In this document: positions 1 through 64,000 of the stretch, in pieces
Position numbering within the stretch: position 1 is the stretch's first letter
Layout: every line of letters starts with the position of its first letter
DNA from: Bacteroidota bacterium
Lineage (GTDB): Bacteria; Bacteroidota; Bacteroidia; 2-12-FULL-35-15
DNA length: 64,000 nt
Direction: 5' to 3'
Assembly (NCBI GenBank): GCA_016707685.1
Contig: JADJHE010000008.1
Span: 31,300 to 95,299 of the forward strand
The notes under the pieces: model-generated
Told to the model about the DNA's origin: nothing
The model's database searches: none
What the model saw: the letters and a program-made list of their open reading frames with translations, nothing else
Position numbers and translations under genes: made by a program

Positions 1-296
1 TTACGTTTCAAGCCTAAAACGTAAGCACTCATGTTATCCATTTTTATGTCTTTTTTATCGGTAAGTGTTACCTTTTCAACATAGTTTACTAAATTTTTTT
101 CCAGCTCTTCAATGGTGTATTTCTTTTTGTCTTTGCTCGTATATTCTCTAAGCGTTAACGACAAATAAATTTCGTCAGGAACAATTTCCATTTCAGCTGT
201 TCCAACAACATTGATGGATTTTTCTTTCGGTGTTTGTGCAAAGCTTGTTGTAACAAAAAGCAATGCTGCGGATAAAAATAAGATTGTTTTTTTCAT
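1..296 (-). CDS. small secreted protein of about 97 aa with a signal peptide. The N-terminal region resembles a SIMPL/DUF541-like fold. Hypothetical.
   Basis: My own minus-strand translation runs from ATG 296..294 to TAA at 3..1: MKKTILFLSAALLFVTTSFAQ... This is a typical Bacteroidetes signal peptide. The ORF track does not list it. Confidence 0.35.
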   Translation of the reverse strand, partial: MKKTILFLSAALLFVTTSFAQTPKEKSINVVGTAEMEIVPDEIYLSLTLREYTSKDKKKYTIEELEKNLVNYVEKVTLTDKKDIKMDNMSAYVLGLKR

Positions 297-320
297 ATGA
301 TTTGTTTTATAGTTAATTCG

Positions 321-1109
321 TTAATACCAATTTGTAATGTCATGTTGTGCTTCTAAATTGTTTTCGATTGCATCTGGAAGCAAAGGAAAAAAGTTAATTC
401 CTGTTAATTTTTCGACTGAATCGATGCTAACAACGAATTCAGAAAGTTCTTTTTTGGAACCTTCATTTGGTAAAACAAAAGCGATGGCTTTATAGTCTGG
501 TTTTTTAACATCCAAAATTACTTTGTAATAAAAATTTGGTATGCTTACCTTGTTTTCTCCAATGGTTTCGGGGCGGACATTCGTTAATACACCTGCTGTT
601 ACAATGTAAATTTCTTCATTTTTTTTAGCCCATTCACGGACTTCACCTTCTAGCTTTTTCCAGATACCACGATTAAATTTTGGTTCTTGTGGACTCATGT
701 TGCTCATGTAAAAAGATTCACTCATCGTAATCTCATTCCAAGCCATATCACCTGCTGGACAAAGGTGTCCTCGATCAAAATTTGTTTTTTTATAATCGTC
801 TGGTATTGCTGATTTTGTTTTTACAAGCGGATCTTCTCTAAAATTATCAGTTCGTTCTTCGTCATTGTTATTGCACATTTCGGAGCTTAATCGGTAAGCA
901 ACCCAAAGCGCTTGCTCGTGTTCTTCGGAATAGCAAAGTGCAAAAGCAGTATGCTTAATTAGTTGATCTTTTTTTGATGATTTTGGATAGAAGTTTGTTG
1001 CAAAATTTTTAGGAATCGCTTTTTCTTTCGGCTTTTCAATTGCATTTGGTGCTTGTATTCCTACAAGCATAAAACAAAGAATAGAAATAAGCAGTGTTCT
1101 TAAAAACAT
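321..1109 (-). CDS. secreted DNA/RNA non-specific endonuclease of the Serratia NUC / EndoG family
   Basis: The FDRGHLCPAGDM motif is the DRGH active-site signature of Endonuclease_NS. The internal Met MFLRTLLISILCF starts a signal peptide, so the start is probably at 1109, not 1172. Confidence 0.8.
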   Translation of the reverse strand: MFLRTLLISILCFMLVGIQAPNAIEKPKEKAIPKNFATNFYPKSSKKDQLIKHTAFALCYSEEHEQALWVAYRLSSEMCNNNDEERTDNFREDPLVKTKSAIPDDYKKTNFDRGHLCPAGDMAWNEITMSESFYMSNMSPQEPKFNRGIWKKLEGEVREWAKKNEEIYIVTAGVLTNVRPETIGENKVSIPNFYYKVILDVKKPDYKAIAFVLPNEGSKKELSEFVVSIDSVEKLTGINFFPLLPDAIENNLEAQHDITNWY

Positions 1110-1141
1110 AGTATCTTTATGAGAAGTAAATATAAAACAAA

Positions 1142-1636
1142 ATGAAGACACTTTTCCTTGTTCGTCATGCAAAATCGGAATGGGCTAACGAAAACCTTGC
1201 AGATATTGACCGTCCACTGAACGCTCGAGGTTATAAAGACGCTCATTTTATGAGCGAACAAATGAAAAAAAACAAATTGATTCCCGACTTAATGATTGCT
1301 AGTCCGGCAATACGTGCAACTAGTACAGCACTTATTTTTGCTCGAAATTTGAATTATGATTGTGCTGCAATACGGTTAAAAAAGATGCTCTATGAAACAA
1401 CTGAAAAAGAGTATTTGAAAATTATCTCGGAAACAGAGAACTCTAAAAATTCGTTGATGCTATTTGCACACAATCCCACACTAACCATGTTATCGAATCG
1501 TTTAACTAAACCGTTTACCGAAAATATTCCAACTTGTGGTATTGTGGGAATTAGATTTAAAATAAATGAATGGAAAGAAATAATGACAGCTACGGGAGAA
1601 TTGTTTCTGTATGATTTTCCTAAGAAAGGGGGCTAA
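1142..1636 (+). CDS. histidine phosphatase superfamily protein. SixA-like phosphohistidine phosphatase or PGAM-like.
   Basis: N-terminal LFLVRHAKSEW, a variant of the RHG catalytic motif. Length of about 164 aa is typical of SixA. Confidence 0.65.
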   Translation: MKTLFLVRHAKSEWANENLADIDRPLNARGYKDAHFMSEQMKKNKLIPDLMIASPAIRATSTALIFARNLNYDCAAIRLKKMLYETTEKEYLKIISETENSKNSLMLFAHNPTLTMLSNRLTKPFTENIPTCGIVGIRFKINEWKEIMTATGELFLYDFPKKGG

Positions 1637-2640
1637 CTATATTTTTCAATTGCTTCCCCAATCATTTTCCCTTCAATTAAAAAACCATCATGTCCGGACG
1701 GAGAATCAATTTCAATAAAGTGTGAATTAGGAATATGTGCCGCCATGAATTTTTGTTCCGCAACTGGGCAGAGGTGATCGCTACTGATTCCAATAATGAT
1801 TGTTTTTGTTTTAATGCTTGCCAAGGCTTCGACTACGCTTCCTCTGTTTCTTCCAACATTATGCGAGTCCATAGCTTTGGTTAAAATCCAATAGCTGTAT
1901 GCATTAAATCGTTTTACTAATTTTTCACCTTGGTAATTGATGTAGGAACTTGCTTTAAAATTATCGAGCTTATGCTCTTCATCCGTCTGGGTTTTCACAA
2001 ATGCATCGTATGTTCTATACGTTAACATGCCAATAGCGCGAGCAGCCTTTAAGCCAGTAGCACCAGCTGTTGGATGATGTTCTTTCCACGTTAAATCGGT
2101 TTCGATTGCTAAGCGTTGCGATGTGTGAATAGCAATTCCCCAAGCAGATTCTTGCGGGCTAGTAGCCACCAACACTTGTTTTTCGAAAATTGTTGGTTCC
2201 GCCAATACCCATTCCAAAGCTTGATAGCCACCCATTGAACCACCAACAATGGTATTCACTTTTTCTATTCCTAAATGTTTGCGAAGGATGATGTGAGCTT
2301 GTACCATATCGCGAATGGTAACATTCGGGAATGAACTAAAAAAAGGTTTTTGTGTTTCTGAATTGATGGTTAATGGTCCGCTAGAACCATAGCACGAACC
2401 AAGAATATTTGCACAAATAATAAAGTATTTTGTGGGATCGTATGTTTTTCCTTCACCAACCAATGAATCCCACCAATCGGCAACATCACTATTTGCGGTG
2501 AGTGCATGACAAAACCATACAACATTACTTTTGTCTGCATTTAATTTCCCATAGGTATGGTATACAATATCTAGCGAAGGAAGCGACTGCCCATTCTCAA
2601 GTTTTAATGCAAGACGATATGTAAAAAAGTGTTTGTTCAT
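1633..2640 (-). CDS. metX: homoserine O-acetyltransferase MetX, alpha/beta hydrolase fold
   Basis: The nucleophile-elbow motif GGSMGGYQALEW and the overall MetX-like sequence. The start was moved to the internal MNKHFF at 2640. The N-terminal 60 aa of the track ORF look non-coding. Confidence 0.8.
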   Translation of the reverse strand: MNKHFFTYRLALKLENGQSLPSLDIVYHTYGKLNADKSNVVWFCHALTANSDVADWWDSLVGEGKTYDPTKYFIICANILGSCYGSSGPLTINSETQKPFFSSFPNVTIRDMVQAHIILRKHLGIEKVNTIVGGSMGGYQALEWVLAEPTIFEKQVLVATSPQESAWGIAIHTSQRLAIETDLTWKEHHPTAGATGLKAARAIGMLTYRTYDAFVKTQTDEEHKLDNFKASSYINYQGEKLVKRFNAYSYWILTKAMDSHNVGRNRGSVVEALASIKTKTIIIGISSDHLCPVAEQKFMAAHIPNSHFIEIDSPSGHDGFLIEGKMIGEAIEKYS

Positions 2641-2747
2641 GTTAGCATTCTCAAATCTCCAGTAATAGCTATCAGTAAAGATTATCGTCACAAAACTAAA
2701 CAAAATTTCCTGCAATTGAGTACCTTTGAAATCTATAAAATAAAAAT

Positions 2748-3167
2748 ATGCGCATAGAACTAAAACGATTAGACGATGCTTTTCACTTTGAAGCAAAAAG
2801 TGAAACAGGAAACATTGCACACATGGATGCAGGTGAAAACATTGGTGGACACAACAAAGGTGTTCGTCCGATGCAAATGTTACTAATGGGAATAGGTGGT
2901 TGTAGCGCTATTGATATTGTATTGATTTTAAAAAAACAAAAACAAGTAATCGAAGATTTCGAAATTAGCATTGATGGTGAGCGTGAAGAAGGAAAGGAGC
3001 CATCGCTTTGGAAAACGGTTGTAGTTCATTTCAAATTAAAAGGTCAGATTGATAAAGAAAAAGCAGAGCGTGCTGTTCAATTATCGATGGAAAAATATTG
3101 CTCTGTTTCTAAAACATTAGAAATAGCAGGAGCAAACATTACGTATAAAGTTTCAGTTAACGAATAG
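2748..3167 (+). CDS. OsmC/Ohr family peroxiredoxin-like protein
   Basis: Length is 139 aa. The conserved GGCSAIDI cysteine region is typical of OsmC-like proteins. Confidence 0.7.
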   Translation: MRIELKRLDDAFHFEAKSETGNIAHMDAGENIGGHNKGVRPMQMLLMGIGGCSAIDIVLILKKQKQVIEDFEISIDGEREEGKEPSLWKTVVVHFKLKGQIDKEKAERAVQLSMEKYCSVSKTLEIAGANITYKVSVNE

Positions 3168-3173
3168 CAAATC

Positions 3174-4343
3174 ATGAAAAAATTTGAAACCAATGCGATT
3201 CGCACACAAGCGGATAGAACAGCTAACAGAGAGCATTCTGTTCCAATGTATCTAACATCGAGTTTTACATTTGATGATGCAGAACAAATGCGTGCCATGT
3301 TTGCTGATGAATTGGAAGGAAATATTTACAGTCGTTTTACGAACCCAAACTCAACAGAGTTGGTTGATAAAATGTGTTTATTAGAAGGTGCCGAAGCGGG
3401 TTATGCTACAGCGTCAGGTATGTCGGCTATTTTTGCAAGCTTTATGGCTTTGCTAAAAAGTGGAGATCACATTTTAGCATCAAGTTCTATTTTCGGATCA
3501 ACACATACCGTCCTTTCTAAAATATTACCGAAGTATGGTATTGAACATACCTATGCAGATGTGAATAAACCGGAAACATGGGAAGGTTTGATTCAGAAAA
3601 ACACAAAAATGATTTTTGTTGAAACACCTTCCAATCCAGGATTGGATATTATTGATTTGGATTGGTTAGGAAAATTAGCAAACAAACACAACGTCATTTT
3701 AAATGTTGACAATTGTTTTGCAACACCATTTATTCAACGTCCTATCGAGTTTGGAGCCCATCTGGTTACACATTCTGCTACCAAATACATTGATGGGCAG
3801 GGGCGCGTGTTGGGAGGATTGGTTTTAGGTAAAAAAGAATTGATAAAAGAAATTTATACCTTTTGTCGCAGTACAGGGCCTTCATTATCACCTTTTAATG
3901 CATGGACGCTATCAAAAAGTTTAGAGACTTTGGCTTTGCGTATGGAACGCCATTCACAAAATGCACACAAGCTGGCTATGCTATTGGAAAATCATCCTGA
4001 TGTAAAACAAGTGCGCTATCCTTTTTTATTATCACACCCTCAATTTGAAATAGCGAAAAAGCAAATGACTATGGGTGGAGGTATTGTTACCTTCGAAATA
4101 CAAGGAGGTATAGAACGGGGAAGAAGATTTTTAGACGCCTTACAAATGTGTTCTTTAACAGCAAATTTGGGAGATACACGAACACTTGCAACACATCCCG
4201 CATCAACAACACATGCAAAGCTTACCGAAGAAGAACGATTATCGGTAGGCATAACTGATGGCTTGGTCCGAATTTCGGTTGGACTTGAAAACATTATTGA
4301 TATTATTGCAGACATAGAGCAAGCATTAACTAAATCGAAATAA
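3174..4343 (+). CDS. Cys/Met-metabolism PLP-dependent enzyme. O-acetyl/succinyl-homoserine sulfhydrylase or cystathionine gamma-synthase family.
   Basis: The PLP-lysine motif [10 protein letters not shown] is present. Length is 389 aa. The gene is adjacent to metX. Confidence 0.8.
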
Positions 4344-4344
4344 G

Positions 4345-7300
4345 TTGAAACAACTATTGAAAATAAAAATAAAAAACATTGCAACAATTGTTGCAATGTT
4401 TTTTTGTTTTCAATTAAGCGCTCAACAAATTAAATTTAATAATATTTCTATTCTGCAAGGACTCTCGCAAAGCACTGTCAATTGTATTCTTCAGGATAAG
4501 AGTGGGTTTATGTGGATTGGCACGCAAGATGGCTTGAACAAATATGATGGCTATACATTCAAATATTATAAACACCTGCCATCCCAACAAAATTCTATTT
4601 CCGATAACTTTATCCAAGCATTGTGTGAAGACAAAAATGGAAACATTTGGATAGGAACTTATGGTGGAGGATTGGATAAATTTAATCCCGTATCTGGAAC
4701 ATTCACATCCTATAAAAATGATAGCAGCAACAAGCAATCGCTAAGCAACAATGTGATAATGAGCATTGCTTGTGACAATAAAAACAACTTGTGGGTTGGG
4801 ACACAAAATGGCCTAAACTATTTTGACACGAGAACAGGGATTGTTGAACGTTTTCAGTATTCAAACAACAATAAACAAAGTATTAGTAGTAACAAAATTA
4901 GTTGTGTTTACATCGATAAAAAAGAACGCGTGTGGGTTGGAACAGCAGATGCAGGCTTTAATTTGTTTGATTCGGATAGAAAACTAATTGCTAAATTTTT
5001 AAACAATCCCAACGATTTAAACTCGGTTGCGAAAAATGTAATTAAAACAATTGTTGAAGATCATAATGGTTCAATTTGGGTGGGTACAGGTGGTGCAGGA
5101 GTTGATTGTTTTAATCCAATCAATTTCAGATTTGAACATTTTCAGAAAGATGAAAAAAATAAAAATACTTTGTCTAGTAATGATGTATGGGTTGTATTTG
5201 AAGATGCCGATTACAATATGTGGTTTGGAACCTATGGCGATGGTCTTTGTAAATATAATACCAAAGAAAAAATATTTAGTCAGTATAAAAACAACGCATC
5301 ACTTTCTGGTTCTTTGAGCAACAACATTGTTATGTGTGCTTTTCAGGACTACAGAGGATTATTTTGGGTTGGAACCTTGGGTGGTGGAGTAGACGTGTTT
5401 GATCCCGTTAAGAAAGGTTTTTTACATTTTAAACATCGACAAGAAGATGAAAATGCATTAAGCGAAAACATGGTGATGTGTTTTTATGAAGATAAAAATA
5501 AAGTCATTTGGATTGGTACGTATGGTGGCGGCTTAAATTTATTTGATCCTAAAACGGAAGCATTTAAAAAATATGTTCACGATGACAAAAACAATAAATC
5601 GATTAGTTCAAACATAATTCGAAGTGTTTTTCGTGATTCGAAAAACAATTTGTGGATAGGGACTTACGGTGGCGGCTTAAATTTATTTAATGAGCAAACA
5701 CAAACATTTACAGCCTACAAACACGAGGATAAAAATTCAACAACAATCAGTAGTGATGATGTTTGGTGTATAAAGGAAGATGCAGATGGAAACCTTTGGT
5801 TGGGAACATGGGGTGGCGGCTTAAATAAGTTTAATGTTCAAACAAAAGAGTTTACTAGTTATAAAAACAATGCATCGAATTTAAATTCGATTAGCAATGA
5901 TCGAGTGATTTCATTGTTAGTTGACAAAGAAGAGAACCTTTGGGTTGGCACAAATGGTGGCGGACTAAATTTATACAACAAAGCAACAAATGCGTTTATA
6001 AAATTTAGATACACAGAAACCGATTCTCAATCAATTTCAAGTGATAGAATTCGATGCATTATTCAAGACAAAGAAAACAATATATGGATAGGAACTGATG
6101 GTGGTGGGTTTAATAAGTATGATTTGAAAACAAAAAAATTCACTCGTTACTCTGAAAAACAAGGGCTGTGCAACAATGTAGTATACGGAATTGTAGAAGA
6201 TGAATATGGTAATATTTGGTTAAGCACAAATGGTGGGGTATCAAAATTTAATAGCAAGAAAAATAATTTTCAAAACTTTGATGTTCGAGATGGCTTGCAG
6301 AGCAATGAGTTTAATCAGGGAGCGTATTTAAAAACAAAAGAAGGTAAAATATATTTTGGAGGCGTAAACGGCTTTAATTCCTTTGAACCATCTTCGATTC
6401 GAAAGAATCCAAATCGACCACCCGTTTATATCACTTCTATTAAATTGTTTAATAACGAAATTACGAAGGATACCGCATCGAGTTATATTAAGTCGCTTGA
6501 CTTAAATTATTCCGACAATTTTTTATCCTTTGAATTTGCAGCGCTTGATTATACAGCACCTGAAAAAAATCAGTATGCATGTAAAATGGAAGGCTTTGAT
6601 AAAGATTGGATAAGCCTTGGTGGCAGACGATTTATAAGTTATACCAATCTTGATCCAGGAAAATATATTTTTAGAGTAAAGGGATCGAATAATGATGGTG
6701 TTTGGAATGAGCAAGGTAATTACATTGTTATTTACATTGCTCCTCCATTTTGGAAAACGTACTGGTTTTATGTTAGTGTGATTTTTTTAATGGCGCTGTT
6801 GGTTTACATCTATATTCGTGTACGAACAAAAAAGCTACAACGCGATAAAGAAGAGCTGGAGCGTGAGGTAAAATCACGTACATCGGAAGTTGTTCTCCAA
6901 AAGGATATTATTGAACGCAAGAACAAAGACATTACCGACAGTATTACGTATGCGCAACGAATTCAGCAAGCAATATTACCAACCGAACAGGTTGTAAAAA
7001 AGTTTTTTCCAAATTCGTTTGTATTGTATAAGCCAAAAGATATTGTAAGTGGCGATTTTTATTGGATGGAGCAGGTGGGGTCACAAAATTTTGTTGCGGC
7101 AGTAGATTGTACTGGTCATGGTGTTCCAGGAGCTTTCATGAGTATTGTAGGATACAACTTACTAAATCAAGCGGTGAATGAACGGGGAATTTATGAGCCG
7201 GCAAAAATTTTGGATGAAATGAACAATGGCTTATCAAAACAGTTGCGTCAACAAGGAGACTCTATGACAGTGCGCGATGGAATGGATTTGTCTCTTTGTT

Positions 7301-7683
7301 CTTTTGATATCAAAACAAACGTTTTGCAATATGCTGGTGCGAATAATTCATTGTGGCTTGTTCGGAACAATGAATTACATATTGTAAAAGCAGATAAATG
7401 TCCGATTGGAACGTATGTAGGAGAAACATTGAAATCATTTACAAATCATTCTATACAACTTCAGGAAGGTGATTTAATCTATTTATTTACGGATGGTTAT
7501 GCAGACCAATTTGGAGGCAAGGATGGTAAAAAATTTAAATACAAACAACTACAGCAAGTAATACTTGAGATGAATGATAAACAAATGGATGTTCAGCTGC
7601 AAGTATTAGAAAATACAATTAATAATTGGAGAGGCGATTTAGAGCAGGTGGATGATATTTTAATTGTTGGCATTAAAGTTTGA
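4345..7683 (+). CDS. membrane sensor: signal peptide, two Reg_prop beta-propellers, Y_Y_Y domain, one TM helix, coiled coil, PP2C/SpoIIE-type Ser/Thr phosphatase domain
   Basis: About 14 repeats fit the W[IV]GT..GGL..[FY]D Reg_prop pattern. A TM helix YWFYVSVIFLMALLVYIYI is present. C-terminal motifs VSGDFYW, DCTGHGVPGAFMS, RDGMD and FTDGYADQFGG match the RsbU/SpoIIE PP2C fold. Confidence 0.85.
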   Translation: MKQLLKIKIKNIATIVAMFFCFQLSAQQIKFNNISILQGLSQSTVNCILQDKSGFMWIGTQDGLNKYDGYTFKYYKHLPSQQNSISDNFIQALCEDKNGNIWIGTYGGGLDKFNPVSGTFTSYKNDSSNKQSLSNNVIMSIACDNKNNLWVGTQNGLNYFDTRTGIVERFQYSNNNKQSISSNKISCVYIDKKERVWVGTADAGFNLFDSDRKLIAKFLNNPNDLNSVAKNVIKTIVEDHNGSIWVGTGGAGVDCFNPINFRFEHFQKDEKNKNTLSSNDVWVVFEDADYNMWFGTYGDGLCKYNTKEKIFSQYKNNASLSGSLSNNIVMCAFQDYRGLFWVGTLGGGVDVFDPVKKGFLHFKHRQEDENALSENMVMCFYEDKNKVIWIGTYGGGLNLFDPKTEAFKKYVHDDKNNKSISSNIIRSVFRDSKNNLWIGTYGGGLNLFNEQTQTFTAYKHEDKNSTTISSDDVWCIKEDADGNLWLGTWGGGLNKFNVQTKEFTSYKNNASNLNSISNDRVISLLVDKEENLWVGTNGGGLNLYNKATNAFIKFRYTETDSQSISSDRIRCIIQDKENNIWIGTDGGGFNKYDLKTKKFTRYSEKQGLCNNVVYGIVEDEYGNIWLSTNGGVSKFNSKKNNFQNFDVRDGLQSNEFNQGAYLKTKEGKIYFGGVNGFNSFEPSSIRKNPNRPPVYITSIKLFNNEITKDTASSYIKSLDLNYSDNFLSFEFAALDYTAPEKNQYACKMEGFDKDWISLGGRRFISYTNLDPGKYIFRVKGSNNDGVWNEQGNYIVIYIAPPFWKTYWFYVSVIFLMALLVYIYIRVRTKKLQRDKEELEREVKSRTSEVVLQKDIIERKNKDITDSITYAQRIQQAILPTEQVVKKFFPNSFVLYKPKDIVSGDFYWMEQVGSQNFVAAVDCTGHGVPGAFMSIVGYNLLNQAVNERGIYEPAKILDEMNNGLSKQLRQQGDSMTVRDGMDLSLCSFDIKTNVLQYAGANNSLWLVRNNELHIVKADKCPIGTYVGETLKSFTNHSIQLQEGDLIYLFTDGYADQFGGKDGKKFKYKQLQQVILEMNDKQMDVQLQVLENTINNWRGDLEQVDDILIVGIKV

Positions 7684-10600
7684 TACCCATAAAAAGTACG
7701 TCATCTATTTGATCGTTTCCTTCTTTCCAACGATTAAAAAAGCGATCAATAATCATACTTTGTTTTTCAATTGGTAATACTTTGATGTCTTCTAATAAAT
7801 CTCTTATTGCAGCAATTTTCAGCTTTTTCCCCGATTCTCCACCAAACTGATCGGGATAACCATCTGTGAAGAAATACAAGAGATCTCCTTGGGCTAATTG
7901 AATATCGGTTGTTTCATATTCATTGGTTTCAGAGACTTCCTTTTTTAAGAGTTTTAATTCATTGTTTTTTGAAACAAACACAGGTCGTTTTGTGGAGCAA
8001 ATTCTGACGAAATAGGTTTCAATGTCAATTTCACAAACAACCAAATCAATACTGTCATTTGTTTGGTCTGGGTCGTCATCGAACTGATGCAAAAGAATTT
8101 TTGTTTCCAACTCAAGCGCTGCTAATGCGTGTGCAGGTGATGTAACCTCAGAGCGGGAAGTAATATCTTTTAACAACGTATTTCCAATCATACTCATAAA
8201 TGCACCTGGAACACCATGACCAGTTGCATCGGCACAAGCAATAATCAATTTATTTCCATACAATTCAAACCAATAAAAATCACCACTCACAATATCTCGA
8301 GGCTGAAAGAAAATAAAGGATTCCGGAAAAACATCTTTTAGTTTATTGATACCAGGTAATATAGCATCTTGTATCCGTTTGGCGTATCGAATACTATCTG
8401 TAATGTCTTTGTTTTTCTTTACAATCTCATCTTTTTGTTCTATTACTTCTCTTGTTTTTTCGTTGATTGTTTTTTGTAATTGTGCTTGAAAAACACGGTG
8501 ATTACGTTCTCGAATTTTGATAATGATAAAAATACCATAAGCAAAAATAAGAATACATATGAGGATAAACCAAGTGCGTTTCCAAAATGGAGGGTTGATA
8601 GTAATATTAACAGCGAAAGGAATTTCCGATGAAACGCCATCATTGTTGTATGCCTTTACTAAAAAGGTATAATTGCCATCCGTGATTTTTCCATATTGCG
8701 CAAAGTTGTTATCACTTTTATCCGACCAGTCTTCATCGAAGCCCTCTAGTTTATACTGATAACTAACATTGGTATTTGCTTTAAAACTAATTCCAATAAA
8801 ATCGAAACGAATTTTATAATTATCGTAATCAAGTACAATGTTTTTTAAGCTGTCAACATCCTTATCATTTAACTTGATGCTACTGATGTTTACGATTGGT
8901 GGAATAAGATTTTTTTTGTCTTTGTGCGGGTCAAATTTTATAGCACCATGTGTTGTTCCAAACCAAGCATTGCCGTATGCGTCTTTCGTTAATGCGTTAT
9001 AGTTACAATCGCCATTTATTCCATCGTTTTTATCATAGCGACTAATCAATCTGTTGCCTGCTTTAACCTTGCTTAATCCGCCTCTGTGACCAATCCAAAT
9101 GTTATTGGATGCATCATTGGTAACGCTATAACAATAGTTTGATTTTAATCCATTTTCTGTAGTTAATCGCTCAATATCGCCCTTTTTATTTACTATAAAA
9201 ACACCACTACCAAAAGTAGGTAACCAAAACCGTCCTTCATAATCTTCAAGAATTCCTGTAATGTTTATTAAGTCATTTCCATAGTATATTTTTTTATTTT
9301 TTACGGCATCGTTTGTATCAATGCTGCTTATAAAATTACTATGGGTTGCTATCCACAAGCGTTTGCTTTTATCCAAATAAAGTTGATTGATATTGTTGTG
9401 TGGTAATCCATTTTCAGTTGTATAGTGTGTGGTTATCTTTTTATCCGAATCCAGCTTAAATACACCCGCTTTCGTTGCCCAAAAAGTAATTTTATCGTAC
9501 CCCGTTACATACGAAATAGAATTACTTAAAGCATCATCATTTAAAAATATTGAACTAAAACGGCCAGTGGTGATATCAAAAATGTAAGCGCCATTTTTTT
9601 CTGTTCCTAAATAAAGTGTATTGTTGTCTTTTTTATAAATAGTAGTTACACGGTCGTCAACAAAACCATTTTTTGAATTATAAAACAGCCACTTTTCTTT
9701 TGAATTCAAATCTATTTTAAGCAATCCATTTTCGGTTCCAAACCATTTAACATCATTAATAAAAATAGAAGTAATGTTATTGGTATAATTTGGGTTTGTG
9801 TGCGAATAGAATGTGAATAGGTTGTCGGTTAGCATCACAGCGCCAGAGCCAAATGTTCCTACCCAAATATTGTCCTCGTGATCGGAATAAATTGTTTTTG
9901 TATAATTATTTCCTAAGCCGTTTGCTTCATTAAAAACAGCAAATTCATTGTAAGATAAGGTGTTTTTAGAAAGTGTTAATTTAACAACACCACTACCAAA
10001 TGTTGCTATCCAAAGATTGGAAACCTTATCTTCAAAAACAGCCTGTATGTTTAAAAGATCGCAACCTTCGGGTGGGTTGATTTTTTTGGTTGTATAGCTA
10101 TGTGCTTTTTTTGCAGATGGGCTAATAAGCATCAATCCCAAATCTTGCGTACCAACCCAAAAACTGGTAGAGTTTATTTTTTTAACAATACAGTTAATTT
10201 TCGTGTTTTCTATTTCACTAAGTGCAGCAATAAATTTTGGTTTTCTATTCTCGCCAACAAGTTCATATATAATCAACCCTTCGGCAGTGCCAACGAGTAA
10301 ATCATTGTTTTTAGAGAGTGCAATCGAGAAAACGTTGTATTGATCAAATTCGATTTTAAAGACTTCTACCTCAAACGATTTGTTAATTCTAAAAATTCCG
10401 TCATTTTGTGTAGCACACCAAATAAAGCCTTTGTCATCGCCAATGATTTGTGTAACTGGGCTTTTAGCAAATCCACTCGTATTAATGGATTTAAAGGTTT
10501 TTCCATCAAAAAAAGTAACGCTACCTTGGTTGTGACCAATCCATAAATTCCTGTTTTTATCTTTATATGTGCTAGTAATGAAGTTGTCGCTTAATCCTTC

Positions 10601-10873
10601 TTTGGTATAAAACGTTTTAAAGGTAACGCCATCAAATTTGCAAAAGCCCTCTCCAGTTCCTATCCATAAATAGCCATTTTTATCTTGTACGATTGAGTAT
10701 ACATACGGTTGTGTGATACCGTTATCAACACTGTAATTTTTAAATTGATATGCTTGAGAAAAGCCCGAAAAGCTCGATAGCAGCAGTAGGATAAATGCAA
10801 CTAATTTTTTGAAAATGCTTTTCAAGTTTCTAAAAATTAAGATTAGTAAGTGGTTGTTTTTTTCTTTTGTCAA
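7673..10873 (-). CDS. paralogous propeller/Y_Y_Y-TM-PP2C sensor phosphatase
   Basis: Same architecture and PP2C motifs: DIVSGDFYW, DATGHGVPGAFMS, FTDGYPDQFGG. It is convergent with the previous gene and overlaps it by 11 bp. Its 5' end overlaps the next gene by 44 bp, so the true start may be downstream. Confidence 0.85.
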   Translation of the reverse strand: MTKEKNNHLLILIFRNLKSIFKKLVAFILLLLSSFSGFSQAYQFKNYSVDNGITQPYVYSIVQDKNGYLWIGTGEGFCKFDGVTFKTFYTKEGLSDNFITSTYKDKNRNLWIGHNQGSVTFFDGKTFKSINTSGFAKSPVTQIIGDDKGFIWCATQNDGIFRINKSFEVEVFKIEFDQYNVFSIALSKNNDLLVGTAEGLIIYELVGENRKPKFIAALSEIENTKINCIVKKINSTSFWVGTQDLGLMLISPSAKKAHSYTTKKINPPEGCDLLNIQAVFEDKVSNLWIATFGSGVVKLTLSKNTLSYNEFAVFNEANGLGNNYTKTIYSDHEDNIWVGTFGSGAVMLTDNLFTFYSHTNPNYTNNITSIFINDVKWFGTENGLLKIDLNSKEKWLFYNSKNGFVDDRVTTIYKKDNNTLYLGTEKNGAYIFDITTGRFSSIFLNDDALSNSISYVTGYDKITFWATKAGVFKLDSDKKITTHYTTENGLPHNNINQLYLDKSKRLWIATHSNFISSIDTNDAVKNKKIYYGNDLINITGILEDYEGRFWLPTFGSGVFIVNKKGDIERLTTENGLKSNYCYSVTNDASNNIWIGHRGGLSKVKAGNRLISRYDKNDGINGDCNYNALTKDAYGNAWFGTTHGAIKFDPHKDKKNLIPPIVNISSIKLNDKDVDSLKNIVLDYDNYKIRFDFIGISFKANTNVSYQYKLEGFDEDWSDKSDNNFAQYGKITDGNYTFLVKAYNNDGVSSEIPFAVNITINPPFWKRTWFILICILIFAYGIFIIIKIRERNHRVFQAQLQKTINEKTREVIEQKDEIVKKNKDITDSIRYAKRIQDAILPGINKLKDVFPESFIFFQPRDIVSGDFYWFELYGNKLIIACADATGHGVPGAFMSMIGNTLLKDITSRSEVTSPAHALAALELETKILLHQFDDDPDQTNDSIDLVVCEIDIETYFVRICSTKRPVFVSKNNELKLLKKEVSETNEYETTDIQLAQGDLLYFFTDGYPDQFGGESGKKLKIAAIRDLLEDIKVLPIEKQSMIIDRFFNRWKEGNDQIDDVLFMGIKL

Positions 10874-11825
10874 ACTGTATTTTATAGTTTTGACCAGGAC
10901 TCCCGCCTATAGGCACTGTAAAGATAGGCAATGCATTTCCGTATTGATTGAGTACATACAAAGATACATTGTTGTTTTTAACAAGTACTTTTTTGTTTTT
11001 GATGAACTGTACATCCAGCGTTGTTTTCTTTTCTTTTTCAACCACCTTGTGATTGCTTGTTGCCCAAATATTATCGCCCGAAGAAGAGCTTAGTTCGCCT
11101 TTTTTTGCCATTGAAATAATATTGATGTTTCCATCGCTATCAAAGTCGAAATTGGAAACACTTATGGAAATAACATTTTCTTCAATAAAAGGATAAATGT
11201 GTGCAACATTGCTTTGGTTGTCCGAAAGTCGAAACGAGTATTCAAATGTAAATGCATTGCTTCCTTCTACAGGTTTGTTTTCAACTGGCGAAGCACTTAA
11301 AAAATAACGATATAGATTTCCATCATCGCCACTGATGCCTTCACAAATAATTTTAAAAATGTATCCATTTTGTGCTGGCACCCACTCGCCTTCGCTTGGG
11401 TTAAAAGGCCCAAAGGTGTACCACTCTTCGTCATAAATGTCTTCGCCACCAAATGTTTTGGTATAAATTAAATTTCCGCTTTTGTAGTTGCCCACTGGAT
11501 TATTGTTGCGTACATCTTTTGCTGTGTAGCATGTTTTTCCACCGTAAACAGTAAATTTTGTTTTGGTATTGTAGTCGGTCTTTTTTTCATCGTTTGAGCC
11601 ACTAGTTTCTGGATCAAACACTCGGATGTAGAAAGGCTTTACCTGAAACTTGGGAATTACAAAAAAGAAGGTTTGCGAAAAATCATCATCGCCCCATGAT
11701 TTATCTGCACCTTTTCCGAATGTAACTAAGTAGGGAATATTTTCTTCAACTGCAGGAATTTGCTGTGAGAAAGCACTATTGGAAAGGATAAAAATAAATA
11801 AAAAGTTGAGTACTCGTTTTAACAT
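10830..11825 (-). CDS. secreted hypothetical protein of 331 aa
   Basis: The signal peptide is MLKRVLNFLFIFILSNSAFSQQ. I recognise no catalytic motif. It sits between the thioredoxin-like gene and sensor phosphatase B on the same strand. Confidence 0.5.
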   Translation of the reverse strand: MLKRVLNFLFIFILSNSAFSQQIPAVEENIPYLVTFGKGADKSWGDDDFSQTFFFVIPKFQVKPFYIRVFDPETSGSNDEKKTDYNTKTKFTVYGGKTCYTAKDVRNNNPVGNYKSGNLIYTKTFGGEDIYDEEWYTFGPFNPSEGEWVPAQNGYIFKIICEGISGDDGNLYRYFLSASPVENKPVEGSNAFTFEYSFRLSDNQSNVAHIYPFIEENVISISVSNFDFDSDGNINIISMAKKGELSSSSGDNIWATSNHKVVEKEKKTTLDVQFIKNKKVLVKNNNVSLYVLNQYGNALPIFTVPIGGSPGQNYKIQFDKRKKQPLTNLNF

Positions 11826-11924
11826 ATAAGCGAAAGATATTTAACTCAACAGCAATTACCAACAAATTTGGACAAGTATCTCAAATTCAACGACCAACGG
11901 CCTTGAATTCTCTCTTGCCGTGTA

Positions 11925-13109
11925 TTATTTCAAAGCGTTTATTTTTACTAATAATTCTTGTGTTTCTTTTGAGTCATCTCCGCTTTTTTTAGCCAATTCA
12001 ATCGCTTTTTCTGCAATTTCTTTTGCTTCGTTTTTCTTTCCTAGTTTGTATAAAACAGCAGCATAGGTGTCATTGTAAGGATAATTATCGTCCAATTGAG
12101 TTGCTTTTTTAGCCCATGTTGCAGCATTTTCTAACATTGCTTTATCATTAATTTGCTCATAAAATGTCCAAGCATAACTGTTTAATTCATTCGGACTGTC
12201 CATTAAATACTTTGAAACAAAGTCAGAAGCAGCTTTTGCGTATTTATCTAAATCGCCAGAGCGCTGGTATAATTTTATATCCGCTTGTGCAATAATTTTC
12301 TCTGCATCTTTTGTTTTTGAATCGCGCAATTTTGTTTTTAATTGTTCGTAAACAACCATGTCTTTGCTTTGAATGGATGAATACAAGCCACTGTTGTATA
12401 CTTGATTAATCAAATAGTCAACAGAATCGGGACTGTATAGTTTTGCAAAAACAGCTTTGTTTTTTTCAAAATTTTGAAAAACAGGCGAGTAATAATCTCC
12501 TACATATTTGTAGATAATTGCCCAATTTGCAGCAGAATGAAAATCTTGCTCGTTTACGTTTTTAAAGTACTCGCCAATTTCTTTGTTATAGGATTGACAA
12601 GCATTTTCTAGCATGGAGAAATAGTTGCTAGCATACGTTGCTGTTACTTTTCCACCGTTAAAATTTTTACTGAAGGTAGCCAATTGTTTTTCGGTCGACA
12701 AAGCCGCTTCACCCGTTTTAATGAACTCTTTTACTGGTGCCGATCCGCATACACGGTGTAATTGTGTTCCATCGCTGCTCAAATACAACATGGTTGGATA
12801 GGCTCTGATATCGTACTTTTTAGCAAGTTCAATGCCTTCGCCTTTTTCCATATCAATTTTTGCATTGATAAAATTTTTGTTGTAAAAATCAGCAACGGTA
12901 TCGTTCGTAAAAACATTTTTTGCCATCCATTTGCAGGGACCACACCAAACGGTAAAACAATCAATATAAATCATTTTATTTTCCTTTTTAGCTTGTGCTA
13001 AAATTTCGGAAAATGTACCATGGTTAAATTCAATGCTTCTGTTTTGTGCGACAGTATACGAGGCACTCATTGAAAAAATAAAAAGTAAGGCAAACAACTG
13101 TTTTTTCAT
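11925..13109 (-). CDS. secreted thioredoxin-fold protein with a helical TPR-like C-terminal half
   Basis: The signal peptide is followed by a WCGPCK active-site motif (CxxC). Confidence 0.65.
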   Translation of the reverse strand: MKKQLFALLFIFSMSASYTVAQNRSIEFNHGTFSEILAQAKKENKMIYIDCFTVWCGPCKWMAKNVFTNDTVADFYNKNFINAKIDMEKGEGIELAKKYDIRAYPTMLYLSSDGTQLHRVCGSAPVKEFIKTGEAALSTEKQLATFSKNFNGGKVTATYASNYFSMLENACQSYNKEIGEYFKNVNEQDFHSAANWAIIYKYVGDYYSPVFQNFEKNKAVFAKLYSPDSVDYLINQVYNSGLYSSIQSKDMVVYEQLKTKLRDSKTKDAEKIIAQADIKLYQRSGDLDKYAKAASDFVSKYLMDSPNELNSYAWTFYEQINDKAMLENAATWAKKATQLDDNYPYNDTYAAVLYKLGKKNEAKEIAEKAIELAKKSGDDSKETQELLVKINALK

Positions 13110-13129
13110 AGTATGATGTTAAAAAAAGG

Positions 13130-13696
13130 TTAACTCAAGTCCAAATCTAGCGAAAAATTTTCAGGGTTCTTCGCTTTTTTAGTTTTGTAAAAATCCATGA
13201 TTTCCTTCATGTCTTTTTTAAAATCTCCTGTTGGATAAATTACTTTATCTATTCCACAGGATTTTGTTCCGTAATCGATAAAAGCCAAAGCAATAGGAAC
13301 CTTGGCTTTAAGCGCTACATAATAAAAACCAGTGCGCCACTTTTCTACACGAGAACGTGTACCTTCGGGTGTAATTACCAAACGTAATTCATCGTGTTTT
13401 GAAAACAAATCGGCCATTGCATCAACAGTGCTTGTTTTTTCGCCATCCGTATTTTTTTTATTTCGGTCGATGGGCACTGCACCCAGTGGACCCATAACAA
13501 GGTTAAATGGAAAACGCATCCATTCTTTTTTAATAATAAATCGTTGTTTGAGTTTCATGGTTTGAACGGTTCCGATGCCGTAAATGAAATCCCAATTGCT
13601 GGTATGAGGCGCAACAATAATTACGCACTTTTTAATGTCATTAGATAAGTAATGAGTCACTTTCCAGCCGAGTAGCTTGTATATGAATTTAAACAT
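13130..13696 (-). CDS. lysophospholipid / 1-acyl-sn-glycerol-3-phosphate acyltransferase family protein, PlsC-like
   Basis: It carries the HX4D acyltransferase motif (HTSNWD) and a PEGTRS motif. Confidence 0.7.
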   Translation of the reverse strand: MFKFIYKLLGWKVTHYLSNDIKKCVIIVAPHTSNWDFIYGIGTVQTMKLKQRFIIKKEWMRFPFNLVMGPLGAVPIDRNKKNTDGEKTSTVDAMADLFSKHDELRLVITPEGTRSRVEKWRTGFYYVALKAKVPIALAFIDYGTKSCGIDKVIYPTGDFKKDMKEIMDFYKTKKAKNPENFSLDLDLS

Positions 13697-13785
13697 GTTT
13701 CCTTTATTCTGAGCGAATATAAGGTATTTGTAAAAACAAAAAAAGGCAAACCGACCAGTTTGCCTTTTCCAAGTATTAATTGAGC

Positions 13786-14353
13786 TTAAATAGAGCTGTA
13801 TTCTTTTTCGCTAGTAAGGTTTCCTTTTTCGTCCCACATCATCCATTTCCCTACTTTTTCGCCCATAGCATAGTTCATTTCATAACGTTTAGTGCCATTT
13901 ACATCCCATACTAACCATAAACCATCTTTTTTGCCTTCTTTGTAGAATGCTTGTGCAATTTTTTGTCCTTCTTCGCTCCAACGTAACCATTCTCCTGTTT
14001 TTTCTCCGTTTACAAAAGCTCCTTTTTCCATTACTTTGCCTGAAGCATAAAAATAGGTTACTACACCATGTGCTTTACCTTCTTTAATTTCTAAAGTCGA
14101 TTTTTTAGCACCGTTTTCATCCGTTGAAGTATATGTTCCAGTATATAGGTTGTTGTTTAAATAATAAACACCCTCTTTTTATAGTGATTGTACTAGTAGT
14201 ACTTTTTGTCGAAATAGTAGGGCTTAAATCTTGTGCCGATACATTGATTGCAGACATGCAGCAAACAACTGCAAATGCGATTAATTTTTCATGGCCTTTT
14301 GGATTTAGAGGTAAATAATAAACTTTACCCAAAGTTAAAGACAAAAACAACAA
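13786..14353 (-). pseudogene. MORN-repeat lipoprotein of the YwqK-antitoxin-like family, interrupted by a frameshift at a T5/A5 run. This may be a sequencing error.
   Basis: ORF 14117..14353 carries the signal peptide. ORF 13786..14031 carries the MORN-like repeats GEKTGEWLRW, GKKDGLWLVW and GEKVGKWMMW. My retranslation shows the repeat frame continues upstream to about 14175 in a different frame, with the shift at the T5 run 14176-14180. Confidence 0.5.
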
Positions 14354-14447
14354 TGTTTTTATTACACAGCCATAAATATTTTCTAATGTTAAGTTAATGT
14401 AAAATTAACATAGGGGTTTGATGTAAAGTTTGCCTGTTTTGAATTAA

Positions 14448-14479
14448 AAAGCCCTTGTAATAGCTATTACAAGGGCTTT
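14448..14479 (-). terminator. rho-independent terminator hairpin
   Basis: Perfect palindrome AAAGCCCTTGTAATA-GC-TATTACAAGGGCTTT. On the minus strand it is followed by TTTTTAATT. It sits 3' of the 14497..14820 gene. Confidence 0.7.
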
Positions 14480-14496
14480 AATGTCAATTGATTAAA

Positions 14497-14820
14497 CTAT
14501 TGTTGCTCCAATTCAATAACCAGTGGCGTGTATGAATAAGGATTGATGTTAATTTTAGTTTCAGCGTAAGAGATAAAACTGATTTGTGCTTCTGTTTTTG
14601 CAATGTTGATGCTTGCAGAAAAATTACCGTTTAAATCGCTATAAACGATTTGCTCACCAATTTTAATTTCAGCACCAGCAATTTCTTCACCACTAACTTT
14701 ATCAATGATTTTTCCAGAAACCAATTTAGTAGTGTTTTTTTCAGCATCATTATTTCCATTACCAGCAAAGGAAGCCGTTGCGATGATAAATGTAAAAACG
14801 ATTAAAAAGAAATTTTTCAT
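14497..14820 (-). CDS. small secreted protein with a carboxypeptidase-regulatory-like (CarboxypepD_reg) beta-sandwich
   Basis: Signal peptide present. The pattern GKIIDKVSGEEIAGAEIKIGEQIVYSDLNGNFS is typical of the CarboxypepD_reg fold. Confidence 0.45.
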   Translation of the reverse strand: MKNFFLIVFTFIIATASFAGNGNNDAEKNTTKLVSGKIIDKVSGEEIAGAEIKIGEQIVYSDLNGNFSASINIAKTEAQISFISYAETKININPYSYTPLVIELEQQ

Positions 14821-14971
14821 TGCTTAAATTTTGTGATACAAAAATAGCTTAGCTGCGCAAAAAGTGAGTGATGCAAAAATTAAGGATGTATGAACATTGT
14901 GTTAAGCAATGTAAAGTTTATGTTAATGAAAAATATACCTTATCTTCGTCTAAAATAAATTATAGTATACT

Positions 14972-16190
14972 TTGAAATTCAACGATTTTAATTTTGAGTC
15001 CAGCTTACAAGAAGGGCTTGATTCAATGGGCTTTGAAAACCCAACACCAATTCAGGAGCAAGCAATCCCAATTATATTAAGCAACAAAGACCTTATTGGT
15101 TGTGCGCAAACAGGAACGGGTAAAACAGCAGCATTCTTATTGCCTATTTTAAATAAGCTTACCGCTAATCCAACCGATTTAACCAATACGCTTATTATTG
15201 TACCAACACGTGAGTTGGCTTTACAAATAGATCATGCATTGCAAGGCTTCGTATTTTACATCGGTGAGCTCATTAGCCATTTATGGAGGTAGCGATGGAA
15301 GTGTGTTTGAACAAGAGAAAAAAGCATTAACACAAGGTGCCAATGTAATTATAGCAACACCAGGCCGATTGATGGCCCATTTAAACATGGGTTATGTGAA
15401 GCTGGATAACCTGCAACATTTAATATTGGACAGACTTGATCGTATGTTGGACATGGGCTTTGTGGATGACATTATTAAAATAACTACCTATTTGCCAAAA
15501 CCGACAAACATTGATGTTTTCGGCAACCATGGCACCACGCATTCGCACCTAGCAACCAAGTTGTTGAATGAGCCAGAACAAATTACCATATCACTTTCGA
15601 AACCTGCCGAAGGAGTGGTACAAGGAGCATATTTGGTGTACGATACACAAAAGAACAATTTGATAAAATCGCTTTTATCAGGCAAAGAAAAAGAGTTGAG
15701 TAGTGTCATCATCTTTTTATCGACTAAGATAAAGTAAAAAGAACTGGAACGCGATTTACAAAAGCAGGATTAAAAGCAAAAGCAATTCATTCCGATTTAG
15801 AACAAGGTGAAGCGCGAAGAAGTATTGCGAAACTTTAGAAGTAAACAATTACAAATATTGGTTGCAACCGATATTTTATCGAGAGGAATAGATATTGAAG
15901 ACATTGGATTGGTAATCAATTATGATGTGCCAGGCGATGCTGCGATTATATTCACCGTATTGGACGAACTGCACGCGCTGCTTCAACAGGTGTTGCATTA
16001 ACCTTTATTAATGAGTACGACCAACAAAAATTTGCACAAATAGAAACCTTGATTGCGGCAGAAGTAAAAAAATTACCATTGCCCGAAGGCTTTCAACCAG
16101 GCCCTGTGTATGCTCCCGAAGTAAAAGTGAAAAAACCTTTTGTAAAAGGTAAAAAGCCATTCAGAAAACCAAGACCACAAGGGAAGTAGC
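14972..16190 (+). pseudogene. decayed DEAD-box ATP-dependent RNA helicase
   Basis: Q-motif and motif I (AQTGTGKTAAF) and Ia (PTRELA) are intact. The DEAD box is replaced by DRLD at 15429-15440. At least four frame changes occur, near 15240, 15735, 15810 and 15960. The C-terminal HRTGRAGATG-like motif VI lies in yet another frame. Confidence 0.75.
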
Positions 16191-16240
16191 AGAATTTTTA
16201 TTGGGATTGCTTTATGTTTTCTGAAATCAATATTTTGTAA

Positions 16241-16640
16241 TTGTCATTTTTTCTTGATATAATATGTGTATGTTTTAGGAGAGTTCGGTGACTCTTCTAA
16301 TTCAACATAAAACCTTTTGCTGTCAAGCCATTTAATATTAAACGTTCTAGAGCCCTTTGAAATGTTTTGTTGATCGTTCCAATTAAGAATAAGGTTATTT
16401 TCCACTAATTTAAATTTTCCACTCCATTTTAATCTATCTTTTTCTGCATAAAAGTTCCAGATTTATCGAAACGATAGGTTAAATAACCTTTACTGCAATT
16501 AAAGTTTTTGAGAAGAGCGAATCTTCACAAACAATCCATTCGCCAATAATTGATTCAATTTGGCTAATATTAATATTGTTTTGTGAGAATGTTGAACTAC
16601 TTATGATTACGAATAAGGAAATGACTAAAAGGCTGTTTTT
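16241..16640 (-). pseudogene. small secreted or lipocalin-like hypothetical gene broken by two frameshifts
   Basis: Minus-strand translation starts MGKNSLLVISLFVIISSSTFSQ (signal peptide). It continues in two other frames (..KGYLTYRFDKSGTF.., ..LKWSGKFKLVENNLILNWNDQQ..). No intact ORF of 60 aa or more exists. Confidence 0.35.
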
Positions 16641-16801
16641 ACCCATATTTATTTTAAATTAATTGATTATTGTGTTTAAAACTGTTAATTTAATTCTAAC
16701 GAAAATTTAAAAGCTAGTATGCTTCATCACCGAAACAATTTATTAAAATTTATGAAGTTGTTACAAAGTAAAAATTATTTAAGGAGCGCCCCTATCTAAT
16801 T

Positions 16802-17497
16802 TTAAATTTTGTTAAGTGGTGTATTCTTTTTCTTTCCTATTAGATAAAATTTATTGATAGTTGAATTATCTTCAATTGTTTCAAACCTGTTTTTTATCTT
16901 TTCCCATTGCGTATTGCTATATAAGTTCTCTCTTGAATATGAAGTTTGTATGTTGTTTAGAACAGATATTAAAATAATACCATTCTTATTTAACATGTTA
17001 GAGCACATTTCAATTATCGAGTCAGCTTTTTTTGATTCTATAAAGTGCAAGATATCGGATAAAATGATAAAATCAAATTTAAGTGCTTTCTCATTCTTTT
17101 TGCAAAAGTCGTATGCATCTGTATTAAAGTTTTCAAGGTTAATTGAGTCATAAAATTCTGTTTCATCAATCGGATTGAATTTGTCTTCCTCACCAGTCAA
17201 GCAGTAGCTATTTATTCTCTTAATCCAATCTGTTTTAATAACAGTTTTGTCAATTATTTTGGAATCATCTACTTCTTCCCAAAAGATTGCATATGCAGGT
17301 TTTCTATCGACAGGGGTATAACCGAAATCAACATTATTAATCCTCTTATTCTTCAATAATTCTTGAAGTTGAGTAAAGATAAAATTGCTCCCAATGTCTA
17401 AAACATTGATTCTATTATTTGAAACACGCTTATTTAATTGTTGAATTATTTTTTTCCTCATTACATCCGTTTGGCTCAGTTCATGTTGTAGATTCAT
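16802..17497 (-). CDS. class I SAM-dependent methyltransferase (putative)
   Basis: The motif-I-like INVLDIGSN is followed by an acidic and hydrophobic motif-II/III-like FDFIILSDILHF. The gene is AT-rich. Confidence 0.5.
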   Translation of the reverse strand: MNLQHELSQTDVMRKKIIQQLNKRVSNNRINVLDIGSNFIFTQLQELLKNKRINNVDFGYTPVDRKPAYAIFWEEVDDSKIIDKTVIKTDWIKRINSYCLTGEEDKFNPIDETEFYDSINLENFNTDAYDFCKKNEKALKFDFIILSDILHFIESKKADSIIEMCSNMLNKNGIILISVLNNIQTSYSRENLYSNTQWEKIKNRFETIEDNSTINKFYLIGKKKNTPLNKI

Positions 17498-17609
17498 ATT
17501 ATTACTAAATCAGTATAAGACTTCTAAGAGTTTTTGTAATATCAAAATACAAAATCAAAAAGATAAAAGTGTTTTCGTTAATAAGTGGGGTGGAAGAAAA
17601 TTAGCCATT

Positions 17610-17627
17610 GCAGGTGTTATCACCTGC
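17610..17627 (-). terminator. intercistronic hairpin GCAGGTG-TTAT-CACCTGC between the two methyltransferase genes
   Basis: Perfect 7-bp inverted repeat immediately 3' of the 17640..18395 gene. Confidence 0.3.
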
Positions 17628-17639
17628 AAAATGGTATTG

Positions 17640-18395
17640 CTACTTATTTTTTATAATCATAGCACTTCCTTGCCAATCGGGAAGCTCAATTAACGATTCC
17701 GGAATAGTACTTATAAATTCATTTATCGCTTTTGGTATTCCATCCCAATTGTGATTGTAATCGTGAATAATAATAACCCCACCTTTTGCCATACGAGGAT
17801 AGAAAAATTTTAATGCTTCAATGGTAGGTGCATATAAATCGGCATCTATGTGTGCCAATGCAAATGTTTCGTTTTCTAATCCTACCGTTGTTATTGGAAA
17901 AAATCCAGGTTTATAGATGATGGAATCGTTTCCATTGATGTACTTTTTTACTTCTTCAATACTGGTGTCGGCAAACATATTCGTTGAAAAACGATTGTCT
18001 GTTTGTTGTTCTTGTTTTAAATCATTGCTGGTAAAGCCTTCGAAGGTATCAAACAAATAAAAGGTTCTGCTTTGATCCATATAATGTATTGCTTTTGCAG
18101 TTTCTCCGCGATGTACGCCTAGCTCCGCAAAAGCGCCTTTTACATTATTTTTTTTCAATTGCTCCACCTGAAACCATAAATTATAAAAACGAACTTTATC
18201 ACGATAACTCGCTTCTAGCTTAATGAGTTGTGTGGAAACGAGTTTGTTTTTTACAGCATTTTCCCATGCATAAGGCTTGCTAATTTTATACGACCAAGTG
18301 GTTTCTAAATATTTAAAGCCTAAAAAAAGTAAAATCACAACGAGCAAAATATTTGCCGTTTGAAAAAGAGAGAAACCTAGTAAAAGAAGAATCAT
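17640..18395 (-). CDS. TylF/MycF-family (macrocin-O-methyltransferase-like) SAM-dependent O-methyltransferase with an N-terminal TM helix
   Basis: FAELGVHRGETAKAIHY and IDADLYAPT..VIIIHDY match the Methyltransf_24/TylF signature. Confidence 0.7.
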   Translation of the reverse strand: MILLLLGFSLFQTANILLVVILLFLGFKYLETTWSYKISKPYAWENAVKNKLVSTQLIKLEASYRDKVRFYNLWFQVEQLKKNNVKGAFAELGVHRGETAKAIHYMDQSRTFYLFDTFEGFTSNDLKQEQQTDNRFSTNMFADTSIEEVKKYINGNDSIIYKPGFFPITTVGLENETFALAHIDADLYAPTIEALKFFYPRMAKGGVIIIHDYNHNWDGIPKAINEFISTIPESLIELPDWQGSAMIIKNK

Positions 18396-18508
18396 GCTTG
18401 CATTTTAATGTATTCAAATATACATATTTTGCAATTGCGTTTTGTAGTTGATATTGTTACAATGGTATTAAAGAACGAAATGATTATGAAAAATAAGTGC
18501 CATCTTTA

Positions 18509-18775
18509 ATTTCGCCTCTTCGCGACTTTGTATTATCAGGGCGATTTAGCTTTAGTAAGATTGTGCTCCTCTGGAGCAGTATTGAATTTTAGCTCCATCG
18601 GAGCGTAATAGCAATGGATAATAAAATAGGAAAAAACAATTTGTATCGTAGTGAAATGTTTTAGTTTTATTTCGCCCCTACGGGGCTTTGTATTATAAAG
18701 GCAGTTTAGTTTTAGTAAGATTGTGCTCCTCTGGAGCAGTATTGAATTTTAGCTCCATCGGAGCGTAATAGCAAT
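18509..18775. repeat. tandem direct repeat: two structured units of about 107 bp, period 160 bp, with an identical 65-bp core
   Basis: The core at 18551-18615 is identical to 18711-18775. Each core holds two small hairpins, TGCTCC-TCT-GGAGCA and GCTCC-ATC-GGAGC. The 5' parts differ but each forms its own hairpin: TCGC..GCGA in unit 1 and GCCCC..GGGGC in unit 2. Confidence 0.8.
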
Positions 18776-18916
18776 AGGGAATTAAAACAGAAATTAAGCA
18801 AGCTCTAGAAGAGCGAAATGGTTAATATAATAATAAGTCGATATATAATTATGATTTGTATCAGAGTTATCGCTGACATTATTGTTGATTATAGTACCAA
18901 CAATTATTAGAGAAAG

Positions 18917-18989
18917 AAAAATTAAAATTTATTTAAGGGTTGCTTCATCCGACACACAATTAACCACAAACACTACGGACGAAGCAACC
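18917..18989 (-). terminator. strong rho-independent terminator on the minus strand
   Basis: Stem of 14 bp, GGTTGCTTCATCCG / CGGACGAAGCAACC, with one A-C mismatch. On the minus strand it is followed by TTAAATAAATTTTAATTTTT. Confidence 0.6.
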
Positions 18990-19396
18990 ACCTAAATCCT
19001 CCCTACCCCAATAGGAGTTTTATTGCAACTAATCAGCCAGTAACAACCGCTACCATTGTAATTATTAGTCCCCAGCCTTGCATAAAGTTTGATCCGCTTT
19101 TTGAATTATTGTTATTTTCCATGTTGTTTTATTTTTAATATGAATGAAATTCCTTAGAGGAATAAAAATGAATGTTCCGCGATCTAATGTTATGACCGTG
19201 GAAATAAAATAAAAACAAGAGGAATCAAATTAATAACTGACGGAAGGCAATATAATGTGGAGAGGCCTCTGAGTGGGCCATTTTATTAGAGCTGTACGCT
19301 AGCAGCGAAGTGTTCGACACAAGCGTGAAACGAGAAGCATAAACGTGAAATAATCCTTTGTTATTGGAATGGTGTTGAAAGTTGGGGCGGTAATTT

Positions 19397-19606
19397 TCAG
19401 TGTTTCGAACGCTGGTGTGTAAAATCCCTTCCGAAGAAATAAGTTCTTGTTCGGCATTCGGACCAGGGGTGTTGTGAAATAGTTCCACAAAGCACTTCAC
19501 TTTGTTTTCCATCCTTTTGATGCGTAGACACAGCATTTCCTTTGCTGTATGTTGAGAACAAAACAAACAGCGAAAGTAAAAAAGTAAAAAGGTGTTTTTT
19601 ATGCAT
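19397..19606 (-). CDS. small hypothetical secreted protein of 69 aa
   Basis: The signal peptide is MHKKHLFTFLLSLFVLFSTYSKG. The mature part has two Cys. It lies in a locally GC-richer patch. Weak. Confidence 0.2.
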   Translation of the reverse strand: MHKKHLFTFLLSLFVLFSTYSKGNAVSTHQKDGKQSEVLCGTISQHPWSECRTRTYFFGRDFTHQRSKH

Positions 19607-19711
19607 TATTTCTTTTGCAAAGATAAGAAATTTTAGGAAACTGAATTGTTATTGAGGATCGGAGTCTTGTTGGCTTTATTGTTATTGATTTGTAGCACAA
19701 AGTATTTTTGT

Positions 19712-20173
19712 TTACAATACCATTTTAGTTAATTCAACTTCTAGTCGGTCAAAATTTTCTTCGTTTTTATCGACAACAAATTTTTTAAGCTTGTTGCAGG
19801 CATCTGCAGAATCGAAAATCATTCTAAAAATAATTTTTGTTTTGTTGCTCTCCACTTCTTCAAAAGTAAAAACTACTTGAAACAAAGGTTGTGAATAACG
19901 CTTCCAAGCAATAAGAGTAGGTTTTTCAATTTTTGTAAATTCGCATTCATTGGCATAATTCCCTTTATCTGGACCATGCATAACAAAGCTCCATTTGCCA
20001 CCTGGTTGGAAGTCGAATTCATTAAATGTATTTGTAAAACCAGCTGGTCCCCACCAGTTTTTTAAATGATTAGGATTTGCCCATGCTTCAAATACAAGTT
20101 CTATGGAAGCATTAACAATTCTTGTGCTTCTAATTTCACAGTCGGGTGTTGTTGAAAGATATTCAGTTGTCAT
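19712..20173 (-). CDS. SRPBCC superfamily protein, AHSA1 / polyketide-cyclase-like
   Basis: The pattern ELVFEAWANPNHLKNWWGP...GGKWSFVMHGPDKGNYANE is typical of Aha1-domain SRPBCC proteins. The start was set at MTTEYL. Confidence 0.6.
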   Translation of the reverse strand: MTTEYLSTTPDCEIRSTRIVNASIELVFEAWANPNHLKNWWGPAGFTNTFNEFDFQPGGKWSFVMHGPDKGNYANECEFTKIEKPTLIAWKRYSQPLFQVVFTFEEVESNKTKIIFRMIFDSADACNKLKKFVVDKNEENFDRLEVELTKMVL

Positions 20174-20222
20174 TTTAGCAATGATTTGTTGTATAATCCA
20201 AATATACAAAAATCAAAAAAGG

Positions 20223-20999
20223 TTAATTGAAAAAGTCTGGTTGAGAAAATTTATGGAGAGCAATTAAAAGCAGATTAAAATCAAAAAAATCTTTTGTAAG
20301 ATCATCTTTATTCACTTGATTTTTTTTAATTCTAAATTCAAAATGCTTTTTTCTTCCTTTCAGCATCAAAAACAATTTTCTCTTCTTTATTACAACGTTG
20401 ATTTTATTGTCTTTGTCCATCTCATCCAGAAAGCGGTTGATTTTTTCTATATCCTGATTTTCAATGACACTTTTAAATAATAGAACGCCAACAATGCCAT
20501 CAAAACTTCGACCTAGAGGAGAAACACTATGAAGTTCCGAAATTCGAAAGCGCATAGTATTTATTTTTCCAAATATTAAATCATCGCCATAGCAAAATTG
20601 CAATATGCCACTTTGTAATTCAAGATCTTTAATATCTTCATCGGGCAATATCCCTTTAAATGATAAATGAAAATCATTTGTATAATTATTCAAAACATTT
20701 TTTATAATGGAAGACTTAATTGACCATGTAATTCGCTGCATTATTCTATCGGCAAAGAATTGATACAATGGAATAAAAACGATAGAAGAGAATACTAAAA
20801 TCGCTACAATGATATCCCCTAAATATATTTCCCAATCGGGATAGTGGTATTTTCTTTGTGCGCCAAGTAATTTTATATGGACATATAGAACGCCAATGGC
20901 TCCCAAAAAGATCATTGTTTTCTTTGCCTTTAACAAAAAAGACTTTTGAGCATTGAATAGCTCTTCTACTTTTTGTATGTTATCTTCTAATGCTTCCAT
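20223..20999 (-). CDS. hypothetical membrane protein with two predicted TM helices near the N-terminus
   Basis: Hydrophobic stretches IFLGAIGVLYV and IIVAILVFSSIVFIPLY. No catalytic motifs. Its start adjoins the stop of the TauE gene. Confidence 0.45.
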   Translation of the reverse strand: MEALEDNIQKVEELFNAQKSFLLKAKKTMIFLGAIGVLYVHIKLLGAQRKYHYPDWEIYLGDIIVAILVFSSIVFIPLYQFFADRIMQRITWSIKSSIIKNVLNNYTNDFHLSFKGILPDEDIKDLELQSGILQFCYGDDLIFGKINTMRFRISELHSVSPLGRSFDGIVGVLLFKSVIENQDIEKINRFLDEMDKDNKINVVIKKRKLFLMLKGRKKHFEFRIKKNQVNKDDLTKDFFDFNLLLIALHKFSQPDFFN

Positions 21000-21797
21000 T
21001 TATGCTGCAATAAACACATCATACCCATAAAGGATAATCATCAAACTTACAATAACAAGAAAGAGTGTACGAACAAATCCATTTCCTTTTTTTAATGCAA
21101 TGCGCGTACCAATAAAACTTCCGGTAATGTTGAATACAGCCATTAATATTGCTAGTTCAATGATGTAGTTCCCTTGTTTTATAAACACCACCAAGGCGGC
21201 AATATTGGTCATGCAATTAATTACTTTGGAATAGGCCGATGCTTCGATAAATTCAAATCCAAGTATTACTACAAATCCTAAAACAAAAAAGCTTCCAGTG
21301 CCTGGACCAAAAAAGCCATCGTAAAACCCAACGATGGTTCCAAGTATTGAACCGTATAGCAATTGTTTATTGAAGCTTAAATTTTTTGTTTGAACAGCGC
21401 CTAAATCTTTTTTTATAAAAGTATAAATCGCAATTAGGATGAGGATGATTAAGATGAGTGGCTTTAGTGTTTTTACATCAATGGCGCTTACGGTTTTTGC
21501 TCCCAAAAAAGAAGCAAGTCCAGCGCAAGCGGCAACAGCTAATAATAATTTATAATTGAATTTTACACGTTTGGAATATTCAATAGCAGAAATGCTAGTG
21601 CCTGCTAAAGCAGCAATTTTGTTGGTGCCAAACAAGGTTGGCAAAGCCATTTGTGGAAAGTTGATGAGTAAAGTTGGAATGGAAATCAATCCACCACCAC
21701 CAACCACAGCATCAATGAATCCAGCTAAAAACGATAATGCAATTAAGGATGCAATTGCAATAGCACTGTAGTCGGATAGGATGGTTAAAAAACTCAT
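21000..21797 (-). CDS. TauE/SafE (DUF81) family sulfite/anion exporter membrane protein
   Basis: N-terminal LSFLAGFIDAVVGGGGLISIPTLL and a repeated internal half are typical of TauE/SafE. Confidence 0.75.
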   Translation of the reverse strand: MSFLTILSDYSAIAIASLIALSFLAGFIDAVVGGGGLISIPTLLINFPQMALPTLFGTNKIAALAGTSISAIEYSKRVKFNYKLLLAVAACAGLASFLGAKTVSAIDVKTLKPLILIILILIAIYTFIKKDLGAVQTKNLSFNKQLLYGSILGTIVGFYDGFFGPGTGSFFVLGFVVILGFEFIEASAYSKVINCMTNIAALVVFIKQGNYIIELAILMAVFNITGSFIGTRIALKKGNGFVRTLFLVIVSLMIILYGYDVFIAA

Positions 21798-21840
21798 TGA
21801 ATCATTTTTTAATAGAAATCAAATAGCCATCAACCAATAA

Positions 21841-23481
<1,641 letters not shown>

Positions 23482-23579
23482 TCAGAAATTTGAGGCTGCA
23501 AAAGTACGCTTTTTTATTGAAGAATTAATGCCCTTTAATGTGTTTCCTTATTGATTTTTGCTTTATTTTAGATGAATAT

Positions 23580-25709
23580 ATGAAGATAAATAAAAAATAT
23601 ACGATTCTACTGTTTGTTTTGATAGCTATTCATTCGCTGTTTGCACAAACACCTGTTGTGGATAGTTTGAAAAAATTATCGACCGCAAATGTGAACGATA
23701 CCTTGAAAATGCATGCTTATGCAGAATTGACGTATGAGTACTTATCTATTGATATTGATTCGGCAAAAATGTTTGCCAACTTGGGGATAAAAAAATATAG
23801 CAACAACAAAAATAAATTATTGCTTTCGGATTTGTATGCAGCTTTGGGTACAGCTTATGGCTATGAACGTGATTTTGATAATAGTCTTGTCAATTTTAAT
23901 AAATCACTAGCCATTTTAAAAACAACAAAAGATAAAACGGCTATTTCAAAAACCTATTTCAATATCGGTTTGATATACTACTATACTGCTAAATACGATT
24001 TAGCAATTCAGCAATACATTGAAGCATTAAAATTATTAGAATCAATAAAAGACACGCAAACACTTCCTAATATTTACAATGGCTTGAGTGGTATGTACAA
24101 AGAGATTCGCAACTATGACGAAGCACTTAATTATGGACAAAAAGCCTTAAAATTATTTAGTCAGAATAAAGATTCAGTTGGCATGGCATCGGCATTAAAC
24201 AATGTTGGAAATGTATACGATTATCAGAATAAATTGGATGAGGCACTAGATAATTATCGCAAATCGATGCGAATGAAAGAGCTTATAAAAATGGAAAGAG
24301 GGATGTCTAGTACACTCAACAACATTGGAATTATATTATCAAAAAAAGATAGTGTGTTGCAAGCCTTGGAATATTACAACAAAGCATTAAGCTTTTCGTC
24401 TGTTAACTCCGATAAGATAAGTCAGGCTGTTTCCTATGATGGAATAGGAATGGTGTATTACAAAATGAAACAATACGATAAAGCGCTTTCGTTTTTAGAA
24501 AAAAGCATCGCTATATCTACCGATATTGATTCAAAATTGGATATTGTAAGTACGTATGAAAAAATTGCTTTATGTTATGCAGCTAAAGGGAATTACAAAA
24601 AAGCATTTGATTACCAGCAGTTATTATTTGCAACAAAAGATTCTATTTTTAATGTGGAAAGTTCGAGACAAGTTAACGAGTTGGCTACACAATACGAAAC
24701 AGAAAAAAAACAATTGTTGATTGATAATTTGAATAAGGACAATGCTTTAAAGCAAGAAGAGTTGGCAAAATCCGAATTGCAAGTGAAGCAACAAAACATG
24801 CAAATCATGTTTTTTATTTTAGCGGTATTATTGCTCTCGATATTGTCGTTTTTCATTTTTAGAAGCTACAAACAAAAGAAACAATCGGCAGAAATTATTC
24901 TTTCTCAAAAAGAAGAAGTTGAGCGCCAGCGTGATTTAGTAGAAGAAAAAAGCAAAGAAATTACAGATAGTATTCATTATGCAAAGCGCATTCAGCAAGC
25001 ATTGTTGGCATCCGATACATTTCTAAAAAAGCACATTGCCGATTATTTTATTTTTTACAAACCAAAGGACATTGTGAGTGGCGATTTTTATTGGGCAAAT
25101 GTGATTGATGGTAAATTTGTATTGATAACAGCCGATTGCACAGGACATGGAGTTCCGGGTGCATTCATGAGTTTGTTAAACATTTCATATTTAAACGAAG
25201 CAATTATTGAAAAAAGAATGGATGCTCCGGATAAAATTTTGGATTATGTTCGTTCGCAAATTATTCAATCATTAAATCCAGAAGGCTCAGAAAATGAAGG
25301 AAGAGATGGTATGGATGCTACACTTTGTATTTATGATTTTAAAGGAATGTGGTTGCGTTTTTCTGCAGCAAACAATCCTTTGTGGTTGTATCGTAACAAT
25401 GAAATAAAAGAATTTTCGGCCGATAAAATGCCTGTTGGAATGTATCATGGCGAACAAAAACCCTTTACACAACAAACAATTGGATTAAGAAAGGATGATA
25501 TCGTTTATACATTTACAGATGGATTTGCGGATCAATTTGGAGGCGAAAAAGGCAAAAAATTTAAATATAAAAATCTTCAGCAATTGTTGCTCAGCAATGC
25601 CAGTAAGCCAATGGCAGAGCAAAAACAAATCCTTGAAAAAACATTAAGAGATTGGCAAGGCAATATGGAGCAAGTGGATGATATTCTTATAGTTGGAATT
25701 CGGTTTTAA
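23580..25709 (+). CDS. signal peptide, TPR-repeat periplasmic domain, TM helix, coiled coil, PP2C/SpoIIE phosphatase
   Basis: About eight TPR-like repeats (..A..Y..A...Y....). TM helix IMFFILAVLLLSILSFFIF. Phosphatase motifs DIVSGDFYW, DCTGHGVPGAFMS, RDGMD and FTDGFADQFGG. The start was set at MKINKKY, which gives a proper signal peptide. Confidence 0.85.
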   Translation: MKINKKYTILLFVLIAIHSLFAQTPVVDSLKKLSTANVNDTLKMHAYAELTYEYLSIDIDSAKMFANLGIKKYSNNKNKLLLSDLYAALGTAYGYERDFDNSLVNFNKSLAILKTTKDKTAISKTYFNIGLIYYYTAKYDLAIQQYIEALKLLESIKDTQTLPNIYNGLSGMYKEIRNYDEALNYGQKALKLFSQNKDSVGMASALNNVGNVYDYQNKLDEALDNYRKSMRMKELIKMERGMSSTLNNIGIILSKKDSVLQALEYYNKALSFSSVNSDKISQAVSYDGIGMVYYKMKQYDKALSFLEKSIAISTDIDSKLDIVSTYEKIALCYAAKGNYKKAFDYQQLLFATKDSIFNVESSRQVNELATQYETEKKQLLIDNLNKDNALKQEELAKSELQVKQQNMQIMFFILAVLLLSILSFFIFRSYKQKKQSAEIILSQKEEVERQRDLVEEKSKEITDSIHYAKRIQQALLASDTFLKKHIADYFIFYKPKDIVSGDFYWANVIDGKFVLITADCTGHGVPGAFMSLLNISYLNEAIIEKRMDAPDKILDYVRSQIIQSLNPEGSENEGRDGMDATLCIYDFKGMWLRFSAANNPLWLYRNNEIKEFSADKMPVGMYHGEQKPFTQQTIGLRKDDIVYTFTDGFADQFGGEKGKKFKYKNLQQLLLSNASKPMAEQKQILEKTLRDWQGNMEQVDDILIVGIRF

Positions 25710-25746
25710 TTCCTATTAATTTTATAAGCATTTTTATCTTGCACAT

Positions 25747-28700
25747 GTGCCGTTTTTTCTTTTATTTAGTAGTGTTTTTAACGATTTTATTGTGCCCACA
25801 ACAGTACTAAAAAAATATTTTTTATTCGTAGTTGTTTTTTTGTTCGTGCTTTTTTCGAAAGCACAACAAATGAACTTCAAAAACTTTTCTATTGAGGATG
25901 GTCTTCCTCAGTCTCAAATTATTGATATCTGTCAAGACAATACGGGTGTTATTTGGTTTGCTACCAATGGTGGTGGTGTGAGTAGATACAATGGGAATAA
26001 ATTTCTAAACTACAATACAAAAGATGGTTTAAGGAATAACCGTGTTTACGATATTTTCCAAGATTCAAAAAATACCATTTGGATAGGAACAGGCAAAGGG
26101 CTGAATAAATTTCACAATAATAAACTTGTTCATATTAGTGATGCGCAACTTGATCAGAAATCGATTCACAAAATTTATGAAAACACGAATGGTGAAATTT
26201 GGGTAGGTACGAGCGATGGAATTTTTATTTACAACGGTAAAAATTTTAGACCTTTTGTTGGTAACGATTCTATTGGTGCTTTTCAAGTATGGTCTATTCA
26301 GCAAGATAAGGCTGGAAATACGTGGATAGGAACATTGATGAATGGCGTTTTCTGTTATGATGGGAAACAAATGATTCATTTTACAAAAGAAAATGGATTG
26401 ATTGATTCAAAAAACAGAGATATTCTAATCAAAGGAAATCAGGTTTGGATTTCTACTTACAGAGGAATTAATATTTATGATTTATCAAAATCTTATTCGG
26501 GGAATCGTAAACTTGACACATTAAAATTTAATGGCAAACCATATCTTGAAACCGTTTATCGTTTTTACAAAGACACGAGTGGCGCGATATGGGCAGGAGT
26601 TGGTTCGGGGGTTGTGAAAATTACTTATGGGAACATTAAACATATTACAAAGCAAAACGGACTTTGTAGTAATATGATTTGTGGCATTACACAAGATAAA
26701 GAGGGAAATTTGTGGTTTGGTTCATTTGGAGGCGGTGTTAGTAAATACAGAAATGAATTATTTGAGAACATCAATGAAAATCAAGGATTAGCAAACAATA
26801 CGGTTATGTCTTTTTTCAAAGACAGTAAAAACAATATGTGGATTGGTACTTGGGGAGGTGGTGTTTCCAAATTAGATTTAACAACACTAGAAAAACACGA
26901 CTCTATTTCAATTCAAAATTTTATTCAATCAAAAAATGGTTTGGCATTTAACAATGTTTGGAGTATTTGCGAAGACAAGGCAGGAAAAATTTGGCTAGGG
27001 ACTTCAGCTCAAGGTGTAAGTGTATACGATGGGAAAGATTTTAAAAACTATCATATCAAAGATGGTTTGCATGGTATTCGAATTCAAACAATATTGTGCG
27101 ATAAAAAAGGAAATATTTGGATGGCCAATGAAAACGGCTTAGATAAATTTGATGGTAAAACATTTACATATTACGGTGAAAAGGAAGGAATGTCGGCAGA
27201 AGGAGTAAATGCTATTTATGAAGACAACGTTGGAAACCTTTGGTTTGGTTCACCCGATCGAATTATAAAATACGATGGTAAAATTTTTACCACCTTACTT
27301 CGACCAGGCGGTTTCCCTAAAATACGAAATATTATTCGAGACAAGTTTGGTTACATGTGGTTTAGTACAGATGCAGGTGCATGTGTTTATACGGGAAGTA
27401 AATTTTATTTGGTTTCAGAGTCGGATGGTTTAAGTTCAAATACAGTTTATTATGTAAAACCCGATGAAGATGGGAATTTGTGGTTGGGAACAAATAACGG
27501 GATTGATAAGCTCGACCTTTATAAATTTGTAAACAACAATGAAGTAGAGATAAAACATTATGGTAAGGAAGAAGGTTTTATGGGAGTTGAATGCAACCAA
27601 AATGCTTTTTATAAAAACGATGACGGAAAGCTGTGGATAGGAACAATTGGTGGTGTTACCATTTACAATCCTAAAGAAGAACGAATTAATAAAATCGAAC
27701 CCCAAACACACATTACAGGAATTCGTTTATTTTTAGAGGATACAAATTTTAAAAAGTATTCGGATAGTATATTAGATGGACTTCCGATTAATCTTGTTCT
27801 TCCATACGATAAAAATCACATTACGTTTGACTTTATAGGAATATCACATACAATTCCAAACAAAGTAAAATACCAGTTTATGCTGGAAGGAGCCGATCAA
27901 AATTGGTTGCCTGAAGGGAAAGAAATAAGTGCTACGTATTCAAATTTGCCTCCTGGTAAATACACGTTTGTATTAATTGCAAAAAACAATGATGGTATCT
28001 GGAATAAAAACCCTGTTCGTTTTTCTTTCGAAATAGTTCCTCCTTTTTGGCGTCAGTCTTGGTTTTATCTATTGTCGGGTGCAATTGGGATAACAGCAAT
28101 TTATCTTTTTGTTAAAATGCGTGAGCATAGTTTGCAAAGAAGTAGAATGCGTTTAAAAGAAGAAGTAGCAAACAGAACAAAAGAATTGGAAGAAGAGAAA
28201 GAAAAATTGCAAGAAGCATATTCTGAAATTGATGAAAAAAACAAAGACATTACCGATAGTATAAAGTATGCGAAACGAATCCAAGAAGCAATTTTGCCTG
28301 CCGATTCAATTTTTAAACAACACTTGCCAAATTCGTTTGTGTTGTATAAACCAAAAGATATTGTAAGTGGAGACTTTTACTGGTTAGAAAAATGGGGACA
28401 TCAAATTTTGATAGCAGCAGTTGATTGCACTGGACATGGCGTTCCTGGTGCCTTTATGAGTATTGTTGGGCACAACTTGTTAACTCAAACAGTAAATGCA
28501 TTGGGGTTATCGAAACCCGCTTTGGTATTAAATGAAGTAAACCAACAACTCTCCAAAAAACTAAATCAAAATCCAGAAGAAGCAACCGTTCGCGATGGAA
28601 TGGACATTGCTCTGTGTGGAATTAATTACGTTAAAAAAACAATTGAATTTGCGGGAGCCAATAATCCCGTTTGGATTATTAAAAATGGGAAGGAGTTGGT

Positions 28701-29002
28701 TCAACTAAATGGAGACAAATTTCCAATAGGCGCTTTTGTTGGAGAAGAGCTTCAGCAATTTACCAATCATGAATGGCAATTACAAGAAGGTGATATCATT
28801 TATTTGTTTACTGATGGTTATGCCGATCAGTTTGGTGGACCTAAAGGAAAAATTCAAATACAAACAATTCGAAGAGTTGCTATTGTCTGTTTGCAATAAA
28901 CCATTTGCAGAACAAAAAGAACGATTAGAAAAAACAATAGAAGAGTGGCGAGGAGAGTTGGAGCAGGTAGATGATATATTGGTTATTGGAATAAAGATAT
29001 AA
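25747..29002 (+). CDS. propeller/Y_Y_Y-TM-PP2C sensor phosphatase. The C-terminal end is frameshifted at an A5 run (28848-28852).
   Basis: ORF 25747..28899 ends FTDGYADQFGGPKGKIQIQ*. The conserved tail (K)FKYKQ...EQVDDILVIGIKI continues in ORF 28736..29002 in the +1 frame. The paralogs read this region uninterrupted. Confidence 0.75.
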
Positions 29003-29005
29003 AAG

Positions 29006-32000
29006 TTGAAACTACTAAAAAAATACTACTACTACTTTTGTTTTTTGTTGTTAGCGCCACGAAGGCGCAATACAATGGCTTTCCTATTCGAAACTACTCC
29101 CAAAAGGAATACAATGCATTTATGCAAAATTGGTATTGTGTTCAAGATAAACGTGGTGTTTTATATTTTGGAAATAGTAGTAATGTATTGGAATACGATG
29201 GAAAAAACTGGCGTAAAATTCCAATTGTTAAAGGAGTTGCTGTTCGCTCACTATACATAAATAGTCAAGGGACCATATTTGTTGGAACGGTTGGTGATTT
29301 TGGTTATTTAGCACCTCAAAAAAATGGAGATTTAATTTATCAATCATTAAGCTCCTTGTTACCTGCTGAAAAAAGAACATTTTCAGATGTGTGGCACATA
29401 CAAGAATTGAATGGTGCAATTCATTTTCAAACGAGTGAAAATATATTTGTTTATGAAAAGAATAAACTAAAAGTTGTTGCACCAACGCAAAACACATTTG
29501 CTTCCATCTCGTTTAAAATAAACGATCTTCTATTGCTTCGTGAGCGTAAAATTGGATTGATGAAGTGGGACGGCAAATCTTTGTCATTGTTTCCGGGTGG
29601 AGCTTTTTTGCAGAACACTGCAGTTGTAGGGATGATTAATTTTCCAACCCAACACAGCAAGAATATTTTAACAATCTCAGTTGATGAAGGATTTGCCTTC
29701 ATCGATACTGAAAAAGGAAAAATTACAAAATACAATGCTCCTTCCGAAAACGAATTAAATACGATTGGCGTTTTAGGAATGCAGTGGTTTAATGATTCAA
29801 CAATAATTTTAAATACACGCTCAGGTGTTTATTTTTTAGATAACAAACTAAACATCATTCGAACAATAACCAAAGCAGATGGATTGGTAGATGAATCGGT
29901 AGCAGACATTTTTTTTGATTTGCAAAAAGAAATGTGGCTAAGCACAAATAATGGAATTAGTAAAGTATCGGTAAATTCTCCCTTTTATTATTACAATGCT
30001 ACAGCAGGATTAAATGGAAATATTGAAGCTATTACAACACTTGGAAATACAATTTACGTTGGAACAACATCTGGAATGTATGTTGCAGAATTAGGAACAA
30101 ACAATAGAAGTGGCGCTCCTCAAAAATTAGTTTTTAATCAAGTTGAAGGCACTTATTTTGAGACATGGAATTTTAGAGTGGCAGAGAACAGGGTATATGG
30201 AGCAACAAGTGATGGGGTTTTCGAAATTGTAAACAAAAAAGTGGCTCGTCTTACGAAGGCATATTCGAACACAATTTATATTCACGAAAACAACCGAATG
30301 TTTATCGGTGAAAAAGATGGTTTACGAGTTTTAGATAAAAAGGGAGAAAAATGGATTGAATCGCACTTTTTTAGTATTCCAACAAGCGATATTATGAACT
30401 TTGTATTGGAGGGAATAAATGAGAAGAGTGAGTCTTTCGTCTGGTTTAGCACTCGAAACAGTGGTGTATATAAAATGATCATACAACCGGATTATAATTA
30501 TGCACTAACACATTTTGATACAACAAATGGATTGCCGAATGAACAGGTATTTATATTTAAAAAAAATCAGGAGGTATACTTCAATGGAAATCATTTTGTT
30601 TATCAATTTGATAAAAAGGCATCGAACCCAAAGAAAAAATTTGTTGTTGTCAATAAAAATGCATCAGCTTATAACCATAATGCAGAACCAATTCCACTTT
30701 TAAATATTGAAAATCCGAACACCCAAAAAACAGTTAAAGCAATAGCGGCAATCGAAGACCAAGGTTATACCTATTACCAATCCGATTCGTCTATTTTGTG
30801 GATAGGTTTAACAGATGTACTCACGCGCTATGATGCAACAGTTCAAAAGGAATATTCACCCGTATATACTACACTTATCAGAAAGGTTACTATTGCAAAC
30901 GATTCAACTGTTTTTGCAGGGACATTTTCTGTTCCTTTTGAAAACGGCTATGTGGTTGTTGATACACAAACCACGAACTTTATTCCAGAAATTGCTTATA
31001 AATACAACACATTGGATTTTAACTATTCAGCAGCATTTTATGATCGAGAGGATAAAATAAATTTTAGTTATAAATTAGTTGGTTTTGATACGGCTTGGAG
31101 TGAGTGGTCTAGCTTGAATTATAAACAATACACCAATTTGTATGAAGGCGAATACTCCTTTGAAGTAAAAGCAAAAAACATTTATGGACATGAAAGTAAA
31201 ATAGCAAACTATCGTTTTGTTATTCTACCTCCTTGGTATAGATCTTTCATTGCTTATATCATCTATTTTATTGCATTTATTATTTTGATTATCATAATTG
31301 TTCGCATAAGTGTTTGGCGATTAAGAAAAGCGAAAATAAAACTTGAAAAGATTGTTGACGAAAGAACCGCAGAAGTTGTAAAACAAAAAGAAGAACTACA
31401 GCAAAAAAGCGAAATTATTGAAGTTGCATACAATGATATCAAATCAAGTATTAATTATGCAAAACGAATTCAAGAAGCAATTCTTCCTTTGAATGAAGAA
31501 ATAAAAAAATCTTTCCCAGAATCATTCATTTTGTTTAAACCAAGAGATGTTGTAAGTGGAGATTTTTATTGGTTTACGAAAACCGCAGGAAAAACAATTA
31601 TTGCATGCGTTGATTGCACAGGCCATGGCGTACCTGGTGCTTTTATGAGTATGATTGGCAATACGCTATTAAACGAAATTGTGGTCGAAAAAAATATTAC
31701 ACAACCCAATCAAATACTTAACTTACTTCATGAGCGTGTTCGACAATCGTTAAAGCAGGATATGGAAAACACAGAGACACGCGATGGAATGGACATTGCT
31801 ATTTGTGTAATTGATGATGCGAAAGAGCAATTGCACTATGCAGGTGCAAATCGCTCCTTGGTAATTATTCGCGACAAGTCCTTAATTGAACTAAAAGCAG
31901 ACAAACAGCCTATAGGTGGTGATCAAATGGAGCAAGACCGTGTTTTCAAAAACATCGAATTTAAGCTTCATAAAAACGATGTTATTTACATGACAACAGA

Positions 32001-32193
32001 TGGTTATGCGGATCAATTTGGAGGAGAAAAAGGGAAAAAATTTATGGTAAAACGCCTACATCAGCTATTGATAGATTTGAATGATAAAAAAATGGATGTA
32101 CAAAGCATGCTGTTAAAAAATACTATTGAAGACTGGCAAGGGAATCTGGAACAAGTAGATGATATATTGGTAATTGGAATAAAAATCTCATGA
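29006..32193 (+). CDS. divergent-propeller/Y_Y_Y-TM-PP2C sensor phosphatase. The 5' end is probably frameshifted at an A7 run.
   Basis: The PP2C motifs VVSGDFYW, DCTGHGVPGAFMS, RDGMD and TTDGYADQFGG are intact. If the A7 run at 29017-29023 is read as A8, the TTG/ATG at 29006 gives MKLLKKILLLLLFFVVSATKAQ, a canonical signal peptide. As given, the signal peptide is split between two frames. Confidence 0.75.
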
Positions 32194-34283
32194 AAAAAAT
32201 AATCGGAATTCTATTTCTTTCAATTTTGACAAACAGTTTTATGTTTGCTCAAAAAAGTAAAGTTGTAGTTGATAGTATACAAAAGCTATTGACTGTTACA
32301 AACGATGATGCCTTGATTGTTGAATACAAAAATCAACTAGCCTATGAATATGTTATTGACGATGCTGTTAAAGCAAAAAAAACTGCAACAGAAGCACTTT
32401 CCTTGGCAACAAAAATTAATAATCAGTTAGGAATTTTAAATGCGAATAACAATCTTGGTCTTGCTTGTTATTATACAAACGACTATGACCAAGCATTAAA
32501 GCATTATTATATTTCTCGAGATATTGCTAAGGAATTAAAAAACAATTCGAAATTGGCCGTTGCTTTAAATAACATAGGTTTAGTATACGATGACAAAGCA
32601 GATTATAATAATGCATTAACGTATTATTTGCAATCGTTAAAGCTGGTGGAAGGCACAGGTGAAAGTAAGTCTCAGCTAGCGAGTACATTAAATAACATTG
32701 CATTAATATATCAAACACAAGGAAAATACGAAGAAGCATTATCGTTTCACAACCGAGCATTAAAAATAAAAAGGGAGATTGGAAACAAGCGAGGTGAAGG
32801 AAGCTCTCTACACAATATCGGTTTAGTATATAAACTAAAAGGAGAGTATGATAAAAGTTTAGAGTTCTATCATCGAGCACTTGAACTTCGTAAGTTAATT
32901 AATGATGAGTCGGGAGTTGGACTAACACTCAATAATATTGGGAGTGTATATGATTCAAGAGGAGAATACGATAAGGCACTTCGTTATTTTGAAGAAGCAT
33001 TGGTTATACGTGAAAAATCGCAAGATAAATACGGATTAGCAATTACCTTGTTTAGTATGGGAAGTGCTTATTGTGAACGTAAAGAGTATAAAAAGGGAAA
33101 CGAATTCATAGAACGAGCAATGAACATTGCAAAGGAGATAGGTGCAAAAGAGCTATTAAAGCATGGCTATGAAACCTATGCACTTATTTATGCAGCCCAA
33201 GGCGATTACAAACATGCATACGAAAATCAGAAAGAATACATTGCTGTTAAGGATTCTATTTTAAATGAAACTACAATTCAGCAGTTGAATGAATTGCAAA
33301 CAAAATATGAAAGCGAAAAGAAGCAAAAAGAATTAGAGTTGGTTACCAAGGAAAGCAAAATTCAAGCGCTCGAGTTGAATAAAAATAAATTATGGATGTA
33401 TGTAATGGTTATTGCAATTCTTTTAGTAATAAGTCTTGCCGTACTTTTATTTAATCGCTATAACCTTAAACAAAAAGCAAACGAATTATTAGCACATCAA
33501 AATGCTGAAATAACACAACAGAAAAAGGAAATTACGGATAGTATTAATTATGCTAAACGTATTCAAGAATCTATTTTACCACCTCAAGATCATTGGAAAA
33601 AATTATTACCGAACAGTTTTATTTTTTATCGCCCGAAAGACATTGTAAGTGGCGATTTTTATTGGATAGAGCAAAAACAAAACATTGTTTGCTTTGCAGC
33701 TGTAGATTGTACTGGACATGGGGTCCCAGGGGCTTTGATGAGTGTAGTAGGCTTTAATTTACTGACACAAGCGGTGAATGAAGTGGGTTTAACAAAACCT
33801 TCTGAAATATTAGAACATTTAGATGCAGGTGTTACAAAAACATTGCGACAAACAGAACATGGTAAAGGAGTAAAAGATGGAATGGATTTATCTTTGTGTT
33901 CGTTTGATACAACAACGAATTTGCTGCAATATGCAGGCGCATTTAATGCGTTGTATTACGTTAGAGAAAATACGTTACACGAAATAAAAGCAGATAAATT
34001 TCCAATTGGAGTAAATTTAGATGGCATTGTAGATAATTATAAAAATCATACGATTCAATTACAAAAAGGAGATTGTGTGTATTTGTTTTCGGATGGATAT
34101 GCTGATCAGTTTGGTGGTTCAAAAGGAAAAAAATTCAAATACAATCAATTGAAAAATCTATTTATAGAGATTGCTAAACAGCCAGTTGATGAGCAAAAAC
34201 AAATTATTGCTGATGCTTTTGATGTGTGGAAAGGTGGTTTAGAGCAAGTGGATGATGTTGTAGTAATAGGATTGAAAATCTAA
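32190..34283 (+). CDS. signal peptide, TPR domain, TM helix, PP2C/SpoIIE phosphatase
   Basis: TPR repeats. TM helix LWMYVMVIAILLVISLAVLLF. Phosphatase motifs DIVSGDFYW, DCTGHGVPGALMS, KDGMD and FSDGYADQFGG. The start overlaps the upstream stop by 4 nt (ATGA). Confidence 0.85.
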   Translation: MKKIIGILFLSILTNSFMFAQKSKVVVDSIQKLLTVTNDDALIVEYKNQLAYEYVIDDAVKAKKTATEALSLATKINNQLGILNANNNLGLACYYTNDYDQALKHYYISRDIAKELKNNSKLAVALNNIGLVYDDKADYNNALTYYLQSLKLVEGTGESKSQLASTLNNIALIYQTQGKYEEALSFHNRALKIKREIGNKRGEGSSLHNIGLVYKLKGEYDKSLEFYHRALELRKLINDESGVGLTLNNIGSVYDSRGEYDKALRYFEEALVIREKSQDKYGLAITLFSMGSAYCERKEYKKGNEFIERAMNIAKEIGAKELLKHGYETYALIYAAQGDYKHAYENQKEYIAVKDSILNETTIQQLNELQTKYESEKKQKELELVTKESKIQALELNKNKLWMYVMVIAILLVISLAVLLFNRYNLKQKANELLAHQNAEITQQKKEITDSINYAKRIQESILPPQDHWKKLLPNSFIFYRPKDIVSGDFYWIEQKQNIVCFAAVDCTGHGVPGALMSVVGFNLLTQAVNEVGLTKPSEILEHLDAGVTKTLRQTEHGKGVKDGMDLSLCSFDTTTNLLQYAGAFNALYYVRENTLHEIKADKFPIGVNLDGIVDNYKNHTIQLQKGDCVYLFSDGYADQFGGSKGKKFKYNQLKNLFIEIAKQPVDEQKQIIADAFDVWKGGLEQVDDVVVIGLKI

Positions 34284-35008
34284 TTGTTGATTTCCAGTTT
34301 TGTACAAGCATCTTCTGAAGCCAATTGTTCTGCACGTTTTTTAGAAAAGTGTTGTGCTATTCCAACAACTTCATTGTCGACAAGTAAGTGTATTAAAAAC
34401 ATTTTATCTGCGGAGTTTGCAGCATCAATAATTATACTGAACACAAATTCCTTTTTTTCTTTTTGTGCCCACTCAATAAATTTACTCTTAAAATCTACTT
34501 CTTTTGTTTCTAATTCATCAATATCCATATGCACATTGATAATTCGTTTTAGAATATATTCTTTCGTTGCATTATACCCTTTGTCGAGATAGATAGCGCC
34601 AATTAATGCTTCGTAAGCATCGCCATTGATTGAGCTTGGTTTGCTGCCACGATCGTTATTCGTTTCAATGAATTTGTTCAAACCAAGCTTTAATGCAATT
34701 TGGTTGTGTTGGTTGCGGCTCACCATTTTAGAACGCATCTTGGTCAAGAAGCCTTCGTCTTTGTAAGGAAATTTTTTGAATAGATATTCTGCTATCACAG
34801 TACCAATAATGGAATCGCCTAAAAATTCTAGGCGTTCATTACTGTCTTTAATTCCTTTTTGTAAATGTTGTGCAGCAGAGCTATGGCGGAAAGCCAATTT
34901 GTACAAATCAATATTGGTTGGATAAAATCCAAGGATATTGCGTAATGATTCGTGCAGTTTTTTTTCAGGAGAAAAATAAACGCGTATTGGCTTTTGAAAA
35001 ACGCTCAA
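34280..35008 (-). CDS. rnc: ribonuclease III
   Basis: The RNase III signature ERLEFLGDSIIG is followed by a C-terminal dsRBD-like region. Confidence 0.9.
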   Translation of the reverse strand: MSVFQKPIRVYFSPEKKLHESLRNILGFYPTNIDLYKLAFRHSSAAQHLQKGIKDSNERLEFLGDSIIGTVIAEYLFKKFPYKDEGFLTKMRSKMVSRNQHNQIALKLGLNKFIETNNDRGSKPSSINGDAYEALIGAIYLDKGYNATKEYILKRIINVHMDIDELETKEVDFKSKFIEWAQKEKKEFVFSIIIDAANSADKMFLIHLLVDNEVVGIAQHFSKKRAEQLASEDACTKLEINN

Positions 35009-35023
35009 TCGGGAAACGATTAG

Positions 35024-36280
35024 TTAGGCTTTGTATTTTTTTACAATAACAGAAGCATTGTGTCCACCAAATCCAAATGTGTTGCTTAATGCAGCACGAA
35101 CTTCGCGTTTTTGAGCTTTGTTAAATGTAAAATTTAATTTGTTGTCCAATGCTGGATCATCTGTAAAGTGATTGATTGTTGGAGGAACAATATCATTCTG
35201 AACAGATAAAACACAAGCAATCGCCTCAATAGCACCAGCAGCACCTAATAAGTGACCAGTCATTGATTTGGTTGAGCTAATGTTTAGTTTGTAAGCATGT
35301 TCACCAAAAACACCAAGGATGGCTTTTGATTCGGCAACATCACCAAGTGGAGTAGATGTTCCGTGAACATTTACATAATCAATATCTTCAGCTTTCATTT
35401 CTGCATCTTCTAATGCAAGGCGCATTACATTACGTGCTCCTAATCCTTCTGGATGAGGCGCTGTAATGTGATTTGCATCGGCAGTCATTCCACCACCTAC
35501 AACTTCAGCATAAATTTTAGCACCACGCTTTAATGCGTGTTCAAGTTCTTCAAGAATTAAAGCACCAGCTCCTTCACCCAATACAAAACCATCACGGTTT
35601 GCATCAAATGGACGAGATGCTGTTTCAGGAGATTCGTTGTTTGTAGACAATGCATGCATTGCGTTGAATCCACCGATACCTGCTTCGCATACTGCAGCTT
35701 CTGATCCACCAGTAACAATAATGTCTGCTTTGCCCAATTTAATGTACATAGCAGCATCAATTAATGCGTTGGTTGATGAAGCACAAGCTGAAACGGTTGT
35801 GAAATTTGGTCCGCGCATACCATACATGATGGAAATGTGTCCAGAACAAATATCAGCAATCATTTTCGGAATAAAGAATGGATTAAAACGAGGAGTTCCA
35901 TCACCTTTTGCATAGCCAAAACATTCGTCTTGGAAGGTTTGTAAACCACCTATTCCTGAACCCCAGATTACTCCAGTTCTATCAGGATCAAAAGCGCCTT
36001 CTTTGTCCAATCCAGCATCTTTTACTGCTTGCATTGCTGAAACTAAACCATATTGAGAAAATGGATCTAGCTTACGAGCTTCTTTTCTGTCTAAGAAGTC
36101 TTCAGGATTAAATCCTTTAACTTCACAGGCAAAACGAGTTTTAAACTTTGAAGCATCGAAACGAGTAATAGGTGCAGCTCCGCTAACACCATTTAATAGG
36201 TTATTCCAATAATCGGTAACCGTATTACCAAGTGGCGTAATTGCGCCTAGGCCTGTAACTACTACTCGTCTCAACTTCAT
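35024..36280 (-). CDS. fabF: beta-ketoacyl-ACP synthase II
   Basis: The KAS active-site context (..SACASS.., HGTSTPLGD, GHLLGAAG) is present. It lies next to acpP. Confidence 0.9.
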   Translation of the reverse strand: MKLRRVVVTGLGAITPLGNTVTDYWNNLLNGVSGAAPITRFDASKFKTRFACEVKGFNPEDFLDRKEARKLDPFSQYGLVSAMQAVKDAGLDKEGAFDPDRTGVIWGSGIGGLQTFQDECFGYAKGDGTPRFNPFFIPKMIADICSGHISIMYGMRGPNFTTVSACASSTNALIDAAMYIKLGKADIIVTGGSEAAVCEAGIGGFNAMHALSTNNESPETASRPFDANRDGFVLGEGAGALILEELEHALKRGAKIYAEVVGGGMTADANHITAPHPEGLGARNVMRLALEDAEMKAEDIDYVNVHGTSTPLGDVAESKAILGVFGEHAYKLNISSTKSMTGHLLGAAGAIEAIACVLSVQNDIVPPTINHFTDDPALDNKLNFTFNKAQKREVRAALSNTFGFGGHNASVIVKKYKA

Positions 36281-36300
36281 TCAAATAAATCTTTTAAGGA

Positions 36301-36537
36301 TTATTTTGCGTTTGCTTCAATGTAAGAAATTGCGTCACCTACTGTACCAATTTTTTCAGCTTGGTCATCAGGGATAGCGATGTTAAATTCTTTTTCAAAC
36401 TCCATGATTAGTTCTACAGTGTCTAATGAGTCTGCTCCTAAATCATTTGTAAAGCTAGCTGTTGGTGTTACTTCTTTTTCGTCAACACCTAATTTATCAA
36501 CGATGATAGCTTTTACTTTTGTTGCAATGTCTGACAT
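36301..36537 (-). CDS. acpP: acyl carrier protein
   Basis: The phosphopantetheine attachment motif [13 protein letters not shown] is present. Length is 78 aa. Confidence 0.9.
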
Positions 36538-36610
36538 TTTTAAAATGTTTTATTGGTTAATTTGGGTGCAAAGATATAGTTATATGCATAATTACAAAAA
36601 AAAAGGGGAA

Positions 36611-37282
36611 TTATTCATAAAAAATCGCAATATCATTTATGTTTTTTCTCTGTAAATCAGGAACTTGTGTTTTTTCTAGTGGGTAACCAACTGGTATTAA
36701 AAGAAAAGGACGCTCGTTTTCGGGGCGTTCTAGTAATTTTGTCAAAAAATTCATTGGACTTGGTGTATGGGTTAAAGCAACCAATCCTGCGTTATGGATA
36801 GCTGTTAGCAAAAATCCACTTGCCAAACCAACTGATTCAGCAACATAATAATTGTTCCTTTTATCATTATTCACAAGTTCATAGACCCTTTTGAAGACAA
36901 TAATTAGAGCTGGAGCGATTTCTAAAAAGGGTTTGTTCCAATCGGTTCCTAAAGGAGCCAAATCTTCAAGCCATTCTTTCGACATTCTTCCATTATAACT
37001 TTCTTGCTCTTCTTTTTCAGCAGCAATTCTAATCTCTTTTTTTAGTATAGGATTTGTTACAACACAAAATGTCCACGGTTGTTTGTGTGCACCTGAAGGA
37101 GCTGTTGATGCTGATAGCAGGATGTTTTCAAGGATGTTTTTATCAATCTTTTTTTCTGAAAATTCCCTAACCGTTCTTCTTTTATCAAGCCAATTATAAA
37201 AGTCGGAGCTTCGTTGAAGTGTTTCTTCTGGTCCGTAAGTTTCTTTTGTATAGTTAATGTATGGAAAGGGGTTGTTCATCAT
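36611..37282 (-). CDS. nitroreductase-family flavoprotein resembling iodotyrosine deiodinase (IYD)
   Basis: RRTVREFS...SASTAPSGAHKQPWTF is a nitroreductase FMN-binding signature. The start was set at the internal MMNNPF at 37282. Confidence 0.7.
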   Translation of the reverse strand: MMNNPFPYINYTKETYGPEETLQRSSDFYNWLDKRRTVREFSEKKIDKNILENILLSASTAPSGAHKQPWTFCVVTNPILKKEIRIAAEKEEQESYNGRMSKEWLEDLAPLGTDWNKPFLEIAPALIIVFKRVYELVNNDKRNNYYVAESVGLASGFLLTAIHNAGLVALTHTPSPMNFLTKLLERPENERPFLLIPVGYPLEKTQVPDLQRKNINDIAIFYE

Positions 37283-37318
37283 AAAAATTGCTTTCCGTAA
37301 AAATACTACTTTTGCAGT

Positions 37319-37894
37319 ATGATTTCTAAAAACATAGCCATTTTTGCTTCGGGTGAAGGAACCAATGCACAGCGTATCATCGACTATTTTAAAAACTCCG
37401 AAAAGATACATGTAGCACTGGTAGTTTCGAATAAAGAAACAGCCAATGTTTTAAATCGTGCAAAAGCAGCTTCCATCGAGACCTACTTGTTAAGCAAGGC
37501 CGATTTTGTGGAGAATGATACGACTATTCGTTTTTTAAAATCGAAAAATATCGATTTAATTGTGCTAGCTGGCTTTTTATGGATGATTCCTGAAAATTTG
37601 GTGAAAGCATTTCCCAATAAAATAATTAACATTCATCCTGCATTATTGCCCAAATTTGGCGGTAAAGGGATGTATGGCATGAATGTACATAATGCGGTAA
37701 TTCAGGCGAAGGAACAACAAAGTGGAATTTCTATTCATTTTGTGAACGAACATTACGATGAAGGAGAAATCATTTCGCAACATACATGTACTGTTTCTGA
37801 AAATGATACGCCCGAAAGCTTGGCAATAAAAATTCATGAATTGGAGTACGAATTTTTCCCAAAAGCAATTGAAAAAGTGCTTTCAACAAATTGA
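37319..37894 (+). CDS. purN: phosphoribosylglycinamide formyltransferase
   Basis: AIFASGEGTN, NIHPALLPKFGG and the Formyl_trans_N fold in 191 aa. Confidence 0.85.
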   Translation: MISKNIAIFASGEGTNAQRIIDYFKNSEKIHVALVVSNKETANVLNRAKAASIETYLLSKADFVENDTTIRFLKSKNIDLIVLAGFLWMIPENLVKAFPNKIINIHPALLPKFGGKGMYGMNVHNAVIQAKEQQSGISIHFVNEHYDEGEIISQHTCTVSENDTPESLAIKIHELEYEFFPKAIEKVLSTN

Positions 37895-37959
37895 TTCAAC
37901 TAAATAGTTGATATTCGTATATTCTAAATTAACTCGTGTAAAATTAAAAAAGCCTAAAA

Positions 37960-38526
37960 ATGGAATTTAACTTTAAAGAAATAGCCACCATCAGCATGAT
38001 TTTATTTGCGGTGATTGATGTAGTAGGTTCCTTACCTGTTTTGCTTGATCTACAACAAAAAGTAGGAAAAATTCAATCCGAAAAAGCAACCTTGGTTTCG
38101 GGTGTTATTATGATTGCTTTTATGTTTGTAGGCGAACAAATTTTAAGTTTAATTGGCATTGATGTTAGTTCGTTTGCCATTGCAGGTTCGTTCATCATTT
38201 TCTTTTTAGCATTGGAAATGATTTTAGGCGTTAAGTTTTACAAAGAAGAAACTGCAGCTACCGCATCGGTGGTTCCTATTGCTTTTCCTTTGATTGCTGG
38301 AACGGGAACATTAACAACCTTACTTTCCTTACGCGCAGAGTATCACCTCGAAAATTTAATTGTAGCAATCCTTATTAATTTAGTTTTTGTATACATCGTT
38401 TTGCGAAACACTTATCGCTTGGAACATATTTTAGGTCCAGGTGGAATTAATATTTTGAGAAAAGTATTTGGTGTAATTCTTTTAGCAATTGCAGTAAAAT
38501 TGTTTAGAACACACGCGGGATTGTAA
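37960..38526 (+). CDS. MarC family (UPF0056) integral membrane protein
   Basis: Six-TM profile. The N-terminus ISMILFAVIDVVGSLPV is typical of MarC. Confidence 0.75.
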   Translation: MEFNFKEIATISMILFAVIDVVGSLPVLLDLQQKVGKIQSEKATLVSGVIMIAFMFVGEQILSLIGIDVSSFAIAGSFIIFFLALEMILGVKFYKEETAATASVVPIAFPLIAGTGTLTTLLSLRAEYHLENLIVAILINLVFVYIVLRNTYRLEHILGPGGINILRKVFGVILLAIAVKLFRTHAGL

Positions 38527-38530
38527 AATT

Positions 38531-38607
38531 AGACATAAGAAGATAGACAATTTAAAGTAGTAGACAAAGGACAAGATAAAAAGTAGACAAATAAACAGTG
38601 GACAAGA
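38531..38607 (+). repeat. array of TAGACAA/GGACAAG heptamer repeats upstream of the four-helix-bundle gene
   Basis: agacata, tagacaa three times, ggacaag twice within 77 bp. Confidence 0.7.
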
Positions 38608-39014
38608 AAATTGATATTGATAAAAAAACTGAAAAAGCAAAAACCGCTTTTAAGTTTAAGGATCTTACTGTTTATAAAAAAGCATTTTCTCTCGCAATGG
38701 AGATTTTTCATGTTTCAAAGCATTTTCCTGAAAATGAGAAATATGGTCTGACTAGCCAGATAAGACGCTCATCCCGTTCAGTTTGTTCTTCAATAGGTGA
38801 AGGTTATCGAAAAAGAAGATATGAGGCACATTTTATCAGCAAAACAAGTGATGCGGATATGGAAAATAGTGAAACAAGTGTTTGGATTGATTTTGCTTTT
38901 GAATGTGGTTATATTGATGAGGACTCAAAAGAAAAGTTAAACGATAAAGCAGCTGAAATAGGGAGGTTACTAAATCACATGATTGAAAATCCAGAAAAGT
39001 ATAATAGAAATTAA
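38598..39014 (+). CDS. four-helix-bundle protein of the '23S rRNA-intervening-sequence protein' family
   Basis: FKDLTVYKKAFSLAMEIF...IGEGYRKR signature. It has a GTG start. Inverted GTAGACAA arrays flank it. Confidence 0.75.
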   Translation: MDKKIDIDKKTEKAKTAFKFKDLTVYKKAFSLAMEIFHVSKHFPENEKYGLTSQIRRSSRSVCSSIGEGYRKRRYEAHFISKTSDADMENSETSVWIDFAFECGYIDEDSKEKLNDKAAEIGRLLNHMIENPEKYNRN

Positions 39015-39058
39015 TTGCACCAATTGTGAAGTTTAAAACAATTGCAAATTGATTTTAT

Positions 39059-39094
39059 TTTGTCTACTGTCTATTTTTTTCAAATTGTCTACTT
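39059..39094 (+). repeat. inverted copies (TTGTCTAC) of the upstream repeat, downstream of the four-helix-bundle gene
   Basis: ttgtctactgtctat and ttgtctactt are the reverse complement of gtagacaa/atagaca. Confidence 0.7.
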
Positions 39095-39111
39095 ATAATT
39101 AAGCATAAAAC

Positions 39112-39588
39112 ATGATAAAAATATACACTGATGGTGCATCAAGAGGAAACCCGGGTCCAGGCGGATTTGGTGTGGTAATGATTTATGGTGCATTGCGGAA
39201 AGAAATTTCAGAAGGTTTTCGATACACCACCAATAACCGTATGGAGTTATTGAGTGTGATTGTTGCACTTGAAAGTTTAAAAAAAGAAGGAACAACCGTT
39301 ACCATTTATTCCGATTCAAAATATGTGGTAGATTCTGTTGAGCAAAAGTGGGTGTTCGGTTGGGAGAAAAAATATTTTAAGGATAAAAAGAACGAAGATT
39401 TGTGGAAACGGTTTTTACGTATTTACCGAAAACACAATGTAAAATTTGTTTGGGTAAAAGGGCATGCATCTAATAAAGAAAACAACCGTTGCGATGAATT
39501 AGCCGTTGCCGCAGCATTGGGTGGTCATTTAAAAATTGATCATGGCTACGAAGAAGAAAACAAAAAGGCAGACTCTAAACTTTTATAA
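39112..39588 (+). CDS. rnhA: ribonuclease HI
   Basis: TDGASRGNPGPGG, NNRMEL, YSDSKYV and KGHA..NNRCDELA contain the RNase H catalytic DEDD residues. Confidence 0.9.
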   Translation: MIKIYTDGASRGNPGPGGFGVVMIYGALRKEISEGFRYTTNNRMELLSVIVALESLKKEGTTVTIYSDSKYVVDSVEQKWVFGWEKKYFKDKKNEDLWKRFLRIYRKHNVKFVWVKGHASNKENNRCDELAVAAALGGHLKIDHGYEEENKKADSKLL

Positions 39589-39606
39589 ATAAACCGCCCA
39601 AATTTC

Positions 39607-39649
39607 GGGAGGTTTTTTAAAATATTACCCCCTCTCCTTAGGAGAGGGG
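39607..39649. terminator. bidirectional terminator region between the convergent rnhA and SDR genes
   Basis: GGGAGG followed by TTTTTT, then a 9-bp GC-rich hairpin CCCCTCTCC-TTA-GGAGAGGGG. Confidence 0.55.
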
Positions 39650-39665
39650 ATGAAGGGGAGAGGTG

Positions 39666-40454
39666 TTACAAACATCCCGTTCTTCCACCATCCACAGGAA
39701 CATTAATTCCTGTAATGTAGGATGCTGCAGGCGATGCTAAAAACGCAACTGCATTTGCAATTTCAGATGCCTCAGCAAATCGTCCCAATGGAATTTCACT
39801 TTCCATTTCATTTTTAATTTCATTTAAGGATTCACCTGTGTTTTTTGATTTGTTTTCAATAATGGTGCTTAATCGTCCGGTTAATGTTGCACCTGGCAAC
39901 ACATTGTTTACGGTGATTCCAAACGAAGCAACTTCATTGGATAAGGTCTTACTCCAGTTAGCAACAGCTGCACGAATGGTATTGGAAACACCTAAGTTTT
40001 TCAATGGCATTTTAACAGAGGTGCTAATGATGTTAATTACACGTCCGTATTGTTCTTTTTTCATTCCTTCAATTAATGCTTGCACCAAAATATGGTTACA
40101 AACTAAATGATTGTTGAATGCTTGAATGAACTCATCCACTTTTGCATTTTGAATAAGTCCGCTTGGCGGACCACCCGTATTATTTACCAAAATATGTACG
40201 TTGCCATGTGTTGCAACGTGGTTGTCAACTTTCTCTTTTAAAATTTTTGGTGTTTGAAAATCAACTGCTAAGTATTCGTGCTTTTGACCTTTCGAAACAT
40301 CTAAATCTTTGATGGCTTCTTTCAGCGATTCTTCATTACGAGCAATCAAAACAATATTTGCTCCTAATAATGCTAATTCAATAGCAGATGCTTTTCCGAT
40401 TCCTTGTGTACTACCGCAAACCATTGCGGTTTTTCCTGTTAAGTCTAAATTCAT
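39666..40454 (-). CDS. SDR family oxidoreductase, FabG-like 3-oxoacyl-ACP reductase family
   Basis: The N-terminal GKTAMVCGSTQGIG Rossmann motif. About 260 aa. Confidence 0.8.
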   Translation of the reverse strand: MNLDLTGKTAMVCGSTQGIGKASAIELALLGANIVLIARNEESLKEAIKDLDVSKGQKHEYLAVDFQTPKILKEKVDNHVATHGNVHILVNNTGGPPSGLIQNAKVDEFIQAFNNHLVCNHILVQALIEGMKKEQYGRVINIISTSVKMPLKNLGVSNTIRAAVANWSKTLSNEVASFGITVNNVLPGATLTGRLSTIIENKSKNTGESLNEIKNEMESEIPLGRFAEASEIANAVAFLASPAASYITGINVPVDGGRTGCL

Positions 40455-40558
40455 GCTGTAAAAGTAGCAAATTCAAAGCAAACCTTTGTTGTTTGACATA
40501 AAATTAAAATACTTTTATATCTTTATAAGACAATAAACACTTAAACTAAAATCCTCCT

Positions 40559-41815
40559 ATGAAAAAGCAATTAATAGCCATGCTCTCCATTTTCCTATTT
40601 ATTGGGATTATACAAAATTCGAATGCTCAACAAATGAAAACAGATAAAGAGTTTTTTACTGTAGAGGGAGCATATAATTTTATCATTCTTAAGAAAGACA
40701 TTAAAACGCAAAAGGTGATTTCTAAGGTGGAAACAAAAATCCCTGATAAAAGTCAAAAAGAAATGTTTTATCCAGGCTCAAACTTTGCCAACTTCGAGTT
40801 GATAGGGAATGAAATTGTAATTGTTTACGATATATGGCAAAAGTCAACTGGAACAAAAGATTGTTCTATTAAAACATTAAACATAAAAACAAACAAATTC
40901 AGCATTCCAAAATTAATTTATTCTACAAAGGTAAATTCTGTTTACAGTTCAAATGAAATCATTTACAAACCTGTTTATTCTCCTGATAGAACCAAGCTCG
41001 CTATTTTAAAAGATAATCTTTCTCCAAGTTATGATATTGAACCAGAAATTAATATTTATGACACAAAGACGCTGAATGTACTTTCTACAAAAAAAATGAG
41101 CTCGAAATACGAAGGTCAAAAAAGAGTTATCAATCAAAATTATACAATGGACGATAACGGAAATATTGCCCTTACATTTAGTCTTTTGAATGAGAAAACA
41201 AAAATGACTACAAAGACATTTTCGGCAGAAATTCCTTTTAAAGATACGGATATGAAAAATATAAAGGAGGGATCAGGAGCAGTGTCTAGTGAAGGTGGTG
41301 TTGATCAAAAGGCACATGGAAATTTTTATAAATCGCTCGAAGATTATCTTAATAACAAGCCGGTTGCAGGGACAAGAATGAAAAATGGAAGTTTTAGCTG
41401 GACAATGATTGGCGGTACAGATTATAAGCTCATTGACGATGACGGGAATATTAAAAAAGAAGATGCTAAAAATCTTCCTGCTGAATTGTTTACCTATAAA
41501 AGAGACAATTATTCTACACCAATGCTTATAAGACTTATTGAAGATAAACCATATATTGTATTGGTAGCTGGTAAGCTGTGTTACTACTCTTTATATTTAG
41601 AACAAGGAAGTCGTTTTTATGCAGAAGGATGGGACGGTAAGCTGAAAAAATTTAAAGAGGATGAATTTGAAGCGTATTTAGCGAAATACAATTTGTTAGA
41701 AGACTACAAAAAGGACAGACCCAAAAGAGAATTTAAAGATGATGTAAATGGTTATTTTAATAAGGTTATTAGTTGGGAAATAAAATACTTTAATTTATTA
41801 AATGAAAAAATGTAA
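40559..41815 (+). CDS. secreted hypothetical protein of 418 aa
   Basis: Signal peptide MKKQLIAMLSIFLFIGIIQNSNAQQ. No motifs I recognise. Confidence 0.5.
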   Translation: MKKQLIAMLSIFLFIGIIQNSNAQQMKTDKEFFTVEGAYNFIILKKDIKTQKVISKVETKIPDKSQKEMFYPGSNFANFELIGNEIVIVYDIWQKSTGTKDCSIKTLNIKTNKFSIPKLIYSTKVNSVYSSNEIIYKPVYSPDRTKLAILKDNLSPSYDIEPEINIYDTKTLNVLSTKKMSSKYEGQKRVINQNYTMDDNGNIALTFSLLNEKTKMTTKTFSAEIPFKDTDMKNIKEGSGAVSSEGGVDQKAHGNFYKSLEDYLNNKPVAGTRMKNGSFSWTMIGGTDYKLIDDDGNIKKEDAKNLPAELFTYKRDNYSTPMLIRLIEDKPYIVLVAGKLCYYSLYLEQGSRFYAEGWDGKLKKFKEDEFEAYLAKYNLLEDYKKDRPKREFKDDVNGYFNKVISWEIKYFNLLNEKM

Positions 41816-41832
41816 TTGTAATTGAAGACAAT

Positions 41833-41867
41833 AAAAAAAGGCGAAGAATTTTTCTTCGCCTTTTTTT
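41833..41867. terminator. bidirectional rho-independent terminator
   Basis: AAAAAAA-GGCGAAGAA-TTT-TTCTTCGCC-TTTTTTT between two convergent genes. Confidence 0.75.
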
Positions 41868-42543
41868 ATTGAGAAACTACTTCACCATCGCTTAGTGTAA
41901 TAATACGATCGGTTCGCTCGGCAAAGCTCATATCGTGTGTTACAACCACAATCGATTGATTGTATTTTTCTTTTAATTCTTTAAAAATCTCAAAAACATT
42001 TTCCGAATTTTTTGAATCCAAATTCCCCGTGGGTTCATCCCCAAAAATAATTTTTGGATCATTAATTAAGGCACGAGCAATAGCCACGCGTTGTTGCTGA
42101 CCACCCGAAAGTTTGTTTGCTTTTTTTAATGCTTGATCACGTAGCCCTAATAAATCTAGTTTTTGGTAGGCGCGTTCTCTGATTTCTGCTTCCGAATATT
42201 TTGCAAGCTTTAATGCAGGTAAACAAACATTTTCTAGTACGGTAAATTCTGGAAGTAAATAGTGAAACTGAAAAACAAAACCAATTTTTTCATTTCGGAT
42301 TTCAGCCAAATCGTTTTTTGATTTTAAACTTAAATCATCACCATCAAAAAAGATATGGCCAGTATAGTCGGTATCTAAAGTACTCAGTACATAAAGAAGT
42401 GTAGATTTTCCACTTCCCGAAGAACCAACAATAGCTGCAAATTCTCCTTGTTTAATAGAAACATTGATGTTTTTCAATGCCTGAAATTCAACAGGATCGT
42501 GAAACGATTTACTTAAATTTTTTGTTTCTATTATATTGCCCAT
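41866..42543 (-). CDS. ABC transporter ATP-binding protein of the LolD/MacB/FtsE type
   Basis: Walker A GSSGSGKST, signature LSGGQQQRVAIARAL and Walker B IIFGDEPTGNLD. Confidence 0.9.
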   Translation of the reverse strand: MGNIIETKNLSKSFHDPVEFQALKNINVSIKQGEFAAIVGSSGSGKSTLLYVLSTLDTDYTGHIFFDGDDLSLKSKNDLAEIRNEKIGFVFQFHYLLPEFTVLENVCLPALKLAKYSEAEIRERAYQKLDLLGLRDQALKKANKLSGGQQQRVAIARALINDPKIIFGDEPTGNLDSKNSENVFEIFKELKEKYNQSIVVVTHDMSFAERTDRIITLSDGEVVSQ

Positions 42544-42545
42544 GC

Positions 42546-43808
42546 TTACTTACTTCTAATAATATCAATTGCATCCATTTTGGCTGCTTTACGCGCTGGA
42601 ATATACCCTGCAATACTTGTTGCGACTAATCCAAAAATATAAGCAAACAAATAAAATGCAGGCGATGTGTTGAATCGCAAATATTCCATGGATACAAATC
42701 CTTTGATATCCATTCGGATGCTACCTGCAATTTTTTGCATTAAAAAACCAATGATTAAACCTAGTAATCCACCCAACACACCAATGATTAACGATTCGGT
42801 CAAAAATATTTTTTTGATATCACTGTCTTTGTATCCGATGGCTTTTAAAATAGCAATGTCAGGCATTTTCTCATAAATAATCATCATAAGGATATTAAAA
42901 ATCCCAAATCCAGAAACGATTAGGATAGAGGCAATAATTAAATAAGTAACCATGTTTTGGATTTTGAAAACACTAAACACACTCGCATTTGCTTCTTTCC
43001 AGTCTACTGTTTTAAACCCAAATTTTTGATGATAAAATTTTGCTAACTCTTCGGCTTGATTAAAATCTTTTAATTTGATATTGATGTCGGTAATATAAGA
43101 ACCATCCACTTTTAAGAGTTTTTGTGCGTTGCGAATATTGATGTAGGCTCTGCTTTTATCAACTTCTGTTAAACCACTGTGGTTGATTCCAACAATTTTC
43201 ATTTCTAAAGTAACACCTAGTGGCGAGGTAATAGAAATGTTATCATGCATTTTAGCACCAAGTAAATCTGCAAGTCCATCACCAAGAATAATTCCATTGG
43301 GAATTGTTTGTAGTTTGGTAATATCACCTTGGCGCATGTTTTTAGAAACGTCAAACAAGATGTTTTCTTTGATGATGTCAACACCCGAAACTCTGCCGGC
43401 TATTTGTGCAATACCAACTTTAAAGATGGCTTGTGAACCTAAAAAGGGTGATACACCCGATACGCGAGAATCTTTTTCGAGTGCTGCAATTATTTGATAG
43501 CCATTTTTAACTTTGTTGAGTTCGTCTTTTGGTTTTTGATTTTGAACAACAATCCATTTGCTACTAGCTGTATCGCGTTTTGCTAAAATACTTTTTCTGT
43601 TTTTTTCCGCTTCATTGTAGATGCGAATGTTGGCAGTAGTATTTACTGTTTCATCAATAAAGTATGCTTGAAATCCTGACATTAATCCTGCTTGAAAAAT
43701 AAAAATAGCAATACCAAATGTTACTCCTAACATGGCAACAATTGTTTGCCTTTTTTTAGCAAGCAAATGCGTTAACGCAATTCTTATGACAGGTGTTTTT
43801 TGAATCAT
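42546..43808 (-). CDS. ABC transporter permease, FtsX-like / MacB-LolCE family
   Basis: About 420 aa with an N-terminal TM helix, a large periplasmic loop and three C-terminal TM helices. Confidence 0.8.
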   Translation of the reverse strand: MIQKTPVIRIALTHLLAKKRQTIVAMLGVTFGIAIFIFQAGLMSGFQAYFIDETVNTTANIRIYNEAEKNRKSILAKRDTASSKWIVVQNQKPKDELNKVKNGYQIIAALEKDSRVSGVSPFLGSQAIFKVGIAQIAGRVSGVDIIKENILFDVSKNMRQGDITKLQTIPNGIILGDGLADLLGAKMHDNISITSPLGVTLEMKIVGINHSGLTEVDKSRAYINIRNAQKLLKVDGSYITDINIKLKDFNQAEELAKFYHQKFGFKTVDWKEANASVFSVFKIQNMVTYLIIASILIVSGFGIFNILMMIIYEKMPDIAILKAIGYKDSDIKKIFLTESLIIGVLGGLLGLIIGFLMQKIAGSIRMDIKGFVSMEYLRFNTSPAFYLFAYIFGLVATSIAGYIPARKAAKMDAIDIIRSK

Positions 43809-44896
43809 TAGGGTAAAATAATTTCAGTGTCTTTTGTTATTCCTTCTAATACTTCAATAAATTCAAGGTCTTCGGCACCTTTTTTAATCGTGGTCAATTG
43901 TTCCGAACCGTTAATTTTAACTTTTGTTCCTTCAATTAAATATTCTCTTGGAATCACCAATGCATTTTTTCGTTCAGCAATAATAATATTTGCTTCTACC
44001 GACATGCCTGAATAAATTTCAAATCCTTTTTCTAATTTAATAGAAGAAATAATTTTTGCTGTTTTATTGTTTTGATTGATTCGTGGATACGTTTCAACAA
44101 TAGTACCGTTGAACGCTTGTCCTTTGTAAGCATCAATTTCATAAACAATTTGTTGGTCTCTTTTTAGAAGCGAAACATCTGTTTCGTCTACACTTAATTC
44201 AACTTCAAAATGGCTTCCATCACCAATTTCCATCAATACAATTTGTGTGGTTACCAATTCACCTTCTTTAGGAATGATATCGTATATTTTCCCATTTACA
44301 GCAGAGGTGAGTGTATAATCGTTTTTATTAGACGTTTGTGCTTCATATTGTATTTGCGCATTTTCCAATTCAATTCTTACTTTGTCTCTGGTGTTATTTA
44401 ATGAGCTTAGTGCTTTCAAATAATTTTGTTTAGAAATATCAAATTGAGTTCTGGATTGATCCAATTGCATGGTTGAAGTTGCATTTTGTTTAGACAGTGA
44501 TTCGAAGCGTTTGTAATTAGTTGAATCTAATTCATACTTCGATTTTGCAGAAGCAACATCTTGTTTTAAAGTATTGATTAAACCCGAATTTTCATTCGCA
44601 TTTTTTTGTGCTAAGGACAATAAATTTTTAGCGGTAGTTACATTGAGGTCACTTACTTCACTTTTGATGGTAATAATTGGGTCGCCTACCTTTACGCTAT
44701 CACCCACATGCACGTGAATTTTTTCGACATAACCAGGAAGCTTGCTGTATACTTTGTAATTGTTGATTGGATAAATTTTCCCAGAAGCATAAACTGCTTG
44801 CGTTATATCTTTTTGTTGAGGTGTTGTTGAATTGCTTTCGTTTTTGCAGCTAGCAAAAATCAAAATGCAAGTACCTAAAAAAATGAACTTTTTCAT
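43808..44896 (-). CDS. HlyD-family periplasmic adaptor (membrane fusion protein) lipoprotein
   Basis: Lipoprotein signal FLGTCILIFASC, a coiled-coil middle and biotinyl-like lipoyl motifs (VHVGDSVKVGDPI). Confidence 0.8.
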   Translation of the reverse strand: MKKFIFLGTCILIFASCKNESNSTTPQQKDITQAVYASGKIYPINNYKVYSKLPGYVEKIHVHVGDSVKVGDPIITIKSEVSDLNVTTAKNLLSLAQKNANENSGLINTLKQDVASAKSKYELDSTNYKRFESLSKQNATSTMQLDQSRTQFDISKQNYLKALSSLNNTRDKVRIELENAQIQYEAQTSNKNDYTLTSAVNGKIYDIIPKEGELVTTQIVLMEIGDGSHFEVELSVDETDVSLLKRDQQIVYEIDAYKGQAFNGTIVETYPRINQNNKTAKIISSIKLEKGFEIYSGMSVEANIIIAERKNALVIPREYLIEGTKVKINGSEQLTTIKKGAEDLEFIEVLEGITKDTEIILP

Positions 44897-45247
44897 TTTA
44901 TATTGTTTTTTTGATGACCAATTATTCCTAAATGCGTATCGCTAAAGCTCGTAATGTATTTTAATCCATATCCAAAAACGCGATCCATGCTCGAATGTGC
45001 AAAAAGAATAATACCCGATAATAATAGATATTGATTGTTCATATAAAATCCTAATCCCACAATTATCAAAGCCAATGCTTTATGGTGTACAAAGTTATAA
45101 CAATAAGCACCAATTTGGGTATTTATTAAATAACCAATCATGCTAAATCGGGTAGGAGTAATAACGCTGGAAACCACCACCAATCGAATTGTAGTTGATT
45201 GAAAGCGACTATAGCGATTAAGAACATTACGAGTTCTTCTAGTTGTA
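44893..45247 (-). CDS. small membrane protein (DUF4260-like, tentative). Its N-terminus is frameshifted at an A3/T3 run.
   Basis: My translation of 45184-45247 gives MKQLLQLEELVMFLIAIVAFNQLQFDWWWFPALLLLPD, which then joins ..SMIGYLINTQ.. of the track ORF in another frame. The shift is at 45145-45147. Confidence 0.4.
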
Positions 45248-45260
45248 AAAGTTGTTTCAT

Positions 45261-45663
45261 TTAAGAGTGCTCTATTGTATTAACTAATTTTTGATGTGCT
45301 TTTTTTAAAATGGATTGAAAGATTCCTTTTATAATAAAAGGTGCTTTCACATCTACAACTTCTTTTATGGTGGTCATTTGTCCATCCGAATGCAGCATAA
45401 AATCAAGTGTTAGATGAACACCCTTTTTTAACAGGAGAATACATTTTTACATGTTCGTTTTCCTTGTAATCTAATATATAAACAATGTATTTGAATTTAA
45501 AAGGAATGCCTATAAATTTAATACTCTCATAAAATTTATACTCATTTTTATTTAGTTGCTCTGCTTTGTAAATTACAGGATGATGATCCGCAAATTTCTG
45601 CATGTCCGACAAACATGCATACACTTCGTTGATTGGTTTTTTAATCGTGTAATTTAGAATCAT
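45261..45663 (-). CDS. SRPBCC-like small protein, frameshifted at the T6 run 45424-45429
   Basis: The track ORF (86 aa) ends ..MYSPVKKG. After a -1 shift the frame continues VHLTLDFMLHSDGQMTTIKEVVDVKAPFIIKGIFQSILKKAHQKLVNTIEHS. Confidence 0.4.
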
Positions 45664-45711
45664 TTTAATTGTATAAAAAAAGCGCCCTACAATTGTAGAG
45701 CGCTTTTGGTT

Positions 45712-48700
45712 TTAGTAATCTAGATTTCCGTAATCTAATTTTTTGCCTTTAAGATATAATACCACTCTTAAAATTCCGACAAAGAATGGAATATACATTA
45801 AGGCGTTTGACATGCCAAAGTGTTTCAACACAATCTCTGATTTACGTTTTAAGCGTTCAGACATTAAGTACATTGCAGGAACCAATAATAAGGTTAAGAA
45901 GGTAGCGAATGACAATCCAAATATCATTGTCCATGATAAAGGACCCCAGAATACCACGTTATCACCACCAAAGTATAAGTTCGCATCGCCAGTAGCAAAC
46001 AATGTTTGAAAATCTAAATTCAAACCAACTGCTAATGGAATCAATCCTAAAATGGCAGCCATTGCTGTTAAGATAACTGGTGTCATACGCGTTTTTCCTG
46101 CTTCAACTGTTGCATCCCATAAGCTCATTCCTTCTTTACGCGACATTTCGGCAAACTCGATGAGCAAGATTCCATTTCGTACAACTACACCACCTAAGGC
46201 AATAATACCAACACCTGTCATTACAATACTCATGTCCATTTTGAACAATGCTGTACCAATTAATACCCCAATGATACTAAACAAGATTTCGGACAAGATG
46301 ATTAATGGTTTACCAATAGCATTGAATTGCAATACTAAAATTAAGAGCATCAATGCAACAGAATAACCCAATGCTTTACCTAAGAACGCACCTGTTTCAG
46401 CTTGTTCTTCTTGCTGACCGGTCATTACCGCTTCAATTTTTCCTGTAGGTGTAAATCCTGCAATTGCTTTTTTAACAGTATTAGCAACTTCATTTTCGTT
46501 ATAACCTTGGGTTACATTGGAAGAAATAGTAATCACACGTTTCTGCATTTTACGTTTAATCCCACCATAGGTATTAGTATATTCTACATTACAAAATGCC
46601 GATAGTGGAACACTTCTTAAAATACCTCCCATGTTCATATCGCGGAATGTGATTTTTAAATTGCGCAATGCTTCAATGTTATTACGTTGTTCATATTTGT
46701 AACGTAACTGAATTGGATACTGGTCGTTTTCATCTCGGAACTTACTTACTTCAGCTCCAAATACCGCATTTCTGATTTCTGATGCAATTTGTCCTGTAGA
46801 AATCCCTTCTCTATTTGCACGTTCTCTGTCGATATTAAAAACAATTTCTGGTTTAATAGTTTCAAAATCCGATTTAAGATTTTCTACACCTGAAATTTTT
46901 TGTTGCGTAAGAAATAATTTTAAACGATTTGCATTGTTTACTAATTCATCAAAATTATCGCCTCGAACTTCAATGTTGATTGGTTTAGAAACAGGAGGGC
47001 CAGCTTGTTCTGGCGAAACACTTACTTCGGCTCCTGGAATATTCCAATTTAATTTTTGTAATTGCTCCAAATATTTTGAAGTTGATTGTCCATCACGATC
47101 CTTAAAATCTACGAAAGCAATGGCAATTTTTCCTCTATTAGGATAATCACTTTGATCTTGATCTTTAGGATCGGTTGTTCCTTTTGTAACATTTGTAATA
47201 ACAGATTTTACAATTTTGTTGGAATCACCGATAACACTGTTTACGCGTTGTTCTGCTAATAGCATTACTGTGTTTGTTTTTGCAGGGTCTGTTCCAACTG
47301 GTAATTTAACATACACGTATACAAAGTTTGGATCTCCTTGTGGGAAGAAAACTACTTTTGGACTACGTGCTGCAAAAAACATGAGCGATGCAATAAATAA
47401 TACAACAACACCAAGTAAAGCCAATGCTGGGCGTTTTAAGAAACGTAATAATAACTTTGTGTAACGCGCTTGGAATGCAGGCCAAATTTTAGTTTGGAAC
47501 GCTTCAATAATTTTGTGCAACCAAAAACGGTGCAACACCATAAAGAAAGCAAAGAATATAACCAAGTTTCCAAATGCATGGTGACCACCAATATGAGCAA
47601 TTATTGCTGCCACAATGTACAATACCAATTGTAATTTTGCCAATGGAGTTAATTTTCCATACTTCGCTTTTTCTTCATGATGTGGTTTCATAAAGTCAAC
47701 CGCAAAAACAGGATTAACAATATAGGCAACAATTAATGATGCAAGCAATGTAATGATGAGTGTAATAGGGAGGTAGAACATAAATTTACCAATAATACCA
47801 TTCCAGAAAAGTAAAGGAACGAATGGAGCAAGTGTGGTTAATGTTCCACTCAATACTGGTAAAAACACTTCACCTGCCGCCATTTTAGCTGCGGTAACAA
47901 TGTCACGTTTTCCATTGTCAAAAATACGATGGGTGTTTTCAATAACCACAATTGCATCATCCACCACAATACCCAAGGCGAGTAAGAAGGCGAAGAGTAC
48001 AATCATATTCATGGTATAGCTGAAATCGAATGCCCCACCAATTGCAGGCATTATCCAGAATGCGATGAACATTGATAGAGGTACGGATGCTGCTACAAAC
48101 AAGGCATTTGTTACGCCCATAAAGAACATCAAGATAAAGGTTACTAAAATAAAACCAATAATGATGGTGTTAATCAAATCATGCAATGTACTTCTTGTTT
48201 TTTCTGATTGATCGCCAGTAACAGTAATTTTTAAATCCTTTGGCAATTCATCCGCTTTCATTTTTTCAATCAATGCATATATTTTGTCTGATGCATCAAT
48301 TAAATTTTCACCACTACGTTTGATAATATTTAATGTGATTACATTTTTACCTTCCAATCGTGCGTAGCTTTCTTGTTCTTTATTGCTGTCAATTACTTCG
48401 GCAATGTCTTTTAAATATACTTTTGAGCCAGCTCCAGATGTAACAACTAAGTTCTTAATTTCTTCAACTGTTTTAAATTCCCCTTTTATTGTTAAGTTAC
48501 GCTTCATTCCATCCATTGGAACTAAACCTCCTGACATATTTAAGTTTTCGTATTGAACAGCATTTTGGATATCACGTAAAGAAAAATTAGCTGCTTGTAG
48601 CTTGTACATGTCTACATTGATTTGTATTTCGCGTTCTAAATCACCAACCATTTGTACACGTGAAATTTCTTTCAATGCTTCAATTTTATCTTTTACATCA

Positions 48701-49188
48701 TCACCATATTTTTTCAATTTATTCAAATCCATATTACCAGCAATGTTTACATACATAATCGGTAATTCAGAAAAGCTTACTTCCATTACGTTTGGCTGGC
48801 GTGTAAGATCTTTTGGTAAATCAGTTGCTGCTTTATCTACCGCATCTTTAACTTTTTGTTTTGATTCAGCAACATTCATGTCGGTATTAAACTCAACCAT
48901 AATCACTGAAACATCTTGTAAGGAAGTAGAGTTTAATTTTTTAACTCCTGCAATACCCTTCAATTGTTTTTCGATGGGTTTGGTTACCAAATTTTCGATA
49001 TTGGTAGGCGAGTTTCCAAAGTAAACGGTATTGATATAAATAGTGGGAACCACAATGTCTGGAAAGCTTTCTTTCGGTAAACTTTGGTAGGAAAAAATCC
49101 CTGCAAGTGCAATAAAAGCGGTAAGTATGTAAATACTTATCTTATTATCGATTGCCCAACTCGATGGTTTAAATTCTTTAAATTTCAT
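45712..49188 (-). CDS. RND efflux transporter permease of the AcrB/CzcA family
   Basis: 1158 aa with a 12-TM topology and two large periplasmic loops. It shows the typical HAE1 conservation (..VVDDAIVVIEN..). Confidence 0.9.
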   Translation of the reverse strand: MKFKEFKPSSWAIDNKISIYILTAFIALAGIFSYQSLPKESFPDIVVPTIYINTVYFGNSPTNIENLVTKPIEKQLKGIAGVKKLNSTSLQDVSVIMVEFNTDMNVAESKQKVKDAVDKAATDLPKDLTRQPNVMEVSFSELPIMYVNIAGNMDLNKLKKYGDDVKDKIEALKEISRVQMVGDLEREIQINVDMYKLQAANFSLRDIQNAVQYENLNMSGGLVPMDGMKRNLTIKGEFKTVEEIKNLVVTSGAGSKVYLKDIAEVIDSNKEQESYARLEGKNVITLNIIKRSGENLIDASDKIYALIEKMKADELPKDLKITVTGDQSEKTRSTLHDLINTIIIGFILVTFILMFFMGVTNALFVAASVPLSMFIAFWIMPAIGGAFDFSYTMNMIVLFAFLLALGIVVDDAIVVIENTHRIFDNGKRDIVTAAKMAAGEVFLPVLSGTLTTLAPFVPLLFWNGIIGKFMFYLPITLIITLLASLIVAYIVNPVFAVDFMKPHHEEKAKYGKLTPLAKLQLVLYIVAAIIAHIGGHHAFGNLVIFFAFFMVLHRFWLHKIIEAFQTKIWPAFQARYTKLLLRFLKRPALALLGVVVLFIASLMFFAARSPKVVFFPQGDPNFVYVYVKLPVGTDPAKTNTVMLLAEQRVNSVIGDSNKIVKSVITNVTKGTTDPKDQDQSDYPNRGKIAIAFVDFKDRDGQSTSKYLEQLQKLNWNIPGAEVSVSPEQAGPPVSKPINIEVRGDNFDELVNNANRLKLFLTQQKISGVENLKSDFETIKPEIVFNIDRERANREGISTGQIASEIRNAVFGAEVSKFRDENDQYPIQLRYKYEQRNNIEALRNLKITFRDMNMGGILRSVPLSAFCNVEYTNTYGGIKRKMQKRVITISSNVTQGYNENEVANTVKKAIAGFTPTGKIEAVMTGQQEEQAETGAFLGKALGYSVALMLLILVLQFNAIGKPLIILSEILFSIIGVLIGTALFKMDMSIVMTGVGIIALGGVVVRNGILLIEFAEMSRKEGMSLWDATVEAGKTRMTPVILTAMAAILGLIPLAVGLNLDFQTLFATGDANLYFGGDNVVFWGPLSWTMIFGLSFATFLTLLLVPAMYLMSERLKRKSEIVLKHFGMSNALMYIPFFVGILRVVLYLKGKKLDYGNLDY

Positions 49189-49263
49189 AGTTCTATTTTT
49201 TTACCTACGCATGCAAAAAGCAGGAAGGCGTGTTAACATTTCAGCATTAATAATTATCGAAGT

Positions 49264-50370
49264 TTATTTTTTGTAGGCAATTGCATCGCCTTCATTCACT
49301 ACATCGTATCCAAGTGTAACCAACAAATCGTTTTCATTTAAACCTGCAATTACTTCTACTTTTCCATTGTATTCTTTTCCAAGTGTGATGATGTGTTTTT
49401 TTGCAACACCATTGTCAGCCACATAAACAAAAGATGCATTGTTTTCGTCTTTTTGGATGGTACGTACAGGGATAATAATGATTGGTTGTGCCGACATGTA
49501 ATCATTAACATTTAAACGAGCAACCATGTTTGGGTGATATTCTTTTTTGTTATCCAGCAACACCTCTACTAAAAATGTACGAGATGCAGGGTTGATTGCA
49601 CGAGCAACAAAATTTACTTTTGATATAACTGAATCATTCATGTCAGGGAAGTACACAACTACTTCGCTTCCTTTTTTAATTTTAGAAGCATATGTTTCAG
49701 CAACATCTGCTTTTACTTTTAAATTAGAATAATTAATAACGCGAATTGCTGGCATTCCTGGTGCTGCAGCTTGTCCAATTTTAACATCAACTGCATCAAC
49801 CGTTCCATTAATTGGAGAGATAATTTTTGTCATGCGCAATTGTTCTTGCAATGCCCCCATTTTTTTCTCCATACTTTCTTTGTTAGTTTTTGCTTGTAAA
49901 AATTGAACCTCCGTTCCAATTTTTTGTTCCCAAAGATTTTTTTGTTTTTCATAAATTTGATTTACCAAATCCATGTTGGTTTGTAAATCAGAAACTTGTT
50001 GGTTGATTGCTTTTGCGTCAGTCTCAGCTAACACTTGTCCAGTATGAACTTCATCTCCAACTTTAACATTTATTTTTGTAATGGTGCCTGGAATTTCAGT
50101 GCTTAATGCAACATTTTCGTCAGCATCCACTCTTCCTTGTACATCAATGTAGTTTTTAAATACCGACAATTTTAATTGTTCAACAGCAACCGCAATTCCT
50201 TTTTGAGTGGTATCGCTTGCGCTTAATTCTGCTTCAAGAGCAGCAATTTTTGATTTTATTTCTGCTTCTTGTTTTTTTAAATTATCAAGTTCCACTTGTT
50301 TGTCGCCACCACCCGAATTACACGCGATAATTGAAATTGCAAGGATTGGGATTATAAATAATTTTTTCAT
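49264..50370 (-). CDS. RND efflux periplasmic adaptor (membrane fusion protein) lipoprotein
   Basis: Lipobox IIAC, a coiled coil and lipoyl-like hairpins (VKVGDEVHTGQVLA). Confidence 0.85.
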   Translation of the reverse strand: MKKLFIIPILAISIIACNSGGGDKQVELDNLKKQEAEIKSKIAALEAELSASDTTQKGIAVAVEQLKLSVFKNYIDVQGRVDADENVALSTEIPGTITKINVKVGDEVHTGQVLAETDAKAINQQVSDLQTNMDLVNQIYEKQKNLWEQKIGTEVQFLQAKTNKESMEKKMGALQEQLRMTKIISPINGTVDAVDVKIGQAAAPGMPAIRVINYSNLKVKADVAETYASKIKKGSEVVVYFPDMNDSVISKVNFVARAINPASRTFLVEVLLDNKKEYHPNMVARLNVNDYMSAQPIIIIPVRTIQKDENNASFVYVADNGVAKKHIITLGKEYNGKVEVIAGLNENDLLVTLGYDVVNEGDAIAYKK

Positions 50371-50414
50371 AATATATAGTGTTGTTTGTATTGTTTGGAT
50401 GTTATTTTTATCTA

Positions 50415-51761
50415 TTATTTTAAAGTACCTGTTGCTTTGTCAAAGTCTATTTTTGCTACCAATGCATCAAATAGTGCATTGAAGTAATTTGTTTGCGCTT
50501 CTTTTAAAGCAGTTTCAGCAGTCACCATTTCAAGTGTTGAGCCTACTCCTTGTTCTTGTTTTAACTTTGTTACACGGTATACCTCTTGTGCAGTTTCAAT
50601 ATTTTTCTTTTGAATACTTAAGGTTTGTGAAGTGTTTTTTAATAGGGTTGTAGTAGAAGCTATTTCTAAATCAATAGATTTCTGCATAAAATTCATATTG
50701 TTTTCTGCTTGATCAAGTTTCAATTTAGCTTGTTGTGTTTTGTAGTAGCGTTGTCCACCAGTAAAAATTGGCAATGTAATTTTTGCTCCCACTAGAGCAG
50801 TTGGGTACCAACTTTTCTTTGTATCGAAAATATCGAACTCATTACGTTGTGCTGCACCACTTAAGCTTCCGTATGCAAAAGCTTGAGGTAAGAATGAGAA
50901 TTTGTTTCTTTTCAAATCCAACTGTGCTAAATCGCGTTGTGTTTCAAATAAACTGTATTCAACACGTTTTGTATAATCGAATTTTTCTGCAGAAACTTTT
51001 TCGGTAATATCAAATTTTACATCTTCCAATTTATCTGTAAGTGTTAGGTTGGCATTGATATCCATTCCCATTTGATATTTCAACAAATAAACACCTAGTT
51101 CTAAAAGGCGGTTTACTTTTTCTTGTTCAACCAATAAGTTATTGTATGCAACACTTAAACGATCGTAATCAATTTTTTCTACAAAACCATTGTCTAATAA
51201 AGCTTTTGTATCATCCATTGCTTTTTTAATACGAATAACATTCGCATCCATTAATTTAATACGTTCTTGGTTTACCAAAACAGTATAGTATGCTTTACTT
51301 ACTGTAGCAGATGTTTCAATTTTGGTACGTTGCGTAGCTTTTTGAGAAAGCTCAACAAAAACTTTTGAAGCTTTTAATCCTAAAAAGTAATCACCACTAA
51401 AAATTAACTGACTTGCATCCAATCCAGCTGTTGCTTGGTATTGGGTTCCGAATTTAACAGCAGCATAAGAACCTGGAGGACCTCCAAAAATTTCAGCAGG
51501 AATTAATGATGTTGGAATTTCAACAAAATCTTTCAAGTCGAAACTTGCATTGATTTGTGGTAAGCCCATACCAGTAATTTCTCTAACTTTTGCTTTTGCA
51601 ATTTGTTCGTCAATCATTGCATTTTTGATGTTGTTTTGATTTTGCAATGAAAAATCGATGGCTTGTTGCAATGAAAAGGAATAGCTATTATTATCTTTTG
51701 TTTGTGCAAAAGAGTTTGAAATAAAAGCGAGCAATCCGATTGCTATTATTATTTTTCTCAT
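50415..51761 (-). CDS. TolC-family outer membrane efflux protein
   Basis: Signal peptide and a duplicated OEP repeat structure. Its position in the operon supports the call. Confidence 0.8.
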   Translation of the reverse strand: MRKIIIAIGLLAFISNSFAQTKDNNSYSFSLQQAIDFSLQNQNNIKNAMIDEQIAKAKVREITGMGLPQINASFDLKDFVEIPTSLIPAEIFGGPPGSYAAVKFGTQYQATAGLDASQLIFSGDYFLGLKASKVFVELSQKATQRTKIETSATVSKAYYTVLVNQERIKLMDANVIRIKKAMDDTKALLDNGFVEKIDYDRLSVAYNNLLVEQEKVNRLLELGVYLLKYQMGMDINANLTLTDKLEDVKFDITEKVSAEKFDYTKRVEYSLFETQRDLAQLDLKRNKFSFLPQAFAYGSLSGAAQRNEFDIFDTKKSWYPTALVGAKITLPIFTGGQRYYKTQQAKLKLDQAENNMNFMQKSIDLEIASTTTLLKNTSQTLSIQKKNIETAQEVYRVTKLKQEQGVGSTLEMVTAETALKEAQTNYFNALFDALVAKIDFDKATGTLK

Positions 51762-51774
51762 AATTGTTTGTGTT

Positions 51775-52389
51775 TTATTCTTCCTCTATTAATTGTTTGT
51801 ATTTGTTAATTAGTTTATGTCCTTTTAAAGTACAAATGCCATGTAAAAAATGATCGAGCATACTTAGTTGTATTTCAACAATCTTAAATTTGTCGGGCGG
51901 GAAAACATCTAGATTAAGTCCCATTTCAACTTGTTCGATTCGCATTCGGGAAAGCACTTTTGAATTTATATCTTCACGAACCAATCCCTCCTTTTTACCT
52001 CTTTCGATAGATCGCTCTACCATTTGTGCCATGCAATCATTTTTGAATGCTTTAAAATGGCTCCAAGCTTTTGGATGATATTTTTGTAAATCGTAAAAAA
52101 TATTGGGATTGGTTTTGGAGAACATGACACTAATGTGTTTCATCATGTGCATTACTTCTTCAATCATATTTTCGGCAGCAGCTTGAATTTCTTGAAACTC
52201 GCACTCATCCTGCTGTAATGTTGCTTGCATTAATGTTTCAACAATTTCATTTTTATCAGCGTAAAATTGATAAATCGTCTTTTTGGAAATCGCAAGATGT
52301 TTAGCAATATCATCCATTGTAACACTCTTAATTCCATACTTAAAAAACAGTTCTTCGGCTCCTTTGAGTATACGTTCTTTTGGTTCCAT
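51775..52389 (-). CDS. TetR/AcrR family transcriptional regulator
   Basis: The N-terminal HTH GIKSVTMDDIAKHLAISKKTIYQFYADK. The gene lies upstream of the RND operon. Confidence 0.85.
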   Translation of the reverse strand: MEPKERILKGAEELFFKYGIKSVTMDDIAKHLAISKKTIYQFYADKNEIVETLMQATLQQDECEFQEIQAAAENMIEEVMHMMKHISVMFSKTNPNIFYDLQKYHPKAWSHFKAFKNDCMAQMVERSIERGKKEGLVREDINSKVLSRMRIEQVEMGLNLDVFPPDKFKIVEIQLSMLDHFLHGICTLKGHKLINKYKQLIEEE

Positions 52390-52538
52390 TTTTTGTAGCT
52401 GTTAAATTTCGAGCGCAAAACTATGGAAACATTTTTTATTTCCGAAGTTTCCGGCTTGTTTAATTTGTTCAAAAGAGGTAATTGGCTGTAAATCAACACT
52501 AAAAAATAAACAAAATAAACAAAAAATGTTTCCATGGC
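52381..52538. promoter_or_regulatory. candidate operator and promoter region of the tetR-RND operon, divergent from the T9SS cargo gene
   Basis: A 15-bp perfect inverted repeat: ATGGAAACATTTTTT at 52423-52437 and AAAAAATGTTTCCAT at 52521-52535. A third related copy, TGGTTCCATTTTTT, overlaps the tetR start codon at 52381-52394. Confidence 0.35.
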
Positions 52539-52630
52539 GAAAATAATCCAAGATTTTGCTTTTTCGTTTCGGAAAAAAAGTTTTTGTGGTTTGATAAAAT
52601 GGACTATTTTAGCATGCTTAATTTTAAAAC

Positions 52631-55600
52631 ATGAAAAAACATATACTTTCTTTAGCATTTGCTATTCTGAGCAGTGCTTTTATTTTTGGTCAAGACAGTT
52701 GGACGAATGTCGTTAAGGGTGGTCTGAATGGATCTGGCAATCGTTATCTTAATAGTTTTCACATATTTAATGGTGAATTATATGTTGCGGGTGGTTCTAA
52801 CATGGGTTATATAAATAAAACTTCAACTGGAAATCCAAACGACTGGGCTCAAGTACTTTATGGGGATAGTATCACGATGTTTTCTGGATTAAACTCTACG
52901 ACTGAAGGTGGTGGTAAAATGTTTGCAATTGCTAAGGGTGGCCCAGGGCTACCTTCTATTTATCAAACGACAGATGGGAGCAATTGGAATCTATTTTACA
53001 AACATTCAAGCTACGATGAAATTGAATATGTTTTCCCTTTTAAAGGTCAAGGTGCCGTTGATTCAATCTATGCAGGAATATTTGCTTGGCCAAACAGTTT
53101 AATTCTTAGAGCGGCTTATAATACATTGGATACTACAGGTTTTAGCGGAAGTTGGGATACTGTGCTTGATTTTAGCGCTGTTGCTTATGGAACACGCATT
53201 ACTAGCATACAAGAGCACAATGGAAAAATATTTTTGGGTACAAACCTATCAACCTTATGGAGTTCATCAGATGGTGTTAACTGGGTTCAAAACGCGAATG
53301 TTGGCAATGGTTTTGGTAATGGAAACAATTATCAAATTACAGCGTTGGCATCTTTTGGCGGTTATTTATATGTTGGAACAGAAAATGGTACTGATGGGGC
53401 GCAATTATGGCGTTCAAATGATGAAACGACATGGACACTGGTGCAGCAATTTCCAACAGCTTTGGTTGAAATTTCAAGTTTGGCTAATGAAGATGGAAAG
53501 CTTTGGGTAGCTCTTAGACCGGGGAATTTTAATTATGGTGTTGATTTGTATAAATCAACAGATGGAACAACATTTACGGTTTCTGTAACGAATGGTTTTG
53601 GTGACTATAATAACAATGGTTATGATACTTACATAAAAGCATTTGGGAATAATATTTATTGGACAGGGGAGAATTACTATGCTGGAAGAGGGAATGTTTC
53701 TTTGAAACAATATGGAAGCAGAGGAGGTCCAATGAGTGCCGGTTCAGAAATCTGGAGATTGTGTATCACCACACCTCCAACAGTAAATCTAGGTTCTGAT
53801 CAGACAGTATGCGCTGGAACCACAGTAAATTTAGATGCAGGAACAGCAGTTTCGTACCTTTGGAATGATACAACAACAAACCAAACTTTAAATGCATTAT
53901 ATCCAGGTCAATATTGGGTAAGTATTGTGGGTGCAAATGGATGTTCAGCTGCAGATACATTTAATTTAAATAACACAACTTCACCTACTGCTTATATTAC
54001 TAGTCCTCAATTTGGTCCTACTACAGTTTGCGCTGGTGCTCAATTAAATATGACAGCTTCAGCGAATTCGAATCTTATTATTCCCTCTGCTCCTATTCAT
54101 AAACCAACCAGCAATCTTATCACAGATTATTTTTATTCATATGATACAATTGCGGTTTCTGGAATTGTTGATTCTGCCGATGTCTCCTTATATTCGGTAA
54201 CAATAGATAGTTTAGAACACACTTATGTCAATGATGTTGAATTGCGTTTGTATGCACCCAATGGGTCTTCTACCAAATTGTATTTTGGTTATGCTGGTGG
54301 AGGTCAGAATATGATGGGTGCTGAATTTAATATGATGGCAACAAATACAATAAATTCAGGAGCCGGACCTTTCACAGGAGCTTGGTTGCCTGAAGAACCT
54401 TTTAACTGGTTGAATGGAAATTCAAATGGAAATTGGTATCTAGAAATTTATGACCATTATTCAGGTGATACGGGTATTTTAAAAGGTTGGAGCATACGTT
54501 TTGCAGATAGAGATACTGTTATGACTTACGCTTGGACACCAGCAGCTGGTTTGACATCATCAAATACATTGAATACACAATTAACGGCAAGTGTTTCACA
54601 AGATTATATTTTTACTGCAACGAATGCATTAGGTTGCTCTTCTTCTGACACAACAAGCATTTTTGTTCCAACATTAGACATTTTTGTTTCGAACGATTCA
54701 TTGTGTTTTGGTGATTCAGCTACACTTTCTGCTGTTGGTCAAAATATAATTTGGTCGCCTGGTACAACTTTAAGTGGTACCGCAGGACCATTCGTCACAG
54801 CATACCCAGTTACGAATACCATGTATTATGCGCAAGATACTGTTATGGGATGTTTTGTTCAAGACTCTGCTTTAGTTTCAGTTAGTCCTACTTTTTCTAT
54901 AACAACATCAACTCCTACAATTTGTGCAACAGATGTTGCTTTGGCTTATGGAATGGCAAGCGGTGGAATTGCGCCCTATTCTTTTAATTGGATAGATGGT
55001 ACAAATTCTTATAGCAACGATTCGATTTTGGTTACTCTTTCTACTACAACAAGTTATACTGTTACTGCATCGGATGCATTTGGTTGTGTTGCAATTGACC
55101 TCACTACAATTAATGTAACACCAAGTACAGCTATTTTTGGTAATGTAACCTATTCTGGAGGAGTATTATCTAATGGAGGAACAGCTGTATTGTATAACTC
55201 ATACCCATTCTTTATTTCATTTGATACTGTTCAAACTGCATCTATTGATGGGTCTGGAAATTACTTATTCACAGCAGTCCCTTTTGGTGATTACATTGTA
55301 AAAGTGTTTCCAAATGCAACATATCCAACAACAATTCCAACATATTCGAATAATACCTATCTGTGGGATGCAGCAAATGTTATTGTGCATGGTTGTAATC
55401 AATCCGATACTGCAAATGTTTTAATGGTAGAACAAGTTGCACCAGTTGCAGGACCAGGATTATTGGGCGGTAGAATTGTTGAGGGGAATGGATTTGGCCG
55501 TTTAGAAGGCGATCCAATTCCGGGTATTGACGTTAAATTAGGTAGAAATCCAGGTGGAGCACTAGTGGTTAACACAACTACAGATAACAATGGAGAATAC

Positions 55601-56071
55601 GTTTTCACGAGCTTACCTTTAAACGATGGTGGAGCAAATGGAGTAAGTTATACCGTTTATGTTGATATCCCAGGTTTAGGCAGAGACTCATCCTATACTG
55701 TTGCTATTGATGCAACGACTCCTATATTGGATAGTTTGAACTATTTGGTTGATTCAACAACAGTTTACATCGTTCCTAGTTCATCAACAGGAATTAGTAA
55801 TCCAACGATTGCAAAAGAAAATAAATTTAATGTATATCCGAATCCTTTTAATGAAAACACAACAATAGCTTATACATTAAATGCTGATGCGGAAGTTCGT
55901 TTAGAAATTTATAATGTGTTAGGAATAAAAATTGAAAGCATTGTAAACACAAAACAACAAGCAGGCGAATTCAAGTATTTAATGGACAACAAAATGAATG
56001 CTGGGGTGTATTTTATCAGCTTAACAATTAATGATAAAACAGCAACTCAGCGAGTTGTAAAAATGAAATAA
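52631..56071 (+). CDS. large T9SS-secreted cargo protein: beta-propeller-like N-terminal region, Ig-like repeats, proprotein-convertase P-domain, CarboxypepD_reg-like domain, T9SS C-terminal sorting domain
   Basis: Signal peptide. P-domain-like segment (..VNDVELRLYAPNGSSTKLYFGYAGGG...NWYLEIYDHYSGDTGILKGWSIRF). C-terminal FNVYPNPFNENTTIAYTL...VRLEIYNVLGIKI...GVYFISLTINDKTATQRVVKM matches the Por/T9SS CTD. Confidence 0.8.
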   Translation: MKKHILSLAFAILSSAFIFGQDSWTNVVKGGLNGSGNRYLNSFHIFNGELYVAGGSNMGYINKTSTGNPNDWAQVLYGDSITMFSGLNSTTEGGGKMFAIAKGGPGLPSIYQTTDGSNWNLFYKHSSYDEIEYVFPFKGQGAVDSIYAGIFAWPNSLILRAAYNTLDTTGFSGSWDTVLDFSAVAYGTRITSIQEHNGKIFLGTNLSTLWSSSDGVNWVQNANVGNGFGNGNNYQITALASFGGYLYVGTENGTDGAQLWRSNDETTWTLVQQFPTALVEISSLANEDGKLWVALRPGNFNYGVDLYKSTDGTTFTVSVTNGFGDYNNNGYDTYIKAFGNNIYWTGENYYAGRGNVSLKQYGSRGGPMSAGSEIWRLCITTPPTVNLGSDQTVCAGTTVNLDAGTAVSYLWNDTTTNQTLNALYPGQYWVSIVGANGCSAADTFNLNNTTSPTAYITSPQFGPTTVCAGAQLNMTASANSNLIIPSAPIHKPTSNLITDYFYSYDTIAVSGIVDSADVSLYSVTIDSLEHTYVNDVELRLYAPNGSSTKLYFGYAGGGQNMMGAEFNMMATNTINSGAGPFTGAWLPEEPFNWLNGNSNGNWYLEIYDHYSGDTGILKGWSIRFADRDTVMTYAWTPAAGLTSSNTLNTQLTASVSQDYIFTATNALGCSSSDTTSIFVPTLDIFVSNDSLCFGDSATLSAVGQNIIWSPGTTLSGTAGPFVTAYPVTNTMYYAQDTVMGCFVQDSALVSVSPTFSITTSTPTICATDVALAYGMASGGIAPYSFNWIDGTNSYSNDSILVTLSTTTSYTVTASDAFGCVAIDLTTINVTPSTAIFGNVTYSGGVLSNGGTAVLYNSYPFFISFDTVQTASIDGSGNYLFTAVPFGDYIVKVFPNATYPTTIPTYSNNTYLWDAANVIVHGCNQSDTANVLMVEQVAPVAGPGLLGGRIVEGNGFGRLEGDPIPGIDVKLGRNPGGALVVNTTTDNNGEYVFTSLPLNDGGANGVSYTVYVDIPGLGRDSSYTVAIDATTPILDSLNYLVDSTTVYIVPSSSTGISNPTIAKENKFNVYPNPFNENTTIAYTLNADAEVRLEIYNVLGIKIESIVNTKQQAGEFKYLMDNKMNAGVYFISLTINDKTATQRVVKMK

Positions 56072-56074
56072 TAA

Positions 56075-58338
56075 ATGAGAAAAAATTTAAAAATAAATAC
56101 AATGACAAAAGCCTTTAAGGCTTTTGTTGTTTTTGGACTTTTAATTTCTGCAAATAAAATAATTGCTCAACCGCTTACAGCAAATGCAGGACCAGATCAA
56201 AATATTTGCGATGGTGCAGGTGGCGTAACAATTGGAGGAGCTCCAACAGCTACATTTGGTACACCTCCTTATACCTATTCCTGGGCTCCAGCTTTTGGTT
56301 TAAGTTCTACCACTGTTGCAAATCCAGTTGCTACACCAAACTCAAATGTAACCTACACGCTTACTGTAACCGATGCAGTAGCAGCCACTTCGTCTGATGG
56401 TATTTATGTTGGGGTTACTTATCCAGCAAGTGCTTTTGCTGGTGGAAATATGACTATATGTGCTGGTACAACAACTGTAAATTTATCTGCTTCAATGGGT
56501 GGTTCTGCTTCTTCGTTAACATGGACAACATCAGGAACGGGAAGTTTTTCTAGTCCTACATCCATGGTTACAACCTACACTCCTTCACCTGCAGATGAGC
56601 TTGCTGGAAGTGTTTTTTTAACCATGACAACAAATGACCCTGCAGGACCTTGTCCTGCAGCTACAAGTTCGTTAACATTAACAATAAACCCTATTCCTGT
56701 AGCAACAATTAATGGAGGCACATCCTTCTGCGATGGTGGTCCTATTTCTTATATAGCAGATCCAGTTGCAGGTGCTACTTATAGTTGGTCAGGACCAAAC
56801 GGATTTTCTTCCACAGATCAAAATCCAATAATCAATCCAGCTTCAGCAATTAATTCAGGACTTTATACACTAATTGTTGCTGTTGGTGCTTGTGCAGATA
56901 CAGCTGATATTACAGCTGTTGTAAATCCAACGCCATCGTCTTCAATAACAGGCTTGACAGATGTTATCTGTAACGGGCAAAGTAATGGAACGGCAACAGT
57001 TACGGCAACAGGCGGACTCCTCCTTATTTATATTTTTGGGACGATCCAATGAACCAAACAACTGCTACTGCAATTAATTTGAGTGTTGGAAATTATAATG
57101 TCTCAGTCTCGGATGCAAATGGTTGCAATGCCAACAATGCAAGTGTAGGCATTAATGAACCTACTGCGATGTTTACCAATGTGTTTTCTCCAACAATTTG
57201 TTTAGGCGATTCAGTTACTATTAATCCAATTGTTGCGGGTGGCGTTCCTCCTTATTCGTATGTGTGGGATCAAGGCGGTACGTATTATTACACACCTACT
57301 TTACCACTTGCGCCAACAAGTTCAGTTACATTCACATTAACAGTTACCGATGCAAATGGTTGTTATTCTACTAGTAATCCAGGAATAACGGTTAGCCCTT
57401 TAACAGAGATGTATGGTTCAATTGATTATTCAGGTGGTCCTTTGGTAAATGGCGGAACAGCAGTTTTGCTAAATTGGTATCCTACATTTACAACATTTGA
57501 TACCATTCAAACTTATGCAATCAATGCTGCTGGAACGTATTTCTTTTCGGCTGTACCAGCAGGAAATTAGTTAATAAAAGTATTTCCTGATACATTGTTA
57601 TATCCTTCTACAGTGCCAACCTATTTTGGAGATCAGTATTTGTGGACTTTGGCCCAGGTTAAAAATCACGGTTGTGTTGATGTGGATACAGCAAATATAT
57701 TTATGGTTGAAGGTGTTACAGGTGTTGGACCAGGAATGTTGCAAGGAACGGTATTGGAAGGGCCAGGTTTTGGACGTTTAGAAGGAGATCCCATACCCGG
57801 AATTGATATTAAATTGGGACGAAACCCTGGCGGAGCATTGGTAACGCAAACAACAACAAATGCTACCGGACAATTTACATTTGATAATATTGACATAAAT
57901 ACTCCGGGCGAATATTATACGGTATATGTTGATTTACCTGGACGAGAGAGAGACTCAACATACAATGTAATTGTTACCGCAAGTAACACAACATTTAATC
58001 AGTTGGATTATGCAGTTGACAGCAATTCAGTTTATCCAATAAATCCGATTGTTACAAGTATAGGTTATTATAATTTTGCAAACGAAAACAAATTCAGTGT
58101 TTATCCAAATCCATTTAATGAAAATACAACAATAGCATATACCCTTTCTGCCGATGCTGAGGTTCGATTAGAAATTTATAATGTATTAGGAGTTAAAATT
58201 CAAAATATCCTTAGCACAAAACAACAAGCAGGTGAATTCAAGTATGTATTAGATAACAAAATAAATGCTGGTGTGTATTTTATTAGCCTAACAATTAATA
58301 ATAAAACAGCAACTCAACGAGTTGTAAAAATGAAATAA
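56075..58338 (+). pseudogene. inactivated tandem paralog of the T9SS cargo gene, with one frameshift at 57014-57018 and one in-frame TAG at 57568-57570
   Basis: Three ORF pieces (56075..57052, 57049..57570, 57595..58338) are collinear with the intact downstream paralog. The N-terminus MRKNLKINTMTKAFKAF is nearly identical to the next gene. The TAG replaces the TAT (Tyr) of the paralog. Confidence 0.7.
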
Positions 58339-58340
58339 AA

Positions 58341-60329
58341 ATGAGAAAAAATTTAAAAATAAACATGACAACAAAAGCCTTTAAGGCTTTTGCTGTATTA
58401 GGATTGTTGCTTTGTACATTTAATAATGTGCAATCGCAAACAGCTGATGCTGGATTTGACCAAACAATTTGTGAAGGATCGTCTACTTCAATTGGTGGAT
58501 CTCCAACTGCATCAGGTGGACTCGCTCCATACACATATTCTTGGGCTCCATCAACCGGCTTGAACTCCCCGGTTGTTGCTAATCCAATTGCAAACCCAAC
58601 TGTTACAACAACTTATACGGTGACCGTTATTGATGCAAATGCTACAGCAACCTCGGATGTAATTACCGTTACAGTTAATCCTTTGCCATCTTCAGTTACG
58701 GCTAACTCAAACACTCCTGTTTGTGATGGTAGTCAATTGTTTTTATCGGGATCAGCAGCAGGAGGCACAACATTTAGCTGGGCTGGACCAAATGGTTTCA
58801 CGTCAACGCTGCAAAATGCACAAATTAATCCAGTATCAACTTTAGCTGCTGGAACCTATACTTTTACAGCTGTTTCTGCTTTTGGTTGTGCAACTAGTGC
58901 AACTACCAATGTTTTTGTTTCAGCATTGCCTGTTGTAACAATAGCATCAACCACAAATGTAACATGTAATGGTTTGTCAGATGGAACAGCTACCGCAAAT
59001 GCAACAGGTGGTGTTGGTCCATATACTTATTCTTGGTCTCCATCTGCAAATACGACTCAAGTTGCAGTTGGCTTAGCTGCGGGAGCTTACACTGTTTATG
59101 CAACTGATTTAAATGGATGTTCATCGCTAGCAAATACAACCATTACTGAACCAACAGCGATTAATTTAAGTGCACCTTATCCAACAGCTTGTTTAGGAGA
59201 TTCAACTCTTATCAATTCTTCAATTAGTGGTGGTATTCCTCCTTATACCTATGTATGGGATCAGGGAGGATTTTATTACTACACACCTTCAATAAATATT
59301 GCTCCTGCTAGTTCGGTTACATTTACACTTACAGCTACTGATGCAAATGGATGTACAGCATATACCTACACAGGTCTTACTGTTAATCCTTTAAAAGATA
59401 TAGATGGAACAATCGATTATTCTGGAGGAGCTCTAATAAATGGCGGAACAGCAGTATTGTTTAATTGGTATCCAAATTTTACAATATTCGACACGGTTCA
59501 GACTTATCCAATAAACGCTGCTGGAGCATATATTTTTTCAGCAGTGTCATCAGGAAATTATTTAATAAAAATATTCCCAGATACATTGTTATATCCTTCC
59601 ACAGTACCAACCTATTTTGGAGATCAATATTTATGGACCTTGGCACAAGTTAAAAATCATGGTTGTGTTACAAATGATACTGCAAATATATTTATGGTTG
59701 AAGGCGTTACAGGTGTTGGTCCAGGAATGTTGCAAGGTACGGTATTAGAAGGTCCTGGTTTTGGTCGTTTAGAAGGAGATCCAATACCAGGAATTGATAT
59801 TAAATTGGGACGAAATCCAGGTGGAGCATTGGTAGCACAAACAACAACCAATGCTACAGGACAATTTACATTTGATAATATTGATGTAAATGCTGCAGGC
59901 GAATACTATACAGTATATGTTGATTTACCCGGAAGAGAAAGAGATTCTACCTACAATGTAACTATTACAGCAATCGATACAACATTTAACCAATTGGATT
60001 ATGCGGTGGATAGCAATTCGGTATATCCGCTTAATCCTGTTAATGTGGGAATTAGTAATAGCGATCTTGCAAAAGAAAACAAATTTAACGTTTATCCAAA
60101 TCCGTTTAAAGGAACAACAACTGTTGCATACACTTTAAATACCGATGCTGATGTGCGTTTGGATGTTTATAATGTATTGGGTGTAAAGGTTCAATCCATT
60201 GTAAATACAAATCAACAAAAAGGCGAATTCAACTATAACCTGGATACTAATTTTAATTCGGGAATTTATTTTGTGAGTTTGACGATTAATGGTAAAACAA
60301 GCACACAAAGAGTCATAAAGATGGATTAG
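58341..60329 (+). CDS. T9SS-secreted cargo protein paralog with Ig-like repeats, a CarboxypepD_reg-like domain and a T9SS CTD
   Basis: It shares near-identical N-terminal and C-terminal regions with the upstream copies. The CTD reads FNVYPNPFKGTTTVAYTL..VRLDVYNVLGVKV..GIYFVSLTINGKTSTQRVIKM. Confidence 0.8.
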   Translation: MRKNLKINMTTKAFKAFAVLGLLLCTFNNVQSQTADAGFDQTICEGSSTSIGGSPTASGGLAPYTYSWAPSTGLNSPVVANPIANPTVTTTYTVTVIDANATATSDVITVTVNPLPSSVTANSNTPVCDGSQLFLSGSAAGGTTFSWAGPNGFTSTLQNAQINPVSTLAAGTYTFTAVSAFGCATSATTNVFVSALPVVTIASTTNVTCNGLSDGTATANATGGVGPYTYSWSPSANTTQVAVGLAAGAYTVYATDLNGCSSLANTTITEPTAINLSAPYPTACLGDSTLINSSISGGIPPYTYVWDQGGFYYYTPSINIAPASSVTFTLTATDANGCTAYTYTGLTVNPLKDIDGTIDYSGGALINGGTAVLFNWYPNFTIFDTVQTYPINAAGAYIFSAVSSGNYLIKIFPDTLLYPSTVPTYFGDQYLWTLAQVKNHGCVTNDTANIFMVEGVTGVGPGMLQGTVLEGPGFGRLEGDPIPGIDIKLGRNPGGALVAQTTTNATGQFTFDNIDVNAAGEYYTVYVDLPGRERDSTYNVTITAIDTTFNQLDYAVDSNSVYPLNPVNVGISNSDLAKENKFNVYPNPFKGTTTVAYTLNTDADVRLDVYNVLGVKVQSIVNTNQQKGEFNYNLDTNFNSGIYFVSLTINGKTSTQRVIKMD

Positions 60330-60345
60330 TTTTCATAAAAAAAAG

Positions 60346-60386
60346 AAAAGCCCAATCCATCATTTGGATTGGGCTTTTCTTTTTTA
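60346..60386 (+). terminator. rho-independent terminator
   Basis: A 14-bp stem AAAAGCCCAATCCA / TGGATTGGGCTTTT with loop TCATT, followed by TTTTTT. Confidence 0.8.
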
Positions 60387-60436
60387 TCTAAAATCCATTA
60401 AAAAATATAATTTTGTACTCGAATAAAAAATACATA

Positions 60437-61879
60437 ATGGAAACCTTAAAAAGAACAAAAGTGAAAGAGCTGTTAGATTCAACAGCATTTGGAAGCACAG
60501 TAACAGTGAAAGGATGGGTACGAACTTTTCGTAACAATCAATTTATTGCTATTAATGATGGTTCTACCATAAATAATATTCAAGCTGTTGTTGATTTTGA
60601 AAACACAGATGAAACACTTTTAAAACGCCTTACTACTGGTGCAGCAATTAGCATTACTGGAGAGTTAATTGAATCGTTGGGGAAAGGACAAAAAGTGGAG
60701 GTGAAAGTAAAACACCTGGAAATATTGGGGGATAGTGATGCCGAAAAATTTCCATTGCAACCGAAAAAACACAGCTTAGAGTTTTTGCGCGAAATAGCAC
60801 ATTTACGTTTTCGTACAAACACATTTAATGCAGTATTTAAAGTGCGCCATTCATTAGCATTTGCAATACATCAATTTTTTAATGAAAGAGGATTTGTATA
60901 CATGCATACGCCTATTATTACAGCTTCGGATGCAGAAGGTGCTGGTGAAATGTTCCGCGTAACTACCTTGGATTTTGATAATCCTCCTCGCACGGAAGAA
61001 GGACAAATTGATTTTAAACAAGATTTTTTTGGTAGATCAACCAATCTTACTGTTAGTGGTCAGTTAGAGGGAGAACTTGCTGCAATGGCATTTGGTGATA
61101 TATACACCTTTGGACCAACATTCCGTGCCGAAAATTCAAATACAACGCGTCACTTGGCAGAGTTTTGGATGATAGAGCCAGAGATGGCGTTCTATGATTT
61201 AAAAGACAACATGCAACTTGCAGAAGATTTGTTGAAGTATGTTATAAAACATGCAATGGCAACTTGTGCAGATGAAATTGAATTTTTGAAAAACAGATTG
61301 CTAGAAGAAGAAAAACAAAAACCTCAAGATGAACGTTCCGAGCTAGATTTAGTTTCTAAATTAAATTTTTGTTTAGATAACAACTTTGAACGTTTAACCT
61401 ATACCGAAGCAATTGAAATTTTAAAAAATTCAACACCTAACAAAAAGAAAAAATTTAAATACTTAATTGAGTCTTGGGGTGCTGATTTACAAAGTGAACA
61501 CGAGCGTTATTTAGTTGAAAAGCATTTCAAAAAACCTGTAATTCTTACAGATTATCCAAAGGACATAAAATCGTTTTACATGCGTCAAAATGAGGATGGA
61601 AAAACAGTTGCTGCCATGGATATATTATTCCCAGGTATTGGTGAAATAATAGGAGGCTCTCAGCGTGAGGAGCGTTTAGACTTATTGGAAAAACGTATGC
61701 ATGAAATGCACATCCCAACAGAAGAATTGTATTGGTATTTAGATACGCGTAGATTTGGAACAGCGCCACATGCGGGATTTGGATTAGGTTTTGAGCGCTT
61801 GGTTTTATTTGTAACGGGCATGACTAACATTCGTGACGTAATTGCTTTTCCTCGCGCACCTAAAACAGCTGAATTCTAA
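60437..61879 (+). CDS. asnS: asparagine--tRNA ligase
   Basis: Class IIb aaRS: an OB-fold N-terminus (VKGWVRTFR), motif 2 ([17 protein letters not shown]) and motif 3 ([10 protein letters not shown]). The start was set at METLKR. The upstream in-frame ATG at 60413 is also possible. Confidence 0.9.
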
Positions 61880-61905
61880 AAAAAACAATCTAATATTTGA
61901 CAAAT

Positions 61906-61945
61906 AAAGCCCCTTTAAAAAAATTAGAGGGGCTTTTTTCTTTTT
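61906..61945 (+). terminator. rho-independent terminator downstream of asnS
   Basis: AAAGCCCCTTTAA-AAAA-TTAGAGGGGCTTT followed by TTTCTTTTTC. Confidence 0.7.
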
Positions 61946-61974
61946 CTTATCTTTATTCGTTCTTAAAAAATAGC

Positions 61975-64000
61975 CTTGAAGCAAATTAGTAAAATAATAT
62001 CCCTTTTTCTTTTATTCACAAACATTTTTTTTGTGAATGCACAAACATTCGACTTTCGTAATTTCAATGTAGAAGATGGTTTGGCGCAGTCGCAAGTTTT
62101 GTCGATGTGCCAAGATCGTCATGGGAACATCTGGTTTGGAACAAATAGTGGAGGTGTAAGTAAGTATGATGGAAACAAGTTCACAAATTATACTGAAAAC
62201 GATAGCCTTGTAAACAACGTTGTTTTTTCAATTGCCGAAATAAAAAATGGAAATATTCTTTTTGGTACCAATGGTGGCTTAAGTGTATTCAATGGGAAAA
62301 CATTTAAAAATTATACCGACAAAACAGGCTTGCCACATAGTCGCGTATTTAAAATAATGCAAGATAACAATGGTACAGTTTGGCTGGGGACAAGCAAAGG
62401 TGTTTGCAATTATATAAATGGCAAAATAGTCCCGTTTACAATGGATACACTCTTATCCAAATCAAACATTTTTACTATTTATTGTGACCAATCAAATAAC
62501 ATTTGGTTTGGAACCATTGAAAATGGATTGATTAAATACAATGCAACTACTAAGCGTTTTTCTTATTTCACAAAAGAAACAGGATTGAGAAATAATTTTG
62601 TTCGTTCAATAGGTGAAGATATTCAAGGGAACATATATGTGGGAACTGTTTCTGGTATAAATAAAATAAATGGACCTGGCGTGGTTCAAAAAGTAAATAT
62701 TCCAGGAGAAGAAAATGTGGCATTCACTTCTATTATTTCCGATAACAAAAACAATTTATGGTTTGCTACGAACGAAGGAATTTATAAATACAATGGTGTT
62801 GCACATCGTAAGTACAAGGATAAAAATGGCTTGGCAAGCAATAATTTATTGTGTGGTTTTAAAGACAGAGAAGGCAACTTTTGGTTTGGAACAGATGGCT
62901 TTGGCGTGTCAAAGTTTAGTTCTGAGGCATTTACATCCTACAGCGTAAAAGACAGCTTGCCCGGTGATTACATTTCAACAATCTTTCAGGATAGCAAAAA
63001 GAATATATGGCTAGGCGTTAAAAATTTTGGAGTGGTTAAATTTCAGGATGGGAAGCACATCAATTATAAAATTGATGTAAAGCAATTAAAAAATTCATTG
63101 AAGGACAATCATGTTCAGGCAATTGCAGAAGACAAAAATGGAGTCATTTACTTTGGTACCAAAACAGGATTAAGTGTTTTTGATGGTGCCAATTTTAAAA
63201 ATTACAATATTAAAGATGGTGTTTCGGACGATGATAATATTTATTCAATTATTATTGATAAGCAAAATCGCATTTGGATTGGAACAGGAAATGGAGTACA
63301 TAATTTTGTAAATGACAAATTTGTTCCAGTTGAAATTATTAATAAAGTAAAAACGGATAGAGGAAATTTACCAGTTTATTCAATACTTGAAGATAGAAGT
63401 GGTAATATTTGGTTTGCTAGTGAGAATGGTGCAATCAAGTACAACGGAAAATCTGTTGAGCGTTATAATAAAGCAAATGGGTTAATTGATAAGCGTGTTA
63501 CAACAATTGTTCAAGATAAAAAAGGTCACCTTTGGTTTGGAACGGATGAAGGTGTTTTCGAATATAATTATACTTCTTTTCAGCAAATTGGTGAAAATGA
63601 AGGCTTGGCTTCCAATAAAGTGTACTTGATGTTGCTTGATGGAAACAACCTTTGGGTTGGTACTAACAAAGGCTTAGATAAAGTTGATTTGGATGTTTAT
63701 TATTCAGCAAATAAATTTGAAATTAAACATTATGGAAAAGAAGAAGGCTTAAATGGTGTAGAATGTAATTCGAACTCTACTTTTAAAGATGCAGATGGAA
63801 ATTTGTGGTTTGGTACAATCAAAGGAACTACCGTTTATAATCCACGATTTGATAAAACGAACAGGGAAGAAGCCTTAACGCGCATTACTGGTATTCGATT
63901 ATTTTTCCAAAATGCAGAAGCAGACCTCGAAAAATATGCCGAATCAATCGATAGCATTAATCACTTGCCCTATAATTTAGTTTTACCATACGATAAAAAT
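61975..64000 (+). CDS. partial beta-propeller (Reg_prop)/Y_Y_Y sensor protein, running off the window. The C-terminal output domain is unseen. There is a probable homopolymer indel (GG) at codon 3.
   Basis: NAQTFDFRNFNVEDGLAQSQVL..HGNIWFGT..GGVSKYDG and many further Reg_prop repeats. ..ITGIRLFFQNAE..LPYNLVLPYDKN matches the Y_Y_Y entry region of the paralogs. The signal peptide MKQISKIISLFLLFTNIFFVNAQ is only obtained if GG at 61980-61981 is read as G. Confidence 0.65.

Follow-up and report, generated by a model that had tools for sequence, protein, structure and literature searches.

Which phosphoprotein would a membrane sensor phosphatase act on when no partner gene lies beside it? This question is raised by the window analyzed here, a 64,000-nucleotide stretch of an uncultured Bacteroidota genome, which encodes seven membrane sensor proteins (A–G; Table 1) in which a periplasmic domain, either sugar-sensor-like or TPR, is fused to a SiaA-type phosphatase. 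Our best explanation, to which we assign a probability of roughly 0.55, is that A–G are old paralogs of one single-pass inner-membrane sensor phosphatase family, acting in parallel and in trans on a SiaC-type partner switch.

The gene set was largely as described in the original prediction, made from the sequence alone. All six ORFs proposed as complete genes (A–F) were present at or near the coordinates given, although the sequence has a broken frame in two of the six, D and E. The proposed order of propeller/Y_Y_Y or TPR sensor, one transmembrane (TM) helix and PP2C output was borne out by Pfam searches, which returned a SpoIIE match in every one of A–F, and by a hydropathy scan, which found in each an N-terminal signal-like segment ending in AQ and a single strong TM segment that separates sensor from PP2C. 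As had also been claimed, histidine-kinase, REC and AraC domains are absent, with no Pfam match to HisKA, HATPase_c, Response_reg or HTH_AraC in A–F. Four PP2C motifs had been attributed to every copy; the exact strings occur in A, D and E, but variants were found in C (TDGFADQFGG), in F (...GALMS, KDGMD, SDGYADQFGG) and in B, whose PP2C diverges furthest from the others (DATGHG, NDSID, TDGYPDQFGG, without the KxPIG loop). The metal-binding Asp positions are kept in all six PP2C regions aligned.

Table 1. Sensor phosphatase genes in the window (positions counted from its first nucleotide).
Gene	Position	Strand	Features
A	4345..7683	+	1112 aa; signal peptide, double beta-propeller ~aa 32-680, Y_Y_Y Ig-like 735-791, TM ~aa 806-826, helical linker, SiaA-type PP2C ~890-1111
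B	7673..10873	-	up to 1066 aa; propeller, Y_Y_Y, TM aa 769-787, PP2C
C	23538..25709	+	signal peptide, TPR array, TM aa 423-441 of long ORF, SiaA-type PP2C
D	25747..29002	+	propeller, Y_Y_Y, TM, PP2C; frameshifted
E	29006..32193	+	TTG start 29006; strongly diverged propeller, Y_Y_Y, TM aa 737-755 of ORF, PP2C
F	32190..34283	+	697 aa; signal peptide, TPR array, TM aa 403-421, SiaA-type PP2C
G	61976..64000	+	first 674 codons, cut by window end; signal peptide, double propeller

In A, Pfam matched Reg_prop (E 3.9e-74), Y_Y_Y (1.5e-17) and SpoIIE (1.6e-19), and Foldseek aligned the AF2 model (mean pLDDT 88.2) with both the BT4663 sensor (4A2L/4A2M; E 2e-72, TM-score 0.84–0.88, 33% identity) and the PP2C of SiaA (6K4E; TM-score 0.90–0.91, rmsd 2.1 Å). 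The same three families were matched in B (2.8e-37, 3e-14 and 5.4e-12) and D (1.2e-58, 9.8e-16 and 4.7e-18). E matched only Y_Y_Y (2.6e-9) and SpoIIE (6.2e-19), with no Reg_prop match in Pfam; it is collinear with B and D over ~770–820 residues (21% identity, E 1e-9 to 1e-11) and has weak collinear homology to G too. C and F matched TPR_12 (6.3e-41 and 1.7e-45) and SpoIIE (2.5e-20 and 3.2e-20). The predicted seventh propeller sensor was also found, with 12 Reg_prop repeats (E 2.1e-71), but it starts at a TTG at 61976, not at 61975. Orthologs of G (P0121–P0127; 94–97% identity, 1065–1084 aa) carry Reg_prop, Y_Y_Y and SpoIIE, and the asnS–G synteny of the window recurs in locus L082.

Correcting the original prediction, B lies on the minus strand and is convergent with A, with an 11-nt overlap. 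Its true start is probably ~15 codons downstream; in the related locus L001, the B ortholog is 1051 aa long in a likewise convergent arrangement, and A has a syntenic ortholog with 64% identity. For C, the first ATG is at 23538, but the start originally proposed, at 23580 (MKINKK...), is the more plausible one. F begins within the last 4 nt of E, which makes C-D-E-F look like one transcription unit. Identity among paralogs is 34–59% in the PP2C region and 20–38% in the sensors, and the genes are spread over three sites in the window (A/B, C–F and G); given this age and dispersal, their description as one seven-member system was an assumption. Their neighbours are unrelated housekeeping genes, among them a Cys/Met-metabolism enzyme, a thioredoxin-like gene, an ABC-F gene and asnS.

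The span 25747–29002 is not a single ORF, since the frame of D is broken in an A-run at 28848–28852 that has 5 A here versus 7 A in the related loci L084 and L085. Nor is 29006–32193 an intact gene: its length is not divisible by 3, the same loci have one base more near 29020, and the mechanical ORF of E is 29038–32193. Both genes are intact in these relatives, whose DNA is 89–92% identical; there the alignment showed D as a single ORF of ~1103 codons, and D repaired here would have ~1084 aa with the C-terminus ...QVDDILVIGIKI. The C ortholog is likewise intact in both loci, and those of F share 93–96% amino acid identity. Measured against these orthologs, the 2-base deletion in D and the 1-base deletion in E, along with other broken genes in the window (a DEAD helicase at 14972–15737 and a SprB-repeat gene at 56075–58338), could indicate that the array is partly decaying, with D and E genuine pseudogenes and five working genes in place of seven. 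We consider this unlikely, as both indels lie in or next to A-runs, where sequencing and assembly errors typically occur, the frames otherwise stay open throughout and keep the conserved motifs on either side of each break, and the presence of several broken housekeeping-type genes in one window is more readily put down to sequence quality than to selective loss.

The original prediction set the architecture against the design normal for Bacteroidetes. It is nevertheless not unusual: thousands of database proteins share it and have been annotated automatically, for example as [quoted passage not shown] or "SpoIIE family protein phosphatase"; 22,088 clusters (50% identity) match the PP2C region at E<=1e-30. 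The idea that the family replaces the usual hybrid two-component architecture goes beyond the evidence, which covers the window only. As known from sequence, the design is common and already annotated, and the new point is its SiaA-specific output.

That output was identified at the profile level. A profile of five PP2C regions matched Pseudomonas aeruginosa SiaA (6K4E) at E 5.6e-54, while RsbX, Rv1364c and RssB all gave E>=0.14 and SpoIIE was not retrieved at all; an assignment of the PP2C as RsbU- or SpoIIE-like was rejected. A phmmer search of the PDB with the PP2C region of F alone returned 6K4E (E 8.5e-38), the next match being RssB (2.5e-4). The NCBIfam model NF038263 (prot_phos_SiaA) was matched over model positions ~376–657 at E 4e-50 (C) to 3.6e-63 (A), with F at 8.3e-61, at scores of 171–214 bits that are far under the equivalog cut-off of 700 bits. 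SiaA has been proven to dephosphorylate SiaC-P(T68), with SiaB as the kinase of the partner switch (PMC7647112). Linker and PP2C are 27–34% identical between SiaA and the window proteins, and PP2C substrate specificity is not readable from a domain identity of ~30%. Since the PP2C is specifically SiaA-like, the first candidate substrate is SiaC (DUF1987) with the SiaB (DUF6272) kinase, not a STAS/RsbV-RsbW module, and the target, originally called unknown, is less open than stated.

We therefore looked to the partners themselves. As the original prediction held, no STAS, anti-sigma or Ser/Thr kinase gene was present among all ORFs of at least 70 aa in the window, and purpose-built HMMs for SiaB and SiaC found nothing in its six-frame translation. 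In other Bacteroidota the two are linked to the family: one operon (L065) reads DUF6272, TPR-TM-SpoIIE, SiaC, and in L078 five tandem TPR-PP2C genes, 38–39% identical to F over the full length, abut SiaC (PDB 6K4F, E 1.5e-12) and a gene resembling SiaB (DUF6272, E 3.6e-40; 6KKO chain A, E 3.2e-6). Such linkage is rare, with SiaC in only 2–3 of ~155 loci fetched around family members and SiaB in only 2; among the 25 most frequent Pfam families listed for 150 small ORFs next to family members, SiaC had two matches, the least frequent listed count. Bacteroidota SiaC homologs keep Ser or Thr at the T68 position (EYFN[TS]SS). In Bacteroidales, SiaC genes that stand alone are common and occur in a syntenic context (tamB-tsaD-siaC-rnf), indicating that SiaC commonly lies apart from any kinase or phosphatase gene, which is compatible with action in trans.

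In this family, one TM helix and a helical linker join a putative periplasmic ligand module, a BT4663-like double beta-propeller with Y_Y_Y in A, B, D, E and G or a FimS-like TPR array in C and F, to a SiaA-type PP2C in the cytoplasm, presumably Mg/Mn-dependent. We propose that ligand binding would alter the packing of dimeric TM and linker helices and thereby switch PP2C activity. The PP2C would then strip Ser/Thr phosphate from a small SiaC-type protein (DUF1987, STAS-like fold), which a SiaB-type (DUF6272) kinase, its gene lying elsewhere in the genome, would keep phosphorylated, and unphosphorylated SiaC would bind and control an effector; no GGDEF cyclase, the known effector of SiaC, was seen here. 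With sensors that differ strongly and outputs that resemble one another, the family probably feeds several different signals into a single phosphoprotein switch or a small number of them.

The original prediction had put forward, among other options, partner switching through a STAS protein; in a classical RsbU-type switch, an RsbV-like STAS anti-anti-sigma factor, once dephosphorylated, would sequester an RsbW-like kinase/anti-sigma factor and free sigma. Homologs are indeed auto-annotated as serine phosphatase RsbU, in L001, the nearest MAG to carry A and B together, a HATPase_c_2 gene resembling RsbW lies 8 kb from the A ortholog (NCBIfam RsbW, E 1.8e-13; PDB 6M36, E 1e-7), and ECF sigma genes lie near some family members (6 of the 150 small ORFs). 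An rsbW-rsbV-rsbU cluster was described in a marine flavobacterial single-cell genome, but the same 2009 paper calls it absent from all other Flavobacteria-class genomes available at that time (PMC2668756). This wiring is improbable in our judgement, as the profile comparison favours SiaA over the other phosphatases, the window contains no STAS, HATPase_c_2 or RsbW gene, and neither STAS nor HATPase_c_2 was among the 25 most frequent Pfam families listed for the small neighbour ORFs (each <=2 matches).

Still less probable is direct action on other phosphoproteins, such as substrates of Hanks-type kinases, a transcription factor or an enzyme, each paralog having its own target and no partner-switch module. 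The lack of partner genes in nearly all ~155 loci, the divergence of the old paralogs and their unrelated housekeeping neighbours would fit such a scheme. Against it, family members show high conservation of the PP2C region, linker helix included, and this region resembles SiaA specifically; SiaA itself belongs to a dedicated switch with its partners; any signalling neighbour of the same architecture, where found, is SiaB or SiaC; and the window lacks a Ser/Thr kinase gene.

The proposed SiaC-type switch can be set beside known systems. RsbU, RsbP and SpoIIE of Bacillus are, like the window proteins, PPM-fold phosphatases matching the Pfam SpoIIE model, and share the logic of an input domain controlling dephosphorylation of a small switch protein, as does the PPM-fold transmembrane RsbU of Chlamydia. 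Solved members of this group have no significant profile-level similarity to the window PP2C, and the window proteins have neither the RsbU N-terminal domain nor STAS or RsbW neighbours in the window. FimS-type sensor histidine kinases of Porphyromonas (NCBIfam NF053520; E 3.8e-36 for C and 2e-40 for F, at scores below the equivalog cut-off of 600 bits) share the signal/TM, TPR array and TM of C and F but have a histidine kinase output instead of PP2C. SiaA (PA0172) of the P. aeruginosa SiaABCD system (6K4E; PMC7647112, PMC8457831) is likewise a membrane-anchored sensor PP2C phosphatase and has in common with the window proteins the metal-binding motifs GDFY, DCxGHGVPGA, MD, DG..DQ.GG and DD. 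It differs in its two TM segments and HAMP domain, whereas the window proteins have a large propeller/Y_Y_Y or TPR periplasmic domain and no HAMP, and siaA shares the siaABCD operon with a GGDEF cyclase, while the family genes in the window have no nearby partner gene. Bacteroides HTCS sensors (BT4663, BT3049, BT4673; 4A2L/4A2M, 3V9F, 3OTT) have the same periplasmic double beta-propeller and Y_Y_Y followed by a single TM, but continue into a HisKA-HATPase-REC-AraC chain where the window proteins have PP2C; a further difference is that no polysaccharide-utilisation locus (PUL) adjoins the family genes in the window. BguR of marine Bacteroidota (bioRxiv 10.64898/2026.01.10.698779) also has an HTCS-type sensor, with propeller, Y_Y_Y and a single TM, in a one-component regulator. 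Its DNA-binding GerE output acts directly on a laminarin PUL, in contrast to the enzyme here, which needs a phosphoprotein substrate, and as a non-kinase cytoplasmic output it provides a precedent for output swapping on an HTCS-type sensor.

The window encodes seven sensor proteins that cross the membrane once, keep intact PP2C catalytic motifs and have SiaA-type output; we put the probability that the family and its architecture are as described here at about 0.95. In each of the six proteins A–F, a hydropathy scan identified an N-terminal signal-like segment ending in AQ and a single strong transmembrane (TM) segment between sensor and phosphatase, while SpoIIE (PF07228) scored 46.5–73.7 bits against a Pfam gathering cut-off of 25. 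This bears out the predicted order of signal peptide, sensor, one TM helix and cytoplasmic PP2C. The absence of the usual histidine kinase, receiver and AraC domains was likewise confirmed, as HisKA, HATPase_c, Response_reg and HTH_AraC had no Pfam match at E ≤ 0.01 in A–F. The sensor, predicted to be either a Reg_prop propeller with Y_Y_Y or a TPR array, matched Reg_prop and Y_Y_Y in A, B and D, Reg_prop in G, and multiple TPR families in C and F. The assignment held less fully for E, where Pfam detected Y_Y_Y with SpoIIE and no Reg_prop in the N-terminal 750 residues. This region is collinear with B, D and G (~21–23% identity, E 1e-9 to 1e-11), and from this weak alignment E belongs to the propeller sensor type but has diverged strongly. 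As to the predicted coiled coil, an AF2 model of A (mean pLDDT 88.2) has long helices at aa 806–841 and 851–877, with low confidence at 840–862.

The surrounding sequence is chromosomal DNA of 33–38% G+C with ordinary housekeeping genes; its content includes a Cys/Met-metabolism PLP enzyme, rnc, fabF, purN, rnhA, asnS, RND and MacB efflux genes, and T9SS cargo genes with SprB repeats. All six ORFs of the original prediction exist, with the corrections that B is encoded on the minus strand and converges with A, and that the frames of D and E are broken. Two metagenome contigs from close relatives are collinear with the window over 21.3–44.3 kb (89–92% DNA identity over the C–F segment), and in both of them D and E are each a single ORF. 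At the break in D, the window has 5 A where both contigs have 7; E lacks one base, so that its span is not divisible by three, and both contigs have one base more near the start of E. Small indels in several genes, seen against intact orthologs of relatives, point either to assembly errors of the homopolymer type or to genome decay. Since further genes in the window are also split, we regard the breaks as mostly sequence errors, with true pseudogenes the less likely alternative. The seventh propeller sensor, placed at 61975 in the original prediction, is real with its start one position later. Its orthologs (94–97% identical, 1065–1084 aa) end in Y_Y_Y and SpoIIE, which justifies the count of seven, and asnS–G synteny is kept in the related locus L082. 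A gene directly upstream of B, overlapping its start, encodes a protein of 331 aa that has a clear signal peptide but matches nothing in Pfam or NCBIfam. A 325-aa counterpart keeps this arrangement next to the B ortholog in MAG GCA_029237775.1 (locus L001), and the protein may be a periplasmic accessory of sensor B.

Positions of the sensor phosphatase genes, neighbouring features and candidate partner genes
Feature	Sequence	Position	Strand	Remark
A, propeller/Y_Y_Y sensor	window	4345–7683	+	
B, propeller/Y_Y_Y sensor	window	7673–10873	−	
C, TPR sensor	window	23538/23580–25709	+	
D, propeller/Y_Y_Y sensor	window	25747–29002	+	
D frame break (A-run)	window	28848–28852		
E, propeller/Y_Y_Y sensor	window	29006–32193	+	
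E missing base	window	~29020		
F, TPR sensor	window	32190–34283	+	
G, propeller/Y_Y_Y sensor	window	61976–64000	+	continues past window end
331-aa protein	window	10830–11825	−	
DEAD helicase	window	14972–15737		split into two ORFs
SprB-repeat T9SS protein gene	window	56075–58338		split into three; intact, 754 aa, in L082
325-aa counterpart of 331-aa protein	L001	16487–17464		
RsbW-like HATPase_c_2 gene	L001	1864–2277	−	137 aa
Stand-alone SiaC	L037	955–1401		
Stand-alone SiaC	L159, L161–L164	~7001–7400		
ECF/DUF4154/HAMP-PP2C cassette	L065	7568–10846		cassette recurs in 9–12 of 80 GTDB loci
ECF/DUF4154/HAMP-PP2C cassette	L003	3047–7068		
ECF/DUF4154/HAMP-PP2C cassette	L021	~6865–10846		
Propeller + Y_Y_Y + class III cyclase + HD	L065	10992–14906		1304 aa
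Guanylate_cyc + HD gene	L159	8608–10056		

The four motif strings said to recur in every PP2C copy are exact in A, D and E and appear as conservative variants in B, C and F. The metal-binding motifs GD, D.xGHG, (M/I)D, DG and DD were invariant in an alignment of A, B, C, E and F and in repaired D; B has the most divergent PP2C, yet keeps every metal-binding Asp. Judging from these retained residues, we rejected a reading of the proteins as phosphatase-dead pseudoenzymes. Recent tandem duplication of the paralogs was also rejected, with the PP2C regions only 34–59% identical.

Both profile and structure comparisons placed the output domain with SiaA. When the C-terminal 277 residues of F were compared with all PDB sequences, the PP2C domain of Pseudomonas aeruginosa SiaA (6K4E) was retrieved at E 8.5e-38, with RssB next at 2.5e-4. 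A profile built from five window PP2C regions retrieved the same SiaA structure at E 5.6e-54 and no other PP2C significantly (RsbX 0.16, Rv1364c 0.17, RssB ≥0.14); SpoIIE was not retrieved in this search of the PDB. The SiaA equivalog model NF038263 was the best NCBIfam match for A, C and F (E 4e-50 to 3.6e-63, model positions ~376–657), at 171–214 bits against an equivalog cut-off of 700 bits and with the match confined to the C-terminal 280 positions. The model of A superimposed on SiaA-PP2C with a TM score of 0.90–0.91 (rmsd 2.1 Å), the sole PP2C among the top 50 Foldseek matches. By sequence profile and predicted structure, then, the PP2C region is SiaA-type and not generically RsbU/SpoIIE. 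Taken together, the sensor and output matches show that each protein combines a sensor module already known from Bacteroidota with an output of SiaA type. The original interpretation is partly right: the fusion of sensor and PP2C is real, although its architecture is ordinary in databases and its output differs from the generic RsbU/SpoIIE type.

In a database search with A, 8000 of 8000 scored candidates fell at E ≤ 1e-10. Of the 120 matches listed for A, nearly all share Reg_prop, Y_Y_Y and SpoIIE, as do those for G, and the matches of A carry source names such as 'ligand-binding sensor domain-containing protein/serine phosphatase RsbU', 'SpoIIE family protein phosphatase' and 'rsbU 6'. When the PP2C region of 280 residues was searched exhaustively with HMMER, 22,088 clusters (50% identity) matched at E ≤ 1e-30. 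A scan of GTDB with one genome per species returned at least 600 matches, and the best 80 loci, which we analysed, are almost all titled Bacteroidota, including Flavobacteriales, Bacteroidales, Sphingobacteriaceae and Chitinophaga; they contain 103 PP2C ORFs (37 TPR, 30 propeller, 25 HAMP and 11 of other type). Loci L078 and L055 also hold tandem arrays, of five and four genes respectively. Orthologous arrays, anticipated in related genomes, were found there: the convergent A/B pair with its flanks is kept in MAG GCA_029237775.1 (64% identity), and the C-D-E-F array in close relatives. In public metagenomes, orthologs of F and G are 93–97% identical. The best database match of A reaches only 65%, with one partial match at 72%. 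The A/B end (1–21000, versus 21000–64000) may vary within the lineage, or the databases may lack its counterpart. Database abundance and conserved arrays mark a populous, automatically annotated family of which the window genes are new members; the architecture is ordinary and already annotated, not a new kind of system. Our literature search retrieved no study of propeller/Y_Y_Y-PP2C or TPR-PP2C proteins, nor of SiaABC-like modules in Bacteroidota.

Two kinds of partner were considered for the phosphatases, the STAS and anti-sigma proteins of RsbU-type switching and the SiaB/SiaC pair. As originally predicted, the window lacks genes for the first kind and for Ser/Thr kinases: no STAS, HATPase_c_2 or Pkinase match was found among its ORFs of at least 70 aa. 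SiaB and SiaC were also absent by HMM search, and no GGDEF gene was seen. In L001, the A ortholog has an RsbW-like gene 8 kb away, adjoining a DUF4175 gene; synteny with the window stops short of the RsbW-like gene, and this 23-kb locus holds no STAS gene. Among 150 neighbouring small ORFs, Pfam found DUF4154 in 8, ECF sigma in 6 and SiaC in 2, and neither STAS nor HATPase_c_2 was among the 25 most frequent families. When all ORFs within 10 kb of 80 family members were clustered, no neighbour stood out (largest cluster, 12 of 80 loci), the most recurrent neighbours being housekeeping synteny (dnaE, rimM, rpsP, ferritin and a LOG-like gene).

Direct linkage to SiaB and SiaC was found in two of the fetched loci. 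L065, from a Flavobacteriales MAG, has an operon of a DUF6272 (SiaB-like) gene, a TPR-TM-SpoIIE gene and siaC. In L078, the five tandem TPR-PP2C genes, to which F is 38–39% identical over its whole length, are followed by a convergent gene for SiaC (6K4F, E 1.5e-12) and a gene for DUF6272 (6KKO chain A, E 3.2e-6). Such linkage is rare: of ~155 loci, only 2–3 have a linked SiaC and only 2 a linked SiaB, and a search of all 164 fetched loci with HMMs for both proteins gave no linked cases besides L065, L078 and L037. Among the 120 SiaC homologs listed, none lay on close relatives' contigs. Stand-alone SiaC (DUF1987) genes are common in Bacteroidales, in the order tamB-tsaD-siaC-(rseC/rnf operon) with no adjacent kinase or phosphatase; SiaC is therefore often encoded apart from kinase and phosphatase genes, which fits orphan sensor phosphatases. 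Ser or Thr is retained at the T68 position in Bacteroidota SiaC homologs.

Other arrangements recur around the family. One cassette, absent from the window, combines a divergent ECF sigma gene, a DUF4154 (YfiR/HmsC-like periplasmic) gene, a ~297-aa weak-TPR protein and a HAMP-type SiaA-like PP2C; it recalls YfiR–YfiN logic, with a phosphatase as output. A propeller/Y_Y_Y sensor fused to a class III nucleotidyl cyclase and HD lies 1.2 kb from the siaB/PP2C/siaC operon of L065, and a Guanylate_cyc and HD gene lies ~1.2 kb from an orphan SiaC in L159. From these two cases only, a class III cyclase-HD protein could be a non-GGDEF SiaC effector in Bacteroidota.

In the proposed mechanism, a ligand bound in the periplasm would switch the phosphatase by a signal relayed along a dimer's TM and linker helices, and the phosphatase would dephosphorylate a SiaC-type protein phosphorylated by a DUF6272 kinase; several sensors with different ligands (20–38% sensor identity) would converge on this SiaC-type switch. 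We give SiaC nearly even odds of being the substrate in this organism; the rarity of its linkage to the phosphatases and the RsbW-like gene of L001 speak against it. More doubtful is a many-to-one SiaABC-type switch across Bacteroidota, in which propeller/Y_Y_Y, TPR and HAMP sensor phosphatases would all target, in trans, one or a few orphan SiaC proteins kept phosphorylated by a DUF6272 kinase, with SiaC controlling a non-GGDEF effector. If true, it would add, in parallel to the hybrid two-component (HTCS) and ECF systems of Bacteroidota, an uncharacterised layer of signalling by Ser/Thr phosphorylation. Signalling in this phylum is usually framed as hybrid two-component systems, ECF sigma/anti-sigma pairs and SusR-like regulators; the window shows HTCS-type periplasmic sensors joined, several times over, to a predicted Ser/Thr phosphatase output as well. 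What the analysis adds is a specific SiaA/SiaB/SiaC hypothesis, making concretely testable a target that the original prediction had called unknown.

Compared with RsbU-type phosphatases, the window proteins share the PP2C profile without closer kinship to RsbX, Rv1364c or SpoIIE than to SiaA; an rsbW-rsbV-rsbU set was exceptional among Flavobacteria as of 2009 (PMC2668756). In P. aeruginosa, SiaA removes phosphate from T68 of SiaC, SiaB is the opposing kinase, and unphosphorylated SiaC activates the cyclase SiaD (PMC7647112, PMC8457831); SiaA-PP2C is a dimer (PMC7647112). SiaA has two N-terminal TM segments and HAMP, whereas the window proteins have a signal peptide, a propeller/Y_Y_Y or TPR sensor and one TM helix; HAMP has no Pfam match in A–F, and HAMP-type relatives occur in other loci. 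SiaA is encoded in an operon with siaB, siaC and the GGDEF cyclase gene siaD, and the window has no such operon. With HTCS proteins, A, B, D and G have in common the Reg_prop double propeller and Y_Y_Y sensor, to which E is weakly homologous, whereas C and F have TPR instead; the model of A matches the periplasmic sensor of BT4663, a heparin-sensing HTCS, at E 2e-72 (TM score 0.84–0.88, 33% identity). The cytoplasmic HisKA, HATPase_c, Response_reg and HTH_AraC series of HTCS is absent from A–F. In their TPR parts, C (E 3.8e-36) and F (E 2e-40) are similar to the sensor region of FimS, a Porphyromonas kinase. Two database homologs of 1549–1592 aa, P0043 and P0100, combine Reg_prop, Y_Y_Y, HisKA, HATPase_c, Response_reg and SpoIIE, with PP2C in the usual place of AraC, and this chain may be an evolutionary intermediate between HTCS and sensor-PP2C architectures. 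That a propeller and Y_Y_Y sensor can drive a non-kinase output has been shown by experiment for BguR, in which it is joined through a TM segment to GerE (2026 preprint, bioRxiv 10.64898/2026.01.10.698779).

Follow-up and report, generated by a model that had tools for sequence, protein, structure and literature searches.

A variable cargo slot beside a conserved TylF-type methyltransferase gene, and a cluster of broken genes around it, in a Bacteroidota genome

Two methyltransferase genes lie side by side among broken genes in a 64,000-nucleotide stretch of a Bacteroidota contig (assembly GCA_016707685.1, contig JADJHE010000008.1), referred to here as the window. Do they form a recently acquired, strain-specific locus for modification of a surface glycan or small molecule, as an earlier note proposed from the sequence alone, and are their neighbors genuinely decayed? 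Comparison with contigs from related strains (designated by L numbers) indicates, at the level of sequence and gene order, that the locus is a flexible chromosomal segment in which a conserved methyltransferase gene is bordered by small cassettes that vary from strain to strain. The chromosome is that of an uncultured bacterium, probably a member of the Flavobacteriales. A variable slot combined with very recent decay of dispensable genes is the best overall explanation, and one that we hold with moderate confidence.

Variable segments on both sides of the TylF-type gene

The features that define the variable slot, designated slot A, are as follows.

14972-16189, plus strand: DEAD-box helicase pseudogene; 407 aa and intact in all relatives covering it
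16190-17600, minus strand: cargo cassette in slot A, 1.41 kb, 27.5% GC, starting directly after the DEAD-box stop codon
16244-16646, minus strand: small secreted-protein gene, broken; 134 aa after restoration of two homopolymer deletions
16802-17497, minus strand: MT1, intact, 231 aa, predicted class I SAM-methyltransferase-fold protein of a very rare family
17547-17600, minus strand: conserved motif, about 55 nt long, that precedes the first cargo gene
17605-17634, minus strand: terminator hairpin of the TylF-type gene
17640-18395, minus strand: TylF/MycF-type O-methyltransferase gene (Pfam PF05711) with a hydrophobic N terminus at residues 1 to 27

Synteny with related contigs places slot A where the 3' ends of the DEAD-box and TylF-type genes face each other, with fixed flanks formed by the DEAD-box stop codon on one side and the TylF terminator on the other. 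Some strains have nothing in the slot and others have cargo, of which at least three mutually unrelated sets occur, each transcribed in the same direction as TylF. In this genome the slot holds the 1.4-kb AT-rich cassette, which encodes MT1 and then the small secreted protein. The earlier suggestion of a variable or horizontally acquired locus holds for 16190-17600: this segment is missing from five close relatives (L001, L002, L003, L007, and L058), is replaced in two others by an HpaII-like restriction-modification (R-M) system plus a 171-aa ORF (L004) or by a Zn-ribbon/TPR gene plus a DUF2971 gene (L059), and is found again in L010 and L011. It has the lowest GC content of any 1.4-kb segment of the window (z, -3.4; window mean, 34.4%). 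Counting substitutions only, it is approximately 99.8% identical to those two contigs, whereas the adjacent TylF DNA is approximately 96% identical; against L010 there are 2 substitutions in 1,195 bp of the cassette and 15 in the next 393 bp of TylF. Four 1-bp length differences come in addition, all of them -1 contractions of A5 or T6 runs relative to L010/L011.

The window and L004 cassettes, though unrelated in other respects, share the motif of about 55 nt; L059 has it internally, ahead of the DUF2971 gene. No integrase, transposase, or recombinase domain was found among the local ORFs and no tRNA in the window, and the cassette has no direct or inverted terminal repeats, the motif at one end being the sole shared end feature; 16190-17600 does not, on these grounds, qualify as an integrase-mobilized genomic island or an integron cassette. 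Because the cassette is nearly identical between strains whereas its flank is not, and because mobility genes are absent, homologous recombination is the most likely route of exchange, with cassettes probably swapped between strains through the conserved flanks.

Upstream of the TylF-type gene, further segments vary.

18447-18846, no strand: 400-bp insertion immediately upstream of the core promoter of TylF, with AATT at both ends
18938-18989, minus strand: hairpin with a 14-bp stem, downstream of the paired genes p127 and p39
19003-19122, minus strand: p39, gene for a 39-aa membrane peptide, cut to 29 aa
19225-19606, minus strand: p127, gene for a 127-aa signal-peptide protein, frameshifted by a G3-to-G4 insertion at 19469
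20223-20999, minus strand: 258-aa gene with a weak DUF3137 match; the third presence/absence segment

The 400-bp insertion, found only in the window and L001, contains two 129-nt repeats at a 160-nt spacing (18505-18633 and 18665-18793), each with two GCTCC-N3-GGAGC palindromes. The 14-bp-stem hairpin is probably the terminator of p127/p39. The structured tandem repeat, this hairpin, and a 29-aa ORF (19033-19122, minus strand) had all been noted before and are all present, but the approximately 800 bp then described as lacking a convincing ORF are in fact the insertion, the terminator, and the truncated p39 gene. The whole of 18436-19710 is missing from L058 and L059, and the p127/p39 module is judged dispensable because other strains lack it. 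L001 and L058 share the 258-aa gene with the window, whereas L002, L003, L004, and L059 lack it.

Broken genes: recent decay or consensus error

Two more genes belong to this part of the analysis.

13786-14292, minus strand: MORN-repeat gene, 168 aa in relatives, broken here
14497-14820, minus strand: CarboxypepD_reg-like gene (CarbReg), 107 aa, intact, in the indel zone but with no private indel

The reading frames of the MORN, DEAD-box, small secreted-protein, p39, and p127 genes are disrupted, as expected of pseudogenes, in this assembly only; intact orthologues occur in 5 to 13 related contigs. The earlier decay zone of 14972-19140 does contain such lesions but was drawn too small, since the MORN and p127 genes are also affected: approximately 20 private lesions, mostly homopolymer indels of 1 to 2 bp, are spread over 5.3 kb (14180-19469). 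That note allowed that the same gene order with intact flanking genes in all relatives would count against it; the flanking genes are intact in all of them, but the order of genes varies.

The DEAD-box gene, rightly called a pseudogene from its open reading frames, has Pfam DEAD and Helicase_C matches on three ORF fragments and a C-terminal tail without a Pfam match on a fourth. Eight indel events private to the window lie in its stretch from 15250 to 15943, with frameshifts at 15250, 15500, 15549, 15763, 15811, and 15943, and one of the eight changes the catalytic DEAD motif to DRLD; this change aside, the gene differs from L007 by 21 synonymous substitutions and 1 nonsynonymous substitution and was therefore apparently working until the indels came. 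The MORN gene has two window-private 1-bp indels, at 14180 (T4 to T5) and at 14289 (A6 to A5, directly after the ATG), and in p39 a substitution private to the window creates a stop codon (TTA to TGA at 19034) that truncates the gene. The small secreted-protein gene has two 1-bp homopolymer deletions, at 16453 and 16509; in the undeleted form, as in L010, it is an intact 134-aa ORF whose product starts MGKNSLLVISLFVIISSSTFSQ and has a signal peptide and no family match. The gene is broken, as previously described, but its product is not the lipoprotein then supposed, because the first Cys is at residue 39 and there is hence no lipobox.

We lean toward real and very recent gene decay. None of the approximately 20 private indels falls in CarbReg, MT1, TylF, or p39 (probability of 0 of 20, 9e-5), and of the homopolymer runs in the indel zone 0 of 68 are affected in these genes versus 12 of 118 otherwise (Fisher P, 0.004). 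Outside the zone, 428 A/T runs of 5 or more include one window-private length change (10868). The broken genes also carry lesions that are not indels (the p39 nonsense mutation, DEAD to DRLD, Q88H, and N43Y), and their private substitutions number approximately 6 nonsynonymous to 3 synonymous, versus 63 nonsynonymous to 211 synonymous in intact genes. The indel-free genes, the unique nonsense mutation, and the destroyed DEAD motif favor decay, and the most likely course would be that dispensable genes were lost very recently and that further indels piled up once a gene was dead.

A serious competitor, which we think only somewhat less likely, accepts the variable slot as real but takes the approximately 20 private 1- to 2-bp indels for consensus errors in a poorly supported assembly patch, so that all five "pseudogenes" would be intact in the cell. 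Such errors could stem from the use of long reads, from low coverage, or from a mixture of strains that differ at three segmental polymorphisms. It is favored by a roughly 10-fold excess of indels and by the lack of a confirming independent assembly: some 20 indels stand against some 13 private substitutions in approximately 3.2 kb of unconstrained DNA, a ratio of about 1.5 where about 0.1 to 0.2 is expected, and 11 to 13 independent contigs differ from the window while agreeing among themselves. Exact look-ups with four truncated products recovered no independent copy of any of them; L092, considered as such a copy, carries a different lesion and was a false lead. Most of the events are homopolymer length changes, with deletions outnumbering insertions, and the four length differences within the cassette, all single-base contractions, also speak against decay. 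Substitutions in the DEAD-box gene follow the pattern of a gene under constraint, and the affected zone overlaps three structural polymorphisms between strains, the hardest places in which to build a consensus. Another assembly of the same species (L001/L088, GCA_964268675.1) has private frameshifts of its own in large conserved genes. Errors, however, should ignore gene function, whereas CarbReg, the very AT-rich and run-rich MT1, TylF, and p39 escaped and the intervening DNA did not. The assembly is clean elsewhere (1 private indel in about 9 kb against a 99.4% identical relative and 0 in 13.8 kb against another), and neither the p39 nonsense substitution nor the multibase change of DEAD to DRLD is a homopolymer error. 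Elsewhere, alleles that are both intact also differ by close compensated indel pairs, which are therefore natural in this population. "Decayed neighbors" should be read as a pseudogene call only after read-level confirmation.

It is unlikely, in our estimation, that the burst of approximately 20 indels in 5.3 kb, amid three recombination-prone slots, is real and the product of localized error-prone DNA synthesis, in which a frameshift-prone polymerase of the translesion type would have acted during recombinational repair or cassette exchange and selection would then have purged the changes in needed genes. Break-associated mutation clusters are known so far mainly from laboratory E. coli; should the cluster prove genuine, it would usefully document localized frameshift mutagenesis in nature, beside recombination hot spots.

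Two methyltransferase genes of different standing

Both genes are present, but the earlier description of an AT-rich pair applies to one of them only: across 16800-18400, low GC is confined to the cassette with MT1 (28.3% for the gene itself), while the TylF-type gene is normal in GC (34.1%) and GC3. The MT1 family has 23 representatives among 1.84 billion proteins. The predicted structure is a Rossmann methyltransferase fold (pLDDT, 87.6), with NNMT, TehB, and DnrK as the nearest solved structures (identity, 11 to 16%; TM, about 0.5). Within the family D34 and G36 of motif I and the acidic D64 after strand 2 are invariant and an LSxILHF block is conserved; in MT1 and its closest relative LD(I/L)GSN (LDIGSN in MT1) replaces the GxG of motif I, with loss of the second glycine. 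Pfam matches fall below the gathering scores (21.5 versus 27 and 21.8 versus 30), and the only NCBIfam matches are weak ones to UbiG and TehB. The fold model and motifs suggest a rare SAM-methyltransferase-fold protein of the small-molecule type, one that defines a very rare and unannotated family.

A role for MT1 as an orphan DNA methyltransferase, or as what is left of an R-M or defense system, is very improbable, although the cargo is AT-rich and strain variable and the same slot carries the HpaII-like R-M system in L004 and the DUF2971 gene in L059. Profiles for R-M and defense components did not identify MT1, which has no PADLOC match, and direct reading of its sequence revealed neither a (D/N/S)PP(Y/F/W) motif nor the PC and ENV motifs of C5 methylases. 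Its nearest folds are small-molecule methyltransferases, and its partner gene encodes a secreted protein and not a nuclease.

The TylF-type gene, by contrast with the cassette, is found here in each of the nine close relatives covering the position (92 to 99% nucleotide identity) and, on sequence evidence, is a core gene with a membrane-anchored product. It matches PF05711 well above threshold (E, 1.2e-23; 84.1 bits versus a cutoff of 23) and, among solved structures, 5i10/4cdz (2e-13), MycF (4e-10), and NovP (1.6e-9). The acidic metal-binding residues of the family are an Asp of a DxDxY block and the DD of an (I/V)DDY block; alignment with MycF pairs HIDADLY with RMDGDSY and IIHDY with IIDDY, one Asp being replaced by His. 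No biosynthetic or glycosyltransferase neighbors were found in the window, the 9 strains, or 76 other loci, and nothing there points to a natural-product deoxysugar made by the same cluster as the substrate. In 46 other species the gene stands alone, with neither MT1 nor glycan or biosynthetic neighbors. It lies 15 to 111 nt upstream of a patatin-POTRA-Omp85 gene in 14 Marinilabiliales genomes (23 nt or less in 13 of the 14), an adjacency that hints at an envelope lipid or glycan as substrate.

The hairpin reported between the two genes exists, with a 9-bp stem (TTGCAGGTG/CACCTGCAA; arms at 17608-17616 and 17621-17629); because it lies 10 nt past the TylF stop codon we assign it to TylF as its terminator, and it is perfect in all filled slot alleles and degenerate in empty ones. 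Joint acquisition of MT1 and the TylF-type gene, which would act together as a strain-specific module methylating a surface glycan or secondary metabolite, is scarcely credible and largely refuted: the two are neighbors on one strand and each has a methyltransferase fold, and characterized TylF-family enzymes (MycF and NovP) methylate natural-product sugars, but TylF, of normal composition, occurs in every related strain with or without MT1 (without it in at least eight, L001 to L004, L007, L058, and L059 among them), a terminator separates the two, the slot holds unrelated cargo elsewhere, no glycosyltransferase, sugar-nucleotide, or PKS/NRPS gene is nearby, and no MT1 homologue adjoins TylF in the 76 other loci. 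MT1 and TylF are not functional partners, and the practical value of this result is interpretive, in that two adjacent methyltransferase genes turned out to be no module.

Comparison with known kinds of loci

MT1 resembles generic class I small-molecule SAM methyltransferases (TehB-, NNMT-, and DnrK-like; Pfam Methyltransf_12/23) in its predicted Rossmann fold, motif I Asp and Gly, D64, and LSxILHF block and departs from them in its low identity to solved structures, subgathering Pfam scores, and missing motif I glycine. The TylF-type protein shares with the metal-dependent sugar O-methyltransferases TylF, MycF, and NovP the Pfam and structure matches and the conserved E-x-GV-x-RG, D-T/S-F-x-G, and D-x-D-x-Y blocks; it differs in its N-terminal hydrophobic anchor, in HDY where MycF has DDY, and in being encoded outside any natural-product or glycan cluster.

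Gene erosion by homopolymer frameshifts has been described for reduced or host-restricted bacteria and has a look-alike in the indel errors of long-read assemblies. The window resembles both in the dominance of 1-bp A/T-run changes, the several lesions per dead gene, and the sparing of intact neighbors; it differs in its very short branch (approximately 0.3 to 0.5% at silent sites), in the 10-fold indel excess, and in the concentration of lesions in 5.3 kb instead of genome-wide.

Flexible genomic islets, or hot spots, are replacement-type variable slots between core genes, often with R-M or defense genes. Slot A is like them in its fixed flanks, in the several unrelated cargo sets and empty state within one species, in low-GC cargo that is more alike between strains than the flanks are, and in an R-M system among its alleles. 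It differs in being very small (0 to 3 kb, one to three genes), in the motif of about 55 nt common to unrelated cassettes, in having no integrase, tRNA, or direct repeats, and in MT1 as a cargo outside known defense families. Slot A is a case, small and clean, of cargo being replaced between convergent core genes in the absence of a mobility gene.

Organization of the zone and of its relatives

ORF mapping and Pfam scans mostly reproduced the list of elements in the earlier note, which had proposed a two-methyltransferase islet amid decayed genes; the features are as follows.

Features of the zone, in window positions
14972-16189: DEAD-box helicase gene, split into four ORF fragments (ORF map and Pfam)
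16244-16646, minus strand: two small ORF fragments (ORF map)
16802-17497: MT1, a 231-aa ORF with class-I methyltransferase Pfam matches that are sub-threshold only
17640-18395: TylF, a 251-aa ORF matching PF05711 (E 1.2e-23), with a hydrophobic N-terminus
10 nt beyond the TylF stop: hairpin with a 9-bp stem
18505-18793: two 129-nt direct repeats at 160-nt spacing (repeat search and pattern search)
18938-18989: hairpin with a 14-bp stem
19033-19122: 29-aa ORF

The GC content is 24-29% over 16200-17600 and is again 34-35% across the TylF gene. An Rfam scan of 14000-20500 (E up to 1) returned no match in the repeat or intergenic regions, and no tRNA was found in the window.

An exact-protein look-up with the neighboring acyltransferase recovered nine contigs of related strains (L001-L009) at 92-99% DNA identity, and further searches yielded L058, L059, and L088-L091, as well as L010 and L011, both with the cassette of the window. 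None of the GTDB representatives searched belongs to this species; the best TylF matches among them (72-77% protein identity) were mostly to Flavobacteriales and Crocinitomicaceae MAGs. The gene order in the relatives is ABC-F, TauE, (258/276-aa gene), AHSA1/SRPBCC, 127-aa gene, 39-aa gene, TylF, DEAD (407 aa, intact), CarboxypepD_reg-like, MORN (168 aa, intact), acyltransferase, and thioredoxin-like.

Elsewhere in the window, several large paralogous sensor-type genes are found (7673-10873, 23538-25709, 25747-28899, 29038-32193, and 32190-34283), some with Reg_prop, Y_Y_Y, and SpoIIE/PP2C domains and others with TPR and SpoIIE domains, according to Pfam labels taken from the annotation of the relatives. 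A 138-aa protein encoded at 38598-39014 is labelled 23S_rRNA_IVP / bAvd four-helix-bundle, a family often associated with diversity-generating retroelements; the gene lists of the relatives show no reverse transcriptase adjacent to this gene.

A variable slot between the DEAD and TylF genes

The segment at 16190-17600, which lies between the convergent 3' ends of the DEAD and TylF genes at a site that we term slot A, has no counterpart in L001, L002, L003, L007, and L058, and in these empty alleles the DEAD and TylF stops are separated by ~55-62 bp. At exactly this position, L004 carries a C5 DNA methylase, an HpaII-type endonuclease, and a 171-aa ORF, and the cargo of L059 consists of a Zn-ribbon/TM/TPR protein and a DUF2971 protein; the window's cassette is also present in L010 and L011. 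In every allele the left edge is the base following the DEAD stop codon, a perfect TylF terminator hairpin is found on the right side of all filled alleles, and all cargo genes have the same orientation as TylF. A motif of ~55 nt (17547-17600) is common to the window and L004, immediately 5' of the first cargo gene, and the L059 copy, with a degenerate hairpin, sits between its two cargo genes. No recombinase or terminal repeat was found at slot A. The cassettes of the window and L010 differ by 2 substitutions in 1195 bp, whereas 15 are found in the adjoining 393 bp of TylF, a pattern expected from the exchange of cassettes by homologous recombination, and we suggest that cassettes may move between strains in this manner.

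MT1 has essentially no relatives: 5.8 billion sequences included a single near-identical protein, and only 23 family representatives (E up to 1e-3), of which about a dozen are full-length (~210 aa), were found among 1.84 billion, the members found residing on contigs of <1.7 kb. Conserved in the family are D34, G36, D64, and an LSxILHF block, with LD(I/L)GSN in MT1 and its closest relative and LDLGxG in the other members. The predicted model (pLDDT 87.6, confident) adopts a Rossmann methyltransferase fold, and the solved structures closest to it are those of NNMT, TehB, and DnrK-type small-molecule enzymes (TM ~0.5, identity 11-16%); neither a DNA-methylase motif nor a defense-family match was found in MT1. 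The small gene 3' of MT1 encodes an intact 134-aa protein once two 1-bp deletions are repaired to match L010, and this restored protein has a signal peptide, no lipobox, and no family match.

The description of the locus as variable or acquired is apt for the MT1 cassette, which is missing or replaced in several relatives, and does not extend to the TylF gene, which is kept at the same position in every related contig spanning the site, whatever adjoins it, and has a GC content (34.1%) and GC3 (0.29) that are normal for the window. Moreover, 46 other species and 28 other metagenomic loci have TylF with none of the window's neighbors and no MT1 homologue, and these data together speak against the two-enzyme modification module that had been envisaged. 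The sole recurrent neighbor of TylF is a patatin-POTRA-Omp85 gene (~760 aa) in 14 Marinilabiliales genomes (the L037-L050, L057 set), which starts 15-111 nt downstream of the TylF-type gene and within 23 nt of it in 13 of the 14; this adjacency points to a possible functional link with outer-membrane lipid biology. The neighbor is absent from the window's lineage. Judged by its sequence, the TylF protein is a member of the TylF/MycF/NovP family, the conserved blocks of which are present, with His standing at one acidic position in the DDY block of MycF. It can reasonably be guessed, but no more than guessed, that the enzyme is membrane-anchored and O-methylates a sugar or lipid of the cell envelope; a literature search on TylF in Bacteroidetes yielded nothing useful.

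Immediately 5' of the TylF core promoter, a 400-bp insertion (18447-18846) with AATT at both bounds is found only in the window and L001 and is mostly made up of the two 129-nt repeats. Each repeat contains two GCTCC-N3-GGAGC palindromes, found nowhere else in the window, and a third short GC hairpin, the sequence of which is unlike between copies; the 160-nt repeat was not detected by Tandem Repeats Finder, and the double palindrome had 0 matches in a viral-contig scan. A MITE was ruled out, as the insertion has no terminal inverted repeats and only AATT at its edges. Each repeat copy also carries a TTG-initiated 26-aa ORF (18528-18608 and 18688-18768; MYY[QK]G..LVRLCSSGAVLNFSSIGA), conserved between both copies and probably spurious. 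The whole of 18436-19710, comprising the repeat, the hairpin, and the 39-aa and 127-aa genes, is missing in L058 and L059, and a 258-aa gene (20229-20998) is confined to the window, L001, and L058.

Private lesions: recent decay or consensus error

About 20 indel events in 14180-19469 are private to the window in comparison with all relatives.

Private indels by gene or spacer
MORN: two, one of which shortens the A-run immediately after the start codon, which is A6 in the relatives
Spacer between MORN and the CarboxypepD_reg-like gene (CarbReg): three; a fourth gap, at 14445, is common to L006
DEAD: eight, among them sites at which the relatives have TCTC (15250) and A6 (15500)
Small secreted-protein gene: two
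MT1-TylF spacer: two
Vicinity of the repeat and the end of p39 (the 39-aa gene): one to two
p127 (the 127-aa gene): one

In addition, a private nonsense change at 19034 (TTA to TGA) shortens the 39-aa peptide to 29 aa, and a multi-base change at 15431-15436 has converted the DEAD catalytic motif to DRLD. Over the ~38 kb compared outside the zone, only a lesion at 10868 and two frameshifts, at 45147 and 45428, were encountered. The former is a private 1-bp T-run deletion in the overlap between the 3' end of a 335-aa gene and the start of a 1050-aa Y_Y_Y/SpoIIE gene, and the C-terminus now falls at 331 aa instead of 335 aa. The latter group, within 44893-45663, comprises a DUF4260 gene (122 aa in relatives) split at ~45147 and an adjoining 120-aa gene split at ~45428, in a patch ~9% divergent from L088 and L090. 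An ORF at 52230-52658, considered as a further frameshift, proved spurious, the TetR gene at 51775-52389 being complete. Six third-position synonymous substitutions in a 34-bp stretch inside the DEAD pseudogene (15605-15638), relative to L001-L004 and L007, are no longer private once L058 and L059 are included, and resemble a short tract acquired by recombination from a functional allele of more distant origin.

We are inclined, with some reserve, to regard these lesions as real and very recent decay; consensus error in assembly is a serious competing explanation, to which we accord a somewhat less than even chance. Silent sites on the window's own branch have diverged by only ~0.3-0.5%, which predicts ~10-16 neutral substitutions in 3.2 kb of unconstrained DNA, where ~13 were observed, but only 1-3 indels, where ~20 were observed. 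Also in favor of an erroneous consensus are the comparison of DEAD with L007 (21 synonymous changes and one nonsynonymous change, the motif aside), the finding that each of the four length differences from L010/L011 is a -1 contraction of an A5 or T6 run, and the failure of an exact look-up of truncated products to find any of the lesions in an independent assembly. Errors of this type, however, should not respect gene function to the extent observed: CarbReg, MT1, TylF, and p39 together account for 37% of the zone, and all 20 events fall outside them (P 9e-5 for independent events, about 0.02 when they are grouped into eight clusters), and none of their 68 homopolymer runs is affected, versus 12 of 118 elsewhere (Fisher P 0.004). 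Outside the zone, 428 A/T runs of 5 or more show a single window-private length change (10868). Nor are the nonsense and motif lesions of the homopolymer type; the ratio of nonsynonymous to synonymous private substitutions is ~6 to 3 in broken genes versus 63 to 211 in intact genes, and close compensated indel pairs also distinguish intact alleles elsewhere in the same population.

A mismatch-repair-deficient mutator lineage is disfavored as the source of the indel excess, given the few private silent changes in neighboring genes, and fits poorly because private substitutions in the zone are mostly transversions. Protein-guided frameshift correction was also rejected as the cause of the spared genes: no genes would be easier to correct in this way than those of DEAD-box helicases.

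L092 (ENA ERZ22161304, coverage 1.4x) lacks 46 bp of MORN (window 14038-14083) and encodes the window's 81-aa MORN fragment through this different lesion; it was discounted as independent confirmation of the frameshifts, and represents either a chimera or a further strain in which MORN was lost. L001 and L088 belong to one related MAG (GCA_964268675.1) with frameshifts private to it in large, conserved genes that are intact in the window (thioredoxin-like, 1108-aa [split in four], nitroreductase, formyltransferase, 418-aa, and TPR-SpoIIE); these are mostly insertions outside homopolymer runs and are scattered, not clustered.

In summary, the locus is a small, clearly delimited region of variable slots, a kind that is known in general, and the localized indel burst, which we tend to ascribe to recent decay, would be its one notable feature if confirmed.

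What the first reader, a model, noticed from the sequence alone, without database searches (positions are those of the whole stretch)
18509..18775. Uncharacterised structured tandem repeat (2 x about 107 bp, period 160 bp) upstream of the methyltransferase operon
Two units share an identical 65-bp core, TTTAGTAAGATTGTGCTCCTCTGGAGCAGTATTGAATTTTAGCTCCATCGGAGCGTAATAGCAAT. It contains two related mini-hairpins, GCUCC-triloop-GGAGC. The diverged 5' portions each still fold into their own hairpin (TCGC/GCGA versus GCCCC/GGGGC). Structure appears preserved while sequence is not, which is the signature of a functional RNA or a protein-binding array more than of junk. On the minus strand the element lies between a strong terminator at 18917-18989 and the promoter-like TATATTTG box of the TylF-like methyltransferase. 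It could be a cis-regulatory leader, a small RNA gene or a REP-like element. It is not a CRISPR array: there are only two units and the period is too long.
Basis: seen in the sequence. Interest (0 to 1): 0.6.

Follow-up and report, generated by a model that had tools for sequence, protein, structure and literature searches.

The report
Decayed cluster of REP-like palindromic repeats
The 'structured tandem repeat' is a worn-down cluster of small hairpin-forming DNA repeats of the REP/BIME type, from a widespread repeat family that travels with an IS200-like transposase, and it is not a regulatory RNA of the neighbouring methyltransferase gene.

Summary
The repeat is real: two units with a 160-nt period, an identical 65-nt core, and four GCTCC-N3-GGAGC mini-palindromes (0.01 expected by chance). 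It is not a leader or an Rfam RNA. It consists of six or seven copies of a 26-nt module, a 13-nt mini-hairpin plus a 13-nt box ending RTAG, in alternating orientation like a BIME.

The same module builds a roughly 160-175-nt, strand-symmetric, four-hairpin element. That element is dispersed in intergenic DNA of Bacteroidota, Acidobacteriota and Verrucomicrobiota, often in tandem arrays and with several loci per genome. A covariance model of the family hits the window only here (40.6 bits, E about 1e-7). The six best hits of a module model all fall within 18553-18820.

Family elements flank IS200-like Y1 transposase genes of subclass 1.2: 4 of 120 pattern-selected loci, 7 of 38 module-selected metagenome loci, and 4 of 4 loci selected through the protein.

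The window copy is decayed and orphan, with no Y1 gene in 64 kb. It is absent from a relative with about 90% nucleotide identity that keeps the same methyltransferase promoter, and from a syntenic outgroup.

Verdict: an ordinary REP-like relic. The family's link to subclass 1.2, which a 2018 survey reported as lacking REPs, is the only mildly new point.

The parts
18505..18826 (.). Whole array: two tandem periods of 160 and 162 nt. This equals four half-units in alternating orientation (BIME-like).
   Evidence: Direct repeat D1. Full-period alignment: 132 of 162 columns identical, flanks 70%, core 100%.
18514..18526 (-). Module a: decayed mini-hairpin GCCTCTTCGCGAC. It is the unit-1 counterpart of module d.
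   Evidence: In register with module d it keeps 3 of 5 pairs. A shifted 4-bp stem folds at -2.3 kcal/mol. It is not detected by model R2.
18552..18577 (-). Module b: box TTAGTAAGATTGT plus hairpin GCTCCTCTGGAGC.
   Evidence: R2 hit at 18553-18577, minus strand, 14.4 bits.
18589..18617 (+). Module c: hairpin GCTCCATCGGAGC plus box GTAATAGCAATGG.
   Evidence: R2 hit at 18589-18612, plus strand, 14.5 bits. R1 aligns it as hairpin A and box 1.
18640..18660 (+). Probable decayed short-box module, ...GTATCGTAGTGAAATG. It is the unit-1 counterpart of module g.
   Evidence: It aligns with 18800-18820 in the full-period alignment, and AG-GAAATG is kept. This is read from the sequence and is not significant on its own.
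18661..18686 (-). Module d: ...TATTTC plus hairpin GCCCCTACGGGGC.
   Evidence: Best R2 hit of the window: 18669-18686, minus strand, 17.2 bits. R1 aligns it as box 2 and hairpin B.
18712..18737 (-). Module e: identical copy of module b.
   Evidence: R2 hit at 18713-18737, minus strand, 14.4 bits.
18749..18778 (+). Module f: hairpin GCTCCATCGGAGC plus box GTAATAGCAATAG, ending in ATAG.
   Evidence: R2 hit at 18749-18778, plus strand, 16.0 bits, full model length.
18802..18820 (+). Module g: hairpin GCTCTAGAAGAGC plus short box GAAATG.
   Evidence: R2 hit at 18802-18820, plus strand, 14.2 bits.
18551..18615 (.). Identical 65-nt core, copy 1: box, hairpin, 14 nt, hairpin, box. This is a tail-to-tail junction of two elements.
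   Evidence: Exact match. The same junction layout occurs in L138/L157, L013 and L092.
18711..18775 (.). Identical 65-nt core, copy 2.
   Evidence: Exact match.
18415..18422 (-). Context, not part of the element: the TATATTTG -7 box of the TylF-like methyltransferase gene (17640-18395, minus strand).
   Evidence: The same box and spacing are present in relative L121, which has no repeat array. Pfam TylF match, E 1.2e-23.

Best explanation
The feature is a decayed, orphan, BIME-like cluster of REP-type palindromic DNA modules.

Each module is a 13-nt mini-hairpin (5-bp stem, 3-nt loop) followed by a 13-nt box that ends in RTAG. A full-box module, a spacer of about 25 nt and a short-box module make a half-unit of about 75 nt. 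The window holds four half-units in alternating orientation, which produces the apparent 160-nt tandem repeat.

Shown here. The modules belong to a widespread family of strand-symmetric four-hairpin elements of about 160-175 nt. These elements sit in intergenic DNA, occur at several loci per genome and often form tandem arrays. They flank IS200-like Y1 (HUH) transposase genes of subclass 1.2.

Inferred. The hairpins act as single-stranded DNA structures that this transposase recognises, and probably cuts and rejoins, in trans. This follows the mechanism established for IS200/IS605 TnpA and for RAYT/REP. The elements therefore spread or are maintained as non-autonomous DNA rather than as RNA genes.

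In this window the cluster lies at the edge of a 2.7-kb segment that carries the TylF-like methyltransferase. Its copies are degenerate and it has no transposase nearby. It is dispensable for the methyltransferase promoter. Any present-day effect, such as acting as a transcription barrier, stabilising an RNA 3' end or promoting recombination, would be incidental.
For: Family and homology:
Fifty-nine of them show one shared architecture.
- Family model R1 hits the 64-kb window only at 18576-18701: 40.6 and 37.8 bits on the two strands, E about 1e-7.
- Module model R2 run with filters off: the six best hits of the whole window all lie in 18553-18820, in orientations -,+,-,-,+,+. R2 found no hit at E<=1 in 54.7 kb of related loci.
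- The same junction layout occurs in L138 and L157.

DNA-level palindromy:
- All four helices covary: 94% of cells paired, 27 pairs changed on both sides, 0 of 500 shuffles reach this.
- Almost no pair changed on one side only, that is, G-U pairs are nearly absent.
- True members score 100-135 bits on both strands.

Dispersed, intergenic, multi-copy:
- Flanks outside the terminal hairpins are unrelated between copies.
- Elements are wedged between ORFs: 32 co-directional, 14 convergent and 6 divergent gene pairs.
- At least 4 loci lie on one Larkinella chromosome and at least 4 in one Blastocatellia MAG.
- Tandem arrays occur in L092, L007, L065 and L112.

Transposase link:
- PF01797 is found among the nearest ORFs, best E 5.5e-29. 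tblastn finds it in 4 of 120 loci.
- The gene is flanked on both sides in L092 and L108.
- All 4 independently chosen homologue loci have R1 hits within 500 nt of the gene.
- 7 of 38 loci selected only through the module pattern carry the gene within 250 nt.
- The proteins carry the motifs DH[IV]H, WQ and Y---Q--HH at about 150 aa, matching subclass 1.2 of PMC6006769.

Dispensability:
- The array is absent from relative L121, which keeps the same promoter.
- It is absent from the syntenic outgroup L175.
Against: - The window copy scores far below full family members (40 versus 100-135 bits). R1 has to delete the central hairpin to align it. Each single module hit is only marginal (E 0.04-0.23).
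- No Y1 gene lies in the 64-kb window, and there is no second cluster. Copy number in the source genome is unknown.
- A metagenome scan with a module pattern derived from the window did not recover this locus or near-identical copies.
- The 65-nt core is 100% identical while its flanks are 70% identical (P about 7e-11 under uniform divergence). Passive decay does not explain this. It needs gene conversion, a recent copying event or selection.
- The RTAG tag lies 9 nt 3' of the hairpin, not directly 5' of it as in classical REPs.
- The transposases score as IS200, not as RAYT, in NCBIfam.
- No binding, cleavage or transposition has been shown for this family.
Confidence: 0.78

Rival explanations
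1. Tandem small-RNA genes or another structured RNA. Each 160-nt unit would be transcribed and fold into hairpins that act in trans or bind a protein.
For: Hairpins are predicted. Minus-strand units fold better than shuffles, z -3.2 to -3.8. The core is perfectly conserved between the units. The family is absent from Rfam, so an undescribed RNA cannot be excluded from a database search alone.
Against: - No Rfam match at gathering threshold.
- No promoter or terminator pattern frames the units. The only terminator-like call is the module hairpin itself.
- The family is strand-symmetric and almost free of G-U pairs.
- The spacers between modules are not conserved among copies within one genome.
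- Elements occur in every orientation relative to neighbouring genes.
- The array is missing at orthologous loci in L121 and L175.
- The supposed compensatory hairpin in unit 1 is decay.
Confidence: 0.07
2. A cis-regulatory element of the TylF-like methyltransferase operon: either a 5' leader or an operator array bound by a dimeric regulator at the GCTCC-N3-GGAGC palindromes.
For: It lies 85-400 nt upstream of the methyltransferase start region. It has four identical-type palindromes at regular spacing.
Against: - It lies upstream of the -7 box, so it is not in the 5' UTR.
- Relative L121 has the same promoter box and a 96% identical protein only 51 nt after the upstream gene, with no array.
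- Other TylF homologue loci lack modules.
- In the family the stem sequence covaries (GCTCC, GCGCC, GTCCC, GCCCC, ATCCC). This fits a hairpin, not a fixed double-stranded operator.
- Family elements sit next to unrelated genes: 165 Pfam families among 122 neighbouring ORFs.
Confidence: 0.04
3. The family is an active non-autonomous transposon, a MITE- or PATE-like deletion derivative of an IS200-like element whose ends are the half-units. On this view it is not a domesticated REP/RAYT-type system. The window's identical 65-nt core would be a right-end/left-end junction left by recent activity.
For: - In several loci the Y1 gene sits between a plus-oriented half-unit, 4-58 nt before its ATG, and a minus-oriented module at or just after its stop. 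The 160-nt element therefore looks like that unit with the gene deleted.
- NCBIfam calls the protein IS200, not RAYT.
- Contigs carrying the gene are often very short, as expected for repeats.
- The core runs from box end to box end and is 65/65 identical.
Against: - PMC6006769 reports subclass 1.2 at low copy number (1.7 per genome, 36% identity between copies), unlike proliferating insertion sequences.
- No target-site duplication or conserved target is visible at element ends.
- Spacers differ between copies in one genome, unlike young MITEs.
- In L092 a complete four-hairpin element, not a half-unit, precedes the gene.
Confidence: 0.3
4. A chance local tandem duplication of AT-rich spacer DNA that happens to contain short palindromes, unrelated to any family.
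For: There are only two units. No other copy exists in 64 kb.
Against: - R1 E-value of about 1e-7.
- The six top R2 hits of 128 kb searched fall within 270 nt, in the family's orientation pattern.
- An identical hairpin with a near-identical box occurs in L138: GCTCCATCGGAGC followed by ATAATAGTAATAG.
- Four palindromes are found against 0.01 expected.
Confidence: 0.03

Closest known systems
REP / BIME elements with RAYT (TnpA_REP) transposases of Enterobacteria, Pseudomonas and Stenotrophomonas (REPtrons, REPINs)
   Same: Both are short extragenic palindromic modules that are multi-copy and dispersed. Both cluster with regular spacing and alternating orientation. Both have a conserved tetranucleotide ending in TAG. 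A single HUH/Y1 transposase gene is flanked by the repeats. The stems covary with lineage.
   Different: Here the tag RTAG lies 9 nt 3' of a very small hairpin (5 bp, triloop), rather than GTAG directly 5' of a longer palindrome. Modules are organised in two-module half-units of about 75 nt. The transposase is IS200-like subclass 1.2: NCBIfam IS200 62.7-83.5 bits against a cut-off of 55, and RAYT model 28-38 bits against a cut-off of 80. The hosts are Bacteroidota, Acidobacteriota and Verrucomicrobiota.
TIRtrons / TIRYT (Di Nocera et al. 2013, PMC3733652)
   Same: These are Y1 transposase genes flanked by long inverted repeats, some double-palindromic. Copies form moderately abundant families arranged as dimers or clusters. 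An Acidobacteria group is described.
   Different: I could not compare sequences, because the figures are not held. The shared TIR motif given there (GGGGWSAS) is not the module described here. Whether any published TIR family is this one is unknown.
IS200/IS605 insertion sequences and their gene-less derivatives (PATEs)
   Same: The transposase is closest to IS200 TnpA. Both have subterminal hairpins. In several loci the 160-nt element looks like the gene-bearing unit with the gene removed.
   Different: IS200/IS605 ends are asymmetric and strand-specific and have no inverted repeats. Here the two ends are inverted copies and the element is strand-symmetric. Subclass 1.2 is reported as low-copy and without typical IS200 end structures.
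Integron attC sites / cassette arrays
   Same: Both are imperfect palindromes with a conserved outer part and a variable centre. Both act as single-stranded hairpins. Some family arrays alternate with small ORFs (L065).
   Different: There is no R''/R' consensus (RYYYAAC / GTTRRRY). No integrase was seen. The associated enzyme is a Y1 HUH transposase, not a tyrosine recombinase. This was considered from memory and rejected on sequence.

Membership tests
REP/BIME (REPtron) systems | Short imperfect palindromic modules of 20-40 bp | tested here: met
   The module is 26 nt: a 13-nt hairpin plus a 13-nt box. There are four exact GCTCC-N3-GGAGC palindromes. R2 finds six modules.
REP/BIME (REPtron) systems | Conserved tetranucleotide tag (GTAG or CGTC) at the foot of the palindrome | tested here: inconclusive
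   T, A and G of the final RTAG are invariant in 105 family modules. However, the tag lies 9 nt 3' of the hairpin. In the window it reads ATAG in module f, ATGG in module c and TTAG (read on the plus strand) in modules b and e.
REP/BIME (REPtron) systems | Extragenic location | tested here: met
   The window array lies in an intergenic region. Family elements are wedged between ORFs.
REP/BIME (REPtron) systems | Clusters with regularly spaced modules in alternating orientation (BIME) | tested here: met
   Orientations are -,+,-,-,+,+ over 18553-18820 with a 160-nt period.
REP/BIME (REPtron) systems | Many dispersed copies in the same genome | not testable with these tools
   For the family there are lower bounds only: at least 4 loci on one Larkinella chromosome and at least 4 in one Blastocatellia MAG, from a truncated scan. 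For the source genome there is one cluster in 64 kb and none in 20 kb of the closest relative. The genome itself could not be scanned.
REP/BIME (REPtron) systems | Cognate Y1 transposase gene flanked by the repeats | tested here: met
   Met for the family: L092 and L108 flanked on both sides; L053 and L061; 4 of 4 homologue loci; 7 of 38 module-selected loci. Not met for the window: no Y1 gene in 64 kb.
REP/BIME (REPtron) systems | The transposase belongs to the RAYT class | tested here: not met
   NF047646 REP_Tyr_transpos scores 28.2 and 38.2 bits against a cut-off of 80. NF033573 IS200 scores 62.7 and 83.5 bits against a cut-off of 55. The motifs fit subclass 1.2 of PMC6006769.
Four-hairpin element family defined here (model R1, alignment A2) | Significant match to the family covariance model | tested here: met
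   40.6 and 37.8 bits, E about 1e-7, the only hit in the window. It is a partial match: full members score 100-135 bits.
Four-hairpin element family defined here (model R1, alignment A2) | Central long hairpin whose two GCTCC halves have complementary loops | tested here: not met
   In the family, the loop columns 79-81 and 114-116 covary. The window's two GCTCC hairpins have loops TCT and ATC, which are not complementary. They correspond to the junction of hairpin B and hairpin A. The centre of the one complete element is half decayed.
Structured non-coding RNA (Rfam family or new sRNA) | Match to a curated RNA family | tested here: not met
   No match at gathering score in the window or in 27 family loci. 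Only sub-threshold hits were found, for example CRISPR-DR34 at 20.6 bits against 35.
Structured non-coding RNA (Rfam family or new sRNA) | Strand-specific structure with G-U tolerance, and conservation at orthologous loci | tested here: not met
   Scores are equal on both strands. There are almost no one-sided changes in pairs. The array is absent from L121 and L175.
Structured non-coding RNA (Rfam family or new sRNA) | A discrete transcript | not testable with these tools
   No expression data are available.
5' leader or riboswitch of the TylF-like methyltransferase | Lies between the promoter and the start codon, and is conserved with the gene | tested here: not met
   The array (18505-18826) lies upstream of the -7 box at 18415-18422. 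Relative L121 keeps the box and the gene without the array.
CRISPR array | At least 3 short repeats (24-48 nt) separated by unique spacers of similar length | tested here: not met
   There are two 160-nt periods. The modules are in inverted orientation. The Rfam CRISPR-DR34 hit is sub-threshold.
MITE | Terminal inverted repeats plus a target-site duplication | tested here: inconclusive
   The inverted terminal half-units are present. No duplication or common target is visible at the borders of seven aligned copies. The window copies are too decayed to judge.

The most novel reading that the evidence does not exclude
The strand-symmetric four-hairpin elements of about 160-175 nt may be the so far unrecognised cognate repeats of the IS200-like TnpA_Y1 subclass 1.2. 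The 2018 survey (PMC6006769) lists this subclass as low-copy with no REP. Together they would form a REP/RAYT-like or TIRtron-like system spanning Bacteroidota, Acidobacteriota and Verrucomicrobiota. The window's perfectly identical 65-nt core (box, hairpin, 14 nt, hairpin, box, which is the layout of a right-end/left-end junction) would then be a recent product of that enzyme, or of conversion it promotes, rather than passive duplication.
Probability: 0.35. Interest if true: 0.5.

Novelty: new member of a known kind. Interest (0 to 1): 0.3.

Why it matters
For this window it matters little. It removes a candidate regulatory RNA, and it marks 18.4-19.7 kb as a decaying, indel-prone junction next to an acquired methyltransferase segment.

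More widely, the work yields a usable model (R1 and R2) of an abundant intergenic repeat. That repeat is in neither Rfam nor the literature I could search. It will confuse searches for sRNAs, terminators and CRISPR arrays in Bacteroidota, Acidobacteriota and Verrucomicrobiota, and it probably breaks metagenome assemblies.

The work also links the repeat to a Y1 transposase subclass for which no DNA substrate had been reported. That makes the function of this subclass directly testable with hairpin oligonucleotides.

Tried and rejected
- Rfam: nothing at gathering threshold on the window or on 27 family loci. At permissive E-values there were only chance-level partial hits, to CRISPR-DR34 and to the Acido-Lenti-1 hairpin.
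- tRNA/tmRNA scan: none.
- Sigma-70 promoter and terminator scan: not above shuffles. The only terminator call in the array is a module hairpin.
- Exact look-up of the window's methyltransferase: not on record.
- First regular-expression search for HUH/Y motifs: missed the transposases because it assumed the RAYT-type Y motif. The Pfam scan of neighbouring ORFs found them.
- Literature search for the hairpin sequence: 0 papers.
- Plasmid and phage BLAST of the 1272-nt segment: no match.
- Metagenome scan with a window-derived module pattern: did not recover the window locus or close copies, so copy number in the source lineage stays unknown.
- More distant TylF homologue loci (L123, L126, L173, L174): not syntenic, so useless for polarity. 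Polarity came from the syntenic locus L175, reached through the frameshifted ORF.
- integron attC: no R'/R'' consensus.
- Type I toxin-antitoxin for the small ORF: not pursued.
- Double-stranded operator array: rejected because the stems covary.
- 69-aa ORF on its own: no homologue, because it is only the N-terminal part of a frameshifted gene.
Full report
**1. Observation**

The repeat exists as described. The repeat finder gives two copies, 18505-18633 and 18665-18793, 160 nt apart and 87% identical. The 65-nt core occurs exactly twice, with none in shuffles. GCTCC-N3-GGAGC occurs four times against 0.01 expected.

An alignment over the whole period shows that the duplication is 160/162 nt long (18505-18664 versus 18665-18826). 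The core is 65/65 identical but the flanks are only 70% identical, which is very unlikely under uniform divergence (P about 7e-11).

The claimed compensatory 5' hairpin does not hold. Unit 2 has a clean GCCCC-TAC-GGGGC stem. Unit 1 keeps 3 of 5 pairs in that register, and its TCGC/GCGA stem is a shifted 4-bp alternative (-2.3 versus -4.8 kcal/mol as DNA).

**2. Not a known RNA, tRNA or CRISPR**

Rfam gives nothing at gathering score in the window. There are only chance-level partial hits at permissive E-values. There are no tRNAs. Promoter-like and terminator-like sites are not enriched.

**3. A widespread family**

Most were Bacteroidota (Larkinella, Flavobacterium, Spirosoma, Dyadobacter, Chitinophagaceae), Acidobacteriota (Blastocatellia, Pyrinomonadaceae) and Verrucomicrobiota.

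Fifty-nine hits share one architecture of about 160-175 nt:
- hairpin A;
- box 1, N5-TGTTTATAG;
- about 25 variable nt;
- a long central hairpin, GCTCC-N3-GGAGC-G-NNAT ... ATNN-C-GCTCC-N3'-GGAGC;
- about 25 variable nt;
- box 2, CTATAAACA-N5;
- hairpin B.

All four helices covary: 94% of cells paired, 27 pairs with changes on both sides, 0 of 500 shuffles as high, and slid controls at 35-45% paired. Almost no pair changed on one side only, so G-U pairs are nearly absent.

True members score 100-135 bits on both strands with the covariance model R1. Both properties point to DNA-level palindromy rather than a strand-specific RNA.

Copies within one genome share the modules, but not the spacers or the flanks outside the terminal hairpins.

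Elements are wedged between ORFs in all gene orientations: 32 co-directional, 14 convergent, 6 divergent. Several loci per genome are seen even in the truncated scan, with four on one Larkinella chromosome and four in one Blastocatellia MAG.

Tandem arrays are common: a 165-nt period in L092, long and short forms alternating in L007, periods of 390-430 nt with a small ORF in L065, and 25-nt arrays of the bare module in L113, L053 and L161. The family is not in Rfam. The hairpin sequence appears in no searchable paper.

**4. The window array is a decayed member**

R1 hits the 64-kb window only at 18576-18701 (40.6 and 37.8 bits, E about 1e-7). It aligns GCTCCATCGGAGC+GTAAT.. as hairpin A and box 1, and ..TATTTC+GCCCCTACGGGGC as box 2 and hairpin B, with the centre deleted.

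A 30-position model of the single module (R2) was built from 105 family modules and run without filters. Its six best hits on both strands of the window are:

| Module | Strand | Coordinates |
|---|---|---|
| b | - | 18553-18577 |
| c | + | 18589-18612 |
| d | - | 18669-18686 |
| e | - | 18713-18737 |
| f | + | 18749-18778 |
| g | + | 18802-18820 |

Each scores 14-17 bits. The next hit elsewhere scores 11.6 bits. R2 finds nothing at E<=1 in 54.7 kb of related loci.

Read against the family, the array is four half-units in alternating orientation. A half-unit is a full-box module, about 25 nt, and a short-box module. The array therefore comprises the right half of one element, one complete element (18589-18737, with its left central module decayed) and the left half of a third.

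The same junction with the same flanking hairpins occurs in metagenome contigs L138 and L157. One of its hairpins there is identical (GCTCCATCGGAGC) and its box differs at 2 of 13 positions.

**5. Link to a Y1 transposase**

Pfam on the 122 ORFs nearest to family elements found PF01797 (Y1_Tnp) three times, best E 5.5e-29. tblastn raised this to 4 of 120 loci: L053, L061, L092 and L108.

In L092 and L108 the gene has family elements on both sides. In L092 and L053 a module abuts the stop codon.

Reverse test: four homologues were chosen only by protein similarity and contig length (L127, L128, L130, L132). All four have R1 hits within 500 nt of the gene.

Independent test: of 38 metagenome loci retrieved with a module-only pattern, seven carry the gene within 250 nt. 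Typically a plus-oriented module or half-unit lies 4-58 nt before the ATG, and minus-oriented modules lie after the stop.

The proteins are about 150 aa with the motifs DH[IV]H, WQ and Y---Q--HH. This is the signature of TnpA_Y1 subclass 1.2 in PMC6006769. That survey describes the subclass as low-copy, mostly in Cyanobacteria and Bacteroidetes, generally without IS200-type end structures, and lists 'REP: no'.

NCBIfam places the proteins in the IS200 model above its cut-off and below the cut-off of the RAYT model. PMC3733652 describes a comparable kind, 'TIRtrons': Y1 genes flanked by long, sometimes double-palindromic inverted repeats that also occur as dimers and clusters. I could not check whether any of them is this family.

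**6. Locus history**

The organism is a Cyclobacteriaceae-like member of Cytophagales, judged from the names that sources give to the methyltransferase homologues.

A relative with about 90% nucleotide identity (L121, identical to L122) is collinear, except that window 18436-19707 and 16190-17639 are missing. There the TylF-like methyltransferase starts 51 nt after the AHSA1-like gene, behind the same TATATTTG box.

The 113-aa ORF in the extra segment has one clear homologue, P0241 (127 aa, E 1.4e-15). P0241 equals the window's 69-aa ORF N-terminus joined to the 113-aa ORF C-terminus, so the window gene is frameshifted.

The P0241 locus (L175) is a syntenic outgroup: ABC transporter, TauE, three further genes, the 127-aa gene, a 39-aa small ORF, a conserved hairpin, a terminator, then the DEAD-box helicase gene on the opposite strand. 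Window 19634-18930 aligns with it at 72% identity. Window 18929-16189 is absent from it; that stretch holds the repeat cluster, the TylF-like gene and a second methyltransferase.

The small-gene cassette is therefore ancestral, and L121 lost it together with the repeat cluster, if it ever had the cluster. The cluster sits at the edge of the methyltransferase-bearing segment. R1 and R2 find nothing in L121, L123, L126, L174 or L175. The cluster is dispensable for the methyltransferase.

**7. Mechanism**

Shown:
- the module anatomy;
- family membership;
- DNA-level symmetry;
- intergenic, multi-copy, array-forming distribution;
- physical association with subclass-1.2 Y1 genes;
- absence from orthologous loci.

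Inferred from established knowledge of IS200/IS605 TnpA and of RAYT/REP: the mini-hairpins and adjacent boxes are single-stranded DNA recognition and cleavage sites for the Y1 enzyme, which copies or maintains them in trans.

Open questions:
- Is the family a domesticated REP-like system or a MITE/PATE-like parasite of an IS200-like unit?
- Where does the enzyme cut?
- Why is the window's 65-nt junction perfectly homogenised while its flanks have diverged?

**8. Rivals**

An sRNA gene (about 0.07) and a leader or operator of the methyltransferase (about 0.04) are disfavoured by strand symmetry, the lack of G-U pairs, unconserved spacers, unrelated neighbouring genes, position upstream of the promoter, and absence in L121 and L175. 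A chance duplication (about 0.03) is excluded by the R1 and R2 statistics.

**9. Verdict**

This is an ordinary REP/BIME-like relic: a new member of a known kind. Interest is 0.3.

The side result may be new and is directly testable. A four-hairpin repeat family appears to be cognate to TnpA_Y1 subclass 1.2. I put the probability at about 0.35 that this association is both real and undescribed.

**Limits**
- The source genome could not be scanned.
- E-values from the shortened model calibration are rough.
- The family alignment was seeded with a pattern that fixes the central GCTCC stems.
- The four reverse-test loci are all acidobacterial and close homologues of one another.

Noticed in passing
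window 19225-19606 (minus strand): Frameshifted gene for a small secreted protein. The 69-aa ORF (signal-peptide-like N-terminus, TATCTTTG box upstream) and the overlapping 113-aa ORF together match the intact 127-aa protein P0241, of unknown function, from the syntenic locus L175.
   Followed up: yes
window 19003-19122 (minus strand); L175 5491-5610: Small hydrophobic ORF. It is 29 aa in the window because of a TGA, and 39 aa (MENNNDQKGGSNFMQGWGLIITMVAGVTGVLVLVKLLVG) in L175. It is conserved at the same position after the 127-aa gene. Its function is unknown.
   Followed up: partly
window 18938-18989; L175 about 5622-5674: A 14-bp hairpin with a 24-nt loop directly after the small ORF. It is conserved between the window and L175, with a nearly identical loop (tgtttgtggttaa.tgt) and one compensatory stem change (GG..CC versus GC..GC). 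DNA-fold z-score is -7.6. It could be a terminator or a structured 3' element of the small-ORF transcript.
   Followed up: partly
window 14966-16189: The DEAD-box helicase gene is broken by at least six small frameshifting indels relative to the intact 407-aa gene of L121, whereas the adjacent 10-kb block has only 12 indel columns. Together with the two damaged small genes, this marks 14.9-19.7 kb as a locally decaying region around the acquired methyltransferases.
   Followed up: partly
window 16190-17639: A second strain-specific segment, absent from L121 and L175, carries a 231-aa weakly Methyltransf_23-like ORF (16802-17497). A 65-nt piece (17540-17602) resembles the sequence just downstream of TauE in L175.
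   Followed up: no
L136, L140, L141, L145-L149, L159, L160, L168, L169 (marine-sediment metagenome contigs): A different conserved non-coding element of about 200-250 nt has one family module (GCTCC-N3-GGAGC-GTAATATTAATAG) embedded. The module is followed by a CCACGGGTTTCAACCCGTGG hairpin and a GTTTTGGCGGGATTTT...AAAATCGTGACAAAAC inverted repeat. The element is apparently repeated in tandem. It has no Rfam match.
   Followed up: partly
L113 5509-5771; L053 7677-7789; L161 about 1-75: Head-to-tail arrays of the bare 25-nt module (hairpin plus box, with no spacers), up to 10 or more copies. In L053 the array directly abuts the 3' end of the Y1 transposase gene.
   Followed up: partly
L065 360-1346: Three family elements alternate with a small ORF of about 60 aa at a 390-430-nt period, giving a cassette-like tandem array in a Flavobacterium.
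   Followed up: no
window 18551-18615 and 18711-18775: Unexplained. The junction core is 65/65 identical while the rest of the period is only 70% identical. The identical stretch ends inside the terminal tetranucleotide of the box (ATAG versus ATGG). This suggests gene conversion or a recent copying event limited to the box-hairpin-hairpin-box doublet.
   Followed up: partly

Follow-up and report, generated by a model that had tools for sequence, protein, structure and literature searches.

Four SiaA-like sensor phosphatases encoded in a conserved gene cluster of freshwater Bacteroidota

The stretch of 64,000 nucleotides analysed here (the window; Bacteroidota bacterium, GCA_016707685.1 JADJHE010000008.1:31300-95299) carries four co-directional genes on its plus strand, g1 to g4, each of which encodes a periplasmic sensor joined to a SiaA-like PP2C phosphatase module. 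The cluster is genuine and recurs in related Bacteroidota from freshwater, yet as a member of a widespread, already annotated family it is unremarkable. Our best explanation, to which we give a probability of roughly 0.6, is that g1 to g4 are four old SiaA-type paralogs feeding a single partner switch of the SiaB/SiaC type that is encoded elsewhere.

Architecture of the cluster

Open reading frames and Pfam matches bear out the gene order of a preliminary description of the window, TPR-PP2C, propeller-PP2C, propeller-PP2C, TPR-PP2C; that description overlooked frameshifts in g2 and g3, both at A-runs.

23580-25709, plus strand: g1, 709 aa from ATG 23580; signal peptide, TPR sensor, transmembrane helix, linker, SiaA-like PP2C
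24804-24860, plus strand: transmembrane helix of g1, from hydropathy
24954-25706, plus strand: SiaA-like PP2C module of g1
25792-28899, plus strand: g2, first-frame part; signal peptide MPTTVLKKYF..., double beta-propeller and Y_Y_Y sensor, transmembrane helix, PP2C
28057-28113, plus strand: transmembrane helix of g2
from 28243, plus strand: PP2C module of g2
29038-32193, plus strand: g3 in its present form, opening at an internal TTG (1051 aa); sensor of diverged propeller and Y_Y_Y, PP2C
31246-31302, plus strand: transmembrane helix of g3
31432-32190, plus strand: PP2C module of g3
32190-34283, plus strand: g4, 697 aa; signal peptide, TPR sensor, transmembrane helix, SiaA-like PP2C
33396-33452, plus strand: transmembrane helix of g4
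33525-34280, plus strand: SiaA-like PP2C module of g4

The four proteins share one design (signal peptide, periplasmic sensor, single transmembrane helix by hydropathy, short linker, cytoplasmic Mn/Mg-dependent PP2C), and the PP2C module and the linker motif KDITDSIxYAKRIQ are common to all of them. Their output domain scores 66-74 bits against SpoIIE (PF07228), above the Pfam gathering cut-off of 25, with E-values of 2.4e-20 for g1, 6.2e-19 for g3 and 3.2e-20 for g4, while the single-frame match of g2 covers only profile positions 3-143 of 192. The metal-binding aspartates (GDFY, DCxGHG, DG, DGxxDQ, C-terminal DD) are present in g1, g3, g4 and the repaired g2; as the motifs GDFYW, DCTGHGVPGA, DGMD, TDGYADQ and VDD are all retained and can be aligned with the PP2C structure of SiaA, 6K4E (PMC7647112), the modules are predicted to be catalytically competent.

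The sensors fall into two types. Those of g1 and g4 match TPR_12 (5.7e-41 and 1.7e-45) and resemble the N-terminal TPR region of FimS-type sensor histidine kinases of Porphyromonas (NF053520; 3.4e-36 and 2e-40), at scores far under the 600-bit cut-off of that family and with a phosphatase in place of the kinase as output. The g2 sensor matches Reg_prop (1.2e-58) and Y_Y_Y (9.8e-16), as well as 3v9f (1.2e-62) and 4a2l (5.6e-58); that of g3 matches Y_Y_Y directly (2.6e-09) and is related to the same structures at profile level only, a profile of 13 g3-type proteins matching both 3v9f and 4a2l at 1e-44; the same profile matches 6k4e, the PP2C structure of SiaA, at 1.8e-65. This profile comparison makes the g3 sensor a propeller of diverged sequence, akin to the periplasmic sensors of the hybrid two-component systems of Bacteroides (4a2l, 3v9f, 3ott), to which the double beta-propeller and Y_Y_Y regions of g2 and g3 are homologous. 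Unlike these systems, whose output consists of histidine kinase, receiver and AraC domains, g2 and g3 end in a PP2C phosphatase, and a search of g1 to g4 for HisKA, HATPase, receiver and AraC domains found none beside SpoIIE. The structure 4a2l is that of BT4663, a binder of glycan fragments. The propeller/Y_Y_Y sensor type is also found joined to kinase and cyclase outputs (P0117, P0119, P0120).

SiaA-type output and a proposed partner switch

What might these phosphatases act on? SiaA of the Pseudomonas aeruginosa SiaABCD system, which likewise joins a membrane-anchored sensor to a PP2C module at its C-terminus, is the top structural and curated-family match of all four proteins (E 4e-38 to 2e-65). 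Within NCBIfam the SiaA model NF038263 leads for each (4e-50 to 2e-61; 3.8e-50 for the C-terminal region in g1, 8.3e-61 in g4, which was also aligned to 6k4e), with matches of 171-208 bits, against 700 for the equivalog, that span only model positions of about 373-657, the linker and PP2C. The sensor of SiaA contains HAMP, whereas the N-terminal sensors here are TPR arrays or propellers with Y_Y_Y, and siaB, siaC and siaD do not adjoin g1 to g4; neither siaD nor the adjacent siaB-siaC-siaD of a SiaABCD-type operon occurs in the window.

Full-length homologues in other Bacteroidota do have such neighbours. In six loci (L026, L029, L030, L096, L097, L098) genes for a SiaB-family kinase (PF19788, NF038262) and for SiaC (PF09345) come directly before a sensor-PP2C homologue, and in two more (L041, L054) the siaB-siaC pair is flanked by PP2C genes on both sides. 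By tblastn, SiaB- or SiaC-like genes are present in 13 of 79 loci. The homologues behind siaB-siaC in L029, L030 and L097 are of the type of pA, a further paralog in the window (see below); over the full length, the PP2C protein of L097 is 38% identical to pA and that of L096 38% identical to g2.

Homology and gene neighbourhood thus suggest a partner-switching function. Most likely, each sensor would answer a different periplasmic cue, its putative ligand switching its own phosphatase on or off, and the phosphatases would have a small phosphoprotein, SiaC-like (or STAS-like), as their substrate; its re-phosphorylation by a SiaB-like kinase would let several inputs converge on one switch. Genes for SiaB, SiaC, STAS and RsbW proteins are absent from the 64-kb window, so that kinase and phosphoprotein presumably have their genes in another part of the genome; none of the SiaB clusters mapped to contigs of the close relatives. 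In the Bacteroidota loci inspected, no GGDEF gene adjoins siaB-siaC, and the output of the switch is therefore probably not a diguanylate cyclase. The literature searched held no experimental work on this phosphatase family in Bacteroidota.

In Bacillus subtilis several phosphatases, among them RsbU and RsbP, act on one switch. An alternative that we regard as unlikely is that g1 to g4 are classical RsbU-like phosphatases, which would act on a STAS anti-anti-sigma factor and, through an RsbW-like kinase, on an alternative sigma factor. Pfam does assign their output domain to SpoIIE (PF07228), to which RsbU, RsbP and SpoIIE also belong; these are regulated phosphatases that act on a small phosphoprotein, the logic proposed here too. 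In JGI annotation homologues bear the name 'serine phosphatase RsbU (regulator of sigma subunit)', and the structure of SiaC is related to that of STAS (PMC8457831). However, the nearest solved structure and the nearest curated family are SiaA rather than RsbU or SpoIIE, TIGR02865 (spore_II_E) reaching 7e-06 at most, for g2. The sensors of g1 to g4 are periplasmic and membrane-anchored, unlike the three Bacillus proteins, they lack an RsbT-binding or PAS input domain, and a STAS or RsbW gene is not nearby. Moreover, the recurrent small neighbours of the homologues are SiaB and SiaC, and the neighbour clusters examined included no other recurrent small signalling protein.

Origin of the cassette

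Three further paralogs lie in the window.

4345-7683, plus strand: paralog A (pA), propeller/Y_Y_Y-PP2C of 1112 aa; Pfam Reg_prop, Y_Y_Y and SpoIIE
7673-10873, minus strand: paralog B (pB), propeller/Y_Y_Y-PP2C of 1066 aa; Pfam Reg_prop, Y_Y_Y and SpoIIE
61977-64000, plus strand: seventh paralog, propeller-type sensor with TTG start; its open frame of 678 aa runs off the window end

The preliminary description saw the symmetric order of g1 to g4 as a cassette built by duplication, a model in which recent tandem duplication of a TPR gene and a propeller gene yields the mirror order. Sensor types are indeed symmetrically placed, and a single PP2C module and a single linker motif run through all four. 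The sequences themselves have diverged too far: PP2C modules within the cluster are 43-51% identical and sensors 21-34%, with 51% and 21% for g2 against g3 and 43% and 34% for g1 against g4. Judged by these identities, the paralogs are old. In the bootstrapped family tree, g2 and g3 group as sisters in 2% of replicates and g1 and g4 in 15%; the partner of g2 is pA, a distant paralog, in 78%, with 61% identity between the PP2C modules of g2 and pA. Adjacent genes are thus not sister copies, which argues against local tandem duplication. Sensor class switches at least 15 times in the family tree, and each of g1 to g4 has its own orthologues in cassettes of varying content, one set (L001, L002) consisting of a TPR-only protein followed by g3 and g4, another (L082, L083, L084) of g2, an LD-carboxypeptidase gene and a g4-like gene. 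In view of this evidence, which already contradicts it, recent tandem duplication has hardly any probability left; the conserved, tightly packed unit of the preliminary description stands, its local duplication does not.

The N-terminus of the seventh paralog closely resembles that of g2; its output domain would lie beyond the window. Paralog A starts at a TTG 1 nt past the stop of a gene for a PLP-dependent enzyme of Cys/Met metabolism (Cys_Met_Meta_PP), and, as had been noted before, pA and pB converge with an overlap of 11 bp and without a terminator-like site.

Conservation and the status of the frameshifts

The metagenomic contigs L080, L081 and L095 carry the four genes intact, in the same order and with the same junction geometry, a recurrence that exceeds chance; a fourth, L003, has g1 and g2 but ends within g3. 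The amino-acid sequence of g1 is 93-94% identical in L003, L080 and L081. The two genes broken in the window are affected at the following sites.

28848-28852, plus strand: A5 run in which g2 has lost 2 nt and thereby its frame, in the window only (DNA alignments)
28850-29002, plus strand: C-terminal 50 codons of g2, read in frame +1
29006-29023, plus strand: TTG at 29006 from which g3 originally started, and A7 run (29017-29023) with a window-specific 1-nt deletion

At the first site relatives read GGAAAAAAA (L003, L080, L081) or GGGAAAAAA (L095), and the run is A7 or A6 where the window has A5. The first frame of g2 then runs to a stop at 28897-28899, and the final 50 residues of the phosphatase are removed; these are encoded in the +1 frame (KFKYKQ..., KFKYKQFEELLL...EQVDDILVIGIKI*; aligned to five paralogs), include the last of the PP2C fold's metal-binding motifs, DD, which the unrepaired g2 lacks, and stay conserved as coding sequence (dN/dS 0.12 against L003 over 49 codons). 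At the start of g3, L003, L080 and L081 read CTAAAGAAAAC and L095 CTAAAAAAAATAC (A8), which puts the TTG in frame and gives a product of 1062 aa. In the window TTG 29006 (MKLLKK...) is out of frame, and g3 opens only at TTG 29038, without a normal signal peptide. If the frameshifts are real, this strain has a g2 without its metal-binding motif and a g3 without its export signal.

Are they real? Against L003, dN/dS is 0.04-0.06, and synonymous to nonsynonymous changes on the window lineage number 135:36 (g1), 254:80 (g2), 250:124 (g3) and 27:21 (g4). These patterns of purifying selection leave either sequencing errors or very recent events; we lean towards errors of sequencing or assembly, with a smaller but substantial chance of very recent inactivating mutations. 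A cassette decaying in this strain, with g2 and g3 as true pseudogenes by A-run slippage and only g1 and g4 still working, is a possibility we hold to be somewhat doubtful. Both deletions are specific to the window, all four relatives being intact, and other genes in the window are damaged too: a DEAD-box helicase by 6 indels, its DEAD motif reading DRLD, and a small gene near 19466, which is split. Against decay, selection on g2 and g3 is not relaxed on the window lineage, and the 6 helicase indels are accompanied by just 8 nonsynonymous as against 25 synonymous changes, too few for so many indels, which is the pattern of homopolymer miscalls. Likewise, of the nine frameshifting indels in g2, g3, the helicase and the 19466 gene, eight lie in or beside short base runs and seven are deletions.

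The runs might, in principle, be phase-variation switches that toggle individual sensor inputs within the population. In L095, the nearest relative, codons 5-7 of g3 hold a pure A8 run, which is A7 in the window, and the g2 run varies as described; but just one of the five genomes differs, the runs are short for slippage to be efficient, switches of this kind do not usually change by 2 nt, and in-frame A7 and A8 runs abound across the window. We consider this reading very improbable.

Junctions and control regions

The following elements lie upstream of g1 and g2.

21841-23475, minus strand: ABC-F ATPase gene, divergent from g1
23476-23579, no strand assigned: intergenic stretch that separates g1 from the divergent ABC-F ATPase gene
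25719-25788, plus strand: near-invariant spacer element of 70 nt upstream of g2; candidate promoter/operator for g2-g3-g4

On the common strand, g1 to g4 are separated by 37 or 82 nt, by 3 nt after repair and by -4 nt, without a terminator-like site at any junction. The gaps had been given as 37 and 3 bp. The former holds for the GTG at 25747, where the g2 frame opens; the likely start is GTG 25792, favoured by conservation and by the call of a 1070-aa g2 from the equivalent GTG in L095, which makes the gap 82 nt. The latter exists only once the 2-nt and 1-nt A-run deletions are repaired, g2 and g3 lying 138 nt apart as sequenced; the repaired junction, TAA-AAG-TTG, is identical in L080 and L081, and L003 and L095 also have 3 nt with a different spacer. 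The ATGA overlap of the g3 stop and g4 start was described correctly (32190-32193) and is identical in L080, L081 and L095, and the g3/g4 orthologues of the more distant L001 and L002 still overlap, by 1 nt.

These conserved tight junctions fit co-transcription of g2-g3-g4, possibly with translational coupling. The single transcript proposed for all four genes remains plausible for these three, whereas inclusion of g1 is weakened by the conserved spacer before g2. Among three genomes this element has 1 variable site in 70 nt, against a regional average of 13%, and the corresponding spacer of L003 is likewise nearly invariant. It contains the palindrome GCACATGTGC (25741-25750) and TTTTATTTAGTAGTGTTTTTAA, and forms no stable RNA fold (z 0.22). 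Its core recurs upstream of the g2 orthologues of L082 and L084, where g2 directly follows the divergent ABC-F gene, and the block thus suggests that g2-g3-g4 are under a control region of their own. Probably, then, these genes form one operon with coupled translation, run by the spacer, while g1 may be read through into g2-g3-g4 or be expressed separately. The region 23476-23579 presumably holds the promoters of the ABC-F ATPase gene and g1; no consensus promoter could be assigned in it, and it is overlapped by a 218-nt block (23348-23565) in which the window, L080 and L081 differ at just 2 sites, compared with 13% variable sites overall. At the other end of the cluster, the 3' end of g4 overlaps a convergent RNase III gene by 4 nt.

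Gene layout and predicted topology

What can be discerned from sequence about the four sensor-phosphatase genes (g1 to g4) in this window, which has a G+C content of about 34% and whose SprB repeats and C-terminal sorting domains of type IX secretion (Por_Secre_tail) place it in a Bacteroidota genome? Sensor-PP2C genes are abundant in Bacteroidota, and the window alone carries six, followed by a seventh propeller-sensor gene that is cut off.

Sensor-phosphatase genes and flanking genes
4345-7683, plus strand: paralog A (pA), propeller/Y_Y_Y sensor and PP2C
7673-10873, minus strand: paralog B (pB), propeller/Y_Y_Y sensor and PP2C
21841-23475, minus strand: ABC-F ATPase gene, divergent, flanking the cluster on the g1 side
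23580-25709, plus strand: g1, 709 aa, Pfam TPR and SpoIIE
25747-28899, plus strand: g2 ORF, 1050 aa, Pfam Reg_prop, Y_Y_Y and SpoIIE
29038-32193, plus strand: g3 ORF, 1051 aa, Pfam Y_Y_Y and SpoIIE
32190-34283, plus strand: g4, 697 aa, Pfam TPR and SpoIIE
34280-35008, minus strand: RNase III gene, convergent, flanking g4
61977-64000, plus strand: seventh paralog, propeller-type sensor, TTG start, cut off by the window end

The folds of the g1 to g4 domains can be regarded as settled by sequence and profile matches to solved structures. The g3 sensor alone yields no Reg_prop match in Pfam; a profile of 13 g3-type proteins, however, matches 4a2l and 3v9f, periplasmic sensors of hybrid two-component systems, at E 1e-44, so that g3 is a diverged propeller, the type to which the preliminary description had assigned it. 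As g1, g2 and g4 start with a signal-peptide-like N-terminus, which g3 possesses only if read from its original TTG at 29006, and as a single strongly hydrophobic helix separates sensor from phosphatase in all four, the predicted location of the sensors is the periplasm and that of the phosphatases the cytoplasm.

Most sensor-phosphatase genes start with TTG or GTG instead of ATG (4345, 10873, 25792, 29006, 61977), and several starts lie within 1-4 nt of the preceding gene's stop. Between a class II (Asp/Lys/Asn-type) aminoacyl-tRNA synthetase gene and the seventh paralog lies a hairpin resembling a terminator, with a T-run (about 61908-61935). Searching the complete window for Rfam families and tRNAs gave no match.

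An assemblage of old paralogs

Across the six complete paralogs of the window, PP2C modules are 36-61% identical (g1-g4 43%, g2-g3 51%, g2-pA 61%, g4-pA 57%), and the sensors are 34% identical between g1 and g4 and only 21% between g2 and g3. When 88 PP2C modules, taken from the window and from related loci, are placed in neighbour-joining trees (60 bootstraps), g2 and g3 group apart from the other window paralogs in 2% of the replicates and g1 and g4 in 15%, whereas g2 and pA do so in 78%. A recent tandem or local duplication as the origin of the cassette is contradicted by these identities and by the tree topology, and we reject it. Sensor class (TPR, propeller or other) has to change 15-21 times on the trees, where perfect congruence would require 2 changes and shuffled labels give about 40, a count that is rough, as the trees come from a simple distance method applied to saturated data. 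As reconstructed here, the trees show sensors swapped repeatedly onto the PP2C module.

Cassette content differs between relatives, all of which are Bacteroidia or Bacteroidota metagenome bins. Two of these contigs (L001, L002) carry a TPR-only membrane protein followed by g3 and g4 orthologues that overlap by 1 nt; three others (L082, L083, L084) have a g2 orthologue, an LD-carboxypeptidase, a g4-like gene and an SprB-type adhesin; and similar tandem arrays occur at other loci, such as L043, L079 and L054. Thus, judged by these comparisons, what has been conserved in the cluster is a set of long-diverged paralogs rather than a fresh duplication.

The cluster is conserved in the closest relatives, in L003 as far as the contig extends.

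Closest related contigs
L003, Lake Mendota bin: amino-acid identity g1 93%, g2 91%, g3 77%; g1, g2 and part of g3 up to the contig end
L080, JGI metagenome: 92% nucleotide identity; g1 to g4 intact
L081, JGI metagenome: 89% nucleotide identity; g1 to g4 intact
L095, Logan assembly: 92% nucleotide identity; g1 to g4 intact

The neighbours of the cluster in L080, L081 and L095 are those found in the window. All three junctions, namely the spacer before GTG, TAA-AAG-TTG and ATGA, are common to the window, L080 and L081, and L095 has the same junction geometry. The dN/dS values against L003 are 0.037 for g1, 0.035 for g2 and 0.063 for g3, and 0.12 over the 49 g2 codons past the frameshift described below; synonymous and nonsynonymous substitutions on the window lineage number 135:36 in g1, 254:80 in g2, 250:124 in g3 and 27:21 in g4. 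These low ratios and mostly synonymous changes show that purifying selection has acted on the genes until now. The g3 protein evolves faster than its neighbours, with 87% amino-acid identity to L080 and L081 as opposed to 93-96% for g1, g2 and g4.

Frameshifts in g2 and g3

As the sequence stands, two of the four cluster genes, g2 and g3, are each interrupted by a frameshift, which the preliminary description did not report. The SpoIIE match of g2 ends early, at Pfam profile position 143 of 192, and the absent C-terminus, running from KFKYKQFEELLL... to EQVDDILVIGIKI and a stop, is found in the +1 frame up to 29002. No start codon is in frame with the signal-peptide-like stretch KKILLLLLFFVVSATKAQ of g3, and TTG 29006 (MKLLKK...) sits in a different frame. 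Alignment with the same four related contigs reveals a window-specific 2-nt deletion in the g2 A-run at 28848 (GGA5, against GGA7 or GGGA6 in the relatives) and a 1-nt deletion at 29017-29023 in g3 (A7, against AAAGAAAA in the relatives and A8 in L095).

The corrected models alter the junctions. The 3-bp gap described between g2 and g3 holds only once both genes are repaired, with g2 ending at 29002 and g3 starting at 29006, while the unrepaired ORFs lie 138 nt apart. The 37-bp gap between g1 and g2 depends on GTG 25747, which we disfavour as a start: the 45 nt that follow it are nearly invariant in genomes whose synonymous sites are near saturation, the variation typical of signal peptides begins only from GTG 25792, and the gene caller for L095 placed the g2 start at the equivalent of GTG 25792, giving 1070 aa. 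This makes 82 nt the more likely length of the spacer.

Are the frameshifts real? Given purifying selection up to the present, they would have to be either very recent or not real. Alignments covering about 23 kb for L095 and about 21 kb for L080 and L081 show coding indels in g2, g3 and two further genes only.

Further genes with indels
14972-16189, plus strand: DEAD-box RNA helicase gene, at least four ORFs, six window-specific indels
19225-19606, minus strand: small split gene, one extra G at 19466 in the window, intact in L095 (127 aa)

Most frameshifting indels lie in or beside short base runs, and most are accounted for by bases missing from the window. The helicase, whose orthologues in L080 and L081 are whole (407 aa), combines its six indels with 8 nonsynonymous and 25 synonymous lineage-specific changes; drift long enough to accumulate so many indels should have produced far more amino-acid changes, so that its pattern resembles errors in the sequence more than prolonged decay. 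The indel pattern as a whole favours local sequencing or assembly errors. Against a pure artefact speak the helicase DEAD motif, which reads DRLD in the window, and the many other A7 and A8 runs of the window that remain intact. We put the probability that the g2 and g3 frameshifts are an artefact at about 60%, and consider a real, recent inactivation the somewhat less probable case; g2 would then lack its last metal-binding DD motif and g3 its export signal. A stretch of about 470 nt (18447-18919), flanked by a TylF-like methyltransferase gene and by the small split gene, holds no convincing ORF, and nothing equivalent to it is present in L095 where that contig aligns.

A conserved element before g2

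A scan of 23000-35500 for sigma-70 promoters and intrinsic terminators returned fewer matches than shuffled sequence and none at the junctions; no terminator-like site was seen at any g1 to g4 junction, and no consensus promoter was conspicuous. The Bacteroidetes promoter TTTG-N17-21-TAnnTTTG is not enriched and does not occur upstream of g1 to g4. Among three genomes, a block spanning the ABC-F/g1 intergenic region (23348-23565) has 2 variable sites in 218 nt, and one before g2 (25719-25788) has 1 in 70 nt, against 13% overall. The core of the latter (TTTTC-TTTATTTAGT-TGTTTT-AA) recurs in L082 and L084 ahead of their g2 orthologues, where g2 is the first gene past ABC-F. As its RNA fold is no better than that of shuffles (z 0.22), we read this block as a DNA-level element, a candidate promoter or operator for g2, which would make g2-g3-g4 the best candidate operon; g1 may or may not be co-transcribed with it.

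Within the near-invariant spacer lies a perfect 10-bp palindrome, GCACATGTGC (25741-25750), identical in L003, L080 and L081. The two contigs without g1, L082 and L084, do not have this palindrome, to which a regulator might bind. A further motif upstream of g1 and g2, TTTATTT(W)AG, was discarded, being not significantly enriched and missing upstream of the other paralogs.

A possible link to SiaB and SiaC

The Reg_prop/Y_Y_Y and SpoIIE architecture is represented by hundreds of database clusters, under names such as 'SpoIIE family protein phosphatase' or 'serine phosphatase RsbU/ligand-binding sensor domain-containing protein', and SiaB-family kinases already carry annotation in Bacteroidia bins. 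In the library searched, no relevant paper on PP2C proteins, partner switching or SiaC in Bacteroidota came up, nor any experimental study of such sensor-PP2C proteins in the phylum. The cluster is thus of a kind already annotated though experimentally unexplored, and its arrangement is ordinary; useful here are the corrected gene models, the evidence against recent duplication, the putative control element conserved ahead of g2 and the link to SiaB and SiaC.

For every PP2C module the closest solved structure is 6K4E (E 4e-38 with a single sequence, 2e-65 with the g3 profile), the PP2C domain of Pseudomonas aeruginosa SiaA (PMC7647112). SiaA is also the top NCBIfam model for g1 to g4, matching the linker and PP2C part only and far below the equivalog cut-off. 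In P. aeruginosa, SiaC is dephosphorylated by SiaA and re-phosphorylated by the kinase SiaB, and unphosphorylated SiaC activates the diguanylate cyclase SiaD (PMC7647112, PMC8457831). Clustering the small same-strand neighbours of homologous genes yielded a recurrent pair, the first protein about 187 aa and the second about 124 aa long, identified by Pfam and NCBIfam as a SiaB-family kinase and SiaC. Units of the form siaB-siaC-(propeller-PP2C) occur in six loci (L026, L029, L030, L096, L097, L098), and the PP2C proteins of L096 and L097 share 38% full-length identity with g2 and pA, respectively.

The 64-kb window itself contains no SiaB, SiaC, STAS or RsbW gene. The most economical explanation is that g1 to g4 are 'orphan' SiaA-like input phosphatases that would act on a partner switch encoded elsewhere; the main alternative is that they address a classical STAS/RsbW target instead of SiaB and SiaC. 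The SiaB/SiaC link offers a concrete, testable hypothesis for a large set of uncharacterised signalling genes. It also poses the question of what a SiaC-like protein controls in these bacteria, since in the Bacteroidota units inspected siaB-siaC is not accompanied by an adjacent GGDEF (diguanylate cyclase) gene. A more elaborate scheme would make the cluster the input layer of a Bacteroidota SiaABC switch without c-di-GMP output, in which g2-g3-g4 coupling would reflect the assembly of mixed TPR/propeller sensor-phosphatase dimers that integrate two periplasmic cues, and A-run frameshifts would rewire which inputs are active; taken together, we consider this combination highly improbable.

In a Microscillaceae bin, a compact unit (L054, 8294-14314) has the order PP2C-siaB-siaC-(TPR-PP2C)-siaC, that is, a GAF/PAS-PP2C protein, a SiaB-family kinase, SiaC, a TPR-PP2C protein and a second SiaC, and so holds two phosphatases and two phosphoproteins. 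In L001 (15409-20595) and L082 (16890-22295), genes for a large, type IX secreted SprB-repeat/PKD/CHU_C adhesin and for a TPR-only protein come after the g4 or g4-like gene. Such neighbours in more distant relatives hint at a link to cell-surface or gliding functions.
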